In this document: positions 1 to 64,000 of the stretch, one piece after another
How the letters are laid out: the number at the start of each line of letters is the position of its first letter
Position numbering within the stretch: the first letter of the stretch is position 1
From: an uncultured Actinomycetota bacterium
Lineage (GTDB): Bacteria > Actinomycetota > Actinomycetes > Actinomycetales > CAWJMD01
DNA: 64,000 nt
Reading direction: 5' to 3'
Assembly: GCA_963700925.1 (NCBI GenBank)
Contig: OY969553.1
Span: forward strand, 1,983,695 to 2,047,694
Translations under genes and position numbers: made by a program
The notes under the pieces: model-generated
What the model saw: only the letters and a program-made list of their open reading frames with translations
What the model was told of the DNA's origin: nothing
The model's database searches: none

Positions 1-366
1 GTCCTGGAGATGACCACTCTTGGCCGGCTGGCCACCAGCGCCCAGCTCACGGCCCTGGCCGCCCGCGACGGCGGCTGCGTTCGGCCCGGCTGCAGCGCCC
101 CGGCCGCGCTCTGTGACGCCCACCATGTGACCTGGTGGTCACGTGGCGGCACGACCACGATCGACAACCTCGCCCTCCTCTGCCCCAGCCACCACACCGA
201 GATCCACACCGAGCGATGGCAGATCCAGATGCACGACGGCGTGCCCTGGTTCATCCCACCCGAGCACCTCGACCCCGACCGGAGACCCCTGCGCAACACC
301 CTGCGCGACGCCATCCACCAGGCCCACCGCATCGGCGACCAGCTGCGCCTCGGCCTGGACCCGTAG
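1..366 (+). CDS. HNH endonuclease signature protein (DUF222/13E12-repeat type), 5'-truncated by window edge
   Basis: ARDGGCxxPGC...CDAHH...WxxGG.T.IDNLALLCxxHH HNH motif; frame is open from base 1. Confidence 0.85.
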   Translation, partial: VLEMTTLGRLATSAQLTALAARDGGCVRPGCSAPAALCDAHHVTWWSRGGTTTIDNLALLCPSHHTEIHTERWQIQMHDGVPWFIPPEHLDPDRRPLRNTLRDAIHQAHRIGDQLRLGLDP

Positions 367-391
367 AGGGTCGGCTCCGCCTCAGGCGCCA

Positions 392-468
392 ACGCACCGA
401 ACGCACCGCGCGCACCGCACCGCGCCGCACCGCACCGGACCGCGCCGGACCGCGCCGGACCGCACCGA
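392..468. repeat. Degenerate pentamer microsatellite (CGCAC/CGCGC/CGGAC)n
   Basis: cgcaccgcac cgcgccgcac cgcaccggac cgcgccggac cgcgccggac cgcac read directly. Confidence 0.8.
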
Positions 469-606
469 GCAACCGCAGAGACCGGACCACCAGTTGCCGG
501 TCCCTACAGATCGAGCGGAATCGGACCTGTGGCATGTCAGGAGGCCTGTGTACGGTGGCGAGGTAGCAGGTCGAACTCGCAGGGACCGCAAACAGGAGGC
601 ACCGGG

Positions 607-1674
607 GTGACTGGTCTTGCGTCCAAGAGGGTGGCACCAACGCGTGTGGCGCCCGCGACAGCGGCGTCCGACGTGGTGGATGTGCGGACGGACGACGACG
701 TCCCGTCCCGGCAGCGGTACGAGGGCGAGCTGGAGCAGCATCGCCGTGAGCTCACGGGCTACTGCTACCGGATGCTCGGCTCGGCGTTCGATGCCGAGGA
801 CGCCGTCCAGGAGACGATGGTCCGGGCCTGGCGCGCACTCGACCGCTTCGACGGGCGCGCCTCTCTGCGGTCATGGCTGTACCGCATCGCCACCAACGTG
901 TGCTTCGACTCGCTGAGCGGTACCAAGCGCCGGGCCATGCCGATGGACCTGTCCGAGAACCCGTCGCCGCCCGTCAGCGCGTCCCTCGGCGTGCCCCTGA
1001 CGGAGAGGACGTGGATCGAGCCGATGCCCGACGGGCGGGTGCTGCCCGAGATCAGCGACCCCGCCGACGTGGCCGTGGGGCGTGAGACCGTGCGGCTCGC
1101 CTTCGTGGCCGCCCTTCAGCACCTGCCGGCTCGGCAGCGGGCCGTCCTGATCCTGCGAGAGGTGTTGCGCTGGAAGGCGAGTGAGGTTGCCGAGCTGCTC
1201 GACACCAGCGTCGCGTCGGTCAACAGCGCGCTGCAGCGTGCACGCGCCACGCTCTCGTCCGACGAGCTGACGCTGGCCGGCAGCGCACCCAACGCCCTCG
1301 ACGAGGAGCACGCGGCTCTACTGGCCCGTTACGTCGAGGCCTTCGAGGCGTACGACATCGACTCCTTGGTGGCGCTGCTGCACGAGGACGCCACTCAGTC
1401 GATGCCGCCGTACGCGCTCTGGCTCAGCGGCCCCGTCGACATCGGACGCTGGCACCTCGGCCCGGGCGGCGGATGCCGTGGCTCGCGCCTGCTGCCCGTG
1501 ATGGCGAACGGCACGACCGGGCTGGCCCAGTACAAGCCCGCTCCGGACGGGCAGCTCAAGCCGTGGGGCATCCACATGCTGCAGTTCTCAGAGGGGCGGG
1601 TCATCGGGATCACGAACTTCCTCGACACCAGCCTGTTCGAGCTGTTCGGCCTCCCTGACCACCTCGACCCCTGA
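607..1674 (+). CDS. sigG: ECF sigma-70 factor with C-terminal SnoaL-like domain (SigG/ECF56-like)
   Basis: HRRELTGYCYRMLGS..DAEDAVQET..RAWR, WLYRIATNVC, LPARQRAVLILREVL, SnoaL tail; AGGAGG upstream of GTG 607. Confidence 0.88.
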   Translation: MTGLASKRVAPTRVAPATAASDVVDVRTDDDVPSRQRYEGELEQHRRELTGYCYRMLGSAFDAEDAVQETMVRAWRALDRFDGRASLRSWLYRIATNVCFDSLSGTKRRAMPMDLSENPSPPVSASLGVPLTERTWIEPMPDGRVLPEISDPADVAVGRETVRLAFVAALQHLPARQRAVLILREVLRWKASEVAELLDTSVASVNSALQRARATLSSDELTLAGSAPNALDEEHAALLARYVEAFEAYDIDSLVALLHEDATQSMPPYALWLSGPVDIGRWHLGPGGGCRGSRLLPVMANGTTGLAQYKPAPDGQLKPWGIHMLQFSEGRVIGITNFLDTSLFELFGLPDHLDP

Positions 1675-1977
1675 CCCTTGCGCCGGGGCCGGACGCACCG
1701 GCACCACGTCGGACAGGCCCGTCAGCCCGAGCAACGACTGAAGGTGCTGGCTCGCGCCGCGCAGCACGACCTGCGATCCGCTGCGCCGAGCCGCCAGCTG
1801 CAGGCGCGCCAGGCCATCCACCACCACGGCGTCCGGACGGCTGAGGCGGGCGACGTCGCAGACGACCTCGTGCGACGTCCCCTCGGTGGAGAAGTTCTGG
1901 GCCACGTTCGAGCACACCCATGCCACGTCGTCCCGGGAGAACGAGCCCTCGAACATGAGGAGGAGCATCCTCGTCAC
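1588..1977 (-). CDS. STAS-domain protein (anti-anti-sigma-like)
   Basis: VVCDVARL..PDAVVVDGLARLQLAARRSG..VVLRGAS..LQSLLGLTGL; AGGAGG 6 nt before GTG at 1977; overlaps the sigma 3' end. Confidence 0.8.
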   Translation of the reverse strand: MTRMLLLMFEGSFSRDDVAWVCSNVAQNFSTEGTSHEVVCDVARLSRPDAVVVDGLARLQLAARRSGSQVVLRGASQHLQSLLGLTGLSDVVPVRPAPAQGSGVEVVREAEQLEQAGVEEVRDPDDPPL

Positions 1978-2027
1978 GCCGGACCTCCTGGTGTGTGCGC
2001 CGCCCGAATCGGTATCTCCAGAGTGAA

Positions 2028-2054
2028 GACCCCGCCGAGCTGCCGAAGTCATCG
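2028..2054 (-). promoter_or_regulatory. Putative SigG-type promoter CGATGA-N18-GTC for the STAS gene
   Basis: Minus strand CGATGA cttcggcagctcggcggg GTC. Confidence 0.65.
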
Positions 2055-2105
2055 CCGCGGCTTCACCCTTCGGCCCGACGACTGAGATAAGCCGACTACG
2101 GAGAG

Positions 2106-2864
2106 TCACACTGGACGATGAGGCGTGAGCGCTGCCTCGTCCATGCCGAGCTGGTCGACGAGGTTTCGCCTCCCGTCCGGTGTCACACGAACGGCGCGGG
2201 GCCGCGACGTCCGCTCGACCCAGCCGAGCACCAGGAAGCGCTCGCACAGCGCTGCCGGCGCGGAGCCTGCGAGGTGCTGGCGTCGCTCGGTCCAGTCGAG
2301 ACACCCGCGTAGCACCGGACGGCGCGAGGCGGTGACACGGCTGACGTCCACGCCGATCTCGTCCAGCCATTCCAGTCCCGAGCGGGTCAGGGCGAGGCCG
2401 CCGCTGTCGTCGACGAATCCCTTGGCGCACAGGCTGTCTCGCAGTGCGACCCCGAGGCGACCGGCCAGGTGGTCGTAGCACGTGCGCGCCTCGGCGAGGG
2501 AGGACGATGCGGAGACCGTCCGCAGCGAGGTGGGTCGGGTCCCCGGCGATGCCTGGGCGCCCAGCTCCTCGATCAACCCTGCAGCCCGGGCGTCAGCGAG
2601 GCGCAGGTAGCGGTGCCTGCCCTGCTTCTCCCGCACCAGCAGGCCACCGTCCATCAGCCGGTCGACGTGGGCGGTCGCCGTCGACGGGGCCACCCCGGCC
2701 GTCCGAGCCAGCTCGCCCGCCGTCCACGTGCGTCCGTCGAGGAGAGCGAGGCACATGGTCGCCCGCGTCTCGTCGGCCAGCAGGGCCGCGAGGCGCGCCA
2801 GCGAGCGTCCATCGGCAGCGGGCCTGGCGCCGCGGGCTGCGGGGCAGGGAGGGCACGGCGTCAC
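2106..2864 (-). CDS. ArsR/SmtB-family winged-helix regulator (long type)
   Basis: LADETRATMCLALLDGRTWTAGELAR..GVAPSTATAH, ARTCYDHLAGRLG, CLDWTERR; GTGA coupling to upstream gene. Confidence 0.85.
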   Translation of the reverse strand: MTPCPPCPAARGARPAADGRSLARLAALLADETRATMCLALLDGRTWTAGELARTAGVAPSTATAHVDRLMDGGLLVREKQGRHRYLRLADARAAGLIEELGAQASPGTRPTSLRTVSASSSLAEARTCYDHLAGRLGVALRDSLCAKGFVDDSGGLALTRSGLEWLDEIGVDVSRVTASRRPVLRGCLDWTERRQHLAGSAPAALCERFLVLGWVERTSRPRAVRVTPDGRRNLVDQLGMDEAALTPHRPV

Positions 2865-3817
2865 GGACGTGAACGACGGCGCGAGATCGCCACACCGACC
2901 AGGCAGACCGCGCCGCCGACGACGGCCAGAGACGCCGGCACCTCGCCCAGCAGCGCCCAGCCGCCCAGCACGGTCAGCGGCGGCACCAGGTACGTGGACG
3001 CCCCGAGGCGACCGGCGCTGCTGCGCGCCAGCGCGTAGGCCCAGGTGGTGAAGGCGACCGCGGTCGGCATCACGCCGAGGTAGACGACCCAGGCCAGCGC
3101 CGACGGCGGCGCCACCGTCAGGTCGTGCACGAGGTCGGGCGCCGCGGGCAGCGTGCAGACGGCGCCGATCGTGCAGGCGATCCACGTGACCTGGAGCGCC
3201 GGAAGCGTTCGCAGCAGCGGCTTCTGGGCGACGACGCCGATCGCGTAGGTGACCGCGGCGACGACGCACAGCAGCACGCCCCACAGGTCGGCGTCCCCGG
3301 TCGACGACGCGGCACCGATCACCAGCACTCCCGCGAAAGCCACTCCGCTGCCGACTACGAGCGGGCGCGGAAAGCCCTCACCCAGCATGAGGCCCGCGAG
3401 CAGCGCGATGAGCAGCGGACCGATGTTGACGAGCATCGCCGCGGTGCCGGCATCCAGGCGCTGTTCGGCCGCGTTCAGCGCGACGTTGTAGACGGCGAAC
3501 CATGAGACGCCGCAGATGACCAGCCGTGGCCAGTGCTGCCGCGCCGGCCACGCGTGGCGTCGCACCAGCAGCAGCCCACCGAGCACCGCGCTGGCGACCG
3601 CGAGCCGTCCCAGCGTCAGTGGCCCGGGCGACACGTGGTCACCGAGATGCCGGATCGCCACGAACGCGGACGCCCACAGCAGCACCGTGACAAGGATCGC
3701 GAGCACGGGGAGCACGCCGCCGGCGTGGGGCCCCGAGCTCTCAGACTGCCCCGAGCCATCAGGCTGGGAGGTCCCGTCCGTGCTGCCCGCTGGGGTTGGT
3801 TCCGCTGTCGTGGTCAT
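2861..3817 (-). CDS. DMT/EamA-family transporter
   Basis: LLWASAFVAIR, two EamA halves, LLGEVP near the C-terminus. Confidence 0.88.
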   Translation of the reverse strand: MTTTAEPTPAGSTDGTSQPDGSGQSESSGPHAGGVLPVLAILVTVLLWASAFVAIRHLGDHVSPGPLTLGRLAVASAVLGGLLLVRRHAWPARQHWPRLVICGVSWFAVYNVALNAAEQRLDAGTAAMLVNIGPLLIALLAGLMLGEGFPRPLVVGSGVAFAGVLVIGAASSTGDADLWGVLLCVVAAVTYAIGVVAQKPLLRTLPALQVTWIACTIGAVCTLPAAPDLVHDLTVAPPSALAWVVYLGVMPTAVAFTTWAYALARSSAGRLGASTYLVPPLTVLGGWALLGEVPASLAVVGGAVCLVGVAISRRRSRP

Positions 3818-3928
3818 GGTGATGGAACGTAGAAGGGCGACGTTTCGTGAGGGACCGAAGCGTTCGTGCGGACGGGAGGCGGTAGGCGCGTCCTGGCTTC
3901 TGCGCATCCCGTCCGAGACCATGCGGGT

Positions 3929-4465
3929 GTGAGCACGGAGCGAATGGCGGACGGCAAGGGCGAGGAGCCCGACGAAACGGGAGACGGCGACGTCCCACGC
4001 CCGGCCACGCTCGACCTGGACTCAGCCTCCCCGGACGAACCGGTTGCCGAGGAAGGGTGGGACCCACAGCTCGTGGCCGCAGCAGGAACGGCAGCCGCCG
4101 GCGTTGCCGCGCTGATCGGCGCCCTGGCTCTCGCGGTCGCCGCCAACGCGGCAGCGCAGCAGCCGTGCGTGTTTCCGGACGACGTCTACAGCGGGGACGG
4201 ATGGCCCCGCTCGGCTGCGATCGTCGCCTGCCTGTCTGTCGCTGCTGCGGCTCTCGGAGTGGCTGGCCTCCAGACCGGCCGCCGCGTCAGGGCCGCGATG
4301 CAGATCTCAGTGAGCCTGGCCGCGCTGCTGCTTGCCGGCGCGGCACTCGCCCTGGCCATGGGCGACGCAGTCACGCGTCCTCACTTCGACCTCGAGCCGT
4401 CCAACAGCATCGGTGTTTCGGAGCGCTACAACGAGTTCGGGATGCCGCTGGTCGAGTGCCGCTGA
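3929..4465 (+). CDS. Hypothetical membrane protein
   Basis: Acidic N-terminus and three hydrophobic segments; fills the gap between genes; start uncertain (3929/3944). Confidence 0.5.
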   Translation: MSTERMADGKGEEPDETGDGDVPRPATLDLDSASPDEPVAEEGWDPQLVAAAGTAAAGVAALIGALALAVAANAAAQQPCVFPDDVYSGDGWPRSAAIVACLSVAAAALGVAGLQTGRRVRAAMQISVSLAALLLAGAALALAMGDAVTRPHFDLEPSNSIGVSERYNEFGMPLVECR

Positions 4466-4508
4466 CTCGGCGCACACAGCGCGGACCGCCCTCACGGCCC
4501 GACGCGTG

Positions 4509-4910
4509 TCAGACCTCGTCTCGACGACGCCTGCTGACGAGGAGCAGAGTCGCACCGGATCCCAGCAGCAATGTCGCCACCACGCTGCCCAGCGCGAACT
4601 CAGCGCCTGTGCGCGCCAGCCGCGTTGAGCGGGTCGGGTCTCTGCCCTCACCGCGCGGGTCCTCGCGGGCCACAACGCCTTGCAGGACACGGCCCGAGTC
4701 GCCGTCGTCGTTGTTGCTCGTCGAGTCTTCGACGGTCGGCGTCGACACGGTTGCACTGTTCGACACGGTGGACCCCACTGCGGCGTCCACACTCGTCACG
4801 CTGCTGATCACCGAGGTGGCGCCGGCAGCGAGATCCGTGCTGCGCGTGCACGTCACGGTGGACCCGCTGGGCGAGCAGACGAACCCGCCACCTGCAGCGC
4901 TGACGAAGGT
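4509..4910 (-). pseudogene. C-terminal remnant of a DUF11-like, LAXTG sortase-anchored surface protein
   Basis: TFVSAAGGGFVCS..GSTVTCT..LAAGATS..VSNSATVS..D..NN, then LARTG + TM + RRRR; no signal peptide upstream. Confidence 0.65.
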
Positions 4911-5093
4911 CCTCGACGTCGAGGCGCACCCGAGGTACGCAGCAGGTGGGCCGAGCGGAGCGACAGCGCAGGTCAGAGCGCATGGAGACTTCCCCGTGAG
5001 TGACAAGGGGGGCTTCTCCGAGTCGGCACCTTTGACCCCCAACTGTGCGGAAAACGGCCAGGAGTCCTACGAGCCACCGGATACCGTCTGCCC

Positions 5094-6041
5094 GTGACCG
5101 TCCCTGCGTACGCCGACGTCGAGGCCGCGAGGCAGCGGTTGGACTGGGTGACGCGCCGGGTTGCCGTCTCCCACGTCGAGGCCGGCTCCCTCACGGAGAG
5201 CGAGGTCTGGCTGGCGCACGAGTACCTGCAGCACACCGGCTCGTTCAAGGCCCGAGGCGCGCTGAACTTCGTCACCGACGCCGCCGAGCGCGGCGCGCTG
5301 GACCGTGGCGTGGTCATCGCCTCGGGTGGCAACGCCGGACTCGCGTGCGCGTGGGCCGCACGTGAGAAGGGCGCTACTGCAACGGTCTTCGTCCCAGAGA
5401 CGGCGCCGGACGTCAAGGTCCAGAGGCTGCATCATCTAGGAGCCGATGTACGTCAGGTGGGTGCCGACTACCACGAGGCGTCCACTGCGGCAGCGGCCCA
5501 CGCCGCCCAGACGGGAGCCCTGCAGTCACACGCCTACGATCACCCACTCATCGCTGCCGGGGCCGGCACGTTGCTGCACGAGGCCGTCGAGGACATGCCC
5601 GAACCGCCCAGGACCGTCGTCGTCGCGGTCGGTGGTGGCGGGCTGTTCACGGGGACGGCCGTGACCGCGCTCGAGCACGGCATCCGCGTCGTCACCTCGG
5701 AACCCGACGGGTGCCGGGCCCTGAACGCCGCACTGGAGGCGGGCGGGCCGGTTGACGTGCCGGTCGCCTCGATAGCGGCCGACTCCCTGGGCGCCCGGCG
5801 CTGCTCGGCGATGGCCTACCAGGCGGCCCGCCGCCAGGACGTCGTGTCGGTCACCGTCACCGACGACCAGATCGTGGCTGCGCGCCGGGCGCTCTGGGAC
5901 GAGTGTCGCGTCGTGGTGGAGCACGGTGCGGCGACCGCCCTCGCCGCCGTCGCATCCGGTGCCTACCGCCCTGAGCTGGGCGAGAACGTGCTCGTCGTGC
6001 TGTGCGGCGCCAACACGGACCCCGGCGACCTGCTCTCCTGA
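5094..6041 (+). CDS. PLP-dependent threonine/serine dehydratase
   Basis: EYLQHTGSFKARGA, ASGGNAG, VGGGGL, LCGAN. Confidence 0.9.
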   Translation: MTVPAYADVEAARQRLDWVTRRVAVSHVEAGSLTESEVWLAHEYLQHTGSFKARGALNFVTDAAERGALDRGVVIASGGNAGLACAWAAREKGATATVFVPETAPDVKVQRLHHLGADVRQVGADYHEASTAAAAHAAQTGALQSHAYDHPLIAAGAGTLLHEAVEDMPEPPRTVVVAVGGGGLFTGTAVTALEHGIRVVTSEPDGCRALNAALEAGGPVDVPVASIAADSLGARRCSAMAYQAARRQDVVSVTVTDDQIVAARRALWDECRVVVEHGAATALAAVASGAYRPELGENVLVVLCGANTDPGDLLS

Positions 6042-6067
6042 GACCTGAACCCTGGGACGCTCGTGGG

Positions 6068-6520
6068 GTGAGCGACGACGGCCCGTACGGCGACCTGGAG
6101 GTCACGCGCACCCTCGCGGTCCCGTCCAGGCTGCTGCAGTGGCGGTTCTCGCGGTCCTCCGGGCCCGGCGGTCAGGGCGTCAACACCGCCGACTCGCGCG
6201 CCGAGCTCTCGCTCGACCTCGGCACCCTGCAGGCGGCGGCGGACGGCTGGCCCGAGGCGTTGGTCGACACCGTGCGACGCCGCCTCGCCGACCGGTTGGT
6301 CGACGACACGCTCACGGTGTCGGCGTCCGAACACCGCCAGCAGCTGCGCAACCGTCAAGCGGCACGGGTGCGGATGGCTGCCCTGCTGCGGGAGGCGACA
6401 GCGCCTGCCGGTCCGAGGCGACGCCCGACCCGCCCGAGTGCGGGCGCCCGTCAGCGGCGGCTGGACGACAAGAAGCGCCGCTCCCGGCTCAAGCAGGCGC
6501 GTCGCCGGGACACCGACTGA
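6068..6520 (+). CDS. arfB: Alternative ribosome-rescue peptidyl-tRNA hydrolase ArfB
   Basis: FSRSSGPGGQGVN, ASEHRQQLRNR, basic tail RRPTRPS..RRLDDKKRRS. Confidence 0.93.
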   Translation: MSDDGPYGDLEVTRTLAVPSRLLQWRFSRSSGPGGQGVNTADSRAELSLDLGTLQAAADGWPEALVDTVRRRLADRLVDDTLTVSASEHRQQLRNRQAARVRMAALLREATAPAGPRRRPTRPSAGARQRRLDDKKRRSRLKQARRRDTD

Positions 6521-6553
6521 GATCGACTCGTGCTGAGCGCAATTGACACGGGC

Positions 6554-6988
6554 TCAGCCGGCCGCGAGCAGGTCTGTCAGGAGCCGCTTGAGCTCGGCGT
6601 GTCCGTCGGGGCCGAGGATCTCGTCGATCCGCTCCTCGATGCCCTGGATGGTCGAGATCCCCGCGGCGATGCACTCGCTCCCGCGCGGAGTGAGCACGAT
6701 CAGCTTCGCGCGGCGGTCGGTCGGGTCGGGATGCCGCTCGACGTAGCCCAGCTCCTCCAGCTCGTCGACCAGCTCCCCCATCGCCTGGGGTGACATGTTC
6801 GCGCCGCGAGCCAGCTCGGTGAGGCGGTTCCCGTCCCGGCCGATCTGGGCGAACACAGCGGAGTGCGACGGCTTCTGCGGGAACCCCGCGCCCACCACGC
6901 CGTCGACGATCTGGAACCCGAGCAGGCTGTAGGCGCGACCGAGCATCGCGATCGTGTTGTCCGCCTGCTGCTGAGGGTCTTGCTCCAT
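6554..6988 (-). CDS. MarR-family regulator
   Basis: LVDELEELGYVERHPDPTDRRAKLIVLTPRG. Confidence 0.9.
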   Translation of the reverse strand: MEQDPQQQADNTIAMLGRAYSLLGFQIVDGVVGAGFPQKPSHSAVFAQIGRDGNRLTELARGANMSPQAMGELVDELEELGYVERHPDPTDRRAKLIVLTPRGSECIAAGISTIQGIEERIDEILGPDGHAELKRLLTDLLAAG

Positions 6989-7000
6989 GAGAATTCCTTA

Positions 7001-7028
7001 AGGTATACCTGCTTATCAAGGCTACCTT
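7001..7028. promoter_or_regulatory. Putative MarR operator pair
   Basis: Palindromes AGGTATACCT (7001-7010) and AAGG-CTA-CCTT (7018-7028) in an AT-rich divergent intergenic region. Confidence 0.5.
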
Positions 7029-7063
7029 AGTAAGTTCAGGATCGCAGGGATGGAGACCCGCCG

Positions 7064-7723
7064 ATGACCACCCAAGTTCCTTCCGCAACCTCGGCACGCA
7101 CTGAGGAGATGGCCGTGATCCATCGCATCTTCCGGCGTGGCTTCCCGAAGATGGCCGAGCTGGTGCGCCAGGCCGCGGCCGGCGAGACCGCGCGCTCCGA
7201 GCCGATCGCCGCACACCTCGACTTCCTGCTGAACAGCCTCCACGCCCACCACACCACGGAGGACGAGCACATCTGGCCCCGACTGCTCGAACGCGCTGCG
7301 CCCCACGCGCAGCTGGTCACCCGGATGGAGACGCAGCACGAGGCGGTAGCAGAGCTCACGGAGCGGGTGCGCACGCTGTCGCAGACCTGGCGGCGGAGTC
7401 CCGGTAGCGGCGAGGACCTTGCCAGAGCGCTGGACGAGTTCACCTCCGCCCTCGTCGAGCACCTCGACGACGAGGAAGCCCACGTCGTTCCACTGATCCG
7501 TCAGCACATCACCGCCGACGAGTGGATGCGGTTCGGCGAGAAGGCTTTCGAGAAGTTCACCAACCCCGAGAAGCTCGTCGCCACGGGCGCGCTGGAGGAT
7601 GTCGCGACCCCCGAGGAAGCCGGGTGGTTCCTGGCCGACCTACCGCTCCCGATCAAGGTGATGTGGCGACTCGTCGGCCGGCGCAAGTACGACCGCTACA
7701 TCCGACGGGTTCACGGCACGTGA
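7064..7723 (+). CDS. Hemerythrin-domain protein
   Basis: IHRIFRR, LHAHHTTEDEHIWP, METQHE, EHLDDEE. Confidence 0.88.
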   Translation: MTTQVPSATSARTEEMAVIHRIFRRGFPKMAELVRQAAAGETARSEPIAAHLDFLLNSLHAHHTTEDEHIWPRLLERAAPHAQLVTRMETQHEAVAELTERVRTLSQTWRRSPGSGEDLARALDEFTSALVEHLDDEEAHVVPLIRQHITADEWMRFGEKAFEKFTNPEKLVATGALEDVATPEEAGWFLADLPLPIKVMWRLVGRRKYDRYIRRVHGT

Positions 7724-8100
7724 TGCTCCGGGTCGCCGCCGCCTTGTGCTGGGTCAACGCCGTCGGTTTCGGCGTGTTCACGATCCCGGCCATCGCGAGA
7801 GTCTCGGCCGGAAAGGACCTCCCGATCGTGATGGGCTTCCCGGCCTACGGACGGGGTCCGTTCGAGGCGCACGGCCTGCAGTCGACGGTGCCGTTGCTGA
7901 CCGGCTTCCTCGTCGTGTGCATCCTCGAGGGCGTCGCTGGGTGGCTGCTGTGGGGAGGACACCGCAGCGGCGCGATCCTTGCCCTGGCACTGCTTCCGGC
8001 CGGCGCCATCTACTGGTGGGGCTTCGCCCTGCCCATCCCACCGGTGTTCGCCCTCGTCCGCACGGTCCTGATCGTCGCTGGCTGGACCCAGCTTCGCTGA
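7723..8100 (+). CDS. Small membrane protein
   Basis: TGATG coupling to the hemerythrin gene; about 4 hydrophobic segments. Confidence 0.7.
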   Translation: MLRVAAALCWVNAVGFGVFTIPAIARVSAGKDLPIVMGFPAYGRGPFEAHGLQSTVPLLTGFLVVCILEGVAGWLLWGGHRSGAILALALLPAGAIYWWGFALPIPPVFALVRTVLIVAGWTQLR

Positions 8101-8125
8101 GCGCCGTCGCCGGCCCGTCCGGGCG

Positions 8126-9745
8126 TCAGCCGTTGCCGTGCAGGTGTTCTCGGACGGTCGCGATGGTGTCGGCCTCCGCCGCGGTCTTGTCGTCGCGGTA
8201 TCGCAGCACCCGCGCGAACCGCAGCGCCGCCCCGCCCGGGTAGCGGCGCGACACCTGGGCGCCGTCGAAGGCGATCTCGACCACCAGCTCGGGTCGCACC
8301 CACACGGTGCCTCGCGTCTGCCGCTCCTCCAGCTCCTGGAAGCGCTCGGTCTGCCACCGCAACAGCGCGTCCGTCATGCCCTTGAACGTCTTGCCCACCA
8401 TCACGAAGCCGCCCGGCTGACCGAACGTGCCGTCCGGGTCGCGAGCACCGAGGTGCAGGTTCGACAGCCAACCCTGGCGCCGCCCGTGCCCCCACTCGGC
8501 CGCGAGCACCACGAGGTCGAGCGTGCGGACGGGCTTGACCTTCTGCCAGGCGCTGCCCCGGCGTCCGGCCTGGTACGGCGCGGTCAGCGACTTGACCACC
8601 ACGCCCTCGTGCCCGGCGGCCAGCGCCGCCTGGCTGACCGCCTCGGCGACCGCGGGATCATCCGTGACGGTGGACGGGACCCGCCACGGTGCCGCCACCC
8701 GCTCGAGCTCGTCGAGCCGCGACGACAGGGGTGCGTCGAGCAGGTCGACCCCGTCGACGTGCAGAAGGTCGAAGAAGTACGGCCGCACGAGCTGGTCGCG
8801 AGGGGCATCAGCGCTGAACCGGCTCATGGTCTCGGCGAACGCGCGGGGCCGCTCGCCCTCGTCGAGCACGAGTGACTCCCCGTCGAGCACCAGCGTCCGC
8901 GCCGGCAGGCCGCGCACCACCTCGACGACCTCGGGCAGCCGATGCGTCACCTCCTTCAGCGTGCGCGTGAAGATGCGGATGTCGTCACCGTCGCGGTGCA
9001 CCTGGATGCGCGCCCCGTCCAGCTTGTGATCGACCACGACCTGTCGTGAGTCAGCGAACGCCTTGTCGGACAGTGCTTCTCGTACCGACTTGGCCGGTGA
9101 GGCGAGCATCGGGCGGACCGGACGACCGACCTGCATGCGGACGGCCTCCAGAGCGGGCTCGCCGCCCTCTCGCGCCAGCGCCGCCGCGGCGGCGAGGGAG
9201 CCGGTCAGCATCCACGCCCGGCGCACCTGGTCGGGGCCGACGCCGGAGGCAACAGCCACCGCGTCGGCCAGCACCGCCTCGAGCGCGCCCTGGCGCACCT
9301 CACCGACGAGGACGCCGCCGAGGAACCGCACCTCCTGCTCCGTCGCGCGGGCCAGCAGGGTCGCCAGCGTGGCTCGGCGCTGCGTCGGCGTGCGACCGGG
9401 CCGCGCCAGCTCGGTGAACGCCGCGTCGACGTCCGCGACCGAGAGCGGTTCACGCGGCAGGTCGCCGGTGTCAGCCTCGGCCCCGGACAGCGCGGTGCTG
9501 TCTGAGAGCTCGGCGCTGTCGGAGAGCTCGGTGCTGTCGGAGAGCTCGGTGACGACCTGCTGCACGGTGCTCCAGCCGACCCCGAGCCGTCCCTGCGGAG
9601 GGCTGGCCACCAGCAGACCGATCACGGTCGGCACCTCGGTGTCGTCGAGGCGGGCAAGCAGCTCGGCGAGGGCGGCCGTCTTCTGCGTCCTCGACCGCGT
9701 CGAGGCGACGAGACCCGATGTCTGGACGACGTCAGCGAGCAGCAC
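8126..9745 (-). CDS. ligB: ATP-dependent DNA ligase (LigB type)
   Basis: PMLA, KLDGARIQVH, LDGE, EGVVVK, WQKVK, EWGHGRR..WLSNLHLG, LRFARV..YR.DK. Confidence 0.93.
   Translation of the reverse strand: MLLADVVQTSGLVASTRSRTQKTAALAELLARLDDTEVPTVIGLLVASPPQGRLGVGWSTVQQVVTELSDSTELSDSAELSDSTALSGAEADTGDLPREPLSVADVDAAFTELARPGRTPTQRRATLATLLARATEQEVRFLGGVLVGEVRQGALEAVLADAVAVASGVGPDQVRRAWMLTGSLAAAAALAREGGEPALEAVRMQVGRPVRPMLASPAKSVREALSDKAFADSRQVVVDHKLDGARIQVHRDGDDIRIFTRTLKEVTHRLPEVVEVVRGLPARTLVLDGESLVLDEGERPRAFAETMSRFSADAPRDQLVRPYFFDLLHVDGVDLLDAPLSSRLDELERVAAPWRVPSTVTDDPAVAEAVSQAALAAGHEGVVVKSLTAPYQAGRRGSAWQKVKPVRTLDLVVLAAEWGHGRRQGWLSNLHLGARDPDGTFGQPGGFVMVGKTFKGMTDALLRWQTERFQELEERQTRGTVWVRPELVVEIAFDGAQVSRRYPGGAALRFARVLRYRDDKTAAEADTIATVREHLHGNG
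9497..9550. repeat. 3 x 18-bp in-frame tandem repeat within ligB (TELSDS)
   Basis: gctgtctgagagctcggc / gctgtcggagagctcggt / gctgtcggagagctcggt. Confidence 0.9.
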
Positions 9746-9796
9746 GAGGAGAAGTCTGCCTCCGACCACCGACGTTCGCCGCCGCCAGCCGGGTGC

Positions 9797-10111
9797 TCAC
9801 TTCTCGAGGTTCACCTTCTCGGTGCCGTCCCCACCGCCGCCGCGGCCCTTCCCGACCTGGGACAGCGCGACCAGACCCGCGATGATCGCCAGCAGCAGGA
9901 ACTTGCCCGAGCCGAGCAGGAACGGGAGCCACTTCAGCCACCACGGTGGGTGCGGGACGTCGAACGGCCTGGAGAGCTGCAGGTCGAACGGCAGGTCGAT
10001 GTCAGGCAGCGGCATCCAGAGCACGACGGCGACGCCGAGCCCGACGAGAAGCACGACGGCCACCCCGGAGGCGACGGCACGAGCGACTGCGGCGGAGCGG
10101 TTCTCGGTCAT
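9797..10111 (-). CDS. Small hypothetical membrane protein
   Basis: Two hydrophobic segments with a Pro/Trp-rich linker. Confidence 0.6.
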   Translation of the reverse strand: MTENRSAAVARAVASGVAVVLLVGLGVAVVLWMPLPDIDLPFDLQLSRPFDVPHPPWWLKWLPFLLGSGKFLLLAIIAGLVALSQVGKGRGGGGDGTEKVNLEK

Positions 10112-10185
10112 CCCTCGACGCTACGGACACCAGACGGTCAGCACATCGGGCTCAGGAGCGGTCTCGCCCTACGACTCAGGGCGGA

Positions 10186-10206
10186 GGTGGACGGCCCCCG
10201 TCCACC
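10186..10206 (-). terminator. Possible hairpin downstream of the response regulator
   Basis: GGTGGACGG-ccc-CCGTCCACC, 9-bp stem. Confidence 0.35.
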
Positions 10207-10227
10207 GCTGGGAAAGGTCAACACCGC

Positions 10228-10938
10228 TCAGCGCGGACGGGGGCGCGCCAGGCCCACCTCGTACGCGAGCACGACCGCCTGCACGCGGTCGCGCAGGCCC
10301 AGCTTGCGCAGCACGGCGGAGACGTGCGTCTTGACGGTCGCCTCCGTCAGCACCAGCCGTGCCGCGATCTCCGCGTTGGAGAGCGCCAGAGCGACGAGCC
10401 GCAGCACCTCGAGCTCCCGCTCCGTCAGCACCGCCAGGTCGGCGGGCGAGGAGGCGTCCGACCCCGGAAGCGCGCCGGCGAACCGGTCGAGCAGGCGCCG
10501 CGTCACCGAGGGCGCCAGCAACGCGTCGCCCCGCGCGACCACCCGCACCGCCTCGACCAGGTCGACGGGCCTGACGTCCTTGAGCAGGAAGCCGCTCGCC
10601 CCCGCCCGCAGAGCGGCGAACACCGAGTCGTCGACGTCGTAGGTGGTCAGGACCACGACCCGGCTCGGGCTGCCCGACGCCACCACCTGTCGTGTGGCCT
10701 CCAGCCCGTCGGTACCGGGCATGCGGACGTCCATCAGCACGACGTCGGGCACGAGGTCGGCGACGAGGGCGATCGCCTGCGCACCGTCCCCGGCCTCGCC
10801 CACCACCTCGAGGTCGGGCTTCGCGTCCAGGATCATCCGGAACCCACCACGCACCAGGGCCTGGTCGTCGGCGATCAGGATCCTGATCGGCCCGCCCGTG
10901 CTGTCGTCAGTCCCTGCGGATGAGGACTTCTCTGTCAT
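10228..10938 (-). CDS. NarL/LuxR-family response regulator
   Basis: ILIADDQ, DVVLMDVRMP, GASGFLLK, LTERELEVL..SNAEIA..TVKTHV. Confidence 0.95.
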   Translation of the reverse strand: MTEKSSSAGTDDSTGGPIRILIADDQALVRGGFRMILDAKPDLEVVGEAGDGAQAIALVADLVPDVVLMDVRMPGTDGLEATRQVVASGSPSRVVVLTTYDVDDSVFAALRAGASGFLLKDVRPVDLVEAVRVVARGDALLAPSVTRRLLDRFAGALPGSDASSPADLAVLTERELEVLRLVALALSNAEIAARLVLTEATVKTHVSAVLRKLGLRDRVQAVVLAYEVGLARPRPR

Positions 10939-12083
10939 CGCACCCCCCTCGGAAGTCTGGCCCGGACGGCGAACCCTCCGCCCGGACGCGGGCCGGCATC
11001 CAGCGAGCCGCCGAGGGCCCGCGCCCGCTCGCGCATGCCGATGATGCCGCGTCCCGTGCCGTCGCTGATGCCTTCTTGCACATGGTTCTTGGCGTCGGTG
11101 GTCGCCCAACCGGTGCCGCTGCCGTCGTCGACCACCTCGATCACCACCTCGTTGTTCACACCTCGCACGGTGACTTCTGCGCGCGTGGCTCCCGCGTGCC
11201 GCAGCGTGTTCGTGAGCGCCTCCTGCACGATCCGGTAGGCGGCCAGGTCGACCTCGGCAGGCAGCGGCTGGTCGAGCCCGTCACGCACCACGTCGACCTG
11301 CAGCCCGGACGCGCGGACCGGCACGAAGAGCCGGTCGAGCCCGGCCAGGCCGAGCTCGGGTGTCTCCGACGGCTCCTGGTCGGGCGCTCGCTCAGGGCTC
11401 GCGAGCAGCCGGCGCAGGTCGGCGAGGGCCGACCGGGCGGAGCCTTCGATCGACCGCAGTGCCTGGCGAGCCTGGTCGGGTCGCTCGTCGAAGACGTCGT
11501 CGGCAGCCGCAGCCTGCACCACGATCACCGAGACGCTGTGCGCGATCACGTCGTGCAGGTCGCGCGCGATGCGCGCATGTTCGTCGCTCACCGCGCGCCG
11601 GGCGCCCTCCACGATCGCCTTCCGCCGGTTGCGGGCAGTCTCGCCCAACGCCCACGCCACGACGTCCACGGCCATCGCGAACTGGGTGTCGGCGTCGGTG
11701 GTGGTCCGGAAGTTCAGTGCTGTGATGCCGAGGAGAGCCGCCAGGGCGGGAAGCGACACGAGGGGCCCGCGCGAAACGGCGAGCGAGCCGACGGCGATCA
11801 GGCCGCCGTACGCGAACACGCCGTACGGCGCGACCAGCTGGGTCACGGTCGCTCCGGCGAGCACCAGCACCGTCACCAGCACGGGGTGCGAACGCCGCCA
11901 CCACAGGGCGATCCCCTGGACGGCCCCAGCGAGCACGCCCAGTGCGGTCGGCAGTGCCGCCAGCCCGGGCACCGACTCGACCAGGGTCATCAGGAACAGC
12001 CCGATCACGACGCTGATCGCGAGGTCGGCGACGAGCTGCCGAGGAGGGCGCCGGGCAGCGGACGGGCGGGTCACAGTCCCCAT
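10935..12083 (-). CDS. Sensor histidine kinase (HisKA_3)
   Basis: IARDLHDVIAH, YRIVQEALTN, DDGSG, GRGIIGMRER. Confidence 0.95.
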   Translation of the reverse strand: MGTVTRPSAARRPPRQLVADLAISVVIGLFLMTLVESVPGLAALPTALGVLAGAVQGIALWWRRSHPVLVTVLVLAGATVTQLVAPYGVFAYGGLIAVGSLAVSRGPLVSLPALAALLGITALNFRTTTDADTQFAMAVDVVAWALGETARNRRKAIVEGARRAVSDEHARIARDLHDVIAHSVSVIVVQAAAADDVFDERPDQARQALRSIEGSARSALADLRRLLASPERAPDQEPSETPELGLAGLDRLFVPVRASGLQVDVVRDGLDQPLPAEVDLAAYRIVQEALTNTLRHAGATRAEVTVRGVNNEVVIEVVDDGSGTGWATTDAKNHVQEGISDGTGRGIIGMRERARALGGSLDAGPRPGGGFAVRARLPRGVR

Positions 12084-12174
12084 CGTGGCGTCTCTCGCGG
12101 CAGGATGGCGGCGTGACCAGCCGCATCGCCGTCATCGCCATCGTTGCCATCGAGCTGTCAGAGGGGAGTGACAC

Positions 12175-13629
12175 GTGAGCCTGTTCACCAGCGGAGCAGC
12201 AGGGGTCTTCCGCCGCAAGCCTGTCGACGAGATCGAGCCCGAGGACCCGGAGGCGGGCGGCGGCCTGGTGCGCGTGCTCGGTGTCTGGCAGCTCACGGCG
12301 CTCGGCATCGGCGGCATCATCGGTGCCGGTGTCTTCTCGCTCGCCGGGGCCGTGGCCAAGGAGTCCGCCGGACCGGGTGTGCTGTTCTCGTTCCTGGTCG
12401 CCGGCATCGCGAGTGCTTGTGCCGCAGTCTGTTACGCCGAGTTCGCGGGCATGATCCCCAAGGCCGGCTCGGCGTACACGTATGGCTACGCGGTGCTCGG
12501 CGAGGGTGTCGGGTGGCTGATCGGCTGGGACCTGCTCCTCGAGTACACGGCGATCGTCGCCGTCGTCGGCATCGGCATCTCGGGATACTTCGGCTTCCTC
12601 GTCGAGCAGCTCGGGCTGGGCCTGCCCGAGTGGATGCTCGGCGCACCCGGCAGCGACCCCGCGCAGCCTGGGCGCGTCGTCGACCTGTTCGCGATGGTGC
12701 TCTGCCTGCTGATCGCCTTCGCGCTGACGCAGGGAGTGCGCAACGCGGCGCGGATCGAGTCGGTGATGGTCTGGCTCAAGGTCGCCCTGGTCGTTCTGAT
12801 CGTCGGGCTCGGGGTGTTCTACGTGGAGACCGAGAACTACACCCCGTTCCTGCCCTTCGGCTGGTCGGGTGTCTTCGCGGGTGCCTCCATCGTGTTCTTC
12901 GCCGTCTTCGGCTACGACGCGATGAGCACCGCTGCCGAGGAGTCGGCGGACGCCAGAAAGACTCTCCCGCGGGCGATCCTGATCTCGCTGGCCATCTCGA
13001 TGTCCCTCTACGTGCTGGCCTGCCTGGTGCTCACCGGCATGGTCAACTACACCGAGGTCGACTCCGAATCAGCTTTCGCACAGGCGTTTTCGGACGTGGG
13101 GCTGCCCGGCATCGCGACGCTGATCTCAGTCGGGGCGATCCTGGGCATCGCCACCGTGATGTTCACCTTCATGTTCGCCGTCACCCGGGTGTGGTTCGCG
13201 ATGGCGAGGGACGGGCTGCTGCCACGTTGGTTCGCGGCCGTCGACACCAAGCACCACGTGCCCGTCCGCGTCACGTGGATCGTCGGCATCGGGTCGGCGC
13301 TGATCGCCGGGTTCACCCCGATCGCCGAGGCGGCCGAGCTGACGAACATCGGCATCCTGCTCGCGTTCGCGGTGGTGTGCAGCGCAGTCATCGTCCTGCG
13401 CTACCGCTCACCGGAGATCGAGCGCGGGTTCCGCGTTCCGGGGATGCCGGTGATCCCCTTGCTCGGCGTCGCCTCGTCGATCTGGCTGACCACCTACCTG
13501 ACGTCGACCACGTGGATCCGTTTCGGGATCTGGTTCCTACTCGGACTGGCCGTGTACGCCGCCTACGGCTACCGGCACTCGCTCCTGCACCCGGGCAGTC
13601 CCCGGCGTCAGGGCGCTGACCGGCTCTGA
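12175..13629 (+). CDS. APC-family amino acid permease
   Basis: GIGGIIGAGVF, YAEFA..PKAGSAYTY, FGYDAMSTAAEE. Confidence 0.93.
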   Translation: MSLFTSGAAGVFRRKPVDEIEPEDPEAGGGLVRVLGVWQLTALGIGGIIGAGVFSLAGAVAKESAGPGVLFSFLVAGIASACAAVCYAEFAGMIPKAGSAYTYGYAVLGEGVGWLIGWDLLLEYTAIVAVVGIGISGYFGFLVEQLGLGLPEWMLGAPGSDPAQPGRVVDLFAMVLCLLIAFALTQGVRNAARIESVMVWLKVALVVLIVGLGVFYVETENYTPFLPFGWSGVFAGASIVFFAVFGYDAMSTAAEESADARKTLPRAILISLAISMSLYVLACLVLTGMVNYTEVDSESAFAQAFSDVGLPGIATLISVGAILGIATVMFTFMFAVTRVWFAMARDGLLPRWFAAVDTKHHVPVRVTWIVGIGSALIAGFTPIAEAAELTNIGILLAFAVVCSAVIVLRYRSPEIERGFRVPGMPVIPLLGVASSIWLTTYLTSTTWIRFGIWFLLGLAVYAAYGYRHSLLHPGSPRRQGADRL

Positions 13630-15811
13630 CTCGCGGAAGCCGAACCGCTGCCAGAAGCGCTCCAGCGGACGGGGGGCCCACCAGTTGGCGTTGCCGAGCA
13701 GCCGCATCGTCGCCGGCACCAGCAGCGCCCGCACCACGGTTGCATCGACGATGATCGCGACGGCCAGGCCGACCCCGATCATCTGGATGAAGACGATGCC
13801 GCTGGACGCGAAGGCGCCCACGACGACCACCAGCAGCAGGGCGGCGCTGGTGATGATGCGACCGGTGCGCTGCAGCCCGTTGGCCACCGCTGCGGTGTTG
13901 TCACCCGTGGCGTCCCACTGCTCCCGCACGCGGCTCAGCAGGAACACCTCGTAGTCCATCGACAGGCCGAACGCGATGGCGAGGATCAGGATCGGTTGCG
14001 TCGCCTCGACCGTGCCCGTCTCGGTGAAGCCGAGCAGGGACTGCAGCCCGCCCTGCTGGAAGCCCCAGACGATCACGCCGAAGCTCGCGCCCAGGCTCAG
14101 GGTGTTGACCACCACTGCCTTGATCGGCAGCAGCACCGACCCGAACGCCATGAACAGCAGCACCAGCGTCACGCCGATCACGAACAAGGCCATCCAGGGC
14201 AGGCGATCTCCCAGCCCGTCGAGGAGGTCGACCAGAGCGGCGGTCCCGCCCCCGACCAGTACGTCGGCGCCGTCCGGGGTGGGCACGGCGCGCACCGCGG
14301 CCAGCACGTCGCGCGCGGCCTCGCCCTGGTCGTCGCCCGGCACCTGGACGACGATGCGTGCGACGTCGCCGGACGGGCTGGCGCTGCTGGGCATCTCGAC
14401 CGACGCGGAGTCGACGCCAGGGACAGCGGCCAGCTCGGCCGCGTAGGCGTCAAGCCTCGGAGTCGTCCACGCCGCCTGCAACGAGGACCGGCATCTCGGA
14501 GAGGTCGCCACCGGGGAAGTCGCGGTCGAGCGTCTCGACCACTGACCTGCTCTCGGTGCCATCGGGCAGCGAGCGGTGGTCGACGCCACCGAACTCGACC
14601 TGCAGGAAGGGCGACCCCGCGAGCAGCAGGCCGGGAACGATGACGGCGACGTAGACCAGGGGCCGGCGCATCACGGCGCGCGCGATGCGCGCCCAGGCGC
14701 CCGAGGTCTCGGACGTGCCCGATGCACCGACATGGGCGGCCTTGGGGCGACGCCGGCGGACGAGGCGCAGGGAGTCGACGCGGGGCCCGAGCACGGCGAG
14801 CAGTGCCGGCAGGACGGTGAGGGCACCCACCATCGCGATGAGCACGGCTGCCATGCCGCCCAGCCCCATCGACCGCAGGAACATCTGCGGGAAGAGCAGC
14901 AGGCTCGACAGGGAGATGGCGACGGTCAGACCCGAGACCGCAACGGTGCGACCGGCCGTGCGCAGGGTGGCGGCGAGCGCTGCCCGCACGTCGTCCGGGC
15001 CCGCCGCGCGACCGCCGCGGGTGGCCAGCTCCTCGCGGAAGCGGCTGACGACGAACAGCGCGTAGTCGATCGCGAGGCCGAGCCCGAGCATGATCACGAC
15101 GTTGACCGAGAAGACCGACACCTCGGTGACGCCGGTGAGCAGCCGCAGCGCCAGGAACGAGCCCAGGATCGCGACGGCTCCGATGGCCAGCGGCAGGCTC
15201 GCGGCGACGAGGCCTCCGAAGACGAGGACGAGAAGCACGAGGAGCAGCGGCGTGCTCACCGACTCGGCGCGCGCGATGTCCTCGCCGACCTGGGAGTTGA
15301 CGTCGCTGAACACGGCCGAGTCGCCACCACGCTGGACCTCGAGCGGCGCCGGCGGATCGGCGAGCTGGTCGGCGATCTCGGCATAGGTGGCGGCGCGCTC
15401 GTCGCGGTCGTATCCCGCCAGCGTGAGCACCACGGCGGCGGACTGTCCGTCCTCACTTCGGAGGGGGGAGATGACCGGTCCCGTGCTCCACGGGGTGGTG
15501 ACACTGCTGACAGCGTCGGACGGGAGGCCGCCCACGTGCTCCTCGACGGCCGACTGGAACGTCGGGTCGTCGACCGGGGTGCCGTTCGTGGCCCGGTAGA
15601 GGAGCACGACGTCGGCACCGTCGTGGCCGAACGCCTCGTCGGACACGGATGCGGCGAGCGAGCTCTCGCTGTCGGGGTCGTCGAAGCCCCCGTCCGAGAG
15701 CTCGCCGAAGACGCCGGTGCCCCAGACGGCCGCGGTGCCGATGAAGAGGACGGTCGCCGCCAGCACGACCCAGCGGGCCCGGACGACAAGGTGGGCGAGG
15801 GATGTGAACAC
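13537..15811 (-). pseudogene. MMPL (RND) transporter split by a 1-nt frameshift near 14455
   Basis: N-half ORF 14450-15811 (GLAIDYALF) and C-half ORF 13537-14589 (GLSMDYEVFL); one missing base restores DSEALDAYAA. Confidence 0.8.
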
Positions 15812-15854
15812 GGGGGGCCTCCGAGAGTACGATGCGTGAACAGGAGAAGCATGA

Positions 15855-15884
15855 GTGAACTGTGTTAATGTGAACAGTGTTTAC
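15855..15884. promoter_or_regulatory. Tandem TetR-type operators
   Basis: GTGAACTGTGTTAAT followed by GTGAACAGTGTTTAC between divergent MMPL and TetR genes. Confidence 0.6.
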
Positions 15885-15946
15885 TAGAGCACCACCCGTT
15901 CACTCCTGTCAAGGCTCAATCCTTCCATCGGCACGGAGGCCACGAG

Positions 15947-16672
15947 ATGACGTCCACGGAAGAGATGCCGACCAGACGAGCGCGCCGGCATGCCGCGACC
16001 GTCGACGAGATCATCGCGGCAGCCCGGTCCCTGCTGGCTGCCGAGGGGCCTTCGGCGGTGCAGCTGCGGGCGATCGCGCGAGAGATGGGCGTCACGGCGC
16101 CGGCGCTGTACCGGTACTTCCCGTCCCGCGACGACCTGGTCAGCGCCCTGTCCGCCTCGCTCTTCGACGAGCTGGTGGCCGAGCTCGAGAAGGCCCGAGA
16201 CGCCTGGCCGACCGCGGCACCGCGGCTGACCGGAGCGTCGAGACGGTTCCGCCGCTGGGGACTTGCCCACCCGCAGGAGCTGACGCTGCTGTTCGCCACC
16301 CCCGTCCCCGCGCCGGACGAGCGGTCGGAGCAGTCCGTCGAGTGCCTGGCCTCCGAGCGGTTCGCCATGGTCTTCCTGGGGATCTTCCGCGAGCTGTGGG
16401 CAGAGCGGCCGTTTCCCGTCCGCCCCGACGACGAGCTGGACCCGCGGCTGGTCCTGCATCTCGGAGAGTGGTCGCGGGAGACCGGTCTGCCGCTCGGTGC
16501 GCTGGAGGTCTTCCTGCGGTGCTGGGTGCGCCTGTACGGGATGGTGATGATCGAGGTGTCCGGGCACGTGGCGTTCGCCGTCGGCGACGCTGAACCGCTC
16601 TTTGAGCTGGAGCTCGAGTCGATGGGTCGCCTGATCGGTATCTCGCCGGGCGAGGTGTCGGAGGCGTCCTAG
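15947..16672 (+). CDS. TetR/AcrR regulator (WHG-like C-terminus)
   Basis: LRAIAREMGVTAPALYRYFPSRDDL; WVRLYGMV. Confidence 0.9.
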   Translation: MTSTEEMPTRRARRHAATVDEIIAAARSLLAAEGPSAVQLRAIAREMGVTAPALYRYFPSRDDLVSALSASLFDELVAELEKARDAWPTAAPRLTGASRRFRRWGLAHPQELTLLFATPVPAPDERSEQSVECLASERFAMVFLGIFRELWAERPFPVRPDDELDPRLVLHLGEWSRETGLPLGALEVFLRCWVRLYGMVMIEVSGHVAFAVGDAEPLFELELESMGRLIGISPGEVSEAS

Positions 16673-16682
16673 GCTCGAAGCC

Positions 16683-17483
16683 ATGACCACCATGCCGGAG
16701 CGGCCAATCCGCATCGCCCTGCAGATCCACCCCCAGCACGCCGAGTACGCCGACATCCGCCGCACTGCAGCCGAAGCGGAGGAGATCGGCGCCGACGTGG
16801 TCTTCAACTGGGACCACTTCTTCCCACTGCGCGGGGAGCCGGAGGGCAAGCACTTCGAGTGCTGGACGATGCTCGGTGCCTGGGCGGAGGCCACGTCGCG
16901 CGTCCAGATCGGCGCGCTCGTCACCTGCAACAGCTACCGCAACCCCGAGTTGCTCGCCGACATGGCCCGCACCGTCGACCACATCAGCGACGGCCGACTG
17001 ATCCTCGGCATCGGCTCGGGCTGGTTCGAGAAGGACTACGACGAGTACGGGTACGAGTTCGGCACGGCGGGAAGGCGTTTGGACGTGCTCGCGGAGTCGC
17101 TGCCCCGCATCGAGTCACGCTTCGCGAAGCTCAACCCCGCCCCGACGCGCAAGATCCCGGTACTGATCGGCGGCGGGGGCGAGAAGAAGACGCTCAAACT
17201 GGTCGCGAAGCACGCGGACATCTGGCACGGCTTCGGCGGCGCCGAGGTGGTCGAGCGCAAGGTCGCCATCCTCGACCAGCACTGCGCTGACATCGGACGC
17301 GACCCCGCCGAGATCGAGCGCTCCATCGGTGTCGGCGCGGGCAGTGCCCACCCAGAGGAGCTCGGTGAGGGCCTGCGGGCGCACGGCGTCACGCTGTTCA
17401 CGGTGAGCGCCACGGGGCCGGACTACGACCTGAGCGGCCTGCGCCGGTGGGTCCAGTGGCGGGATGCCCAGCAGGGCGGGTGA
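16683..17483 (+). CDS. LLM-class, probably F420-dependent oxidoreductase
   Basis: WDHFFPL, LVTCNSYRNPELLADMARTVDHISDGRLILGIGSGW, IGGGGEKKTL. Confidence 0.88.
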   Translation: MTTMPERPIRIALQIHPQHAEYADIRRTAAEAEEIGADVVFNWDHFFPLRGEPEGKHFECWTMLGAWAEATSRVQIGALVTCNSYRNPELLADMARTVDHISDGRLILGIGSGWFEKDYDEYGYEFGTAGRRLDVLAESLPRIESRFAKLNPAPTRKIPVLIGGGGEKKTLKLVAKHADIWHGFGGAEVVERKVAILDQHCADIGRDPAEIERSIGVGAGSAHPEELGEGLRAHGVTLFTVSATGPDYDLSGLRRWVQWRDAQQGG

Positions 17484-17516
17484 TCTGGACGTCCGATGAA
17501 CCTGAATACCGGACTT

Positions 17517-17530
17517 GACTTATATAAGTC
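17517..17530. promoter_or_regulatory. Putative ArsR operator
   Basis: Perfect 14-bp palindrome GACTTATATAAGTC overlapping TTGACT, upstream of the SRPBCC-ArsR pair. Confidence 0.65.
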
Positions 17531-17579
17531 GCTACCGGTAGACAGGTGTTCCCGTCAGGCAGAACACGAGGAGCGCACC

Positions 17580-18239
17580 ATGATCGATGTCAGCAGGCAG
17601 GTCGGCGCCGTCGTCCGGGAGGTCTCCACCGGCGAGCGCGACGGCCGTCCCACCAAGGTCGTCGTCGCTACCCGGACGTATCCCTCCCCCGTCGACGACG
17701 TGTGGGACGCCCTGACCTCCCAGGAACGGATCCCGCGGTGGTTCAACCCGGTCTCGGGCGACCTGCAGGTCGGAGGCCGATTCCAGGTGGAGAACAACGC
17801 GGGCGGAGAGGTCGTCTCGTGCGACCCGCCTCGCTCGTTCGAGATCACCTGGGAGTACGCGGGCGACGCGAGCTGGGTCGTCGTGACGCTGGTACCCGAC
17901 GGGGACGCCACGACGCTTGAGCTGCGGCACACGGCGCACCCACCCGAGGAGTTCTGGGGCACCTACGGCCCCGGCGCCGTGGGGGTCGGCTGGGAGCTGA
18001 GCCTGATGGGTCTGGACCTGCACCTGGCGTCGGGGGAGGCGCTCGACCCGGCCGTCGTCGAGGCCTGGTCCTCCTCGGACGAGGGACGTGAGTACCTCGG
18101 CGGCAGCAGCGCCGGCTGGGCGGATGCGGCGATCGCCGACGGCGACGACGAGAAGGCCGCTCGGGCAGCTGAGCGTGCCACCACCGCCGCCTACACCGGA
18201 GTCCCTCAGGACGAGACCACGACGCCGTCCAACGCCTGA
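17580..18239 (+). CDS. SRPBCC/AHSA1-family protein
   Basis: DDVWDALT..ERIPRWF, GPGAVGVGWE; GAGGAG RBS. Confidence 0.88.
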   Translation: MIDVSRQVGAVVREVSTGERDGRPTKVVVATRTYPSPVDDVWDALTSQERIPRWFNPVSGDLQVGGRFQVENNAGGEVVSCDPPRSFEITWEYAGDASWVVVTLVPDGDATTLELRHTAHPPEEFWGTYGPGAVGVGWELSLMGLDLHLASGEALDPAVVEAWSSSDEGREYLGGSSAGWADAAIADGDDEKAARAAERATTAAYTGVPQDETTTPSNA

Positions 18240-18571
18240 TGCACGCCTTCGACGTTCTCGGTGACCCGGTGCGCCGGCGAATCCTCGAGCTGCTCGCGGA
18301 CGGCGAACACACGTCAGGCGCCGTTACCGAGACCGTGCGGGCTGAGTTCGGCATCTCGCAGCCTGCCGTGTCTCAGCACCTGAAGGTGTTGCGCGAGAAC
18401 GGTTTCGCCACGGTTCGCGCCGAGGGAACGAGGCGCCTCTACGCCGTCGACGCCACCGGGATGCAGGAGGTCGATGCGTGGGTCGAGCAGTTCCGGGCGT
18501 TCTGGAACCAGCGTCTCGACGCCCTCGGTACCGAGCTGGCGCGGGGCCGTCGCGCGCGATCCTCGTCCTGA
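18239..18571 (+). CDS. ArsR/SmtB regulator
   Basis: LGDPVRRRILELL, ISQPAVSQHLKVLRE. Confidence 0.92.
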   Translation: MHAFDVLGDPVRRRILELLADGEHTSGAVTETVRAEFGISQPAVSQHLKVLRENGFATVRAEGTRRLYAVDATGMQEVDAWVEQFRAFWNQRLDALGTELARGRRARSSS

Positions 18572-18583
18572 TGATCCAAATGA

Positions 18584-19446
18584 TCAGCCGAACTGCCAAC
18601 CGAACAGGTTCCACTGGAAGCAGAACCACACCAGGCCGAGCATGCCCGCCAGCACTGCGGTCTGGTGCACCCGGGCGAGGATGCCCACAGTGCCGGCGGC
18701 GGGTCGGATGGCCGTCGCGGTCGTGACGACAGCGGCGATGGTGAGGGCGGCGAACACGAGCGGCAGGACCAGGAGCACCCGGATGCTCATCGGTGCCGCG
18801 TAGAGGTACTCGCTCGTGTCACCGAGAAGGATCATGGTATGTACCCCGCAAGGGCCGCGCCGTAGTTCGAGTAGGCCGAGACCTCCCCAGCAGGACGGAT
18901 CCGAGCCGGGATGTGTTCTCCCAGAAACGTTTCCAGCGGTGGCACGTCGTCCTTGCTCCGCGCCCCCACGCCGATGCCGCGCGTCTCGAAGCCGGGCGTG
19001 TGACTCATCAGGTCGGCGAGCGTGATGGGACGGGAGTACGTGTCGGGGATCTGGAACGACGTCAGGTACTCGTTCACGTCGCGGTGGAGGTCCAGCCTGC
19101 CGTCCTGCACGAGCTGCATCACCGCCGTCCAGGTGAAGAGCTTGCTGATCGAGGCGATCCGGACGAGAGACGTCTCCGGGTCGAACGACTTCTCGTTCTC
19201 GAGGTCGGCGAGCCCGTAGCCCTTGCTGAACGGCGTGCTGCCGTTCCCGACCACCGAGATCGTCACTCCCGGAACGTGGTCGGTCTCGAGCAGCGCCGGC
19301 ACCTCTCGGTCGAAGAAGTCTGCGAGCTGCTGGGGGTCCGGAACCGGCTGGGAGGTACTCCCTGCTGCGGCGGGTGCTACCCAGAGCATCGCCACCAACG
19401 CGGCACCCAGGGCAGCCACTGTGCTGATTCTGGTGCTGTGCCTCAT
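18584..19446 (-). pseudogene. Secreted/membrane serine hydrolase (beta-lactamase fold) with a large internal deletion
   Basis: Signal peptide, SISK and YSNYG, then stop; followed at once, out of frame, by the membrane C-terminus ending WNLFGW; HxG region absent. Confidence 0.75.
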
Positions 19447-19567
19447 GGCTCGCTCCCTGCTCGTCGTCGAGACCTCGGGAGAACGATGCTGCGGGCGCCG
19501 TCCGGTGGACATCAGCGTCACGGTGTGCGTGACCCCCTGCGAAAGTCGGGCCCCCTCCCGTCCGTCC

Positions 19568-19598
19568 TTGACCTGACGTCGACTAGAGCTCGTACGGT
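19568..19598 (+). promoter_or_regulatory. MerR-type promoter (19-bp spacer) upstream of the MFS gene
   Basis: TTGACC-N19-TACGGT with a weakly dyad spacer. Confidence 0.45.
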
Positions 19599-19703
19599 CG
19601 CGCGCGCAGCACCGGCAGGAAAGAACTGGGGCAGTGTCGGTGGCCGGGGCAAGAATGGTTTCGGCCGATCGGCAGCCACGCGCTCACCAGGAGGACACAG
19701 GTC

Positions 19704-21002
19704 ATGGCGACCACCCCGCGGGCACTTCACCCGCTGAGGTACCAGGCGTACCGGCGACTGTTCGGTGCGCTGATCGCCTCGCTGCTGGGTGCCGGCCTGC
19801 TGATCGTCGGGCTGGTCTGGCAGGTCGTGGAGCTCGGCGGGGGCCCCAGCCAGCTGTCCTTCGTCACCAGCGCCAGTGCGGTCGGCATGCTCGTCACGAC
19901 CCTGCTCGGCGGCGCGCTGGCCGACCGGGTGCCGCAGAAGCGACTTCTGTTCGGCGTCGAGGCCCTGCAGGCGGCCGCCATCGGCGTGATCGCAGTCCTG
20001 GCGCTCACCGACCTGCTGCTGGTCTGGCACCTCGCGGTCGTGTCGCTGCTGACGGGAAGCGCCGCCGGCCTCTACTACCCCGCCTACTCGGCTCTGCTGC
20101 CTTCGCTGATGCCGGCTGAGGACCTGCTCGCCGCCAACGGGCTCGAGGGCGTCCTGCGTCCGGCGCTCGTGCAGGCGGCAGGCCCCGCCCTGGCCAGCTT
20201 CCTGATCGCGGCGGCGTCGCCAGGAGCGGCGCTCGCCGCAGCAGCCATGGCCGCGGTGGTGTCGGCCGGGTTCGTGCTGAGCCTGCCCCACACCGACGTC
20301 CGACGCGAGATCGTCGACGACGGCAGCCACCAGGTCGTTCAGCTGTTCCGCGACATCCGCGAGGGGGTCGTGTACATGGCGCGGACGCCCTGGCTGCTCG
20401 CCACCCTGCTGTATGCGAGCGTGATGCTCCTGGTGATGATGGGCCCGTTCGAGGTCCTGGTGCCGTTCTCCATCAAGGACCAGGCCGGTGGCGGCCCGCG
20501 CGAGCACGCCTTCGTCCTCGCCGCGTTCGGCATCGGCGGTGCGATCGGGTCCCTCACCGTGGCGTCGTTCCGGCTCCCCCGCCGCTACCTCACGCTGATG
20601 AACCTCGGGTGGGGGCTCGGCTGCATCCCGCTGGTCGTCTTCGGCGTCTCGTCGCAGGTGTGGGTGATGGTCGTCGCCGGCTTCGTGATGGGCGCCCTGT
20701 TCCAGGGCTCGATGGTGATCTGGGGGACGCTGCTGCAGCGCCGCGTGCCGCCGGAGATGCTGGGCCGCGTCTCCAGCCTCGACTTCTTCGTCTCGCTCGC
20801 CTTCATGCCGGTGTCGATGGCGCTCGCCGGGCCGGTGAGCGAGCTGGTGGGCCTGCAGACCACGTTCCTCGTCGCCGGGCTCGTGCCCACGGTGCTCGCT
20901 GTCGCGGCCATCCTGGCGGCGCGGATGCCGGCGGACGAGATCGCCCATCCCCTCGACACTGCACCGGCCAAGCACGACGACTCGACCCCCGCGATCCGGT
21001 GA
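19704..21002 (+). CDS. MFS efflux transporter, Tet(V)-like
   Basis: GGALADRVP, LLAANGLEGVLRP, RRYLTLM, MVIWGTLLQRRVP.EMLGRVSSLDFFVSLAFMP. Confidence 0.85.
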   Translation: MATTPRALHPLRYQAYRRLFGALIASLLGAGLLIVGLVWQVVELGGGPSQLSFVTSASAVGMLVTTLLGGALADRVPQKRLLFGVEALQAAAIGVIAVLALTDLLLVWHLAVVSLLTGSAAGLYYPAYSALLPSLMPAEDLLAANGLEGVLRPALVQAAGPALASFLIAAASPGAALAAAAMAAVVSAGFVLSLPHTDVRREIVDDGSHQVVQLFRDIREGVVYMARTPWLLATLLYASVMLLVMMGPFEVLVPFSIKDQAGGGPREHAFVLAAFGIGGAIGSLTVASFRLPRRYLTLMNLGWGLGCIPLVVFGVSSQVWVMVVAGFVMGALFQGSMVIWGTLLQRRVPPEMLGRVSSLDFFVSLAFMPVSMALAGPVSELVGLQTTFLVAGLVPTVLAVAAILAARMPADEIAHPLDTAPAKHDDSTPAIR

Positions 21003-21269
21003 GCGGATCGCCGCCGACCGACCTCGTCGTCGAACTGCTCACGCCAAGGCTCTGGCCGTCCTTCGAGGAGCTGATGGACGAGGGCGGACCGGCGGGTCTG
21101 GGCGATCAGCTGCTTCTACGTGCGCATGGGCCACCGGCGCGAGGGTGTGTTGTCGGCGCTGATCACGTCCGCCCTTGCACTGGCACGCTCGTCCGCCGAC
21201 GCGGGTTTCGTCGAGGTCGCTCGCCGCTCGCCGGAGCGGCCGATCATGCGGTTCGTGTTCGGACGATGA
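20999..21269 (+). pseudogene. GNAT acetyltransferase remnant with two internal deletions
   Basis: LTPRLWPSFEELM / frame change / VWAISCFYVR..HRREG..SALI..A / AGFVEVARRSPERPIMR. Confidence 0.7.
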
Positions 21270-21296
21270 CGAGCGCACCCCGCTGAGAGGACTGCC

Positions 21297-21926
21297 ATGT
21301 CGAAGGTCATTGCCGACATCACCATGTCGCTGGATGGCTACGTCGCGCCGCCGGGCGCCGACTCCCACCACGAGGTCGGGGACGTCGACGAGCTCCAGAC
21401 CTGGGTGATGGAGCAGGACGCCGTCGACACCGAGATCCTCGAGCGGGCGACTGCGGCGACCGGCGCCGTGGTGATGGGCCGGCGCCTCTTCGACATCGTC
21501 GACGCACCGGGTGTCTGGACGAAGGACGGGGGTTACGGCGCACAGTTCGCGGGGACGCCGCCGTTCTTCGTCGTCACGCACTCGGCGCCGCGCGACGTGC
21601 GGCTGGAGCGTGAGGCGGGTCTGCGACTCACCTTCGTGGAGGGCGTGACGGCCGCAGTCGACCAGGCGAGGGCCGCGGCGACCGACGGCCACGTCGTGAT
21701 CATGGGCGGCGCAGACGTCATCGGCCAGGCAATCGAACTGGGTCTCGTGGACGAGCTGCACCTGCACCTCGCACCGATGCTGCTCGGTGGCGGAACGCGG
21801 CTCTTTCGGGACGGCATGCGCGAGAAGTACCGCCAACGTCACGTCCGCCCTTCGAGCAACGCCGTCCACCTCGTCTACGAACGGCTGGTCAGCGCCGAAC
21901 AGCAGCTCGAGGCGTCACAGCGGTAG
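21297..21926 (+). CDS. RibD C-terminal/dihydrofolate reductase-family protein
   Basis: ITMSLDGYVA, VVMGRRLF, MGGA, LVDELHL..PMLLGGG. Confidence 0.9.
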   Translation: MSKVIADITMSLDGYVAPPGADSHHEVGDVDELQTWVMEQDAVDTEILERATAATGAVVMGRRLFDIVDAPGVWTKDGGYGAQFAGTPPFFVVTHSAPRDVRLEREAGLRLTFVEGVTAAVDQARAAATDGHVVIMGGADVIGQAIELGLVDELHLHLAPMLLGGGTRLFRDGMREKYRQRHVRPSSNAVHLVYERLVSAEQQLEASQR

Positions 21927-21993
21927 CTCCGAGGCCCGGCAGGGCAACCGGGCCGATCGGGCGAGCAGGCACGGTGCGTGCAAGCATCGAGTG

Positions 21994-22986
21994 ATGGGCG
22001 ACGAGTTCGAGCGGGACACCGACTACATCACCGACCGCATCACGCGCGACGGGGCCGACGGCTGGCCGGTCGAGCCGGGCCGGTACCGCCTGGTCGCCGC
22101 CCGGGCATGTCCGTGGGCGAGCCGCGCGGTCATCGTCCGCCGCCTGCTTGGCCTTGAGGACGCGATCTCGATGGGCCTCGCCGGACCGACGCACGACGAG
22201 CGGTCGTGGCAGTTCGAACTCGACCCCGGCGGCGTCGACCCGGTGCTGCGGATCCATCACCTGCAGGAGGCATACCTCGCCCGATTTCCCAACTACCCCA
22301 AGGGCATCACCGTCCCCGCCATCGTTGACGTGCCCAGCGGCGTCGTGGTCACCAACGACTTCGCCCAGATCACGCGCGACCTGTCGACGGAGTGGACCGA
22401 GCACCACCGCGCCGGCGCCCCGCAGCTCTACCCGGAGGCGCTGCGTGACCAGATCGACGAGGTCGCCGAACGCGTCTACACCGAGGTGAACAACGGCGTG
22501 TACCGCTGCGGCTTCGCCGGTTCTCAGGCGGCGTACGACGCTGCCTACCAACGGTTGTGGACGGCGCTCGACTGGTTGGAGGAGCGCTTGGCCGAGCGAC
22601 GGTACCTGGTCGGCGACACGATCACCGAGGTCGACGTGCGTCTGTTCACCACGCTGGCGCGCTTCGACGCGGTCTACCACGGGCACTTCAAGTGCAACCG
22701 GCAGAAGCTGGCCGAGATGCCGGCGCTCTGGGCCTACGCGCGTGATCTGTTCCAGACACCGGGCTTCGGCGACACCACCGACTTCGCGCAGATCAAGAGG
22801 CACTACTACGTGGTGCACACGGAGATCAACCCGACCAGGATCGTGCCTGCCGGGCCGGACCCGTCAGGCTGGCTGACGCCCCACGGACGAGAGTCGTTGG
22901 GCGGCAGGCCGTTCGGCGACGGAACCGCCCCAGGGCCGGTGCGCGAGGGCGAAGTCGTGCCTCCCCTGAGGCGCGAGGCGGCGTGA
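21994..22986 (+). CDS. Glutathionyl-hydroquinone reductase/GST omega-like (YqjG family)
   Basis: GRYRL..ACPWASR, ITVP, VNNGVYRCGFA, RFDAVYHGHFKCN, IKRHYY. Confidence 0.9.
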   Translation: MGDEFERDTDYITDRITRDGADGWPVEPGRYRLVAARACPWASRAVIVRRLLGLEDAISMGLAGPTHDERSWQFELDPGGVDPVLRIHHLQEAYLARFPNYPKGITVPAIVDVPSGVVVTNDFAQITRDLSTEWTEHHRAGAPQLYPEALRDQIDEVAERVYTEVNNGVYRCGFAGSQAAYDAAYQRLWTALDWLEERLAERRYLVGDTITEVDVRLFTTLARFDAVYHGHFKCNRQKLAEMPALWAYARDLFQTPGFGDTTDFAQIKRHYYVVHTEINPTRIVPAGPDPSGWLTPHGRESLGGRPFGDGTAPGPVREGEVVPPLRREAA

Positions 22987-22999
22987 CCTGACCCAGCCG

Positions 23000-24148
23000 T
23001 CAGACAGCCTGACGTTGCCGGGCTACGGCGCGCGCGATCCGCAGGGCGTCGATGCGCAGCTCGCGGAGCATTCCGCTGATGGGGTTCGTGTAGCCGGTGA
23101 AGTACAGCCCGGGAGCGCCAGGCGCCGTCCGCGGGCCATGCACGCTCGGCCCTCCGCGCTCGTCCAGAACCCCGAGGTGTCCCACCAGACCATCGAGCCC
23201 CCGCCGGTATCCCGTGGCCGCCACCACCGCGTCTGGGGTGATCCTCGACCCGTCGGCGAGCACGATCGCGGCGCCGTCGAACGATGCCACTGCCGCGACC
23301 GGCTCGACGGTCCTGGCCTGCACGGCCGCGATCAGCCCGACGTCCTGCACCGGCACCGACCCCGCCAGCACGCGGGTGTACATCCCGGTGTCAGGACGGG
23401 GAAGGCCGTGCTCGGCGAGGTCTGGAACCTGCAGCAGCCCGACGACGCGCGCGATCCGGTCGACCAACGGCGGGGGCAGGCGGCGGACGAGGATGCCGGT
23501 GGCCTGGGCGGGCCACCCCGCACTCGTCCGACGCACGATGTGCGGGGCGGTGCGGACGGCCAGACGGACCCGGCTCGCGCCGCCCTCGACCAGGTCGACG
23601 GCGATCTCCGCACCGGTGTTGCCGACCCCGACGACGAGCACGTCCTGGCCGACGTACGGCGTGGCGTTGCGGTACGTGCTGGCATGCCGGACGTCACCCG
23701 GGAAGGTGGCGACGCCGGGCCAGTCGAGCGCCGACGGAGTGTGGTTGTAGCCGGTGGCAACGACGACCTGCGGGGCTGAGAGGGACTGGCCGTCAGCGGT
23801 GCGAAGGAGCCATCCGTCGCCGTCGCGCTCGAGCCGTTCCACCTCGACACCGGTGCGCACCTCGATGCCGTGGTGCTCGACGTACCCCTCCAGGTAGCGC
23901 ACCACGTCGTCGCGGCTGACCCACCGTCCGAACGTCTTCGGAATGGGCAGGCCTGGAAGGCCCGACAGACGACGCGGGGTGTGCAGGTGCAGGCGGTCGT
24001 AGTGCGCGCGCCACGAAGCACCGACGGCGTCGGACCTCTCCAGCACCACCGCCGGCACTCCTCGGCGGGTGAGCGCGGCAGCGACCGCCAGGCCGCCCGG
24101 CCCGGCACCGATGACGTGCACAGGGTCGGGCTGCAGTCCGGTGACCAT
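23000..24148 (-). CDS. Flavin-containing monooxygenase
   Basis: VIGAGPGGL, HASTYRN, VVGVGNTG, ATGY (twice). Confidence 0.9.
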   Translation of the reverse strand: MVTGLQPDPVHVIGAGPGGLAVAAALTRRGVPAVVLERSDAVGASWRAHYDRLHLHTPRRLSGLPGLPIPKTFGRWVSRDDVVRYLEGYVEHHGIEVRTGVEVERLERDGDGWLLRTADGQSLSAPQVVVATGYNHTPSALDWPGVATFPGDVRHASTYRNATPYVGQDVLVVGVGNTGAEIAVDLVEGGASRVRLAVRTAPHIVRRTSAGWPAQATGILVRRLPPPLVDRIARVVGLLQVPDLAEHGLPRPDTGMYTRVLAGSVPVQDVGLIAAVQARTVEPVAAVASFDGAAIVLADGSRITPDAVVAATGYRRGLDGLVGHLGVLDERGGPSVHGPRTAPGAPGLYFTGYTNPISGMLRELRIDALRIARAVARQRQAV

Positions 24149-24221
24149 CCCGTGTTCCTACCACTGCCGCTCGCGCCGCCCGGACAGCGCGTGCGAGCCT
24201 GTGCACGTCATCGGTGCCGGG
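24101..24221. repeat. Perfect 24-bp inverted repeat with 73-bp spacer
   Basis: cccggcaccgatgacgtgcacagg (24101-24124) / cctgtgcacgtcatcggtgccggg (24198-24221). Confidence 0.92.
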
Positions 24222-24243
24222 AGGTGGATGCGAGGCTGGCTCG

Positions 24244-25353
24244 ATGGACGAGCGAACCGGCCCGCTGCGGGGCGTGAAGGTCGTGGAGCTGGCGGGCATC
24301 GGACCGGCGCCGCACGCGGCGATGACGCTGGCCGACCTGGGCGCGGATGTGATCCGGATCGAACGTCCGGGTGGAAGTGACCTTCACGGGCCCCGCGAGA
24401 CGGACCTGCTGACCCGGGGCCGGCCCAGTGTGGCCCTGGATCTCAAGGATCCGGCCGCCGTGGCCGTGGTGCTCGACCTCGTCGAGAGAGCGGATGTGCT
24501 GGTCGAAGGCATGCGGCCCGGGGTGGCCGAGCGCCTCGGTCTCGGTCCGGACGAGTGCCTCGGTCGAAACACCCGGCTGGTGTACGGGCGGATGACGGGC
24601 TGGGGGCAGGAGGGTCCGCTGGCCGGTCGCGCGGGCCACGACATCAACTACATCGCCGTCTCCGGTGTGCTGCACGGGCTCGGACGAGAGGGCGGTCCGC
24701 CCCAGTTCCCGCAGAACCTGCTGGGCGACTTCGGCGGCGGCTCAACGTATCTCGTCATCGGGGTGCTCGCCGCTTTGGTGGAGGCGCGCACCAGCGGCCA
24801 AGGGCAGGTGGTCGACGCGGCGATCGTCGACGGTGCCGCGCACCTCGGCACGATGTTCGCGGGGATGCTCGCCGGCGGCGCACAGTCGGAGCAGCGCGGA
24901 CGAGGACTGCTCGACTCCGGGGCACCGTTCTACGACGTGTACGCGACCTCAGACGGCGAGCACGTGGCTGTCGGGGCGCTGGAGCCCGCGTTCTATGCAG
25001 CCCTGCTCGGCGGCCTGGGCCTGGCCGACGACGAGGTTCCGGACCGCTACGACCCAGCGCAGTGGCCGGCGCTGCGCACCGTTCTCGCAGAACGATTCTC
25101 GCAGCGCACCCAGCAGGAGTGGGCCGAGGTCTTCGAGGGCACCGACGCGTGCGTGACACCCGTCCTGCCGATGACGCGAGCCGCTGCTCACCCGCACCTG
25201 GCCGCGCGCGGCACCTACGTCGAGCACCACGGTGTCGTGCAACCCGCTCCGGCGCCGCGGTTCTCGCGGACGGTGCCCACGCTGACCACCCCACCCTCGG
25301 AGCCCGTGGACGTCCAGGATGTGTTGCGATCGTGGGGTATCGACCCCGCCTGA
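24244..25353 (+). CDS. CaiB/BaiF CoA-transferase (alpha-methylacyl-CoA racemase-like)
   Basis: ELAGIGPAP, LADLGADVIRIE, RMTGWGQ.GP, GHDINY, LLGDFGGG. Confidence 0.92.
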   Translation: MDERTGPLRGVKVVELAGIGPAPHAAMTLADLGADVIRIERPGGSDLHGPRETDLLTRGRPSVALDLKDPAAVAVVLDLVERADVLVEGMRPGVAERLGLGPDECLGRNTRLVYGRMTGWGQEGPLAGRAGHDINYIAVSGVLHGLGREGGPPQFPQNLLGDFGGGSTYLVIGVLAALVEARTSGQGQVVDAAIVDGAAHLGTMFAGMLAGGAQSEQRGRGLLDSGAPFYDVYATSDGEHVAVGALEPAFYAALLGGLGLADDEVPDRYDPAQWPALRTVLAERFSQRTQQEWAEVFEGTDACVTPVLPMTRAAAHPHLAARGTYVEHHGVVQPAPAPRFSRTVPTLTTPPSEPVDVQDVLRSWGIDPA

Positions 25354-25420
25354 TCGCCCCGCGCCAGGTCCGAGTGGGTACCGCTCGACCAGCTCGGACC
25401 CCAGCCTGCCCCCTCAAGCC

Positions 25421-25497
25421 GGGCACAACTGGGGGAAGGTTTGCTCGTCTCGGCTCGAATAGGCCCTGAAACGGCGTACTTTCCCCCAGTTGTGCCC
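25421..25497. repeat. 77-bp palindromic element (17-bp perfect arms) between convergent genes; REP/MITE-like or bidirectional terminator
   Basis: GGGCACAACTGGGGGAA ... TTCCCCCAGTTGTGCCC. Confidence 0.8.
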
Positions 25498-25510
25498 ACC
25501 CCGATCTACG

Positions 25511-26362
25511 TCACCGTGAGAGCGCCTGGTACCGGCGGACGCTCAGCGCCCCGAACCCCAGGCTGATCACGATCGGGAAGACCACGGCCAGCAACAGACC
25601 GTTCTGCGTGGCCCACCCTCCACCCACGACACCCGGGTTGCCGAACAGCTCGCGGGTCGCGCTGACGGTAGCCGCCATCGGGTTCCACTCGGAGACAGCG
25701 GCCAACCAGCCCGGCATCGTCGTGGTGGCTACGAATGCGTTGGACAGGAAGGCGAAGGGCCACACCAGGATCGAGACCGCCATCACCGCCCCGGGGTCAC
25801 GGGTCACCAGGCCGAGGTAGATCCCGAGCCACAGGCAGGCGACCCGCAGCAGCAGGAGCAGACCGACCGCTGCCGCAGCGGCCGCCAGCCCAGCGGGCCT
25901 CCAGCCGATCACGAGGCCGCACACCAGCATGACCGCCAGGCCGACCGCAGAGGCAGCCATGTCGGCGAGGCAGCGACCCAGCACGACGCCCGACGGGGCC
26001 ATCGGCATCGACCGGAACCGGTCGGTCACACCGCGACTGGCGTCGGTTGCGACCGCTGTCATCGTCGCCTCCAAGCCGAACACCATCGTCAGCGCGAGCA
26101 TCCCGGGGAAGAGGAACTCCCGGTAGTCACCGCCGCCGGGCACGAACATGCCTCCGCCCAGGAGGTACCCGAACATCAGCACCATCAGGACGGGGAACAG
26201 CAGGCCGATGAGCAGCTGCATCGGCTGGCGCCGCCAGTGCGCGACGTCGCGGGCGGCGACGGTGAGCGCGTCGGAGAGGGCCCAGTACAGGCGTCCGGAC
26301 GCGGTTCGGTCGTCGCCGACAGTCAGTGGTAGCGGCGCTGTCTGGTTCGTGGTCGCAGTCAT
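25511..26362 (-). CDS. ABC-2 type permease (DrrB-like)
   Basis: DRFRSMPM, FLSNAFV..TMPGWL..WNP. Confidence 0.9.
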   Translation of the reverse strand: MTATTNQTAPLPLTVGDDRTASGRLYWALSDALTVAARDVAHWRRQPMQLLIGLLFPVLMVLMFGYLLGGGMFVPGGGDYREFLFPGMLALTMVFGLEATMTAVATDASRGVTDRFRSMPMAPSGVVLGRCLADMAASAVGLAVMLVCGLVIGWRPAGLAAAAAAVGLLLLLRVACLWLGIYLGLVTRDPGAVMAVSILVWPFAFLSNAFVATTTMPGWLAAVSEWNPMAATVSATRELFGNPGVVGGGWATQNGLLLAVVFPIVISLGFGALSVRRYQALSR

Positions 26363-27384
26363 GCCGGAACCTCCTGGTCCGTCGTCTTGGACAGGTCGGT
26401 CGCCTCGCCCGCCCCGGGAGGTTGGGTCGCCGGCCGTCGGGTGATGCGCAGGTAGGCCTCGTCGAGCGTCGTCGGGCGCAGCACGAGGTCGTCGACCTCG
26501 ATGCCCGCGTCGTCCAGCGCCCGCACGACGGCGCCCACGACGCCGTGGCGTCGACCGATCGGCACGGTGACGCGCGCCGGCTGCGCACCGTTCGGTCCGG
26601 CTCGCACGTCGTCGAGACGATGCGAGGTGACGCGCTCGGCCAGCTCGACCGCCTCCTGCGCCCTGGCCGGGTCGGCCACGACGAGCTCGAGGCGGTCGCC
26701 ACCGATCGCCGCGGTGAGCTCGTCGGGTGTTCCGCGCGCGACCACGCGTCCGTCGTCGAGCACGCAGACGGTGTCGGCGAGCTCCTCCGCCTCCTCGAGG
26801 TGCTGCGTGGTCAGCAGCACTGTCGTGCCGTCGGCGACGAGCCCGCGGATGGCGTCCCAGACGTCGCGGCGGCCGGCCGGGTCGAGCCCCGTGGTCGGCT
26901 CGTCGAGGAACAGGACGTGCGGACGAAGGATCAGCCCCGCCGCGAGGTCGAGGCGGCGGCGCATCCCGCCGGAGAAGTCACGAACGGCACGGCTCCCCGT
27001 GTCGGCGATACCCATCTGCTCGAGCAGCTCGTCGGCTCTCCGACGTGCGCTCTGGCGGTCGAGGTGGTGCAGCCGGGCGAACATGACGAGGTTCTGGCGG
27101 GCACCCAGCACCTCGTCGACCGCGGCCTGCTGGCCCACCAACCCGATCCTGCGCCGTACCTCGCGCGGTTCACGCAACACATCGACGCCTGCGACCTCGA
27201 CACTGCCTCCGTCCGGACGCAGCAGCGTCGCCAGGATGCGCACCACCGTCGTCTTGCCGGCTCCGTTCGGGCCGAGCAGCGCGCAGACGCTCCCCGTCCG
27301 CACCTCGAGGTCGAAACCGTCCAGCACCTGCGGGCCTCCGAAGGCCTTCCGCACGCCGACCGCCCTGATCGCCATCCCTGCCAT
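26359..27384 (-). CDS. ABC transporter ATP-binding protein (DrrA-like)
   Basis: GPNGAGKTT, FSGGMRRRLDLA, LFLDEPTTGLDP. Confidence 0.93.
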   Translation of the reverse strand: MAGMAIRAVGVRKAFGGPQVLDGFDLEVRTGSVCALLGPNGAGKTTVVRILATLLRPDGGSVEVAGVDVLREPREVRRRIGLVGQQAAVDEVLGARQNLVMFARLHHLDRQSARRRADELLEQMGIADTGSRAVRDFSGGMRRRLDLAAGLILRPHVLFLDEPTTGLDPAGRRDVWDAIRGLVADGTTVLLTTQHLEEAEELADTVCVLDDGRVVARGTPDELTAAIGGDRLELVVADPARAQEAVELAERVTSHRLDDVRAGPNGAQPARVTVPIGRRHGVVGAVVRALDDAGIEVDDLVLRPTTLDEAYLRITRRPATQPPGAGEATDLSKTTDQEVPA

Positions 27385-27396
27385 CACCGACTCCTC

Positions 27397-27442
27397 CGTA
27401 CGCTGTACGATGTTCCTTTCCCACATTAGCGTACGACGTACG
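27397..27442. promoter_or_regulatory. Two TetR-type operators CGTAC-N3-GTACG
   Basis: CGTACGCTGTACG (27397-27409) and CGTACGACGTACG (27430-27442). Confidence 0.7.
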
Positions 27443-27478
27443 GAAATGGCTAGCCCGATCTGCGAGAGGGTGGGCGGC

Positions 27479-28270
27479 ATGGCGACAGAGTTCACCGGGA
27501 CGGGAGACCCCGCGCGCAGCATGGCCCTGCTCTGGCGCGGCCACTCGACAGAGCTGGAGACCCCTGTCCGACCGGGTCCTCGCCCCGGGATCGACGTCGA
27601 CCGCATCGTGGCGGCGGCCGTGTCGCTCGCCGACGCCGAGGGCCTGGCTGCCGTCTCGATGCGGCAGGTGGCGTCGCGGCTGGGGGTCGGCGCCATGACG
27701 CTCTACACGCACGTGCCGGGCAAGGGCGAGCTGGTCGACCTGATGCTCGACCACGTGCTGGGGGAGATGTACGCCGATGCTCCCGGCAGTCCCGGCACGG
27801 AGGCGGGAGGCTGGCGCGAGCGGCTGACCGCTGTGGCACAGGCGAACTGGGACCTCTACGCCCGACACCCTTGGGCACTCCACCTCGCGACAGGACGTCC
27901 GCCCCTCGGTCCCAACCTGCTCGCCAAGTACGAGCACGAGCTGCGAGCAGTCGACGGTCTCGGGCTCTCGGAGGTGCAGATGGACTTGGTCGTCACCCTC
28001 GTCACCGCCCTCGTGCACGGCACGGCAAGTGGGCTGCGCGAGAAGGCGGAGGCGGAGCGAGCGACTGGCATCACAGAGCTCCAGTGGTGGGAGGCGACGG
28101 CGCCGTACGTGGACCGGGTGTTCGACGCCGAGCGGTTCCCGACGGTCGCGCGGGTCGGGCCGATCGCCGGTGAAGAGCTGGGGGCCTTCGACCCGCAGCG
28201 CACGTTCCGGTTCGGGCTGGAGAGGCTGCTGGACGGCATCGCAGTTCTCGTCGACGATGCCGCCAGCTGA
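27479..28270 (+). CDS. TetR/AcrR regulator
   Basis: VSMRQVASRLGVGAMTLYTHVPGK; FRFGLERLLDG. Confidence 0.92.
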   Translation: MATEFTGTGDPARSMALLWRGHSTELETPVRPGPRPGIDVDRIVAAAVSLADAEGLAAVSMRQVASRLGVGAMTLYTHVPGKGELVDLMLDHVLGEMYADAPGSPGTEAGGWRERLTAVAQANWDLYARHPWALHLATGRPPLGPNLLAKYEHELRAVDGLGLSEVQMDLVVTLVTALVHGTASGLREKAEAERATGITELQWWEATAPYVDRVFDAERFPTVARVGPIAGEELGAFDPQRTFRFGLERLLDGIAVLVDDAAS

Positions 28271-28272
28271 CC

Positions 28273-29430
28273 TCAGCGAAGGTCGCGGAAGAACGTCCTC
28301 ACGTCGTCGGTGAGCAGCTCGGGCTCCTCGAGGGCGGCGAAGTGCCCTCCCCGTTCTTCGACGTCCACCCACCGCGTGACCGCGTTCTCCGTCTCGGCGT
28401 AGCGCCTGACCCCGACGTCGTGGGCGAACATGATCGCGCCCGTGGGCACGCCGGACGTCTCCTTGCCTCCCCATCCCTCGGGCTGCGCGTAGCCGATGTA
28501 GCCAGCCGAGCCGGCAGCACCGGTGAGCCAGTAGAGCATCACGTTGGTGAGCAGTCGATCACGTCCGATCACGTTGTCGGGCAGGGTGTCTTGCGGGTGC
28601 GTCCACTCGCGGAACTTGTCGACGATCCACGCCAGCTGACCGACCGGTGAGTCGACGAGCCCGGCAGCGAGCGTCTGCGGACGGGTGGACTGGATCGCGA
28701 TGTACCCGAACTCGTCCCGCATGAACGCCTCGACCCGCGCCACCCGGTCGCGGTCGAGGTCGGTCAGGCTCGCACGCTCCGCCTCGTCCGGCCCGTGCAC
28801 AGGCATGCCGAGGCTGCCGTTGACGTGCACGCCCACGACCTGCTTCGGCGCGACGCGGCCGACCTCGGGTGACACCTTGGCGCCGACGTCACCGCCCTGC
28901 ACGCCGTAGCGGTCGTACCCGAGCCGACCCATCAGCTCGTGCCACGCGGTCGCGATCCGTGTTGTGTCCCAACCCTTCTCGGTGACCGGGGTGGAGAAGC
29001 CGAACCCCGGGAGGCTGGGGACGACCACGTGGAACGCGTCGGCTGCGTCGCCGCCGTGCGCCTTCGGGTCGGTCAGGGGACCGATCACGTCGAGGAACTC
29101 GACGAACGAGCCGGGCCACCCGTGGGTCAGCACCAGCGGCAGGGCGTCGGGCTCGGGCGAGCGCACGTGCAGGAAGTGGATGGTCTGGCCGTCGATCTCG
29201 GTCACGAACTGGGGGTACTCGTTCAGCGCGGCCTCCTGTGCGCGCCAGTCATAGTCGTTCAGCCAGTAGGCAACGAGCTCGCGCAGGTACGAGACCGGCA
29301 CGCCCGTGTCCCAGTCGTCGCCGGGCAGCGGCGCGGGGAAGCGGGTGCGTCGAAGGCGGTCGGCGAGGTCGTCGAGCTCGGCCTGGGGGATGTCGATGCG
29401 GAAGGGCTGGATGCTCTGCGTTGTCGTCAT
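28273..29430 (-). CDS. Epoxide hydrolase (EHN + alpha/beta hydrolase)
   Basis: [22 protein letters not shown]. Confidence 0.92.
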
Positions 29431-29448
29431 GTGGCAACCCTTTCATCC

Positions 29449-29473
29449 ATTGCGGACAGGTTCAGTCCTCAAT
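29449..29473. promoter_or_regulatory. Putative WYL-regulator operator
   Basis: ATTGCGGAC-N7-GTCCTCAAT (8/9 dyad) in a 62-bp divergent gap. Confidence 0.55.
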
Positions 29474-29492
29474 CCGTGGCATTGTCGACGGC

Positions 29493-30476
29493 ATGCTGGA
29501 AACGTCCGCCCGACTGCTTCGCCTGTTGTCGATGCTGCAGACGCACCGTGACTGGGCGGGCGCCGAGCTGGCCGAGCGACTGGGCGTGACGCTTCGCACC
29601 GTGCGCCGCGACGTCGAGCGCCTGCGGCTGCTGGGCTACCCGGTCGACGCGCGTCCGGGCGTGAGCGGGGGCTACCGGCTCGCGCCCGGGGCCGTGCTGC
29701 CACCGCTGCTGCTCGACGACGAGGAGGCGGTCGCTGTCGCCGTCGGGCTGCGGAGCGCGACGCTGAGCGGGGTCGCGGGCATCGAGGAGACGGCGGTCCG
29801 AGCGCTGGCGAAGCTCGAGCAGGTCTTGCCCTCGCGCCTGCGGCATCGCGTCGGGACCCTGCAGGCCGCGATCGTGCCGATGGCCGGCAGCGGATCGGTG
29901 ACGGACGTCGACGTGCTGCTGGCCGTCGCCTCAGCCGTGCGCGACCACCAACGGCTGCGCGCCGACTACCGCCGCCACGACGGCACCGACGCCCGCCGAT
30001 TGCTCGAGCCGCACCGCATCGTCCACGCCGGAAGACGTTGGTACCTGGTGGCCTGGGACGTCGACCGAGCCGACTGGCGCACCTTCCGGCTCGACCGGCT
30101 GACGCCCAGGACGCCGACCGGACCGCGATTCACTCCTCGCGAGCCTCCGGACCCCGACGTGGCCGGGTACACCTCCCGAGGCGTCAGCACGGACGCGTAC
30201 CGCTACCGGTGCCGCCTCACCGTGCACGCGCCGGCCGAGCAGGTCGCCGACCGGTTCGGCCCGACCATCGCCGTGGTCACCGCCCTCGACGAGGACCGGT
30301 GCGAGGTGGTCACCGGCTCGGACTCGCTGGACGAGGTGGCCGTGTGGGTGGGCCTGGCCGGCTTCGAACTGACCGTCCACGAGCCCGCCGAGCTGCGCGA
30401 CCACCTCGCCTCTGTCGGCGCGCTGCTCACTCGCGCGTCGGTCCTTACCGGCGAATCGCGGTCAGGGGGGTCCTGA
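29493..30476 (+). CDS. HTH-WYL regulator (YafY-like)
   Basis: ELAERLGVTLRTVRRDVERLR, RRWYLVAWD..DWRTFRLDR. Confidence 0.92.
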   Translation: MLETSARLLRLLSMLQTHRDWAGAELAERLGVTLRTVRRDVERLRLLGYPVDARPGVSGGYRLAPGAVLPPLLLDDEEAVAVAVGLRSATLSGVAGIEETAVRALAKLEQVLPSRLRHRVGTLQAAIVPMAGSGSVTDVDVLLAVASAVRDHQRLRADYRRHDGTDARRLLEPHRIVHAGRRWYLVAWDVDRADWRTFRLDRLTPRTPTGPRFTPREPPDPDVAGYTSRGVSTDAYRYRCRLTVHAPAEQVADRFGPTIAVVTALDEDRCEVVTGSDSLDEVAVWVGLAGFELTVHEPAELRDHLASVGALLTRASVLTGESRSGGS

Positions 30477-30488
30477 CAGACTCCGGGC

Positions 30489-31706
30489 ATGAGCGCTGCT
30501 GGGTCGGACGGGCGGTTCGCGGCGTTGGAGGCGGCCACGACCTGCCTGCCGACGCCGTTCGGGGTAGTCGACCTCGACGCCTTCGACGCCAACGCCCAGG
30601 CACTCGTGCGGCGGGCCGCGGGCAAGCCGATCCGCCTCGCCACGAAGTCGCTGCGCTGCCGCGAGTTGCAGCGCCGAGCGCTTGCCGTAGAAGGGTTCTC
30701 GGGAGTGCTCGCCTTCACCCTCTCCGAGGCTCTGTGGCTGGCGGACGACATCGACGACGTCGTCGTCGGCTATCCGACGGCTGACCAGGCGGCGTTGCAG
30801 CGGCTGGCGGGCGACGAGCGGCTGGCCGCGCGGGTCACCCTGATGGTCGACTGCGTCGAGCACCTCGACCTGATCGCGAAGGTGGCGCGCGACGCCGGCG
30901 CGGCGTCGCCGATCCGGGTATGCCTCGACATCGACGCGTCTCTCGAGATGCTTTCCGGCCGTGTGCATCTCGGTGTGCTGCGCTCCCCCGTCCGTACGCC
31001 TGAACGGGCTGTCGTGCTTGCCAGGGCCGTGGCCGATCGTCCGGAGCTCAGGCTGGTCGGTCTGATGTCGTACGAGGCGCAGATCGCTGGCCTCGGCGAC
31101 GCGGCCCCTGGTTCGGCGGCGCGTCGAATGGGCATCCGGGCCATGCAGCGCAGGTCCGCTAGCGAGCTGGTCGAGCGTCGCGCTGCCGTCGTCGCTGCCG
31201 TGCAGGAGGTCGCGCCCTTGGAGTTCGTGAACGGCGGAGGCACCGGCAGCGTCGAACTGACCTCGAGTGACGGCGCCGTCACCGAGATCGCCGCCGGCTC
31301 AGGGCTTTACGGACCCGTCCTCTTCGACTCGTACCGCGTCTGGTCTCCCCAGCCGGCTGCGTTCTTCGTGCTGGACGTGGTGCGCCGCCCGTCCCCCGAC
31401 GTGGCCACCGTGCTCGGTGGTGGCTGGGTGGCCTCGGGCCCGTCCGGATCCGATCGGCTACCTGCGCCGGTCTGGCCACGCGGACTGCGCACGACGGCGA
31501 CCGAGGGTGCCGGCGAGGTGCAGACCCCGCTGCGCGGTCCGGCCGCACCGGGGCTGCGCGTGGGTGACCGCGTGTGGTTCCGCCACGCCAAGGCCGGAGA
31601 GCTGAGTGAGCGGGTCAACGACCTGCACCTCGTCGGGGGCCCGGGCGACGGCAACCAGGTCACGGTCGCGCCGACCTACCGCGGGGAGGGGCAGGCGTTC
31701 CTCTGA
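30489..31706 (+). CDS. PLP fold-III amino acid deaminase/aldolase (alanine racemase N-domain)
   Basis: IRLATKSLR, LMSYEAQIAG, NGGGTGS, EGAGEVQTP, RHAKAGE. Confidence 0.85.
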   Translation: MSAAGSDGRFAALEAATTCLPTPFGVVDLDAFDANAQALVRRAAGKPIRLATKSLRCRELQRRALAVEGFSGVLAFTLSEALWLADDIDDVVVGYPTADQAALQRLAGDERLAARVTLMVDCVEHLDLIAKVARDAGAASPIRVCLDIDASLEMLSGRVHLGVLRSPVRTPERAVVLARAVADRPELRLVGLMSYEAQIAGLGDAAPGSAARRMGIRAMQRRSASELVERRAAVVAAVQEVAPLEFVNGGGTGSVELTSSDGAVTEIAAGSGLYGPVLFDSYRVWSPQPAAFFVLDVVRRPSPDVATVLGGGWVASGPSGSDRLPAPVWPRGLRTTATEGAGEVQTPLRGPAAPGLRVGDRVWFRHAKAGELSERVNDLHLVGGPGDGNQVTVAPTYRGEGQAFL

Positions 31707-31720
31707 GCCGACGGATCGAG

Positions 31721-31769
31721 TGTTGAGAAGTGGGGCCATGGCGGCAGCGCATGGCCCGGCTTCTCAACA
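31721..31769. terminator. Hairpin between convergent genes
   Basis: TGTTGAGAAG.tg.GGGCCATG ... CATGGCCC.gg.CTTCTCAACA. Confidence 0.6.
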
Positions 31770-31808
31770 TTGGTCCGGACGGAGGCGCCTCCGCGGGTGG
31801 TGCACGCC

Positions 31809-32468
31809 TCAGCCGGTGTCGAGCAGCGCGTGCAGTGACGCGACGCAGCGCGTGACCAGCGCGTCGAGCCCGGGCTCACGACGCGGTGCCGGACGCCCGG
31901 CCCACTCGATCGCCCGGTCCTCGACGTAGGCCCACCAGGCGTGCACGACGTCGCGGGTGACGTCCCTCGGCGCTCCACCGTCCGGCGCCCCACCGTCCGA
32001 CGCCCGACCGTCCGACCAAAGCGCGTCGAGCACCCGCTGCGTCATCACCTCACGGATGCGGTCGTAGACCTCGACGACCTGAACGTGCCCGCCGCCGGCC
32101 CCGCGCACGAACGAGATGTACGACGTGCGACGCCGCTCGATCTGCTCGACGAATCCCCGAACCATCGTGTGCAGCTGCGCGTCTGGGGTCTCGAGCGGGT
32201 CAGGGGCGGTGTTGCGCAGCACCCGCTGCCCGGCCGCCTCCACGACGGCGAGGTAGAACTCGCTCTTCGTGGCGAAGTAGTGGAACAGCAGGCCGCGCGA
32301 GATGCCGGCCTGGGCGGCCACCTCGTCGATGGACAGCTCGTGCAGGGGCTTCTCGGTGAGCCGCGACAGGCCGATGCCGATCAGCTGCCGGCGGCGGTCG
32401 TCCGCGCTGAGGCGGGCACGGGGAGAGCCGGCCGCACGGGGCTCCCGTGGCGTACGCGACACAGACAC
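31809..32468 (-). CDS. TetR/AcrR regulator
   Basis: RLSADDRRRQL, SIDEVA..AGISRGLLFHYF. Confidence 0.9.
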   Translation of the reverse strand: MSVSRTPREPRAAGSPRARLSADDRRRQLIGIGLSRLTEKPLHELSIDEVAAQAGISRGLLFHYFATKSEFYLAVVEAAGQRVLRNTAPDPLETPDAQLHTMVRGFVEQIERRRTSYISFVRGAGGGHVQVVEVYDRIREVMTQRVLDALWSDGRASDGGAPDGGAPRDVTRDVVHAWWAYVEDRAIEWAGRPAPRREPGLDALVTRCVASLHALLDTG

Positions 32469-32507
32469 GCTATTGAGCGTCGCTCAAGAAGGCTCTATGG
32501 TCAAGGC

Positions 32508-33773
32508 ATGGATCTCTCCCCCACTGCCCGCGGCGCCGAGCTCCTGGAGCGCGTCACCGATTTCATGGCGAAGCACGTCGCGCCGGTCGAGGACGACTAC
32601 CACCGCGACATCGCGACGCTCCGCCAGGGCGGCGGTGACCCCTGGCAGGAGCTACCGCTGCTCGGAGAGCTGCGTGCTGCGGCGCGCGAGGAAGGGCTGT
32701 GGAACCTCTTCCTCCCCCGCGAGCACGCGGCCGACTACGCCGAGCGGTTCGGCACCTCCGGCGGCGAGGGGCTCAGCAACCTCGACTACGCGCCGATCGC
32801 CGAGCAGACCGGCCGGTCGTTCCTGGCGCCCTACGTGTTCAACTGCAACGCACCGGACACCGGCAACATGGAGGTGCTGCTCAAGTACGGCAGCGAGGCG
32901 CAGCGCAAGGAGTGGCTGGAGCCCCTGCTCGACGGACGGATCCACAGCGCGTTCTGCATGACGGAGCCGGGGGTCGCCTCGTCCGACGCCACCAACATGG
33001 AGACGACCGCGGTCGTCGAGGGCGACCAGGTGGTCGTCAACGGACGCAAGTGGTGGTCGACCGGCGTGGGGCACCCTGAGTGCAACATCTTGATCGTGAT
33101 GGCCCTGACCGACCCCGAGGCCGACCGTCATGCACGGCACTCGATGGTCCTCGTGCCGCGCGACGCCCCCGGGGTCAAGGTCGAGCGCCTGCTCAGCACG
33201 ATGGGGATGCACGACGAGCCGTTCGGCCACGGCGAGGTGTCGTTCAGCGATGTGCGCGTACCGCTGTCGAACGTCGTCGCCGGCCCGGGGCGCGCGTTCG
33301 AGATCGCCCAGGGCAGGCTCGGGCCCGGTCGAGTCCACCACTGCATGCGGCTCGTCGGCCTGGCCGAGCGCTGCCTCGAGCTAGCCTGCCGGCGAGCGAC
33401 CTCGCGGGTCGCCTTCGGCAAGCCGCTGGCCGACCTCGGCGGCAACCGCGAGCGCATCGCTGACGCCCGCATGGCGATCGAGCAGGCACGGCTGCTCGTG
33501 CTCAAGACGGCATGGCTGCTCGACACCGCAGGCTCGGCGGGTGCCTTGAGCGAGGTCAGCCAGATCAAGGTCGCGGTGCCGATCATGGCGCAGAACGTCG
33601 TCGACATGGCGATCCAGATCCACGGTGGCGGAGGGCTTTCGGACGACTTCCCCCTGGCAATGGCGTGGACGAACGCCCGCGCACTGCGGCTGGCGGACGG
33701 GCCCGACGAGGTTCACCGTGGCGTGATCGCGAAGCTCGAGCTGTCGAAGTACGCGGAGGGCCGACGGGCATGA
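32508..33773 (+). CDS. Acyl-CoA dehydrogenase (ACAD10/11-like)
   Basis: FNCNAPDTGNMEVL, FCMTEP..ASSDATN, AQGRLGPGR.HHCMR, LRLADGPDEVH. Confidence 0.93.
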   Translation: MDLSPTARGAELLERVTDFMAKHVAPVEDDYHRDIATLRQGGGDPWQELPLLGELRAAAREEGLWNLFLPREHAADYAERFGTSGGEGLSNLDYAPIAEQTGRSFLAPYVFNCNAPDTGNMEVLLKYGSEAQRKEWLEPLLDGRIHSAFCMTEPGVASSDATNMETTAVVEGDQVVVNGRKWWSTGVGHPECNILIVMALTDPEADRHARHSMVLVPRDAPGVKVERLLSTMGMHDEPFGHGEVSFSDVRVPLSNVVAGPGRAFEIAQGRLGPGRVHHCMRLVGLAERCLELACRRATSRVAFGKPLADLGGNRERIADARMAIEQARLLVLKTAWLLDTAGSAGALSEVSQIKVAVPIMAQNVVDMAIQIHGGGGLSDDFPLAMAWTNARALRLADGPDEVHRGVIAKLELSKYAEGRRA

Positions 33774-34861
33774 CCCAGGCGGACGGCGTCGCCGTCCGCG
33801 ACGAGGACGCGTTCGACGTCGACGCGGTGTCGCGGTGGCTACGCGAGAACGCCTCGGGTACAGAGGGTCTCGAGGGAACGCCCGAGGTCAGACAGTTCTC
33901 GGGCGGGGCCTCCAACCTGACCTACTTGCTGCGGTACCCGACACGTGACCTGGTCCTGCGCAGGCCACCGACCGGGGCCAAGGCCAAGAGCGCCCACGAC
34001 ATGCGGCGCGAGTTCACGATCCAGTCGCGGCTCGCGCCCGTGTTCGCGTACGTGCCCGACATGGTGGCCTTCTGCGACGACGAGTCGGTGATCGGCTGCG
34101 AGTTCTACGTGATGGAGCGGCTCCAGGGCACGATCCTGCGTAGCAACCTCCCACCGGAACTGGACCTGTCGCCAGACCAGGTGCGGCAGCTGTGCACCAA
34201 CGTCCTCGACGTGTTGGTCGAGCTTCACTCGGTCGACCCCGGCGCGGCCGGGCTGGACGACCTCGGCAAGGGCTCGGGCTACGTGGCTCGGCAGGTCTCC
34301 GGCTGGTCGGACCGCTATCGCAAGGCGCGGACGTGGAACGTCGGCTCGTTCGAGGCCGTGATGCGCTGGTTGGCCGCGAACCAACCCACGGACGTACGAA
34401 CCTGCTTGATCCACAACGACTTCCGGTTCGACAACGTGGTGCTGCGCCAGGACGACCCGCTGCAGGTCAGCGGCGTGCTGGACTGGGAGATGGCGACCCT
34501 GGGCGACCCGCTGATGGACCTGGGTGGCGCACTCGCCTACTGGATCGAGGCCCGCGACGACCGGGTGTTCGCCCGGTTCCGCCGACAGCCGACGCACGCG
34601 CCGGGCATGATGACCCGCGACGAGGTAGTCGACTACTACGCCGCTCGGACCGGCCTGTCGATCAGCCGCGAGCAGTGGACCTTCTACGAGGTGTTCGGCC
34701 TCTTCAGGCTCGCGGTCATCGCCCAGCAGATCTACTACCGGTACTTCCACAAGCAGACGACCAACAAGAGGTACAAGGAGTTCCACTACGTGGTGCTCTA
34801 CCTCGGTTGGCGGTGCCGGCGACTGGTGCGCGCGGCCGAAAGGCGCGACCGAGCGCGCTAG
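33770..34861 (+). CDS. APH-like phosphotransferase (ACAD10/11 N-domain type)
   Basis: QFSGGASNLTY, LIHNDFRFDN, VLDWEMATLGDPL. Confidence 0.92.
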   Translation: MTQADGVAVRDEDAFDVDAVSRWLRENASGTEGLEGTPEVRQFSGGASNLTYLLRYPTRDLVLRRPPTGAKAKSAHDMRREFTIQSRLAPVFAYVPDMVAFCDDESVIGCEFYVMERLQGTILRSNLPPELDLSPDQVRQLCTNVLDVLVELHSVDPGAAGLDDLGKGSGYVARQVSGWSDRYRKARTWNVGSFEAVMRWLAANQPTDVRTCLIHNDFRFDNVVLRQDDPLQVSGVLDWEMATLGDPLMDLGGALAYWIEARDDRVFARFRRQPTHAPGMMTRDEVVDYYAARTGLSISREQWTFYEVFGLFRLAVIAQQIYYRYFHKQTTNKRYKEFHYVVLYLGWRCRRLVRAAERRDRAR

Positions 34862-34917
34862 AGGCGTGGTTCCCTTTCTGCCGGTCGCCATGCTGGAGCC
34901 AACGGTACTTTTGGTTC

Positions 34918-35343
34918 ATGCCAGACGCGGTCCGCTCTTTCGGGGAGGGGCTGAGGAGCGTCCGCGCCGCCAGACGGTTCCTCGAGGAGACGTTGAGGGG
35001 CTGGGCCATCTCTGGCTTCGACTTCGGAGCGACTCTCGTGGTGACGGAGCTGGCCACCAACGCGGTCCTGTTCGCGACTCCACCGTTCTGGGTGCGCGTG
35101 TCCTTCGACTCGAGGGAGCTCAGGGTGGAGGTCCACGACAACAGCGCCCGCCTGCCGCGCCGCCGCGACTACGGCGTCGACGCGACGACGGGTCGCGGCC
35201 TGAACCTCGTGGTCGCGCTGTCCGACGACTGGGGCGTCACCACGAACAACGCGGGCAAGATGGTCTGGGCCACGGTGCGTGCCGATGACGAGTCCGCCCG
35301 GTCCTTCGCCGACAGCGCAGGCGACCGGGGGTGGACGGTGTGA
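34918..35343 (+). CDS. HATPase_c_2 ATP-binding protein (RsbW-like)
   Basis: SVRAARRF, LVVTELATNAV, VEVHD, TTGRGL..V, GKMVW; start uncertain. Confidence 0.82.
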   Translation: MPDAVRSFGEGLRSVRAARRFLEETLRGWAISGFDFGATLVVTELATNAVLFATPPFWVRVSFDSRELRVEVHDNSARLPRRRDYGVDATTGRGLNLVVALSDDWGVTTNNAGKMVWATVRADDESARSFADSAGDRGWTV

Positions 35344-35438
35344 CGGCGGACGACTCAATGCTCACCGTGCACATCATCGGACTCCCTGTGCGCCTCGGAC
35401 GCCCTCCGGTCCGGTGGACCGGCGAGCAGCTCAACTAG
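35340..35438 (+). pseudogene. Possible collapsed remnant of a gene coupled to the HATPase gene
   Basis: GTGA-coupled 32-aa ORF VTADDSMLTVHIIGLPVRL-GRPPVRW. Confidence 0.3.
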
Positions 35439-35992
35439 GCGCCGGCAGCGGAGCCCCTCCGCCGCGCGCGATACGCCGCCACGTTCGCGCGGTTGCCGCA
35501 GCCGGCGTCGCAGTAGCGGCGAGAACGGTTCTTGGACAGGTCGATCACGACATCCGCACAGTCGTCGGCGGCACAGACCCTGAGCCGGTCCGCCTCCCGT
35601 CCGCGGATGACGTCGACGAGCGCCATCGCGGCCTCGACGGCGAGCCTGGTCGCCACCGGAGCATCCGGCGCGGTCGCATGCAGGTGGTAGTCCCAGCCGT
35701 CGTGGCGCACCAGCTGCGGGAGCGCCCCGGCCTCGGCCAGCAGCTCGTTCACTGCCGCGACGGCGTCGTCCTCGTCAGCGGTCCAGATCTGGCGTAGCCG
35801 CAGCCGCAGCGCACGGACAGCCTCGAGCTCGTCGCGCGTGTGGTCACGGCTACCGGTGAACTCGTTCTCGTCCAGCCACGCGTCCAGCTCGTCGACGGTC
35901 TTCATCTCGTCGTTGCCGGTGACCACCGAGAGCGTGTTCACGAGGGCAGCGGCCGACACCAGCGCACACTCGGTGTCATGGGTGAAAAGCAT
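35435..35992 (-). CDS. ABATE/CGNR zinc-finger protein
   Basis: CAADDC...DLSKNRSRRYC..GCGNRANVAAYR. Confidence 0.92.
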   Translation of the reverse strand: MLFTHDTECALVSAAALVNTLSVVTGNDEMKTVDELDAWLDENEFTGSRDHTRDELEAVRALRLRLRQIWTADEDDAVAAVNELLAEAGALPQLVRHDGWDYHLHATAPDAPVATRLAVEAAMALVDVIRGREADRLRVCAADDCADVVIDLSKNRSRRYCDAGCGNRANVAAYRARRRGSAAGA

Positions 35993-36107
35993 CTTGACTC
36001 CTGACACTGATCGACACTAGGGTCATCATCATACCGGATTTTACTCCTTACAGCCCGGTGCCAGCACGGTGCCAGCCATCAACCGACCACGCCGAAGGAG
36101 GCGAACC

Positions 36108-37088
36108 ATGACCGACACCAGCGTCGCACCCCTCGTCACAGTCCCCGCGCGCGTCGGGCGGCTCACGTCCTCGACGACCGGGATCGCGCTGGCGCTCATC
36201 TCGTCCGCGGCCTTCGGCACCTCCGGGGCCGTCGGGCGATCGCTGCTGGACGGCGGATGGACCACGGGAGCCGTTGTCACCCTGCGTATCTCGCTCGCAG
36301 CAGTGATCCTGCTCGTCCCGACCTGGCTGGCACTGCGCGGCCGCTGGGCCGTGCTGCGCAGGCAGTGGGGCGTCGTGCTCGCCTACGGCACCTTCGCCGT
36401 CGCGTTGCCGACGCTTGCCTACTTCAGCGCAATCCAGCACCTGTCGGTCGGTGTCGCGCTGCTCATCGAGTACCTCGCCCCGGTGCTCATCGTCGGTTAC
36501 CTCTGGGCGCGGACCCGCCGTGCACCGGGGTGGCTGACGGCAGCCGGCGTGGTGCTCTCGCTGGTCGGCCTGGCGCTCGTGCTCGACGTCACGGGCGACG
36601 TGCACGTGAGTGCCGTCGGCGTGCTGTGGGCACTGCTGGCCGCCGTCGGCCTCGCGGTGTACTTCCTGCTCGCCGACAGCGGTGCCGGTGACGACGCGCT
36701 GCCACCCCTTGCCCTCGCCGGGGCCGGTCTGGTGGTCGGCGCTGTGGCCCTTGCGGCTGCCGGCCTGACCGGGTTGGTCCCGATGGGCGCCAGCACGGAC
36801 GATGTCCTGCTCGGCGAGTGGACCGTCGCCTGGTGGGTACCGGTACTCGAGCTGGCACTGCTGGCCGCGGCGTTCGGCTACGTGACAGGGATCCTCGCGG
36901 TCAGGCGCCTCGGCTCGACCGTGTCGTCGTTCGTGGCACTGACCGAGGTGCTGTTCGCCGTCCTGTTCGCCTGGTGGCTGCTTGGCGAGCTTCCCGTGCC
37001 CGTGCAGCTGCTCGGCGGTGGGCTGATCGTGTGCGGGGTGGTCGCCGTCCGCCTCGGGGCGACCAAGGAGCATGCCGGGCACGCGTAG
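36108..37088 (+). CDS. EamA/DMT transporter
   Basis: FGTSG, GVALLIEYLAPV, LTEVLFA..LLGE; AAGGAGG RBS. Confidence 0.9.
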   Translation: MTDTSVAPLVTVPARVGRLTSSTTGIALALISSAAFGTSGAVGRSLLDGGWTTGAVVTLRISLAAVILLVPTWLALRGRWAVLRRQWGVVLAYGTFAVALPTLAYFSAIQHLSVGVALLIEYLAPVLIVGYLWARTRRAPGWLTAAGVVLSLVGLALVLDVTGDVHVSAVGVLWALLAAVGLAVYFLLADSGAGDDALPPLALAGAGLVVGAVALAAAGLTGLVPMGASTDDVLLGEWTVAWWVPVLELALLAAAFGYVTGILAVRRLGSTVSSFVALTEVLFAVLFAWWLLGELPVPVQLLGGGLIVCGVVAVRLGATKEHAGHA

Positions 37089-37229
37089 GCGCGAACCAGC
37101 CGCTCACGAGCAGGCCGTGGGCCTCGTGTCGCGACTGTTCCGCACGGATCCCGCACCCGTTCAACTCCTTCGCCTTCTAGCGGATGCGGCTGCAAGATGG
37201 GGCCAAAACGACGCACAGGGGACGGGGAC

Positions 37230-37946
37230 ATGAGTGACATCCAGCGCCAGGTACAGCAGGCGATCGACGGCCTCGTGGCGTCCGGAGCCGGCACGTACTG
37301 TCACACCGCCGGCGTGCCGGCCGTCCCTCTCAGCACGACGGTCGAGGACCTCTGCGACTGGGACACCATGTGCACGGCGATCGCCGACTCCGAGCTGTGG
37401 TGGGAGGGCACCAAGGCCGGCTACCACGCCTACACGTTCGGCTACCTCGTGGGCGAGATCGTCGGCCGCACAACGGGAAAGCCGATCTCACGGGTCCTTC
37501 TCGAGGACGTCAGCGGACCTCTTGGCGGCGCCGAAGCACCTGTTGCCGACCGCCGAGATGGGGAACCCCACCGACGTGCTGAGCGCCGAGATCCCTGCTG
37601 AGGCATGGACTTCTGCCCGCGCGATCGCCCGCATGTACGCCGCGCTGCTCAGCGAGGTCGACGGCGTGCGGCTCGTCAGCGCGGACCGTCTGCGCGAGAT
37701 CACGTCAGTCGCGTTCTCGGGCACGGACGAGGTAGCCGGCAACCCGTCCAGCTGGGGACTCGAGTGCAGCATCTGGGGTCCGGGCAGCTGGGAGGAGCCG
37801 CCTTCGGCATGGCCTGCGCCGGGGGCAGCTGGGCCGGCGCGAACACGGAGTCGGGGGTCGCGGTGGCCATCACCAAGAACCGGCTGACGATCGACGACGA
37901 GGCCATCACGCGTGTCGTCGACATCGTCCACAAGGGCTTGGAGTAG
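37230..37946 (+). pseudogene. Serine hydrolase (EstB-like) remnant spread over three frames
   Basis: HTAG, GYHAYTFGYLVGE, SARAIARMYAAL, FGM..AGGS; SxxK region missing. Confidence 0.8.
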
Positions 37947-37977
37947 ACGAGACTCGCGCTGGGTACACAATCGGGCC

Positions 37978-38637
37978 GTGCCTTCGAACCCAGCCAGCAG
38001 CGCCCCCATGACCGGGCCGCCGTCCCGCCGCACGAAGCCCAGCAAGGGCGACCGCACGTCCCAGGCGATCCTTGACGCTGCGGAGCGACTGCTCTCCGAG
38101 CGGGACCTGAGCGCGATCACGATCGACGACCTCACGTCCGGGGCCGGGATCTCGCGGTCGACCTTCTACTTCCACTTCGACTCGCGCGACGCGGTGCTCC
38201 TCCAGCTGGCCGAGCAGCTCGTGGAGCAGCTGTACGCGTCGGCTGGTGCCTGGATCAGCCGGGACGGCGAACCGCCCGCCACGGCGGTGCACCGCGCTGT
38301 CGAGCAGACCGTCGCCCTATGGCGCAGCCACGGTCCGGTACTGCGCGCGGCCGTGATGGCGCGCGAGACCGACCCCCGGATGCGTGAGTTCTGGGACGGC
38401 GTCGCGCGACGGTTCATCGGCTCCATCGCCGAGCTGATCGAGCGCGAGCGGGCTGCGGGTCTCGCCCTGCCGGGTCCCCCGTCCGCGAGTCGACTTGCCG
38501 CAGTGCTGGTCTCGATGAACGAGGAGGTCTGCTTCCACCAAGCCCGGGCACGCAGGTCGGCGATTGCCGACCGCGAGATCGTCGACGCGCTGACGACGGT
38601 GTGGATGCGGGCGGTGTACGGCACCGCGCAGGAGTAG
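37978..38637 (+). CDS. TetR regulator (EthR-like)
   Basis: KGDRT..ILDAAE, ITIDDL..AGISRSTFYFHF. Confidence 0.88.
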   Translation: MPSNPASSAPMTGPPSRRTKPSKGDRTSQAILDAAERLLSERDLSAITIDDLTSGAGISRSTFYFHFDSRDAVLLQLAEQLVEQLYASAGAWISRDGEPPATAVHRAVEQTVALWRSHGPVLRAAVMARETDPRMREFWDGVARRFIGSIAELIERERAAGLALPGPPSASRLAAVLVSMNEEVCFHQARARRSAIADREIVDALTTVWMRAVYGTAQE

Positions 38638-38656
38638 CGCCGCCCGGCAAGAAACA

Positions 38657-38700
38657 TTGAAACTCGACATCGCGTCGATTATTATCGACAGCATGTCGAT
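38657..38700 (+). promoter_or_regulatory. Leaderless housekeeping-type promoter with twin TCGAC dyad operators
   Basis: TTGAAA(38657)-N17-TATTAT(38680), ATG at 38693; TCGACATCGCGTCGA and ATCGACA-GCA-TGTCGAT. Confidence 0.7.
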
Positions 38701-39463
38701 ACCACAGCCGTCCCCGTTCTCCCTCGAAGGCCGCGTCGCGCTGGTGACCGGTGGAACCCGCGGCATCGGACGAGCGACCGTCAGCGCGCTGGCCGCCGCC
38801 GGCGCACGCGTCGCGGTGTGCTCGCGAACCCCCGAGGCCTGCGATCAGGTCGTCGCCGAGCTGGAGCGTGACGGCGTCGAGGCGCTGGCCGTACCGGCGA
38901 ATCTCGCCCACGACGACATCGGCGGCCCGCTCGTCGAGGCGGTGATGGCCCGTTGGGGCCGCATCGACATCCTGGTCAACAGCGCTGGCGCCAACGCGCA
39001 GTACTCCCCGTTGGCGGGCAGCAGCACCAAGGCGTTCGACGCGACCTTCGCGGTGAACGTCCGCAACCCCATCCAGCTCATCTCGGCCGCTGTCGCGGGC
39101 GGGATGGGCAAGGGCGGGGCTGTGGTCAATGTGGCCAGCAGCGCCGGCATCAAGTCCGAGGCGTACCTCGGGGTCTACGCCGCCAGCAAGGCGGCCGTCA
39201 TCAGCACCACCCGCACGATGGCCCGAGAGCTCGGCCCGCTGGGCATCAGGGTGAACGCCGTCGCGCCGGGTGTGATCCGCACCGACTTCGCGCGCGTCCT
39301 GATGGAGACGCCCGCGCTGCACGACAGCGTCGTCGCGGAGACAGCGCTCGGGCGCCTGGGCGATGCCGACGAGGTGGCCGGGGCGATCGTCTTTCTCGCT
39401 TCCGACGCAGCGTCGTTCGTGACCGGCTCCGTACTCGTCATCGACGGCGGAAGGACGGCGTGA
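38693..39463 (+). CDS. SDR oxidoreductase
   Basis: TGGTRGIG, YAASK, VAPG. Confidence 0.92.
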   Translation: MSIPQPSPFSLEGRVALVTGGTRGIGRATVSALAAAGARVAVCSRTPEACDQVVAELERDGVEALAVPANLAHDDIGGPLVEAVMARWGRIDILVNSAGANAQYSPLAGSSTKAFDATFAVNVRNPIQLISAAVAGGMGKGGAVVNVASSAGIKSEAYLGVYAASKAAVISTTRTMARELGPLGIRVNAVAPGVIRTDFARVLMETPALHDSVVAETALGRLGDADEVAGAIVFLASDAASFVTGSVLVIDGGRTA

Positions 39464-39465
39464 CC

Positions 39466-40215
39466 ATGGAGCGCTTCACCGGCCGCACGGCCGTGGTCAC
39501 CGGGGGCGCCTCGGGCATCGGCGCCGCCACCGCTCGTCGGCTCGCTGCCGAGGGCGCGACCGTGGTGGTCGCGGACCTCGACGGCCTCGGGGCGAAGGTC
39601 GTCGCCTCCGAGATCGACGGGTTCGGCCTGGCCCTCGACGTCCGCGACATGGTGTCGGTCCGCGAGGCGATGGCCGAGGCCGAGCGACTCCTCGGCCGGG
39701 TCGACGTGCTGGTCAACAACGTGGGTGGAGACCGGCAGGCCTTCTTCGTGGACACCGAACCCGAGGACTGGGAGTCGGTGCTCGGCGTGAACCTGCTCGC
39801 GACGATGGCCTGCACGCGGTACGTGCTGCCAGGGATGCAGAGCCGCAAATCCGGGTCGATCGTGAACATGTCGAGTGAAGCGGGCCGCAGCGGGTTCATG
39901 TCGGCCTCGGTCTACTCGGCGGCGAAGGCGGGAGTGCTCGGCTTCACCAAGGCGATCGCCCGCGAGGGTGCCCGATACTCGGTGCGCTGCAACGCTGTTG
40001 CGCCCGGACCGATCGACACGCCCCTGCTCGCCGGGCTGGCCGAAGCAGGAGGCCTCAGCGCCCGGCTGCGCGGCGCGATGATCGAGGGCACCATGATGCG
40101 CCGCCCCGGAACGCCCGACGAGGTGGCAGCCGCAGTCGCCTTTCTGGCCTCCGACGACGCCTCGTTCGTCACCGGGCACACGCTGTCGGTCAGCGGCGGG
40201 GGCGGCGTCTCGTGA
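39466..40215 (+). CDS. SDR oxidoreductase (BadH/FabG-like)
   Basis: TGGASGIG, SSEAGR, YSAAK, PGPIDT, LSVSGG. Confidence 0.9.
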   Translation: MERFTGRTAVVTGGASGIGAATARRLAAEGATVVVADLDGLGAKVVASEIDGFGLALDVRDMVSVREAMAEAERLLGRVDVLVNNVGGDRQAFFVDTEPEDWESVLGVNLLATMACTRYVLPGMQSRKSGSIVNMSSEAGRSGFMSASVYSAAKAGVLGFTKAIAREGARYSVRCNAVAPGPIDTPLLAGLAEAGGLSARLRGAMIEGTMMRRPGTPDEVAAAVAFLASDDASFVTGHTLSVSGGGGVS

Positions 40216-40673
40216 GCGTCCTGAAAACAGACGTGCTCGACGCAGAACTCCAGCTCGTGCCGTTCGGCACCATGTCGGCCCACCTGCGCCGTCCGATCGT
40301 GCTGACAGGCACGCCGGCCGGCCACCGCCTGGTCTACGAGCTGGAGTCCGGTTGCATCGAGAGCGACCGGCTGAGGGCGACCATGGTCGGCAGCTCGTCC
40401 GCCGACTGGCTGACGGTGGGGCCTGAGGGCACCGGCACCATGGACGTCCGTGTGATGGCCCAGACCGACGACGGTGCACTGATCTTCATCCAGTACAACG
40501 GCCGTGTCGACCTGACGGACGGCATCCAGGCCGGTATGACCAAGCCGCTGTACTCCACCCCCCGCTTCGAGACCGGCGACCCTCGCTATCTCTGGCTCAA
40601 CCACATCCAGGCGGTCGGCAAGGGCCGCATGAACGGTCCCGTCCTCACCTACCAGCTCTTCGAGCTGCGCTGA
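40212..40673 (+). CDS. DUF3237-family protein
   Basis: ADWL, DVR...TDDGALI, PRFETGDPRY.WLN. Confidence 0.85.
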   Translation: MSVLKTDVLDAELQLVPFGTMSAHLRRPIVLTGTPAGHRLVYELESGCIESDRLRATMVGSSSADWLTVGPEGTGTMDVRVMAQTDDGALIFIQYNGRVDLTDGIQAGMTKPLYSTPRFETGDPRYLWLNHIQAVGKGRMNGPVLTYQLFELR

Positions 40674-40701
40674 CATGGCTGCCTGCCGCGCAACAAACAC
40701 C

Positions 40702-40735
40702 GAGCCAGGCCTGACACTTTCGTCAGGCCTGGCTC
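40702..40735. terminator. Probable bidirectional terminator hairpin
   Basis: GAGCCAGGCCTGAC-actttc-GTCAGGCCTGGCTC, 14-bp stem between convergent genes. Confidence 0.7.
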
Positions 40736-40770
40736 AGACGCCTTCTCTGCCAGCCGATCTGCCGACCTCT

Positions 40771-41997
40771 TCAGGCCTGCCAGATTCCTCCGGACGCGGG
40801 GCGCCGGTACCCGAGGATGCTGTACGCGGCGTCAGCGAGCGCCTGGCCGCGGTCGTTCAGTCCGACTCCCGGTCCCTGGCGCGTCATCACGTAGCCGAAG
40901 GACATCCGGGCCCGCGGGTCGGCGAACCCGATGGATCCACCGAAACCGATGTGCCCGAAGGCTTCCTCCGACAGCAGGACCCCTTCGGAGTCGGCCGGCG
41001 GCAGGTGGCTGTTGTCGCACGCCTTTACGAAGCCGAGGCTGAACCGGCTCGGGATCTGGACCATCGCGTCGAGGGACGACGAGGAGCTCACGGAGCTCAT
41101 CGGCCCGATCTGGAACTCGTCGACCAGTCGCACGCCGTCGACCTCTCCACCGACTGCCAGGGGCCGGTACATCAGGGACAGGCCGCGGGCGTTGGTGATG
41201 CCACCGACCGACCCCATCACCGCCGCGTGCGCCTCCCGGGTATCGGCCTCGCCCGGCTCCATGTACCCGCCGTTGTGCAGCAGCATCAGGCCGGGGAGCG
41301 ACGCGGGATCGGTGAACGCGGCGACGTAGACGCTGGGTACCGGGGCGCCGGGTGCGGTGAGGTCGGCGGGGATCGTGTGCGCCACCCGTCCCTCCTGGTC
41401 CTCGGGCAGACCGAGGAAGAAGTCCAGCCCGAGGGGCTCCGCGACCTCCTTGCGGAAGAACTCGTCGAGCGGCACGCCGGAGACCCGTCGCACGACCTCG
41501 CCGACAAGGAAGCCGAAGGTCAGCGCGTGGTATCCGTGCCGGGTGCCGGGCTCCCACAGCGGCTCCGCCTCGGCGAGGGTGTTCACCATGAAGTCCCAGT
41601 CGTAGAACGCGCCACGCGGAATCGGCTGGCGCAGAGCCGGAAGGCCGGCCTGGTGGTTCAGCAGGTGGCGGACGAGCACGCCGTCCTTGCCGTTCTTGGC
41701 GAAGTCGGGCCAGTAGGTGCTCACCGGCGCGTTCAGGTCGAGCTGGCCGCGCGACGCGAGGATGTGCGCGCACAGCGCCGTCGCGCCCTTGGTGGCGGAC
41801 CAGACGTGCACCAGCGTGTCCGCGGTCCACGGCGCCTGCGTCTGGGGGTCGGCCACGCCGCCCCACAGGTCGACAACAGTTGTGCCGTTCACCGTGATGT
41901 GGACGGCAGCGCCGGTCTCGTCGCGCTCCCTGACGTTCTGCTCGAAGGTCTCTCGTACAGCGGCGAACTCCGGTGCGCAGGTGCCGTCGACCGACAT
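40771..41997 (-). CDS. Serine hydrolase/family VIII esterase
   Basis: WSATK, LLNHQAGL, GYHALTFG, FGHIGFGGS. Confidence 0.92.
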   Translation of the reverse strand: MSVDGTCAPEFAAVRETFEQNVRERDETGAAVHITVNGTTVVDLWGGVADPQTQAPWTADTLVHVWSATKGATALCAHILASRGQLDLNAPVSTYWPDFAKNGKDGVLVRHLLNHQAGLPALRQPIPRGAFYDWDFMVNTLAEAEPLWEPGTRHGYHALTFGFLVGEVVRRVSGVPLDEFFRKEVAEPLGLDFFLGLPEDQEGRVAHTIPADLTAPGAPVPSVYVAAFTDPASLPGLMLLHNGGYMEPGEADTREAHAAVMGSVGGITNARGLSLMYRPLAVGGEVDGVRLVDEFQIGPMSSVSSSSSLDAMVQIPSRFSLGFVKACDNSHLPPADSEGVLLSEEAFGHIGFGGSIGFADPRARMSFGYVMTRQGPGVGLNDRGQALADAAYSILGYRRPASGGIWQA

Positions 41998-42053
41998 GGT
42001 TGCCTCCCTGGGGCGAGTGGTGAGGCACAGCACAGCAGCCGCACCGACCCCTC

Positions 42054-42078
42054 GTCAGTGGGGATCACTCAACACCTA
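42054..42078 (-). promoter_or_regulatory. Putative LuxR-AAA activator site, copy 1
   Basis: Minus strand TAGGTGTTG-agtga-TCC-c-CACTGAC. Confidence 0.55.
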
Positions 42079-42125
42079 GCGAGAGGCCCATCAACAACAG
42101 CAACAGCGCGGACGGGGGCGCCGGC

Positions 42126-45036
42126 ATGACCGGGCCACTCGAGCTGGTCGGACGCGACAGCGAGCTCGCCCGGGTCGTCGCGTGCGCGGAAGCGGTCGTG
42201 TCGAGCGGTCTCGGCGTGGTCGTCGTCTCCGGTGAGCCGGGCATCGGCAAGTCGACCCTGCTCGCCGAGGTGAGCAGGCGGCTTGCCGAGCGCCGGTGGC
42301 ACACCTGCGAGGTGGTCGCCGACGAGCTGCACGGCCGCACCCCCTACTCGGCGCTGGTCGAGGGGGCTCGCTCGCTGGCCGGTCGCATCGACAACAGCTG
42401 GTCGGAACGCCTTCGACGCGAGGCGGTTTCGGCGCTCGACGTGTTCGACGCGGGCCAGGTCGACGACGGGGGTGCCTGGTTCGGCCGGGCCGAGGAGGCG
42501 TTCACGCGACTGGTGACCTCGCTGGCCGCCGTAGGGCCTGTCGCCGTCACGGTGGACGACGCGGACTTGCTCGACGAGGACTCGGTAGCCCTCCTGACGG
42601 TGCTGCTGCGACGCCTGAGGACCGCCCCGGTCGTGCTGCTGCTCACTGCTCGACGCCACCCCCTGCGCCCGAGCCTCGTGCTGGAGCTGATGCTCGACAG
42701 GCTGAGCGCGGTGGCCGACGTCGAGCGAGTCGAGCTGGAGGCCTGGGGATCCGACGACGTCGCCGCAGGGATCACTCCCGCGCTCGGCGCCGCACCCGAC
42801 CAGGACCTCGCCGACGAGGTGCACTTCAGGTCGGACGGGAACCCCCTGCTGGCCATCGAGATCGCGAGGTCGCTGACCGAGCAGCGGCTGGTGACGGTGG
42901 ACGGCCAGGACGGCCAGGACGGCCAGAACGGCAGGAGGGCAGAACGGCACCGCCAGGCTGGCTCGGCCCGTCGACGACCTGCAGCTCAGCGGCCGAGACA
43001 TGCTCCTGCGCCGACTGGCTCCGCTCGACCCGTCGGTCCAGGCAGTGGCGCGGGCCGCCGCGGTGCTGCGGCGACTGCGGGTGGACGAGCTCGGGCTGCT
43101 GGCCCGGGTCACCGGACTGGACGAGGACGCGACCGCACACGCATTCGACGCGCTCGTCGACGCCGAGGTGCTCTGCCAGGTCGCCGGGTCGGCCGGCAGC
43201 GTGTTCGCGTTCTCCCACGGCCTGGTGGCCGACGCCCTGTACGAGGCGACCGGCCCGGCGGAGCGCGCCAGGTTGCACCGGGCCGCCGCCGAGCAGCTAC
43301 GCGACGCCCAGGCCGCCGGCCTGCCGGTCGACCTGCTGCAGCTCGCCGACCACCTCAGTGCGTCCGCGCTGCCGGGTGACCTGGCCGCCGCGAAGACGCT
43401 GACGCAGGCAGCGGACCTCGCCCGGACCCTTGCCCCGGCCCGAGCCGCCCACCTCAGCGAGCGGGCTCTTCAGCTGCTGCCCTCCGGTGCACCCGGACGC
43501 GCGCTGGTGCTGTCCACGCACTGCCGATCCCTCGCCAGGGCGTCGCGACCAGCCGACGCTGTGGTGGCGGGCCTCGCCGCCCTGGCCGAGCTGGCGCCCG
43601 GTGACACGCGCACCCGCACGGCAACTGCCGTGGTGAGCTGCCTGTTCGGTGCCGGGAGGCTGCAGGAGGCGCTCGACGTGGTGGACGGTGAGGTCGGACG
43701 CGGCCCCCTGCCCGCCGTCCTGCACGCACAGCGGGCACTGCTCCTGGTGTTCGCCAACCGCTGCGTCGAGGCGGTCGCCGAGGTCGCGCGGACCCGGCAG
43801 CTCGTCGATGGTGCCCACGGTGAGGTGTCCCCGTCCGAACGAGTCGTCGTGATGAGCCAGCTCGGTGTCGTGACCTCGATGCTGGCCCGTCAGGACGAGA
43901 CGGTCACCTACGCCGACGAGGCGCTGGCGGCGGCCGGCACGTCACGCACCCTGCGCATGCAGGCCCTTGCCGTGGGGGCGTGTACCGGAGCGCTGGCCGG
44001 TCTGGTCGAGGACGCGACCTCGCGGCTGCGGCGCGCCGACGACATCCGGGCCGAGGTGGCTCTGGACGGCACGGTGCGACCGGCGCGAGAGCGCATGACG
44101 GACAGTGCCGTTCCCTTCCGCGGCGAGCTGCTGGTGGCATCGATCGCCGTGGACTGGCTCGGCGGACGGTGGGACGGCGCGCTGGAGGGGATCGGCCGCG
44201 TCGCGTCGGAGCTTCGCGACAGCCAGACCGTGCTGCTGGCCGGTGCCACGAGGGCGATCGAGCTGCACGTGCGGACCTGGCGTGGCGAGCTCGACCTCGC
44301 CGCGAAGATCGCCTCCGAGCCACCGCCGGCACCTCGAAACATGGCCAACCTGTACGCGATCGCCCTGTCTGACTACCTGGCGGCACGTGGCGACCTGGAG
44401 AGCGCGGTGAAGGTCGTGGACGAGGCCGTCGACGACCCGAGGACCGCGCCCTACAGCTGCGTGCTGCTGGGCAGTCTGGTCGACCTGCACCTGAGGGCCG
44501 GTGACCACTCTCTGGCGACCGAGGCGCTCACGACGCTCGAAACCGTTGGTGGCGAACGGGTCTCGCCGTGGTCGCGAAGCGTCCTTCACCGGGCGCGTGG
44601 CCAGGTGCACAGGGACCCGGCGGCCCTGCGAGCCGCCGCCGAGGTGGCCGCCCAGGGTGGGCTGGTTCTCGAGCAGGCGACCTCGCAGCTCGCCCTCGGC
44701 CTGATGGTGGACGACGCGGCGGACGAGTTGGTGGAGGCGTACCGCACCTTCCAGGGGCTCGGCGCGCACGGTCTGCGCCGGACCGCCGGCGCCCGGCTGC
44801 GCGAGCTCGGCGCCAAGGTGCCACGAGGCCGGGCACGTGGCGCCGGTGTGCTCACCGGGTCGGAGGAGCGGATCGCGCGGCTCGTGCAGCAGGGGATGCG
44901 CAACCGCGAGATCGCGGCGGCGCTGCACTACAGCCCCCGAAGCGTCGAGGTTTACCTCTCCCGCGTCTACGCGAAGCTCGGGATCTCGTCGCGCCTCGAG
45001 CTGGCTCGCGCGCTCGACACGCTCGATCGTCCATAG
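42126..45036 (+). pseudogene. Large ATP-binding LuxR-family (LAL) regulator, frameshifted at about 42927-42942
   Basis: GEPGIGKS, VDDA, GNPL in the first ORF; FSHGLV and LuxR HTH in the second; shift lies in a 9-bp repeat. Confidence 0.8.
42900..42948 (+). repeat. 9-bp tandem repeat (GACGGCCAG)3 plus two 8-bp variants
   Basis: gacggccag x3, aacggcag, gagggcag, aacggc. Confidence 0.85.
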
Positions 45037-45046
45037 GTACCGGCCG

Positions 45047-45071
45047 TAGGTGTTGTGGTGTCCGCACTGAC
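45047..45071 (+). promoter_or_regulatory. Putative LuxR-AAA activator site, copy 2
   Basis: TAGGTGTTG-tggtg-TCC-g-CACTGAC. Confidence 0.55.
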
Positions 45072-45168
45072 ACGACCATCGGCCGACCCGATGTGATGAC
45101 GGCGAGAGTGTTGTCGGTGTTGTCGGCGTTTCCGGTGATGTGTGGCGGAAACCGGTGAAAGGGTGACG

Positions 45169-46122
45169 ATGAGAGCGATCCAGATCTCCGAGTACGGCGG
45201 CCCCGAGGTCCTGCAGCCCGCTGAGCTGCCGGAACCGGAGGCCAAGCCGGGCTTCACGCTGGTCCGGGTCGCCGGCGCCGGCGTGAACTACGCCGACACG
45301 CACCAGGTCGAGAACTCCTACCTCAGCCCCACCACGCTGCCTCTCGTGCCCGGCGGCGAGGTCGTGGGCACGGCGCCTGACGGGCGTCGCGTCGTCGCGC
45401 TACTGCCTTTCGGCGGCTACGCGCAGCTCGCCACCGCCGCCGACTCGCTGGTCTTCGACGTCGACGACAAGGTCGACGACGGCCAAGCCCTCTCGCTGGT
45501 GCTGCAGGGCGTCACGGCGTGGCACCTGCTGCGGACCACCTGCCACCTGGAGAAGGGGGAGACGGTCGTCGTGCACGCGGGGGCCGGAGGGGTCGGGTCG
45601 ATCGCGGTGCAGCTGGCACGGCACTACGGCGCCGGACGGGTCATCGCCACCGCGTCCACACCCGCGAAGCGCGACCTGGCCATCGAGCTGGGCGCCGACG
45701 TCGCGATCGACGGCTCGCCGGAGGCTCTGCGCGACCGGCTGCTCGAGGCGGCGGGCGGTCGCGGTGTCGACGTGGTCCTGGAGATGGTCGGCGGCTCCGT
45801 GTTCGACGAGTCGGTTCGCGCGCTGGCACCGTTCGGGCGGCTGGCGACGTACGGCCAGGCATCGCGCAAGCCACCGTCGCTGGTCGACCCGGGGGGCCTG
45901 ATCGCCAAGTCGCGCACCGTCGGCGGGTTCTGGCTCGGGCATCTCTACGCGCGGCCGGACCTGATCGCCGAGCCACTGGGCGAGCTGATGGGGCTGGTGG
46001 TCGACGGCACGCTGCGGCCGGTCGTCGGCGGTCGGTACCCGCTCTCGCAGGCCCGGCGGGCGCACGAGGATCTCCTCGGCCGTGCCACCACGGGCAAGCT
46101 CGTCCTGGACCCAGAGGGCTGA
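45169..46122 (+). CDS. MDR-family NADPH:quinone oxidoreductase
   Basis: YGGPEVL, GVNYAD, HAGAGGVG, TTGKLVL. Confidence 0.92.
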   Translation: MRAIQISEYGGPEVLQPAELPEPEAKPGFTLVRVAGAGVNYADTHQVENSYLSPTTLPLVPGGEVVGTAPDGRRVVALLPFGGYAQLATAADSLVFDVDDKVDDGQALSLVLQGVTAWHLLRTTCHLEKGETVVVHAGAGGVGSIAVQLARHYGAGRVIATASTPAKRDLAIELGADVAIDGSPEALRDRLLEAAGGRGVDVVLEMVGGSVFDESVRALAPFGRLATYGQASRKPPSLVDPGGLIAKSRTVGGFWLGHLYARPDLIAEPLGELMGLVVDGTLRPVVGGRYPLSQARRAHEDLLGRATTGKLVLDPEG

Positions 46123-46127
46123 GACCC

Positions 46128-48008
46128 ATGAGCCAGACAGCAAGAGAGACACAGACCGCAAGCGAGCCACAGACAGCGAGGACCCTCGCCGACGCCGCCC
46201 TCGTCGCCGGTGCGTCCTTCGGCGACGACCCCGCGCTGCAGGTCAAGGTCGACGGCGAGTGGCGGCAGGAGTCGTTCGCCGAGCTGGCCGCCGCTGTGCG
46301 CGACCTGGCGGCCGGGTTGGTGCTGCAGGGCGTCCAGCCCGGAGACCGCGTCTGCGTGCTGGCGCAGACCCGGCCGGAGTGGACGAAGGTGGCGCTGGCC
46401 GTGCTGGCGGCCGGAGGGGTCGTCGTCCCGATCTACGCCTCCAGCTCACGGCAGGAGTGCGCCTGGGTGATCGGCAACTCGGGCGCCTCGCTCGTGGTCT
46501 GCGAGGGGGTGGACGAGGTCGAGCGCGTCGAGTCGCTGACCGACCTGCTCGAGATCGTGCCGCCGATCCTGGCCATGCAGGACTGTGACGGCGAGGCGGT
46601 CACCATCGCCGAGCTGGGACAACAGGGGGCAGACCAGGGGACAGACTCAGGCGCCGAGGAAGAGCTCGAGCGTCGTCGCGCGGCGGTCCAGGTCGACGAC
46701 CCGGCCGTCATCATCTACACCTCGGGGACGACCGGGCCGCCGAAGGGTTGCGTTCTGACACACCGCAACTGGATCCGGATCGGTGAGCTGACCGAGGAGC
46801 TCTCGTACATCCGCTACGGCGACGTCGTGTACCTGTTCCTGCCGCTCGCCCACGTCTTCGCGCAGATGGTGCAGTTCGCCAGCGTGAGCATCGGCGCGAC
46901 CCTCGTCTACTGGGGCGGCGACATGACGCGCATCGTCGCGGAGGTCGGCGAGGTCAGGCCGACGTTCCTGCCGTCCGTCCCCCGCATCTTCGAGAAGCTG
47001 CATGCGGCGATCACGGCCGGCCTGCCACCCGAGACGGTCGCGCAGGCGACCCAGGTGGGCCTGGCGGTCAGGTCGATGCAGCGGCGGGGCGATGAGGTCC
47101 CGGCCGAGACGTCGGCGGCCTTCGAGGCGCTGGAACCGTTGTACGCCAAGGTGCGTGGCATCTTCGGTGGCCGCCTGCGCCAGGCCCTGTGCGGCGGGGC
47201 ACCCATCTCCAAGGACGTGCTCGAGTTCTTCCACGCCGCCGGCGTGCCGGTGCTGGAGGGCTACGGGCTGACCGAGACCACTGGTATCGGCACGGTCAAC
47301 ACGGTCGACTCCTTCAAGGCCGGGAGCGTCGGGGTAGCCACGCCCGGCGTCGAGCTGCGCCTGATGCCGGACGGCGAGATCGAGATGAAGGGCCCCCACG
47401 TGTTCGCCGGCTACTGGGGCGACGCCGGTGCGACGGCCCACAGCGTCGTCGACGGCTGGCTGCGGACCGGCGACCTCGGCGTCGTCGACGACGACGGCTT
47501 CGTACGGATCGTGGGTCGCAGCAAGGACATCATCATCACGTCGGGTGGCAAGAACATCAGCCCGGCGAACCTCGAGAACGACCTCAGGCACTCGCCCTGG
47601 ATCTCGCAGGCGCTCGTGTACGGCGACCGCCGCCCCTACCTGGTGGCGCTGGTGACTCTGGACCCGGAGATGATCTCTGCCTGGGCCGCCGGGCACGGTG
47701 TCACCGCCGGGCCGGGCGGGCTCGCCGAGGCGCCGGAGGTTCGGGCGTTGGTCGAGCAGGTCGTCGAGCAGGTGAACGACCGTTACGCGCGCGCCGAGCA
47801 GATCAAGCGGTTCGCCATCTTGCCGCGCGACCTCTCCCAGGAGGACGGCGAGCTGACGCCGAGCCTGAAGGTGAAGCGCAAGGTCGTGCACGACCGGCAC
47901 CTCGACCTGATCTCGGCGCTCTACTCCGGTGCCGGCTCAGAAGGCGCCAGCCCTGAAGTCGCCCAGGCCGACGGTGTCGGTGCTGGGGTGGGCGCCGGCA
48001 CGCCGTAG
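46128..48008 (+). CDS. Long-chain fatty acid-CoA ligase
   Basis: YTSGTTGPPKG, EGYGLTET, RTGDLG, ELTPSLKVKR. Confidence 0.93.
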   Translation: MSQTARETQTASEPQTARTLADAALVAGASFGDDPALQVKVDGEWRQESFAELAAAVRDLAAGLVLQGVQPGDRVCVLAQTRPEWTKVALAVLAAGGVVVPIYASSSRQECAWVIGNSGASLVVCEGVDEVERVESLTDLLEIVPPILAMQDCDGEAVTIAELGQQGADQGTDSGAEEELERRRAAVQVDDPAVIIYTSGTTGPPKGCVLTHRNWIRIGELTEELSYIRYGDVVYLFLPLAHVFAQMVQFASVSIGATLVYWGGDMTRIVAEVGEVRPTFLPSVPRIFEKLHAAITAGLPPETVAQATQVGLAVRSMQRRGDEVPAETSAAFEALEPLYAKVRGIFGGRLRQALCGGAPISKDVLEFFHAAGVPVLEGYGLTETTGIGTVNTVDSFKAGSVGVATPGVELRLMPDGEIEMKGPHVFAGYWGDAGATAHSVVDGWLRTGDLGVVDDDGFVRIVGRSKDIIITSGGKNISPANLENDLRHSPWISQALVYGDRRPYLVALVTLDPEMISAWAAGHGVTAGPGGLAEAPEVRALVEQVVEQVNDRYARAEQIKRFAILPRDLSQEDGELTPSLKVKRKVVHDRHLDLISALYSGAGSEGASPEVAQADGVGAGVGAGTP

Positions 48009-48011
48009 CTG

Positions 48012-49187
48012 TCAGGCGAGAAGCTGGGCGTTGATGCGGCCCGGGAAGCGCACGCTGAACCGGGCGGACCCCAGCCAGGTCTGGACCTCGTCGAGTCGTC
48101 GGTCAACCTCGGCGCGCCGCTTCTTGGCCACGGGCACGAAGTAGTGGGTGCGCATCTCGCCGTCGGGTCGCCGCGCCCAGGCGCCGACCACCCGGCCGTC
48201 CACCCAGATCGTCGGCCCGGCGTTGCCGTTGCGGTCGAACGCGTCGGCCGCCTCGTCCGGCAGGTACCATCCGCGCTCCTTCCAGCCCATCGTCGTCGGG
48301 TCGAGGCCGGGCAGCACCTCGACCCACGGCTCGACCGGCTCGACGGGGGCCTCGTCACCGGCGGCGACCCACCCTTCGGCGCCGTCGAGGTCGACCGGGA
48401 CCGCGCCGCAGTCGGCGAGCGCCCGGCGCATCGTGACCACCGCCCAGCCCATCCACCACCGCAGGTCGAGCGACGTGGCAGGGCCGAACCGCCGCAGCCA
48501 CTGGTCGGCGAGGCCGCGCGCCGCTTCGCGCGTGTCGAGATCGCCCAGCCCACCGTCCATCCAGTCGTCCATCGCCGCCCACGTGTACTGGCCGTTCACC
48601 CACGTCCCGGTCGGACGGGTGCGCACCAGCACCCCGTCGAAGCCGAGCCCGGAGAGCACGCGGACGTGAGCGTTCTGCGTGCCCGCCCACGGCGTTCCCG
48701 TGGCGAGATGCAGGGGGTGGATCAGGGCTGGAACGAGGCGTCCGAGCTGCCTCGTGGTCATGGAGCCGTGTTCGTGCAAGACGGCGAGCAGGTCGTCTCG
48801 CGCAGCCGCGAGCCACGCATCACCGTCGTCAATGCCGTTCTCCTGCAACATCTTCACCGTGCGCCGGTGCTCGGCGGCGGCCACCGAGCGCGTGGCCGCT
48901 GCGTGCATCCGTCGCACGGTCGGCGGGGTGGCGACCCAGAGGGTGCGGCGCATGGCGTGCTGCCGCACCACGACGCGGTCGTCGTAGAGCGCCTTCTCGA
49001 CCGCGTGCACGGACGGGTTGACCATGCGCGTCATCGCCGAGAGGAACACGGTCACGGGGTCGCTGGAATGCAGGGCGACGAGATCGTCTGCGATCGCTCC
49101 GATGTCGTCGGTGTGAAGGGACGGCAGCAGCCGGTGCCGGCGCGCGAGCCGGGCCCGCCGCTCGTCGGTGTCGATCCGCCGGGTCAC
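48012..49187 (-). CDS. AlkZ-like (HTH_42) winged-helix DNA glycosylase-family protein
   Basis: LHSSDP, AMRRTL, WLRRFGPAT..DLRWW, LLP-type LDP..MGWKER, DGRVVG.W. Confidence 0.8.
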   Translation of the reverse strand: MTRRIDTDERRARLARRHRLLPSLHTDDIGAIADDLVALHSSDPVTVFLSAMTRMVNPSVHAVEKALYDDRVVVRQHAMRRTLWVATPPTVRRMHAAATRSVAAAEHRRTVKMLQENGIDDGDAWLAAARDDLLAVLHEHGSMTTRQLGRLVPALIHPLHLATGTPWAGTQNAHVRVLSGLGFDGVLVRTRPTGTWVNGQYTWAAMDDWMDGGLGDLDTREAARGLADQWLRRFGPATSLDLRWWMGWAVVTMRRALADCGAVPVDLDGAEGWVAAGDEAPVEPVEPWVEVLPGLDPTTMGWKERGWYLPDEAADAFDRNGNAGPTIWVDGRVVGAWARRPDGEMRTHYFVPVAKKRRAEVDRRLDEVQTWLGSARFSVRFPGRINAQLLA

Positions 49188-50533
49188 CGACCGGATTCTT
49201 GCAGCCGCGACGGCCGGATGTTCTGGTTCAGGTGGAAGACGTTCTCGGGGTCGTACGCGTCCTTCACCGCCGTGAGCCGCTCGAGCTTGCGCGGGGTGTA
49301 GGCACGTCCGATGCCGGCCACGCCCTCGTCGTTCAGGGCGTTGACGTAGGCGCCGGTCGCGAAGCGGTCGAGTCTCGCGGCGTGCCGCCTCGTGCCCCCG
49401 ATGCGGTCGTCGTCCTCGGCGGCGTCGGTCCAGCCGGTGGCAGCCACCACCTCGAAGGCGACGTCGCGGTGGCTGAAGGCCGTCGCGTCCGCCGGCACCT
49501 CGGCGATCGCCCCGCCATGGGCCTGCAGGCTGACGCGCGGCACGAAGGTGCCGGGCCCGGCGCCCGCTCCCTCACCGCCCAGCAGCACGTCGATCGCGTC
49601 GTCCGCCAGGTCACGCACGTAGATGCCCTTCCAGTACCTGCGCATCTCGTGACCGCGCTCCATGTCGTCGCGGGTCTGCAGGTCGACGTACGACGACTCG
49701 ACGACGCGCTCCGCGACCGGGCGTCCGAGCGCTCGCAGCGGCGGCAGCAGCTCGCGTCCGACGTCGGGGTCGCCGACCCACACGTAGCCGACGGTGACGA
49801 CGTCACCCTCGATGCCCGCGGCGAACGTCGCGGGGCGCGGGGCCGAGGAGTTCAGGTCGCCCCACCCCCGCAGTACCGGCGCGGCACGGTCGATCGGGAA
49901 GTCGAGCTCGACACTCAGCGTCTGCGGAGCGACCGGGTGCAGCCGGAACTCGAACTCGGTGACCACGCCGAAGTTGCCTCCTCCACCCCGCAAGGCCCAG
50001 TACAGGTCAGGGTGCTCAGACTCGCTGGCGCGCACCACGTCTCCCTCGGCGGTGACCACCTCGAACGAGATGACGTTGTCGCACGAGAGCCCGAACTGGC
50101 GCGCCAGCCAACCCATCCCGCCGCCGAGCGTGAGGCCGCCGACGCCCGTGTGGGACACGTTGCCGGCAGTGGTGGCGAGACCGTGCTCCTGGGAGGCGCG
50201 GTCGAGTGACCCGAGCATCGCGCCGCCCTGCACGCGTGCCCGTCGGCCCGCCGGGTCGACCTGGACGCCGCCCATCGGAGTCAGGTCGATCATCAGGCCG
50301 TCGTCGGGCACGGCGTGCCCCACCACGCTGTGGCCTCCGCACCGGATGCCGATCTCGAGGTCGGCCTCGCGCGCGGTGCGGATGGCTGTGACGACGTCTC
50401 GCACGCTGGCGCAGCGGAAGATCTGCCGCGGGCGCCGGTCGATCATGGCGTTCCAGATCGTTCGGGCGTCGTCGTAGCCCTCGTCGCCGGGACGCAGGAC
50501 CGTGCCGTCGATCTGCTGGGTGACCTCGCTCAT
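49184..50533 (-). CDS. FAD-binding oxidoreductase (BBE/VAO type)
   Basis: RCGGHS, TGVGGLTLGGG, WALRGGGGNFGVV, YDPENVFHLNQNI. Confidence 0.92.
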   Translation of the reverse strand: MSEVTQQIDGTVLRPGDEGYDDARTIWNAMIDRRPRQIFRCASVRDVVTAIRTAREADLEIGIRCGGHSVVGHAVPDDGLMIDLTPMGGVQVDPAGRRARVQGGAMLGSLDRASQEHGLATTAGNVSHTGVGGLTLGGGMGWLARQFGLSCDNVISFEVVTAEGDVVRASESEHPDLYWALRGGGGNFGVVTEFEFRLHPVAPQTLSVELDFPIDRAAPVLRGWGDLNSSAPRPATFAAGIEGDVVTVGYVWVGDPDVGRELLPPLRALGRPVAERVVESSYVDLQTRDDMERGHEMRRYWKGIYVRDLADDAIDVLLGGEGAGAGPGTFVPRVSLQAHGGAIAEVPADATAFSHRDVAFEVVAATGWTDAAEDDDRIGGTRRHAARLDRFATGAYVNALNDEGVAGIGRAYTPRKLERLTAVKDAYDPENVFHLNQNIRPSRLQESGR

Positions 50534-50583
50534 CAGGTGGGCTCCTTCACTCGTGTCCCGCATGCTGCCTCGCTGCACCGACA

Positions 50584-50614
50584 GGCAGACCCGTCGCGTG
50601 GCGCGAACTCATCG
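50584..50614 (-). promoter_or_regulatory. Putative SigG-type promoter for the FAD oxidoreductase
   Basis: CGATGA gttcgcgccacgcgacgg GTCTGCC (N18). Confidence 0.65.
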
Positions 50615-50632
50615 CCCGGACCGGACCGTGGC

Positions 50633-51067
50633 TCATTCGGACCTCCCGTCGACCGAGGCGACGAGCCGCTCGAGGGTCTTGAGGAACGCCTGGCGCTCGG
50701 TGGCGGGGAGGTCACGCAACACCTCGCGCTCCATCGCCCGGATGGCCGCCCGGCAGGCCGACAGCTGCGAGCGCCCGGCGTCGGTGAGGGCGACCACGCG
50801 GTTGCGCCGGTCGGCTGGGTCTGGCGTGCGCAGCACCAGGCCGCTTGCCTCGAGCCGGTCGAGGATGGGGATGAGTCGCGTCTTGTCGCGCCCGACGGCC
50901 GCCGCGAGCTGCGACTGGGTGGCTGCCGGGCCTGACGCGAGGCCGGAGAGCACGGCGTAGTCCCACATCTCCAGGTCGTGCCGGGCCAGCAGGGGCAACT
51001 CCTCGGCGATCAGTGCGCGCGTCAGCCGGTGCAGCATCGCCCCCAGGTCGGCGCGGTCCTGGCCCAT
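50633..51067 (-). CDS. MarR-family regulator
   Basis: TQSQLA..VGRDKTRL, PDPADRRNRVVALTDAG. Confidence 0.9.
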   Translation of the reverse strand: MGQDRADLGAMLHRLTRALIAEELPLLARHDLEMWDYAVLSGLASGPAATQSQLAAAVGRDKTRLIPILDRLEASGLVLRTPDPADRRNRVVALTDAGRSQLSACRAAIRAMEREVLRDLPATERQAFLKTLERLVASVDGRSE

Positions 51068-51083
51068 GGACGAACCGTACCCC

Positions 51084-51112
51084 TTGACCAATCGTCTACC
51101 AAGGTAGATGGT
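51084..51112. promoter_or_regulatory. Putative MarR operator/promoter
   Basis: TTGACC at 51084; dyad TCTACC-AA-GGTAGA at 51095-51108. Confidence 0.55.
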
Positions 51113-51118
51113 TAACAG

Positions 51119-51736
51119 ATGGAGACGACAACAGACCTACGCCCGCTGCATCGTCGCGCACTCGAGATGGCCGGAGCCGTTGTCTCGGAGGTGGAGTCGC
51201 GGCACCTCAGGCTGGCGACGCCCTGCGTCGGCTGGGACCTGCACCAGCTGCTCGGCCACATCATCGGCCAGAACCACGGCTTCGCCGATGCGGTGGGCGC
51301 GGTGGACGCGCCGCGCGAGGCCTTCGCCGACCGGCGGCCCGCTCCGGACGGCGTGCCCGAAGCATGGACCGAGTCGGCCGAGAAGCTGTCCGCCGCGTTC
51401 GAGGCCGCTCCCTTGGACCGCCAGGTCGTCCTCGCCGAGTTCAGCTTCGAATCCCGCTTCCCTGTGTCGGACGTCGTCGGGTTCCACCTGCTCGACACCG
51501 TGGTGCACGGGTGGGACGTCGCCACCGCCCTCGACCACCCCTTTCACCCCGACGACGACATGGTCGCCGAGACCCTCAAGGTGGCACGGCTCATCCCGGA
51601 CGGACGGCACCGTGAGCTGCCCGGGTCCCCGTTCGGCATCGTGATCCCGACTGCCGTCTCCGAGGCGGAGGAGACCGGGGACGACTGGGCCCTCGCGCTG
51701 GCCCTGCTCGGCCGTCACCTGACCTCGACCGACTGA
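51119..51736 (+). CDS. TIGR03086-like DinB/mycothiol-dependent isomerase-family protein
   Basis: TPCVGWDL.QLLGH, DTVVHGWDVA, ALLGR. Confidence 0.88.
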   Translation: METTTDLRPLHRRALEMAGAVVSEVESRHLRLATPCVGWDLHQLLGHIIGQNHGFADAVGAVDAPREAFADRRPAPDGVPEAWTESAEKLSAAFEAAPLDRQVVLAEFSFESRFPVSDVVGFHLLDTVVHGWDVATALDHPFHPDDDMVAETLKVARLIPDGRHRELPGSPFGIVIPTAVSEAEETGDDWALALALLGRHLTSTD

Positions 51737-51776
51737 TCCGCCGACTGATCCGCCGACTGATCCGCGGACTGACCCG
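51729..51776. repeat. 4 x 12-bp tandem repeat starting at the stop codon
   Basis: ccgactgatccg x3 + cggactgacccg. Confidence 0.9.
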
Positions 51777-51807
51777 CGCGCGAGCACTCAGCGGTCGTTC
51801 TCGCGCG

Positions 51808-52314
51808 TCAGTCGGCCAGCCGGAAGGCGAGCACGGTCTCCCACTTCTCCAGCTCGGACTCCTCGCTCGGGTCGGTCTCGTACTGCTCGATGCGGCACGC
51901 CCAGCGCCGTCCCTTGGGGGTGTCGGCCACGTCCCAGGTCAAGCCCTGCTCGGCGGCCCAGGTCATGATCGAGTCGCTCGCGCCGAGCAGTCCGTCGGGG
52001 TGCCCGACGTGGGTCAGCGTGACGTAGCGGCCGGCTGGCAGGACGCCGGAGAACACATCGCCGTCCCCGTCCACAGAGACAGAGACGGGAACGCCAGCCT
52101 CGACCTCCACCTCGTCCTCCATGTCGATGAGGTTGTACTTGAGGAACGGTGCACCGGCGGGCTCGACTCCGCGCTCGGAGAGCCAGCCGAACAGCTCGCC
52201 GAACCGGTCGGCGACCTCGCCGATGGTCTTCATCGTGACGGTCCCCTTGACCGCTACGTAGGGCTGTTCGTCTCGCTCGACGATGCTGGGCTCAGGGTGC
52301 CTAGATGTGTTCAT
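51808..52314 (-). CDS. GyrI-like small-molecule-binding protein
   Basis: ER.EQPYV, GAPFLKY, LPAGRY..H.GHP, E.YETDP, WET.LAF. Confidence 0.88.
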   Translation of the reverse strand: MNTSRHPEPSIVERDEQPYVAVKGTVTMKTIGEVADRFGELFGWLSERGVEPAGAPFLKYNLIDMEDEVEVEAGVPVSVSVDGDGDVFSGVLPAGRYVTLTHVGHPDGLLGASDSIMTWAAEQGLTWDVADTPKGRRWACRIEQYETDPSEESELEKWETVLAFRLAD

Positions 52315-52319
52315 TCCAG

Positions 52320-52350
52320 GGCAGACGGCTCGGGCACGAGAAACTCATCG
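52320..52350 (-). promoter_or_regulatory. Putative SigG-type promoter for the GyrI-like gene (probably leaderless)
   Basis: CGATGA gtttctcgtgcccgagcc GTCTGCC, 5 nt before the ATG. Confidence 0.65.
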
Positions 52351-52370
52351 GCGGCAGGCACAATCGGCGC

Positions 52371-52530
52371 GTGGCGATACCCGATCGAGTGCGCCTCGCA
52401 ACGCAATGCTCAGCACGTGGAGTCAGGGCGACTCGAGATCCGGCAGTCAGAGCTCGACACGATCGACGTGGAGCCCGCCACCTTCGACCTGGCGTTCTCG
52501 ATCAACGTCAACGTCTTCTGGACGAGGGAG
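52371..52530 (+). pseudogene. Class I SAM-methyltransferase remnant
   Basis: VAIPDR joined out of frame to RNAQHVESGR...FDLAFSINVNVFW; motif I absent. Confidence 0.55.
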
Positions 52531-53748
52531 CTACCACACCGACGGCGGCGGCTCCAGCGAGACGGCAGATCCGTTGCGGTAGACCGCCACGATGCGGTGG
52601 ATGGCGTCCGGCTCGGTGAGCGGGTCGCCGGCCACGGCCAACAGGTCGGCGTCGAATCCTGGCGCGATGCGCCCCTTGCGATCGCCGAGACCGCAGACTT
52701 CGGCGGCCACGGAGGTGACGGTGCGCAGCGCAGCCGCCCCGTCCATGCCCAGCTCGCGCAGCTGGGCCGGCGCGTACCGGCAGACGTACGGAGGCTTGAG
52801 CGGTGAGATTCCCGCGTCGGTGGCGGCGGCGATCCGGGCGCCGGCCTCGATCAGGCGCCGGCCATTGGCCAGCATCTGCGGGAGCCGCTGGAGGATCTCC
52901 GGCGGGGGAACGACGCCGTCCACAGGTACCAGTCCGACAGTGGCGCCGAGGACGACCTGCCGGTCGACGATCACGTCCACGAAATCGCCGGGGTCGTCGA
53001 CGCCGTCTGCCGACCAGAAGCTCACGTGCTCGATGCCATCGGTCCCTGCGTCAAGGGCGTCGCGGATTGACCCCGTCCCGTGCGCGTGGGCGGTGATCGG
53101 CAGGCCGTGCCGATGGGCTTCGTCGACCGCAGCGGCCAGGACATCGGCGGGGAACTGGGTCGCCTCCTGCCGGCTGCCCGGCGTCATGGTGCCGCCGCTG
53201 GCCATGATCTTGATGACGTCGACGCCGCGCTCGACGCGTTCGCGCACAGCGCTTCTCACACCCTCGACCGTGGGCTCGGTGCCGCCGCCGAGGAAGTGGC
53301 AGTGGCCGGCCGGGGTGGTGATCGGTGGTCCCGCAGCGAGAATCGTGGGCAGGTCGGGCCGGCCCCGCAGCACGAGCGAGAGGTAGCCGCGGTCACCGAG
53401 GTCCCTCACCGTGGTGACGCCTCCACTCAGTGCGCTCTGCGCGGCCCTGGTCGCGGCCGAGAGGGCTTCCTGCGGTGTGCGAGACGCGAGTGACTGGACC
53501 GGGTCGGCACTCGAGTCGAAGACAAGGTGCACATGAGTGTCGACCAGTCCCGGCATCAGTGTCGCACCGTCGAGATCCACGATCTGCGCGCCGTCAGGAG
53601 GCTCGACACCGTGTCCGACGGACACGATGGTCCCGCCGTCGACGACGACGACCGGGTCGGCGACGAGTGCGGAGGCCGTGCCGTCGAACAACCACTTCGC
53701 TCGCAGAGCGACCAGGCCGGGTCGCTCGGCGCCGCGCGTCCCGGTCAT
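52531..53748 (-). CDS. Metal-dependent amidohydrolase
   Basis: PGLVDTHVH, GVTTVRDLG, IKIMASGG, AHAHG, IEH, TDAG. Confidence 0.92.
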   Translation of the reverse strand: MTGTRGAERPGLVALRAKWLFDGTASALVADPVVVVDGGTIVSVGHGVEPPDGAQIVDLDGATLMPGLVDTHVHLVFDSSADPVQSLASRTPQEALSAATRAAQSALSGGVTTVRDLGDRGYLSLVLRGRPDLPTILAAGPPITTPAGHCHFLGGGTEPTVEGVRSAVRERVERGVDVIKIMASGGTMTPGSRQEATQFPADVLAAAVDEAHRHGLPITAHAHGTGSIRDALDAGTDGIEHVSFWSADGVDDPGDFVDVIVDRQVVLGATVGLVPVDGVVPPPEILQRLPQMLANGRRLIEAGARIAAATDAGISPLKPPYVCRYAPAQLRELGMDGAAALRTVTSVAAEVCGLGDRKGRIAPGFDADLLAVAGDPLTEPDAIHRIVAVYRNGSAVSLEPPPSVW

Positions 53749-53763
53749 CGCCGCATCCTCTCG

Positions 53764-54645
53764 TCAGCGAGAGCGGGCCGCGACCGCACGGATCACCTCG
53801 GCCAGCTCCGCGGGGTGCGTCATCACGGTGTTGTGGTTGGACGCGATGTCGACCAGCTGACGATCGGGGCCCGCGACCACGATGTGCTCGACGTCGCTGC
53901 GTCGCGCCGCGTAGAAGCCGTTGTCCGGCAGCACGATCGTGAGCGGGCAGGTGATGTGGTCGTAGACGTCGACGCTGGGATACACGGCGGCGGACGGGTC
54001 GCCAGTCGTGGTGACGGCGATCTCCTCGGTGCTCGGCCGTCGCCGGAGAACGCCTTCGGCCTCGGGCAGGAAGCTGCGGGTCGCCACGGCGCGGACGAGG
54101 GCGATGCTCGCGCCTGCCTCGAGCCAGTCGGTTGCCGAGTCACGGACCCTTTCGTCGATGTACGCCTGCACCTGCTCCTCGTCTGCACGCCACCCGTACC
54201 GGAAGGTGCGGTTGAGCTCGGCGACTGCTTCGGGCGTCCGAAAGCCTGCGTACACCGCGGCTGCGGTGTCGCGGTCGTCGAGCACCAACCCGTCAACGAC
54301 GCACAAGGCGGCGGGCGTGACGAGGCCGGCAGCGGTAGCGGCCGTGACCGCGTAGCCGCCGGTGGAGTGCCCCACCAGCACCGGGTGCTCCCATCCGAGA
54401 GCCTCCACGATCGTGCCGAGGTCCCGCCAGTACTGCTCGGCGGTGGCGGACTCCGCCGTACTGTGGCCATGGCCCCGCAGATCCACGGCGACGACCTCGT
54501 GCTCTGGAAGCAGGTAGGCGACGACCTCGTCCCACGCGGCGGCGTTGTGGCCGCTTCCATGCACCAGGAGTACCTGAGGGCCGCGCCCGCCGTGGTCCAC
54601 AACGGCCAGCTCGCCACCCTCGACGGGTACCAGCCTCTCCGCCAT
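53764..54645 (-). CDS. Alpha/beta hydrolase
   Basis: LVHG, DLRGHG, GHSTGG, terminal His. Confidence 0.88.
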   Translation of the reverse strand: MAERLVPVEGGELAVVDHGGRGPQVLLVHGSGHNAAAWDEVVAYLLPEHEVVAVDLRGHGHSTAESATAEQYWRDLGTIVEALGWEHPVLVGHSTGGYAVTAATAAGLVTPAALCVVDGLVLDDRDTAAAVYAGFRTPEAVAELNRTFRYGWRADEEQVQAYIDERVRDSATDWLEAGASIALVRAVATRSFLPEAEGVLRRRPSTEEIAVTTTGDPSAAVYPSVDVYDHITCPLTIVLPDNGFYAARRSDVEHIVVAGPDRQLVDIASNHNTVMTHPAELAEVIRAVAARSR

Positions 54646-54753
54646 GCACTTGAGCCTAACGGCCTGTTTCGGCCTGTAGGCAGGTGCGTCCGGCTGCTTC
54701 CAGGTCACACCGCACGCTGCTCTCCTGGGCCAGCGTGGAGATCCCCCTTCGGG

Positions 54754-56004
54754 TCATGTCGGGGCCAGCGGCTCGGATCGCTCGTCGGCGTGGGCGATGT
54801 GCGCGAGCTGGCGCCAGATCAGCACGACGAACACGGCGGAGCCGGCGAACGCGAACCAGAAGGGAGCCGTGAGGCCGAAGTGCTGGGCGAGCACCCCGCC
54901 GATCCCCGACCCGACCACCAGGCCACCGAAGACGCCGACGAGGTTGACGCTGCCTACACGTCCCTGCAGTTCCTGTGGCACCGCGCGCTGCCGGACGGTG
55001 ACGGACGTCGTCCCCCAGACGAATGCGTGTGCGCCGAAGACGAAGAAGACCGGCATCGCGACCCACGGGCTCGTGGTGAGGGCGAGCGCGAGGTGCGTCA
55101 GCGTCTCGATCACCAGGCCGATGCGCATCAGGTCACCCAGGCTCACCCTGCGCGTGATCCAGCCATAGCAGAAGGTGCCTGCGAGTCCGCCCACGGCGCT
55201 GACGGTGGTCACGAGGCCGAAGCCGATCTCCCCCAGGCCAAGTCGGCGCGTGGCGTAGAGAACGAGTACCGACCAGGCGGCCCCGAACGTGATGTTGAAG
55301 GTGAAGATCGTCAGCACCAGGGTGCGCACGGCCGCGTGGTGCAGCACCCATCGGAACCCCTCTGCGATGTCATGCCGCAGATGTGAGGTGCGCTCGGGGT
55401 CTCGGCCGTGTGGTGGCAGCGCGATGCGGGTGACGAGCACCGCGCCGAGGGCGACGACGACCGCCTGCGCCCCGAAGGCCCAGGCCGCGCCGATGGTGAA
55501 CAGCGCAGCCCCGATCGGTGGCCCCGCGAGCTGGTTCACCGTGATGAAGCCCGACTGCAAGCGGGAGTTGGCCACCGCCAGGTCGTTCCGGTGCACGAGC
55601 ATCGGCAACAGCGTCTGAGAGCTGTTGTCCGCGAAGACTTCTGCCGTGGCGAGCACGAACAGCGCAGCCAGCACCACGACGATGGATACCTGCTCGGTCA
55701 GGACGGCGACCGTCAGCACGGCGAGCACCACGGCACGTCCGAGGTCGACGCTCACCACGATGAGTCGGCGGTCCAGACGATCGGTCAGCGCTCCCGCGAC
55801 GAGGCCGAACAGCAGAGGCGGCAGCCACTGAACCGTTGCGGCGAGCGCCACCAGGAAGGCGTCGCGCGTCAGGGACGCGACGAGCAGCGGTCCGGCCGCG
55901 ATCGCGATGCCGTCGCCCAGGTTCGTCAACCACGACGAGGCGATCAGCCAGCGGAACCCGACCCCGAGCCGCGCGGGGACGAGGACTTCGGCGAGGCGGC
56001 TCAC
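54754..56004 (-). CDS. MFS transporter (DHA3/Tap-like)
   Basis: NLGDGI, GALTDRLDRR, QRAVPQELQGRV. Confidence 0.9.
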   Translation of the reverse strand: MSRLAEVLVPARLGVGFRWLIASSWLTNLGDGIAIAAGPLLVASLTRDAFLVALAATVQWLPPLLFGLVAGALTDRLDRRLIVVSVDLGRAVVLAVLTVAVLTEQVSIVVVLAALFVLATAEVFADNSSQTLLPMLVHRNDLAVANSRLQSGFITVNQLAGPPIGAALFTIGAAWAFGAQAVVVALGAVLVTRIALPPHGRDPERTSHLRHDIAEGFRWVLHHAAVRTLVLTIFTFNITFGAAWSVLVLYATRRLGLGEIGFGLVTTVSAVGGLAGTFCYGWITRRVSLGDLMRIGLVIETLTHLALALTTSPWVAMPVFFVFGAHAFVWGTTSVTVRQRAVPQELQGRVGSVNLVGVFGGLVVGSGIGGVLAQHFGLTAPFWFAFAGSAVFVVLIWRQLAHIAHADERSEPLAPT

Positions 56005-56075
56005 AAGGCGATCAGCCTAGACGCCGGTACGCCTACGGGACTGCTGGATTACGGTGCGGCGGACGGCGACGCGCG

Positions 56076-56435
56076 TCAGGGCAGTTTTCGGCGTCCGGCG
56101 AAACCGAGGTCGGCACGGTGGTACCAACCGAGCTCCCGGTCGCCTTCGAGCCAGCACAGCAGGACGTCCGCGCCGTCGAGCTCGCTCGGGAAGTCCAGCA
56201 GCAGGGGCGCCAGGCCCTTCAGCTCCGCGCCGCTGTCCTGCACGAGGGTCAGCAGCTCGTCCATCCGGGCCTGCGCCGCCTTGAGCTCGGGCAAGCCGCC
56301 CAGGGACGTCGGTGTTCCGCCGCGCGTGGCGGTGGCCAGCTCTGCCGCGCCGGCCCGAAGACCAACGATCTCGTCAAGGAGCGGCAGCAGTCGCTGCACC
56401 TCGGCGGCGGCCTCGTCGATCGTGAACGGAGGCAT
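56076..56435 (-). CDS. DUF2203-family protein
   Basis: FTIDEA, LLDFPS, LCWLEG, WYH...GFAGR. Confidence 0.85.
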   Translation of the reverse strand: MPPFTIDEAAAEVQRLLPLLDEIVGLRAGAAELATATRGGTPTSLGGLPELKAAQARMDELLTLVQDSGAELKGLAPLLLDFPSELDGADVLLCWLEGDRELGWYHRADLGFAGRRKLP

Positions 56436-56605
56436 GCACCCAGCGTCCCAGACCCGCTTGCTCGCCTCACCCACACGCCCCCTGTGACGGGCTCACGCAG
56501 CCCACACGATTCGGCGTGAACTGCGTGGGCTGGGTGAGCACTCCACAGGCGACATGTCGGTGAGATGAGCAACGGGGGGGTCGGACGTGTGGGGCGCCGG
56601 CTGGC

Positions 56606-56992
56606 TCAGGCCACGCAGAACTCGTTGCCCTCGGGGTCGAGCATCACGATGTGGCCGAGGTGCTCGCCGCCGTAGTAGTCCTCGCGCACGAATCTCGCCC
56701 CAGCAGCCACCAGCTCGTCGACCTTCGCGCGGATCAGCTGCTCTCGCTCGGCCATGTCCCAGGGCGGTTCGCCCGCTACGCGGATGTCGATGTGCAGGCG
56801 GTTCTTGGACGTCTTGGCCTCCGGCACCTTGAGGAACCCGATGGCCGGGCCCTTGCCGTCCGGGTCGATGATCGAAGCGCTTTCGTCGTCTCCGTATCCC
56901 GGCTCGTCCACGTACCCGAGCGCCTTCGCCCAGAAGGCAGCAAGCAGGCGCGGATCGGCAGCGTCGCCGCCGAGCGTCCAGTGTGTCGCCAT
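56606..56992 (-). CDS. VOC/glyoxalase-like protein
   Basis: LAAFW..ALGY, VPEAK..KNRLHID, DPEGNEFC. Confidence 0.9.
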   Translation of the reverse strand: MATHWTLGGDAADPRLLAAFWAKALGYVDEPGYGDDESASIIDPDGKGPAIGFLKVPEAKTSKNRLHIDIRVAGEPPWDMAEREQLIRAKVDELVAAGARFVREDYYGGEHLGHIVMLDPEGNEFCVA

Positions 56993-57022
56993 GCACGAGA
57001 GCCTATGCATGGCCGAACGCGG

Positions 57023-57832
57023 TCACACCTCCGCCGCTGCGTGCGTGGCGTAGGCCGACACCAACACGTCAGCCAGTTCGAGGAACCGTCCGAACGACAC
57101 GTCATCGACGGAGGCGATCGGCTGTGCAGGTGTCCACGAGTTCATGAACACGGCTGCGGCGTAGGCGTTCAACCCGTCCGCGCGGACAGGTGCAGCCCGC
57201 CAGGCCACGCCCAGCCGATCCAGGCCCTGCTGGACGAGTTGCTGGGTGATGCCGGGCAGCGAGGGGGCGGAGGGCCAGACCACAGTTCCGTCGGGCGCCT
57301 GCAGGGCCACGTTCCAGATCGACCCCTCGGACACCTCACCCGTTGGCGTGGTGAAGACGACGTCGTCGTATCCGTCCGATCTGGCTTGTCGCACATGCAG
57401 TGTCAGACCGAGGGTGTCGGCGTTCTTGACGTGCGGGAGGAAGCGTTCGAACGGCACGCTGCGCACCCGCATCGGTGGCGCGGCCCAGCTCACGAGTGGC
57501 GACGTGCGCACCAGCACCGAGGGCTCGACGGCCGCCCCGGACAGCAGCGCAGACCCGTCGGCCGTGAACAGCGTCATCTGCGCTGAGGCGTCGCCGTCAC
57601 CGTGCCGCAGGGCGTGACGCAACAGGCTGCGCAGGCGGTCCCGCGCCGGAGCCACCCCGAACAGCTCCTGCGCGCTCGTGGTCAGACGGTCGAGGTGCAG
57701 GTCCAGCCCGACCACCCGGCTCGCCCGTACCTGCATCGACGTGTAGTGCGCGTAGCCGCCGAAGGCGAGAGGGGCGAGCTGTTCGGCCGTCGCCGTCCGG
57801 CCGTCGATCTCCGTCACGAACACCCACGCCAC
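57023..57832 (-). CDS. Aminotransferase class IV family protein
   Basis: HYTSMQVR, HLDRL, LPHVK, SEGSIWN, LPGIT; start uncertain (57832/57817). Confidence 0.82.
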   Translation of the reverse strand: MAWVFVTEIDGRTATAEQLAPLAFGGYAHYTSMQVRASRVVGLDLHLDRLTTSAQELFGVAPARDRLRSLLRHALRHGDGDASAQMTLFTADGSALLSGAAVEPSVLVRTSPLVSWAAPPMRVRSVPFERFLPHVKNADTLGLTLHVRQARSDGYDDVVFTTPTGEVSEGSIWNVALQAPDGTVVWPSAPSLPGITQQLVQQGLDRLGVAWRAAPVRADGLNAYAAAVFMNSWTPAQPIASVDDVSFGRFLELADVLVSAYATHAAAEV

Positions 57833-58730
57833 GATAGGCGTCCGACGGTGCGGATGGTTCGGACGGTTCAGACGCAGGACGGCGCCGCCGCACGCTCGTC
57901 GCAACTCCGGCGAGAAGTAGTGTGCCCCCGGCGATCTCGAGCCACGTGGGCACCTCGCGAAGCGCGGCCCACGCCGCGAGCATGCCGACCACTGGCACGA
58001 GCATCGTGAAGGGCACCACCGAGCCGGCCGGGTAGCGGGCGAGCAGCGTGTTCCAGAGGCCGTAGCCGAGCAGTGAGGCGAGCCATGCGGTGAACACGGC
58101 CGAACCGACGGCCAACGGTGTCAGGTGAGTGAGAGCGTGGACGATCGCGTCGCGGCCCTCGAACACCCACGACAGCGCGGCGAGCGGCACGGGGACGACG
58201 AGGCCCGACCAGACCACGAGCGACAGGCCGGAGCTCGCCTTGATGCGACGCGACATGACGTTGCCGATGGCCCACGAGAGCGCGGCGGCGACCACCAGCA
58301 GCAGCGGCAGCAGTGGTGCCACGGCCGTACGGCCGAAGGCGACGACGGCGAGGCCGACCACCCCGACCACGACGCCGGCGACCTGCCCCCTCGTCGCATG
58401 CTCCCTCAGGAAGACGCTCGAGAGCACCACGGTGAAGAGGACCTGTGCCTGCAGCACCAGGGGCGTGAGGCCCGCGGGCATCCCGAGGTGCATGGCAACG
58501 TAGACCAGGCTGAACTGGCCGAGGCTCATGAACACGCCGATGAGCACCACCCACCGCCAGCCGACTCCAGGGCGTGGCACGAAGAAGACGGCCGGCAGGG
58601 CGACCAGCACGAAGCGCATGGCGACGAACAGCAGCGGCGGGACGACGGCCAGGCCGGCGTCGATGGCGATGAAGTTGCTGCCCCACAGGACGGCGACGAG
58701 CAGGGCCAGCCCGATGTCGCGCGGGGTCAT
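57597..58730 (-). CDS. EamA O-acetylserine/cysteine-exporter-like transporter (extended C-terminus)
   Basis: LWGSNF, GMPAGL..LVLQAQ, WNTLLARYPA..V.PF. Confidence 0.85.
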   Translation of the reverse strand: MTPRDIGLALLVAVLWGSNFIAIDAGLAVVPPLLFVAMRFVLVALPAVFFVPRPGVGWRWVVLIGVFMSLGQFSLVYVAMHLGMPAGLTPLVLQAQVLFTVVLSSVFLREHATRGQVAGVVVGVVGLAVVAFGRTAVAPLLPLLLVVAAALSWAIGNVMSRRIKASSGLSLVVWSGLVVPVPLAALSWVFEGRDAIVHALTHLTPLAVGSAVFTAWLASLLGYGLWNTLLARYPAGSVVPFTMLVPVVGMLAAWAALREVPTWLEIAGGTLLLAGVATSVRRRRPASEPSEPSAPSDAYRGVGVRDGDRRPDGDGRTARPSRLRRLRALHVDAGTGEPGGRAGPAPRPSDHERAGAVRGGSGAGPPAQPVASRPAAR

Positions 58731-58814
58731 CGAGAGGTCACGCTCTCCACCCTGCGCGACACAACCGTGAAGATCCAGCAAACGATTCTGCCGGCCACGC
58801 GGTAGCGTTGCTAC

Positions 58815-59726
58815 ATGCTCGATGTCATCGCCCTGCGCTCCCTGGTCGCCGTGAACAGGTCGGGCTCGGTCGCCGCGGCGGCCGACAGCCTGGGCTACAC
58901 CCCGTCCGCCGTGTCGCAGCAGATCAAGAAGCTCGAGGCCCAGTCGGGTGTGAACCTGCTGGAGAAGTTCGGTCGGGGCGTGATGCTGACCGAAGCGGGC
59001 CGGCTGCTCGTCGGGCGCGCCGACGAGCTCCTCCGGCGGATGGAGGAGATCACGTCGGGCCTGCATGCCGGCTCGGGCACCCTGGCGGGACAGCTGCGGG
59101 TCGCGACCTTCGCGACCGGGTGCCGCGGTCTGGTGGCCGGGGCGTTGGCGCAGCTGCACGGCACCGCCCCCGACCTGGACGTCTCGCTGGTGGACGCCGA
59201 GCCCTGGGACGGCGTCGATCTGGTCGCGTCAGGGCAGGTCGACCTGGCCGTCGTCCACAACTGGGAGCCGATCCCTCTCACGGTGCCCGTCCACGTCGAC
59301 AGCCGCCTGCTCGGTATCGACCGGGCCGACGTGCTCGTGCACCGCGGGCATCCTCTGGCCGGGCGATCCTGGGTGAGGCCGCGCGACCTCGCGGGTGAGC
59401 GGTGGGTCAGCGTGAGCGAGGGGTCGATCTGCCACCAGTGGCTGACGTGGATGCTGCACGAGGTGGGCGTCGAGCCCCAGATCGCCTACTACGCAGCGGA
59501 GTTCGCCAGCCATGTCGAGCTCGTCACGCACGGGGTCGCGACCGCCCTGGTGCCGCGCCTCGGTCGCGGGGCGCTCCCGCGCCAGGTGGTCGCCGTGCCG
59601 GTGCGCGAGCCGGTTCCCACGCGGCTGGTCACCGCCCTGTGGCGCCGCAGCATGTCGTCGAGCCCCACGCTGCAAGCGGGCCTCGAGGCCCTGACCGACG
59701 TGGCCCGGACACGCCTGGAGTCCTGA
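58815..59726 (+). CDS. LysR-family regulator
   Basis: GSVAAAA..LGYTPSAVSQQI..LE, GRGVMLTEAG. Confidence 0.93.
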   Translation: MLDVIALRSLVAVNRSGSVAAAADSLGYTPSAVSQQIKKLEAQSGVNLLEKFGRGVMLTEAGRLLVGRADELLRRMEEITSGLHAGSGTLAGQLRVATFATGCRGLVAGALAQLHGTAPDLDVSLVDAEPWDGVDLVASGQVDLAVVHNWEPIPLTVPVHVDSRLLGIDRADVLVHRGHPLAGRSWVRPRDLAGERWVSVSEGSICHQWLTWMLHEVGVEPQIAYYAAEFASHVELVTHGVATALVPRLGRGALPRQVVAVPVREPVPTRLVTALWRRSMSSSPTLQAGLEALTDVARTRLES

Positions 59727-59818
59727 CGCGGCGCCTGCCGACTCGGGGCGGACTGTGCCTGGACTACTGGGGCGGCCGCGGTGGTTGGCATCTGCGACCG
59801 AACCAGGAGGTGAGCGCG

Positions 59819-60811
59819 ATGGTGTCGACCCCGGACGCGCAGGCTGCGCCCGAGCCGCGAGATGCCGACGAGGCCCTGGACGCGTACTCGCAGATCGTCA
59901 CCCGAGTCGCGCGGACAGTGAGCCCGCACGTGGCGGCCGTCGAGGTCAGGGCCGTCGGGCGCGGGAGCCGGTCGCGCGGCGGCGCCGGCTCTGCCGTCGT
60001 CTTCACCGAGGACGGTTACCTGCTGACGAACGCGCACGTGGTCGGTGGCGCCACCACCGGACAGGCGGAGTTCGCAGACGGGACGGAGGCAGCCCTCGAC
60101 GTCGTCGGCTCCGACCCGCTCTCCGACCTGGCCGTCCTGCACAGCCGCGGGGTCGCGCCACCACCCGCCGAGCTGGGCGACGCGGCGTTGCTGCGCGTTG
60201 GCCAGCTCGTCGTCGCCGTCGGCAACCCGCTCGGCCTCGCCGGCTCCGTGACGGCCGGGGTGGTCAGTGCCCTCGGACGGTCCCTGCCCGCCAGGTCGGG
60301 CCGGGCTGGCCGAGTGATCGAGGACGTGATCCAGACCGATGCGGCCCTCAACCCCGGCAGCTCGGGAGGCGCCCTGGCCGACGCGACTGGCCGCATCGTC
60401 GGGATCAACACAGCCGTAGCCGGTGTGGGGCTCGGCCTGGCCGTGCCGATCAACGCGACCACGCGCCGCATCATCTCTGCCCTGCTGACCGAGGGTCGGG
60501 TACGCCGTGCCTACCTCGGACTGGTCAGCACGCCCTCGCCGCTGCCCGAGCAGGTCGCGGCGCGGGTCGGCCAGCGCAGAGCCCTGAGGGTGATCGAGGT
60601 GATCGCCGGGTCGCCCGCTGACCGCGCCGGCCTGCGGGCCGGCGACCTCGTGCTGACCGCCGGCAGACGTCCCGTGGCCGATGCCGTCAGCCTTCAGCGG
60701 CTCCTGTTCGCCGATGCGATCGGTGCGCCCCTTCCGATCACTGTGCTGCGGTCCGGCGCGATGGTCGACGTGATCGCCCTGCCGGTTGAGATGACCGAGA
60801 CGACCAGCTGA
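59819..60811 (+). CDS. HtrA/DegP-like trypsin serine protease with PDZ domain
   Basis: LTNAHVV, DLAVL, IQTDAALNPGSSGG, GSPADRAGL..GD. Confidence 0.9.
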   Translation: MVSTPDAQAAPEPRDADEALDAYSQIVTRVARTVSPHVAAVEVRAVGRGSRSRGGAGSAVVFTEDGYLLTNAHVVGGATTGQAEFADGTEAALDVVGSDPLSDLAVLHSRGVAPPPAELGDAALLRVGQLVVAVGNPLGLAGSVTAGVVSALGRSLPARSGRAGRVIEDVIQTDAALNPGSSGGALADATGRIVGINTAVAGVGLGLAVPINATTRRIISALLTEGRVRRAYLGLVSTPSPLPEQVAARVGQRRALRVIEVIAGSPADRAGLRAGDLVLTAGRRPVADAVSLQRLLFADAIGAPLPITVLRSGAMVDVIALPVEMTETTS

Positions 60812-60824
60812 CCGCTCTCGAACG

Positions 60825-61328
60825 CTAGAGGTCGCGCGCCCAGTGCTGCCCCACCAGGTCGTGGCCGAAGCTGTGGTGCTCCTCAGACGTGACCAGCTCG
60901 AACCCCGCTGCCTCGTAGATGCGGCGGGCCGAAACGAGCACGTCGTTGGTCCACAGCGTGATGCGCCGGTAGCCCGCAGCCCGCGCGAACTCGAGGCACG
61001 TGTCCACCAGGTGAGTTCCCAGCCCACGCCCACGGCCGCGCGGTTCGACGAGCACGAAGCGGACCCTGGCCGTGGTCGCGTCGTCCGCCACGCAGAAGAG
61101 GCACCCGACCCGTTCACCGTCGACCTCTGCGATCCAGCCGGCCTCACGCCCCGGGTCGTGGTCCGCGGCGTAGTCCGCGACGAATCGGGCGGCCAGCGCC
61201 TCGATCTCCACGTCCCAGCCGAACTCGCGGTGGTACGACTCCCCGTGGGCCATCACCACCCACCCGAGGTCGCCCGGCCGGTTCAGCGGACGGATCACTC
61301 CGACGCGAGTTTCGACGTTGTTCGACAT
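60825..61328 (-). CDS. GNAT acetyltransferase
   Basis: PGDLGWVV..HG, RGRGLG, LWTNDVL..AR.IY. Confidence 0.9.
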   Translation of the reverse strand: MSNNVETRVGVIRPLNRPGDLGWVVMAHGESYHREFGWDVEIEALAARFVADYAADHDPGREAGWIAEVDGERVGCLFCVADDATTARVRFVLVEPRGRGRGLGTHLVDTCLEFARAAGYRRITLWTNDVLVSARRIYEAAGFELVTSEEHHSFGHDLVGQHWARDL

Positions 61329-61352
61329 CCGACCTCCCAGCGCACGGGCTTC

Positions 61353-61374
61353 CACTGACACGACCGTTTCAGTG
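61353..61374. promoter_or_regulatory. Putative TetR operator
   Basis: CACTGACACG-AC-CGTTTCAGTG (9/10 dyad) between divergent GNAT and TetR genes. Confidence 0.6.
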
Positions 61375-61388
61375 ACTAGGCTACGACT

Positions 61389-61985
61389 GTGGCAGGACCG
61401 ACGACAACCCCTTCGGCGAGGCAGTCCGAGCTACTCGAGCGCGCCTACGCCTATGTGCTCGAGCACAGCCTGACCGACCTCTCGCTGCGTCCTCTCGCAG
61501 CAGCGATCGGGTCGAGCCCACGCGTCCTGCTGTACCTCTTCGGCAGCAAGGACGGGCTCGTCCGTGCCCTGCTCGGCCGGGCGCGCGCGGACGAGCTCGC
61601 ATTCCTGGAGCGCGTGCATCCCTCGCGGGGCTCCGGCCCCGCCGAGCTCGCCGACCTGGCCTCCACAGTCTGGGACTGGCTGGCGGCACCGGAACACCGC
61701 GCGCTGCTGACGCTGTGGCTCGAGGGGTATGCGCGGTCCCTCGTCGACCCGGACGGCCCCTGGGCGGGCTTCGCCCGAGACAGCGTCGACGACTGGCTGG
61801 CTCTGTTCGCGGCGGCGCAGACTCGTGCGGTTCGACGCACGGCGGCCGGACGCGCCCAGCGCACGCTGGTGCTCGCCGTTCTGCGGGGAGGGTTCCTCGA
61901 CCTGATCGCCACCGGCGACGTCACGCGCACCACGGCGGCCGTCCGCCTGCACCTCGCGACCATTGACGCCGTGCCGCGAAAGTAG
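61389..61985 (+). CDS. TetR/AcrR regulator
   Basis: LSLRPLAAAIGSSPRVLLYLFGSK. Confidence 0.88.
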   Translation: MAGPTTTPSARQSELLERAYAYVLEHSLTDLSLRPLAAAIGSSPRVLLYLFGSKDGLVRALLGRARADELAFLERVHPSRGSGPAELADLASTVWDWLAAPEHRALLTLWLEGYARSLVDPDGPWAGFARDSVDDWLALFAAAQTRAVRRTAAGRAQRTLVLAVLRGGFLDLIATGDVTRTTAAVRLHLATIDAVPRK

Positions 61986-61995
61986 GCGGTCCTCC

Positions 61996-62406
61996 GTGAA
62001 CCAGGACCTTGTCCTCCAGCCCGTCGGACGCGTGACATCGCCACTGACAGAACGCTCCCAGGCGCCGAAGCAAGGTGACGAAGGTGCACCGGACGCATGG
62101 ATCGTCTTCGACGAGAGCGTGCGGGACGCTCTCGCCGACGTGCAGGTCGGCGACCGGCTGATCGTGCTGACGTGGCTGCACCGGGCTGACCGAGACGTCC
62201 TGGCGGTGCACCCCCGTGACGACCTCACCCGTCCGATCACCGGTGTGTTCTCCACCCGGTCGTCTGACCGGCCGAACCCCATCGGGCTCCACCGGGTCAC
62301 CGTGCTGACGGTTGACGGCATGCGCGTTCAGGTCAGCCACCTCGAAGCCATCGACGGGACGCCGGTCGTCGACGTCAAGCCGGTCCTCGACCAGACCGAG
62401 CGCTGA
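61996..62406 (+). CDS. tsaA: TsaA/TrmO-like SAM-binding protein
   Basis: LQPVG.V, GVFSTRS.DRPNPIGL, AIDGTPVVDVKP. Confidence 0.85.
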   Translation: MNQDLVLQPVGRVTSPLTERSQAPKQGDEGAPDAWIVFDESVRDALADVQVGDRLIVLTWLHRADRDVLAVHPRDDLTRPITGVFSTRSSDRPNPIGLHRVTVLTVDGMRVQVSHLEAIDGTPVVDVKPVLDQTER

Positions 62407-62415
62407 AGCCAGTGC

Positions 62416-62446
62416 TTGACCTCAACTCAGGTTGAGGTCGCAGGAT
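62416..62446 (+). promoter_or_regulatory. SoxR-box promoter
   Basis: TTGACC-N19-CAGGAT; dyad GACCTCAAC-TCAG-GTTGAGGTC (62418-62439). Confidence 0.75.
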
Positions 62447-62453
62447 CGACTGC

Positions 62454-63368
62454 ATGACAACAGCGATCGCGTTCTTCGAGACCGGCGGGCCGGACGTTCT
62501 CCAGCTGGTCGACATCCCTGAGCCGCAGGCGGCAGCGGGACAGGTTCGCGTCCATGTCAGGGCAGCCGGTGTGCAGCCCTTCGACCTCGCGGCGGTTCGT
62601 GGCTACACGCTCCCTGGGAACGACTCGCCCTTCCCGCGGATCCCGGGCAACGAGTTCGCCGGCGTGGTCGACCAGGTGGGCACGGGCGTCACGGACTTCG
62701 GGGTCGGCGACGAGGTGCTCGGCTTCGGGACCATGAACAGCTACGTCGAGCAGCTCGTGGTCGGCACCGACCAGATCACCGCCAAGCCGCCGAACATGCC
62801 CTGGGAGGTCGCTGGCGGCTTCAGCGCCGGGGCCCAGACCGCGCACATCGCGCTCCGGGAGATCGGCGTCGGTCCCGGTGACACCGTCCTCATCCACGGC
62901 GCTGCCGGCTCGGTCGGAACACTTGCGGTGCAGCTGTCGCGGCTGTGGGGCGCACGCGTGATCGGGGCGGCCCGTGAGGCACACCACGACCACCTGCGCT
63001 CGTTGGGGGCCGATCCGGTCAGCTACGGCGACGGGTTCGTCGAGCGGGTGAGAACCCTTGCCCCGGAAGGGATCCACGCCGCGCTCGACGCTGTGGGAGG
63101 CGAAGCCCTGCAGGCCACCCTCGAGCTCGTGGCAGACCGCACGCGCATCCTGACCGTCGTCGAGCACGCGAAGGCCGCCGAGCTCGGCATCCGCGTCACC
63201 CCAGCGGCAAGGTCTCGTGAACGCCTGGCCGAGCTGGTCGCTCTGTACGCCGCGGGCAGGCTGCGCGTGCACGTGCTCGAGGCCTTCCCGCTGGCGCGCG
63301 CCGCCGACGCGCACCGCCGCTACATGGCCGGCAACATCCGGGGCAAGATCGTCCTCACCATGGGGTGA
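62454..63368 (+). CDS. NADP-dependent MDR oxidoreductase
   Basis: GGPDVL, GNEFAGVV, HGAAGSVG, RGKIVL. Confidence 0.92.
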   Translation: MTTAIAFFETGGPDVLQLVDIPEPQAAAGQVRVHVRAAGVQPFDLAAVRGYTLPGNDSPFPRIPGNEFAGVVDQVGTGVTDFGVGDEVLGFGTMNSYVEQLVVGTDQITAKPPNMPWEVAGGFSAGAQTAHIALREIGVGPGDTVLIHGAAGSVGTLAVQLSRLWGARVIGAAREAHHDHLRSLGADPVSYGDGFVERVRTLAPEGIHAALDAVGGEALQATLELVADRTRILTVVEHAKAAELGIRVTPAARSRERLAELVALYAAGRLRVHVLEAFPLARAADAHRRYMAGNIRGKIVLTMG

Positions 63369-63374
63369 GGGCTG

Positions 63375-64000
63375 TCACTGCAGGGTTGCCGCCAGGCTCA
63401 CGCCGGTCAGTCGCTCGGCCTCCGACCACAACCGAGCCGCAGTCGCGGAATCGCGTGCACGGGAAGGGATTCCGGCCACGGTGGTAGGACCGACGAGGCT
63501 GAACAGTCCGCCCGGACCGTAGTAGCCGCCGTTGACCGCGCCAGGATCCGCTGCCGCGAACAGCAGTGGCTCGGCTCCCTGCGAGACGTCTTGCGAGGGC
63601 AGCAGCGGAAGCGCGACGATCTTCGAGCGCTTCGGACGGGTGCTCCCGAGGCTGGCCCCCGCCGTCTGGAGGTTGGTCCGCGTGTAGCCGGGGTGCGCCG
63701 CGGTGCTGAGCAGGCTCCAGCCACGCTCGGTCGCGAGGCGCGCCAGGTGCTGTGACATCAGCAGGTCGGCCAGCTTCGACTGCGAGTAGGAGAAGGTGCC
63801 GCTGTACCGGCGCCGTTCCCACTGCAAGTCGTCGAACGCGATCCGACCCAGGCTGGCCATGCCGCTGCTCATCGTCGCCACGCGGGGCGCGCTGGCCGCC
63901 AGCAGAAGGGGTAGCAGCCTGACCGTGAGTGCGAACGGGCCGAGGAAGTTGCTGCCGATCTGCAGCTCGAAGCCGTCGGCCGTGGTCATCCGCTTCGGCG
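63375..64000 (-). CDS. SDR oxidoreductase (retinol dehydrogenase-like), 5'-truncated by window edge
   Basis: [28 protein letters not shown]. Confidence 0.88.

Follow-up and report, generated by a model that had tools for sequence, protein, structure and literature searches.

Several ECF56 sigma factors have been described with the promoters or partners that they recognize. For SigG of M. tuberculosis (Rv0182c), the promoter sequence has been reported as CGATGA(N18)GTCNNTA (Gaudion et al. 2013, PMC3776920). The motif of the S. venezuelae ECF56 sigma factor SVEN_4562 is CGATGAGTT-N14-GGTC, and the text of the same study describes this motif as conserved across Actinobacteria, predicts a regulon of dihydrofolate-reductase-like (RibD_C) proteins together with many proteins of unknown function, and notes an MPP(F/Y/L) motif that is conserved after the sigma-4 region of ECF56 sigma factors (Thompson et al. 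2020, 10.1101/2020.01.30.927608). In S. tsukubaensis, the product of a small neighboring gene, RsfG, binds the ECF56 sigma factor SigG1 (Oliveira et al. 2020, PMC7730460). How sigma factors of this group are switched on was still presented as an open question in a 2022 review (PMC8999054).

The window (the whole 64-kb stretch of DNA that was analyzed, part of a 4.65-Mb genome) encodes a sigma factor of this type and carries three sites that we consider, with good confidence, to be ECF56 (SigG)-class promoters, most likely read by RNA polymerase containing this sigma factor. The features concerned are as follows.

607 to 1674, plus strand: ECF56 (SigG-type) sigma factor gene, 355 amino acids from GTG 607 (the longest open reading frame begins at 529)
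1588 to 1977, minus strand: STAS-domain gene, 129 amino acids, Pfam STAS_2 (PF13466) 41 bits, start GTG 1977 or ATG 1968
2028 to 2054, minus strand: predicted ECF56-type promoter whose -35 element deviates by one base (CGATGACTT-N15-GTC), with the STAS GTG 50 nt downstream
48012 to 49187, minus strand: AlkZ-like DNA glycosylase gene, PF06224 183.5 bits
49184 to 50533, minus strand: FAD-linked oxidoreductase gene (Pfam FAD_binding_4 plus BBE), ATG 50533, first gene of a probable operon
50588 to 50614, minus strand: predicted ECF56-type promoter, exact consensus (CGATGAGTT-N15-GTC), with the FAD oxidase ATG 54 nt downstream
51808 to 52314, minus strand: gene for a GyrI-like small-molecule-binding protein, 168 amino acids, PF06445 61 bits, ATG 52314
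52324 to 52350, minus strand: predicted ECF56-type promoter, exact consensus, with the GyrI-like ATG 9 nt after GTC

The preliminary description had taken the protein encoded at 607 to 1674 for a SigG-like sigma factor with a SnoaL tail, and its Pfam and NCBIfam matches and MPPY motif indeed identify it as a bona fide member of the TIGR02960/ECF56 family. Pfam recognizes Sigma70_r2 (79.5 bits), Sigma70_r4_2 (55.4 bits) and, in the C-terminal extension, SnoaL_2 (PF12680; residues 240 to 332, 28.2 bits against a cut-off of 27), and the NCBIfam models TIGR02960 and NF006089 match with 399.3 bits (cut-off 264.75) and 444 bits (cut-off 240), respectively. The MPPY motif appears in the translation as SMPPYALW, wherein M231, P232 and P233 are invariant in a 62-sequence alignment. 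M. tuberculosis SigG belongs to the same family and has the same SnoaL_2 tail and MPPY motif, although sigG, unlike the window gene, shares an operon with two genes that follow it (PMC3776920). The SnoaL_2 tail is thought to gate sigma factor activity.

A scan of the window for CGATGA-N18-GTC returns exactly three matches, namely the three minus-strand sites listed above, each of which lies just 5′ of a minus-strand gene (STAS, FAD_binding_4/BBE oxidase and GyrI-like, respectively), in the sense orientation and outside coding sequence. The original observation of a bipartite motif with an exact 18-nt spacer before these genes is thus confirmed, as is the longer word common to the oxidase and GyrI-like sites, both of which read CGATGAGTT...GTCTGCC. 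The limits of 50584 and 52320 given earlier for these two sites include the shared TGCC that lies 3′ of GTC. The -35 word CGATGAGTT is exact at 50606 to 50614 and 52342 to 52350, and the STAS site reads CGATGACTT, which differs by one mismatch. In all three sites GTC follows the 9-nt -35 word after 15 nt, which equals 18 nt from CGATGA. The resemblance to the mycobacterial SigG promoter, which the preliminary description had noted, holds when set against the published CGATGA(N18)GTCNNTA, since the -35 word and the 18-nt distance to GTC are identical, although the NNTA extension is absent from all three window sites. The extended motif is likewise identical to that of SVEN_4562. The motif found here is the experimentally derived consensus for both sigma factors. 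Promoters and regulons of this kind have been published before, and the original observation thus mainly annotates a further genome. The S. venezuelae regulon is backed by RNA-seq and reporter evidence, whereas the window promoters are predicted from sequence.

The preliminary description had proposed a genome-wide scan for the short motif. In this form the motif does not stand out, because CGATGA-N18-GTC occurs 52 times in the genome versus 38 to 58 times at spacers of the same codon phase, and its count in the window is not significant (three versus 1.07 expected, with three or more in 10 of 100 shuffles). The extended motif, in contrast, is strongly non-random. There are eight exact copies of CGATGAGTT-N15-GTC in the genome versus 0 to 1 at each other spacer from N9 to N21, such that GTC stands precisely this far behind half of the 16 CGATGAGTT words. 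The variant CGATGACTT-N15-GTC is present in four copies, whereas among the spacers of the same phase N21 gives one copy and N9, N12 and N18 give none. The genome-wide excess of the extended motif is therefore seen at N15 only.

All eight exact sites and all four variants lie upstream of open reading frames in the sense orientation. The sites were classified by local frame tests, because our own GC3-based gene finder, which predicted 3456 genes at 81% coverage, is approximate and did not call the STAS gene. With at least 12 sites of the ECF56 promoter type spread across the genome, three of them in the window, the notion of a local regulon is not borne out. Outside the window, the predicted promoters precede genes for RibD_C (three), DinB/MDMPI-like (two), DUF899, YCII, DrrA-like ABC ATPase and BNR-like proteins, which is the repertoire already reported for ECF56 regulons. 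Targets in M. tuberculosis are likewise small enzymes of detoxification-type families. Such a repertoire suggests that the regulon responds to small molecules that are toxic or genotoxic, and the oxidase/AlkZ-like glycosylase operon and the GyrI-like gene fit the reported link of SigG to DNA-damaging agents. For this genome, the sites provide a well-defined set of 12 or more predicted targets that lends itself to testing.

A comparison across 41 related genomes associates the motif with the sigma factor. There are 86 exact sites in the 20 genomes that encode an ECF56 homolog, with at least one in 16 of these genomes (none in G009, G022, G025 and G038), versus 12 sites, at most two each, in the 21 genomes that lack a homolog. 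The reversed pattern, used as a control, gave 0 matches in all 41 genomes. The proposal that the sigma factor at 607 to 1674 drives these promoters thereby gains comparative support from the co-occurrence of motif, sigma factor and STAS gene, whereas the label of a small-molecule detoxification regulon rests on the domain families of the predicted targets. From these data we infer that the window sigma factor reads the three sites, that transcription probably starts about 8 to 11 nt after GTC, and that the physiological role is of the detoxification type. The predicted promoters would consist of the -35 element CGATGA(G/C)TT and a -10 GTC 15 nt later, and would drive the STAS gene, a two-gene operon of the FAD/BBE oxidase and AlkZ-like genes, and a leaderless GyrI-like gene.

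The GTG with which the AlkZ-like gene begins and the stop codon of the oxidase gene share nucleotides (GTGA), suggesting that the two genes are co-transcribed and translationally coupled. The oxidoreductase itself gives only sub-threshold matches to NCBIfam. An ortholog in G013, 65% identical, has the exact motif just upstream (C27:2488-2514), and FAD/BBE genes lie behind the motif at five further sigma-adjacent sites in other genomes. No tblastn match to the AlkZ-like gene was found beside the G013 ortholog. Because the GyrI-like ATG lies 9 nt after GTC, a spacing that recurs at two further exact sites of this genome, the GyrI-like mRNA is probably leaderless. Among 40 relatives, there is a single GyrI-like homolog (G025, 41% identity), which has neither the exact motif nor any of three relaxed one-mismatch forms. 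Orthologs of all three target genes are absent from both same-genus genomes.

The genome encodes a second, divergent TIGR02960 paralog (G000:C1:1099515-1100462) that scores above the family cut-off (353 bits) and has sigma-2, sigma-4 and SnoaL_2 domains, and this protein could in principle read the ECF56-type promoters, either by itself or in redundancy with the sigma factor of the window. We regard this as unlikely. The identity between the two proteins is 41%, the paralog carries SYPQ where the window sigma factor has the conserved MPPY, and the conserved cysteine of GCRGS is missing from it. Its sigma-4 recognition helix also differs at several positions that vary little or not at all in 62 orthologs of the window protein. 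Moreover, no ECF56 motif is present within 1.5 kb of the paralog, and three to six exact sites are kept in six of the eight genomes whose single sigma match is 58 to 76% identical to the window protein. A somewhat different concern is that the oxidase/AlkZ-like operon might be controlled mainly by other regulators, with the ECF56 motif playing a minor part. A MarR gene immediately upstream ends 18 nt before the oxidase motif, and a one-mismatch match to a RecA-NDp-like word, which we take to be TGTCRGTG-N8-TANNNT, is found at 50562 to 50583, between GTC and the oxidase ATG, so that the MarR protein and a PafBC-type DNA-damage promoter are candidates for such control. The exact word is enriched in the genome (15 at N8 versus 0 to 1 at other spacers). 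However, the relaxed form that fits 50562 to 50583 is not (46 at N8 versus 47 at N5 and 38 at N11), and G013 retains the ECF56 motif upstream of its oxidase ortholog. Predominant control by such regulators is therefore improbable in our estimation, and dual control of the operon would be compatible with transcription by the ECF56 sigma factor.

It might also be argued that at least one of the sites matches by chance and has no promoter function, the CGATGACTT site that precedes the STAS gene being the foremost suspect. The background frequency of the short motif would allow this, as would the 19 genomic sites that are one mismatch off the extended motif, versus 13 to 17 at same-phase control spacers, and the 50-nt leader of the STAS site, given that the start codon lies 6 to 12 nt after GTC in 50 of 72 STAS loci. 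On the other hand, all four genomic CGATGACTT-N15-GTC sites appear to lie between genes and precede open reading frames, two of which encode RibD_C, a typical target family. Furthermore, the motif lies upstream of the STAS gene in 74 of the best 80 STAS loci from other genomes, in eight of nine loci in genus g33, and in G013 and G036. The seventh base at the 74 sites is G in 56, A in nine, T in five and C in four, and the C of the window site thus has precedents. We consider a chance match highly improbable, and favor ECF56-class promoter function for all three sites.

The STAS open reading frame is convergent with the sigma factor gene and overlaps its 3′ end by 87 nt. In a sample of 401 genomes from the phylum, this STAS subfamily is present in 53 genomes, all 53 of which encode the sigma factor; expressed otherwise, it occurs in 53 of 103 sigma-bearing genomes (46 of 94 when unpublished genomes are left out) versus 0 of 298 genomes without it. 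Among the 54 STAS copies, 50 are convergent with and within 100 nt of the sigma factor gene. In this sample the gene is found only with an ECF56 sigma factor. It almost always lies tail-to-tail with the sigma factor gene and behind a predicted ECF56 promoter, in genomes as different as Streptomyces-sized ones and Chloroflexota MAGs, which makes it a concrete candidate for the missing ECF56 regulatory partner or for part of an antisense feedback loop. We found no mention of an ECF56-STAS pairing in the main article texts on ECF56 that were consulted; the words STAS, antisense and adjacent are absent from the Thompson text, and STAS has 0 occurrences in the consulted text of Oliveira et al. 2020 (PMC7730460). 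The SigG1-RsfG pair is nonetheless a precedent for a protein partner besides the SnoaL_2 tail, with the difference that RsfG has no Pfam domain and is co-transcribed downstream on the same strand, whereas the window gene is convergent and encodes a STAS fold.

An AlphaFold2 model of the STAS protein (pLDDT 88) gives 4hyl, SpoIIAA (1th8_B), RsbV (6m36) and MlaB as its best Foldseek matches. The predicted model shares its fold with the SpoIIAA/RsbV anti-sigma-factor antagonists (TM-score 0.73 to 0.75 to 4hyl, 1th8_B and 1tid_B) and with MlaB (7ch7_E; TM-score 0.65), at sequence identities of just 12 to 25%. The STAS gene here is fixed beside an ECF sigma factor and not a group-3 sigma factor. 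In nearly all of 62 aligned STAS sequences, an Ala follows the conserved Asp54, at what may be the place of the phosphorylated Ser of SpoIIAA. No kinase-like or anti-sigma gene is found among the ten largest groups of open reading frames clustered from 80 STAS loci, wherein the named groups are sigma, STAS, MFS, RibD_C, ABC-2 permease, FAD/BBE, VOC, MMPL and BNR-like.

We tentatively propose, as a possibility that we hold to be less than even, that the STAS protein is a dedicated ECF56 partner in an ancient two-gene module that feeds back on sigma factor activity. The sigma factor would activate the STAS gene, which in most cases would be leaderless and which extends, in the antisense direction, into the 3′ end of the sigma factor gene itself. 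Feedback may proceed through binding of the STAS protein to the sigma factor or to its SnoaL_2 gate, wherein two nearly invariant STAS cysteines might serve as a thiol sensor for electrophiles, or alternatively through the antisense RNA that convergent transcription would yield. The STAS subfamily is missing from about half of the genomes that encode the sigma factor, including both same-genus relatives, which counts against an essential role. The subfamily also has no match in nine genomes of family f26 (our guess is that this family is mycobacterial), whose sigma factors are 45 to 54% identical to that of the window. A predicted complex of sigma factor residues 36 to 355 with STAS residues 1 to 100 scored 0.00 in both runs, which speaks neither for nor against an interaction. 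A scan of positions 300 to 2200 for sigma-70 promoters and terminators found nothing, and no CGATGA-N18-GTC match lies upstream of the sigma factor gene in the window; in some other genomes, the sigma factor gene itself carries such a motif upstream.

All three CGATGA-N18-GTC sites that a preliminary description had placed before genes of the window are present. They are the three matches to this short motif in the 64 kb, all are on the minus strand, and each lies before a minus-strand gene. The relevant features are as follows.

607-1674, plus strand: ECF56 (SigG-type) sigma gene, referred to here as the window sigma
1588-1977, minus strand: STAS gene, convergent with the window sigma, for a STAS_2 protein of 129 aa; GTG start at 1977, 50 nt past the GTC and behind a GGAGG box
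2028-2054, minus strand: ECF56-type site before the STAS gene, with the C variant of the extended word
48012-49187, minus strand: AlkZ-like DNA glycosylase gene (PF06224, 183.5 bits), whose GTG start overlaps the oxidase stop (GTGA)
50533 (ATG), minus strand: start of the gene for a FAD_binding_4/BBE oxidase (Pfam), 449 aa; GAAGGAG precedes the ATG
50588-50614, minus strand: ECF56-type site before the oxidase gene, exact CGATGAGTT
50633-51091: MarR gene, between the second and third promoters
51119-51736: DinB/MDMPI-like gene, also between these promoters and divergent from the MarR gene across a 27-nt gap
52314 (ATG), minus strand: start of the gene for a GyrI-like protein (Pfam), 168 aa, 9 nt past the GTC
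52324-52350, minus strand: ECF56-type site before the GyrI-like gene, exact CGATGAGTT

Because the oxidase and AlkZ-like reading frames overlap, the promoter at 50588-50614 probably serves a two-gene operon. The DinB/MDMPI-like gene lacks an ECF56 motif, which two other MDMPI_N genes of the genome possess.

The sites most likely belong to a promoter class that has already been published. The Rv0887c start site was determined and CGATGA(N18)GTCNNTA was proposed for M. tuberculosis SigG (Gaudion et al. 2013, PMC3776920). According to the text of a second study, genes preceded by CGATGAGTT-N14-GGTC were induced when an ECF56 sigma was over-expressed in truncated form in S. venezuelae, and the same word occurs across Actinobacteria before glyoxalase, dihydrofolate-reductase-like and alpha/beta-hydrolase genes (Thompson et al. 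2020, 10.1101/2020.01.30.927608). The likeness to SigG promoters that had been proposed is therefore correct as judged from these accounts, and the longer word noticed at both 50588-50614 and 52324-52350 is the published ECF56 consensus. The original interpretation of the sites is right in substance.

A genome-wide scan, as the preliminary description had proposed, gave opposite outcomes for the two forms of the motif. The short motif alone is no more frequent than chance, with three occurrences in the window versus 1.07 expected (10 of 100 shuffles reach three) and 52 matches in the 4.65-Mb genome versus 38-58 at spacers of the same codon phase. In contrast, the extended motif is enriched, and at N15 only. 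Eight copies of CGATGAGTT-N15-GTC are found versus zero or one at each other spacer from N9 to N21, such that half of the 16 CGATGAGTT words in the genome have GTC at exactly 15 nt. The C variant present at the STAS site occurs four times with N15, versus 0, 0, 0 and 1 at same-phase spacers. All 12 sites are sense-oriented upstream of ORFs, and 11 lie where no coding-like frame is open, the exception (4451495) overlapping an antisense open frame. At three of the 12, an ATG is located exactly 9 nt past the GTC, which suggests that the corresponding mRNAs are leaderless.

Genes downstream of the eight exact CGATGAGTT sites encode MDMPI_N/DinB-like proteins (2), the FAD/BBE oxidase, the GyrI-like protein, DUF899, a DrrA-like ABC ATPase, YCII and RibD_C, and those downstream of the four CGATGACTT sites encode RibD_C (2), STAS and a BNR/sortilin-like protein. 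Weaker variants precede one more RibD_C gene and one MFS transporter gene. Moreover, the 52 matches to the short motif include 27 that appear to be intergenic, 18 of them with an ORF that begins within 90 nt; the 12 sites are therefore a minimum. What had been described as a local regulon is genome-wide, with at least 12 sites, of which the three in the window form a mild cluster. A CGGTGAGTT-N15-GTC variant is also found about 9 kb past the window end (locus L026, G000:C1:2056400-2057400; G000 is the genome of the window and C1 its contig). The gene behind it is short-chain-dehydrogenase-like, and its N-terminal and C-terminal parts occupy different frames, which means that the gene is frameshifted or that the sequencing introduced an error.

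That the window sigma reads these sites is supported, not proved, by comparative evidence. As originally described, 607-1674 encodes a SnoaL-tailed SigG-like sigma, with a TIGR02960 match of 399 bits, a SnoaL_2 domain and the MPPY sequence. The genome holds a second TIGR02960 member (C1:1099515-1100462), which could be considered as the alternative reader. This paralog is only 41% identical to the window sigma, shows SYPQ at the MPPY position, and does not retain the conserved Cys of GCRGS. It also diverges in the sigma-4 helix, which hardly varies across 62 window-sigma orthologs. Among 41 related genomes, which are kin rather than independent samples, exact sites total 86 in the 20 with a window-sigma homolog (E no higher than 1e-40) and 12, with no more than two per genome, in the 21 without one; a reversed-pattern control gave no sites in these 41 genomes. 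Six of the eight genomes with a single match (58-76% identical to the window sigma) carry three to six exact sites, and no exact extended site was found in four of the 20. Both the co-occurrence of site and sigma and the divergence of the paralog thus favor the earlier proposal that the window sigma drives these genes, although as part of a genome-wide regulon and through a promoter class already on record. In the window, no ECF56 motif lies upstream of the window sigma. Such a motif does stand directly before the sigma gene in some other genomes, at locus L040 (G032:C1) and at 13 sites in the 80 STAS loci described below (L075-L154).

The part that deserves follow-up is the STAS-sigma module. 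A three-sequence STAS alignment served as the query against a species-level collection of genomes; it yielded 293 relatives, of which we kept the best 80. These derive from Actinomycetota, Chloroflexota and Dormibacterota-type MAGs, plus one Actinoplanes. A window-sigma homolog (over 100 bits, 59-71% identical) is nearby in 76 of these 80 loci and is convergent and adjacent in 68. In 74, CGATGA-N18-GTC lies upstream of the STAS match at a distance of up to 260 nt, and 48 of these 74 have CGATGAGTT. The motif was not in the query, which did include a 37-aa tail whose coding sequence is antisense to that of the conserved sigma C-terminus, and the ranking of the 80 loci therefore favors overlapping pairs.

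Two checks free of this bias used a 401-genome sample of the phylum. When ranked by sigma similarity alone (103 genomes match with E 1e-60 or better), 18 of the top 29 loci have a convergent STAS gene, as detected with a tail-less query, and 13 of the 18 carry the short motif exactly; once seven loci of unpublished genomes are set aside, the counts become 13 of 22 and 9. When the same genomes were searched with a STAS profile and the genome lists compared by hand, matches were found in 53 of the 103 genomes with the sigma (46 of 94 without unpublished genomes) and in none of the 298 without it. Among the 54 profile matches, 50 have a listed, opposite-strand sigma match no more than 100 nt away, two have a listed sigma match within 1 kb, and two are on contigs without one. 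The pairing is therefore one-way: this STAS subfamily occurs solely in company with the sigma, and about half of the sigma-bearing genomes lack it.

In genus g33, with genomes of 7-10 Mb, all nine loci examined have a convergent STAS gene and eight have the exact extended motif. No match to the STAS subfamily was obtained in the nine genomes of family f26 (sigmas 45-54% identical), and among 41 order-level relatives it occurs in three only (G000, G013 and G036). The oxidase, GyrI-like and STAS genes are all missing from both same-genus genomes and are accessory targets. The oxidase ortholog in the related genome G013 is 65% identical with an exact motif directly upstream, and the GyrI-like gene has one distant homolog among relatives, which lacks the motif.

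The first STAS start codon lies 6-12 nt past the GTC in 50 of the 72 measurable cases among the 74 motif loci (mode 9-10 nt), and at this distance most STAS mRNAs would be leaderless; the window copy, which has a leader, is in the minority. The overlap of STAS and sigma ORF ends favors two lengths, about 90 nt and 4 nt, and is 87 nt in the window. The consensus of the STAS-locus sites is CGATGAgTTtc...cgGTCt. In a 62-sequence STAS alignment, Cys22 and Cys40 are nearly invariant, and a block PDAVTVDALARLQL is apparent. An AlphaFold2 model (pLDDT 88) is closest to anti-sigma-factor antagonists (4hyl, SpoIIAA in 1th8, RsbV in 6m36) and MlaB, and no kinase-like group was found among the ten largest groups of conserved neighbors at the STAS loci. 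STAS is unmentioned in the available portions of the SigG1-RsfG paper (PMC7730460), the NAR ECF reclassification and a 2022 review (PMC8999054), and the text of Thompson et al. 2020 (10.1101/2020.01.30.927608), its target table and supplements aside, does not mention the neighbors of SVEN_4562. STAS, SnoaL, ECF and sigma did not occur together in any of the papers searched; a record may exist in the Thompson target table or supplements or in the NAR supplement.

A 471-aa HNH-domain gene, which extends upstream to G000:C1:1982645 and shares the strand of the sigma gene, ends at window position 366. Ahead of it, at G000:C1:1982617, is an exact TGTCGGTG-N8-TACCGT, which we take to be a RecA-NDp/PafBC-like DNA-damage promoter word. 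This exact word has 15 genome copies at N8 versus zero or one at other spacers, several of them before near-identical genes. No terminator-like site was found between the HNH and sigma genes, and read-through could place the window sigma under damage induction, which is a reported property of M. tuberculosis sigG. In the 240 nt that separate the two genes, about 15 tandem copies of CGCAC (72% matches) occupy 393-467. A one-mismatch word, TGTCGGTG-N8-CAGCAT, is located at 50562-50583 (minus strand), past the ECF56 GTC and ahead of the oxidase start. It is a hint that the oxidase/AlkZ-like operon may have an additional promoter inducible by damage; genome-wide, the relaxed form that fits this word is not enriched. 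Two more one-mismatch matches are at 19635-19656 (plus) and 61339-61360 (minus), and the total of three in the window compares with 0.54 expected (0 of 100 shuffles reach three).

Across the 80 STAS loci, 174 short-motif sites are followed by sufficient sequence to name the next gene. These genes encode STAS (74), a DHA2-type MFS transporter (38), the sigma itself (13), RibD_C (8), FAD/BBE oxidase (5), BNR-like (4), MMPL (3), VOC (1) and other proteins (28). From this tally, the sigma neighborhood appears packed with its own putative promoters, and predicted targets again include the oxidase and BNR-like families. Of the 80 loci, 69 contain the DHA2-type transporter gene, and its match in the genome of the window lies elsewhere (G000:C1:2942406), behind a AGATGAGTT variant. 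In genus g5 and the related genome G003 (loci L033, L034, L043 and L046), a 98-99-aa ORF without a Pfam match is convergent on the sigma gene instead of STAS, and is leaderless behind an ECF56 motif, with its GTG 8 nt past the GTC. An alpha/beta hydrolase gene with an ECF56 motif lies upstream of the sigma gene on the same strand in these genomes, an arrangement that suggests sigma autoregulation via a hydrolase-sigma operon.
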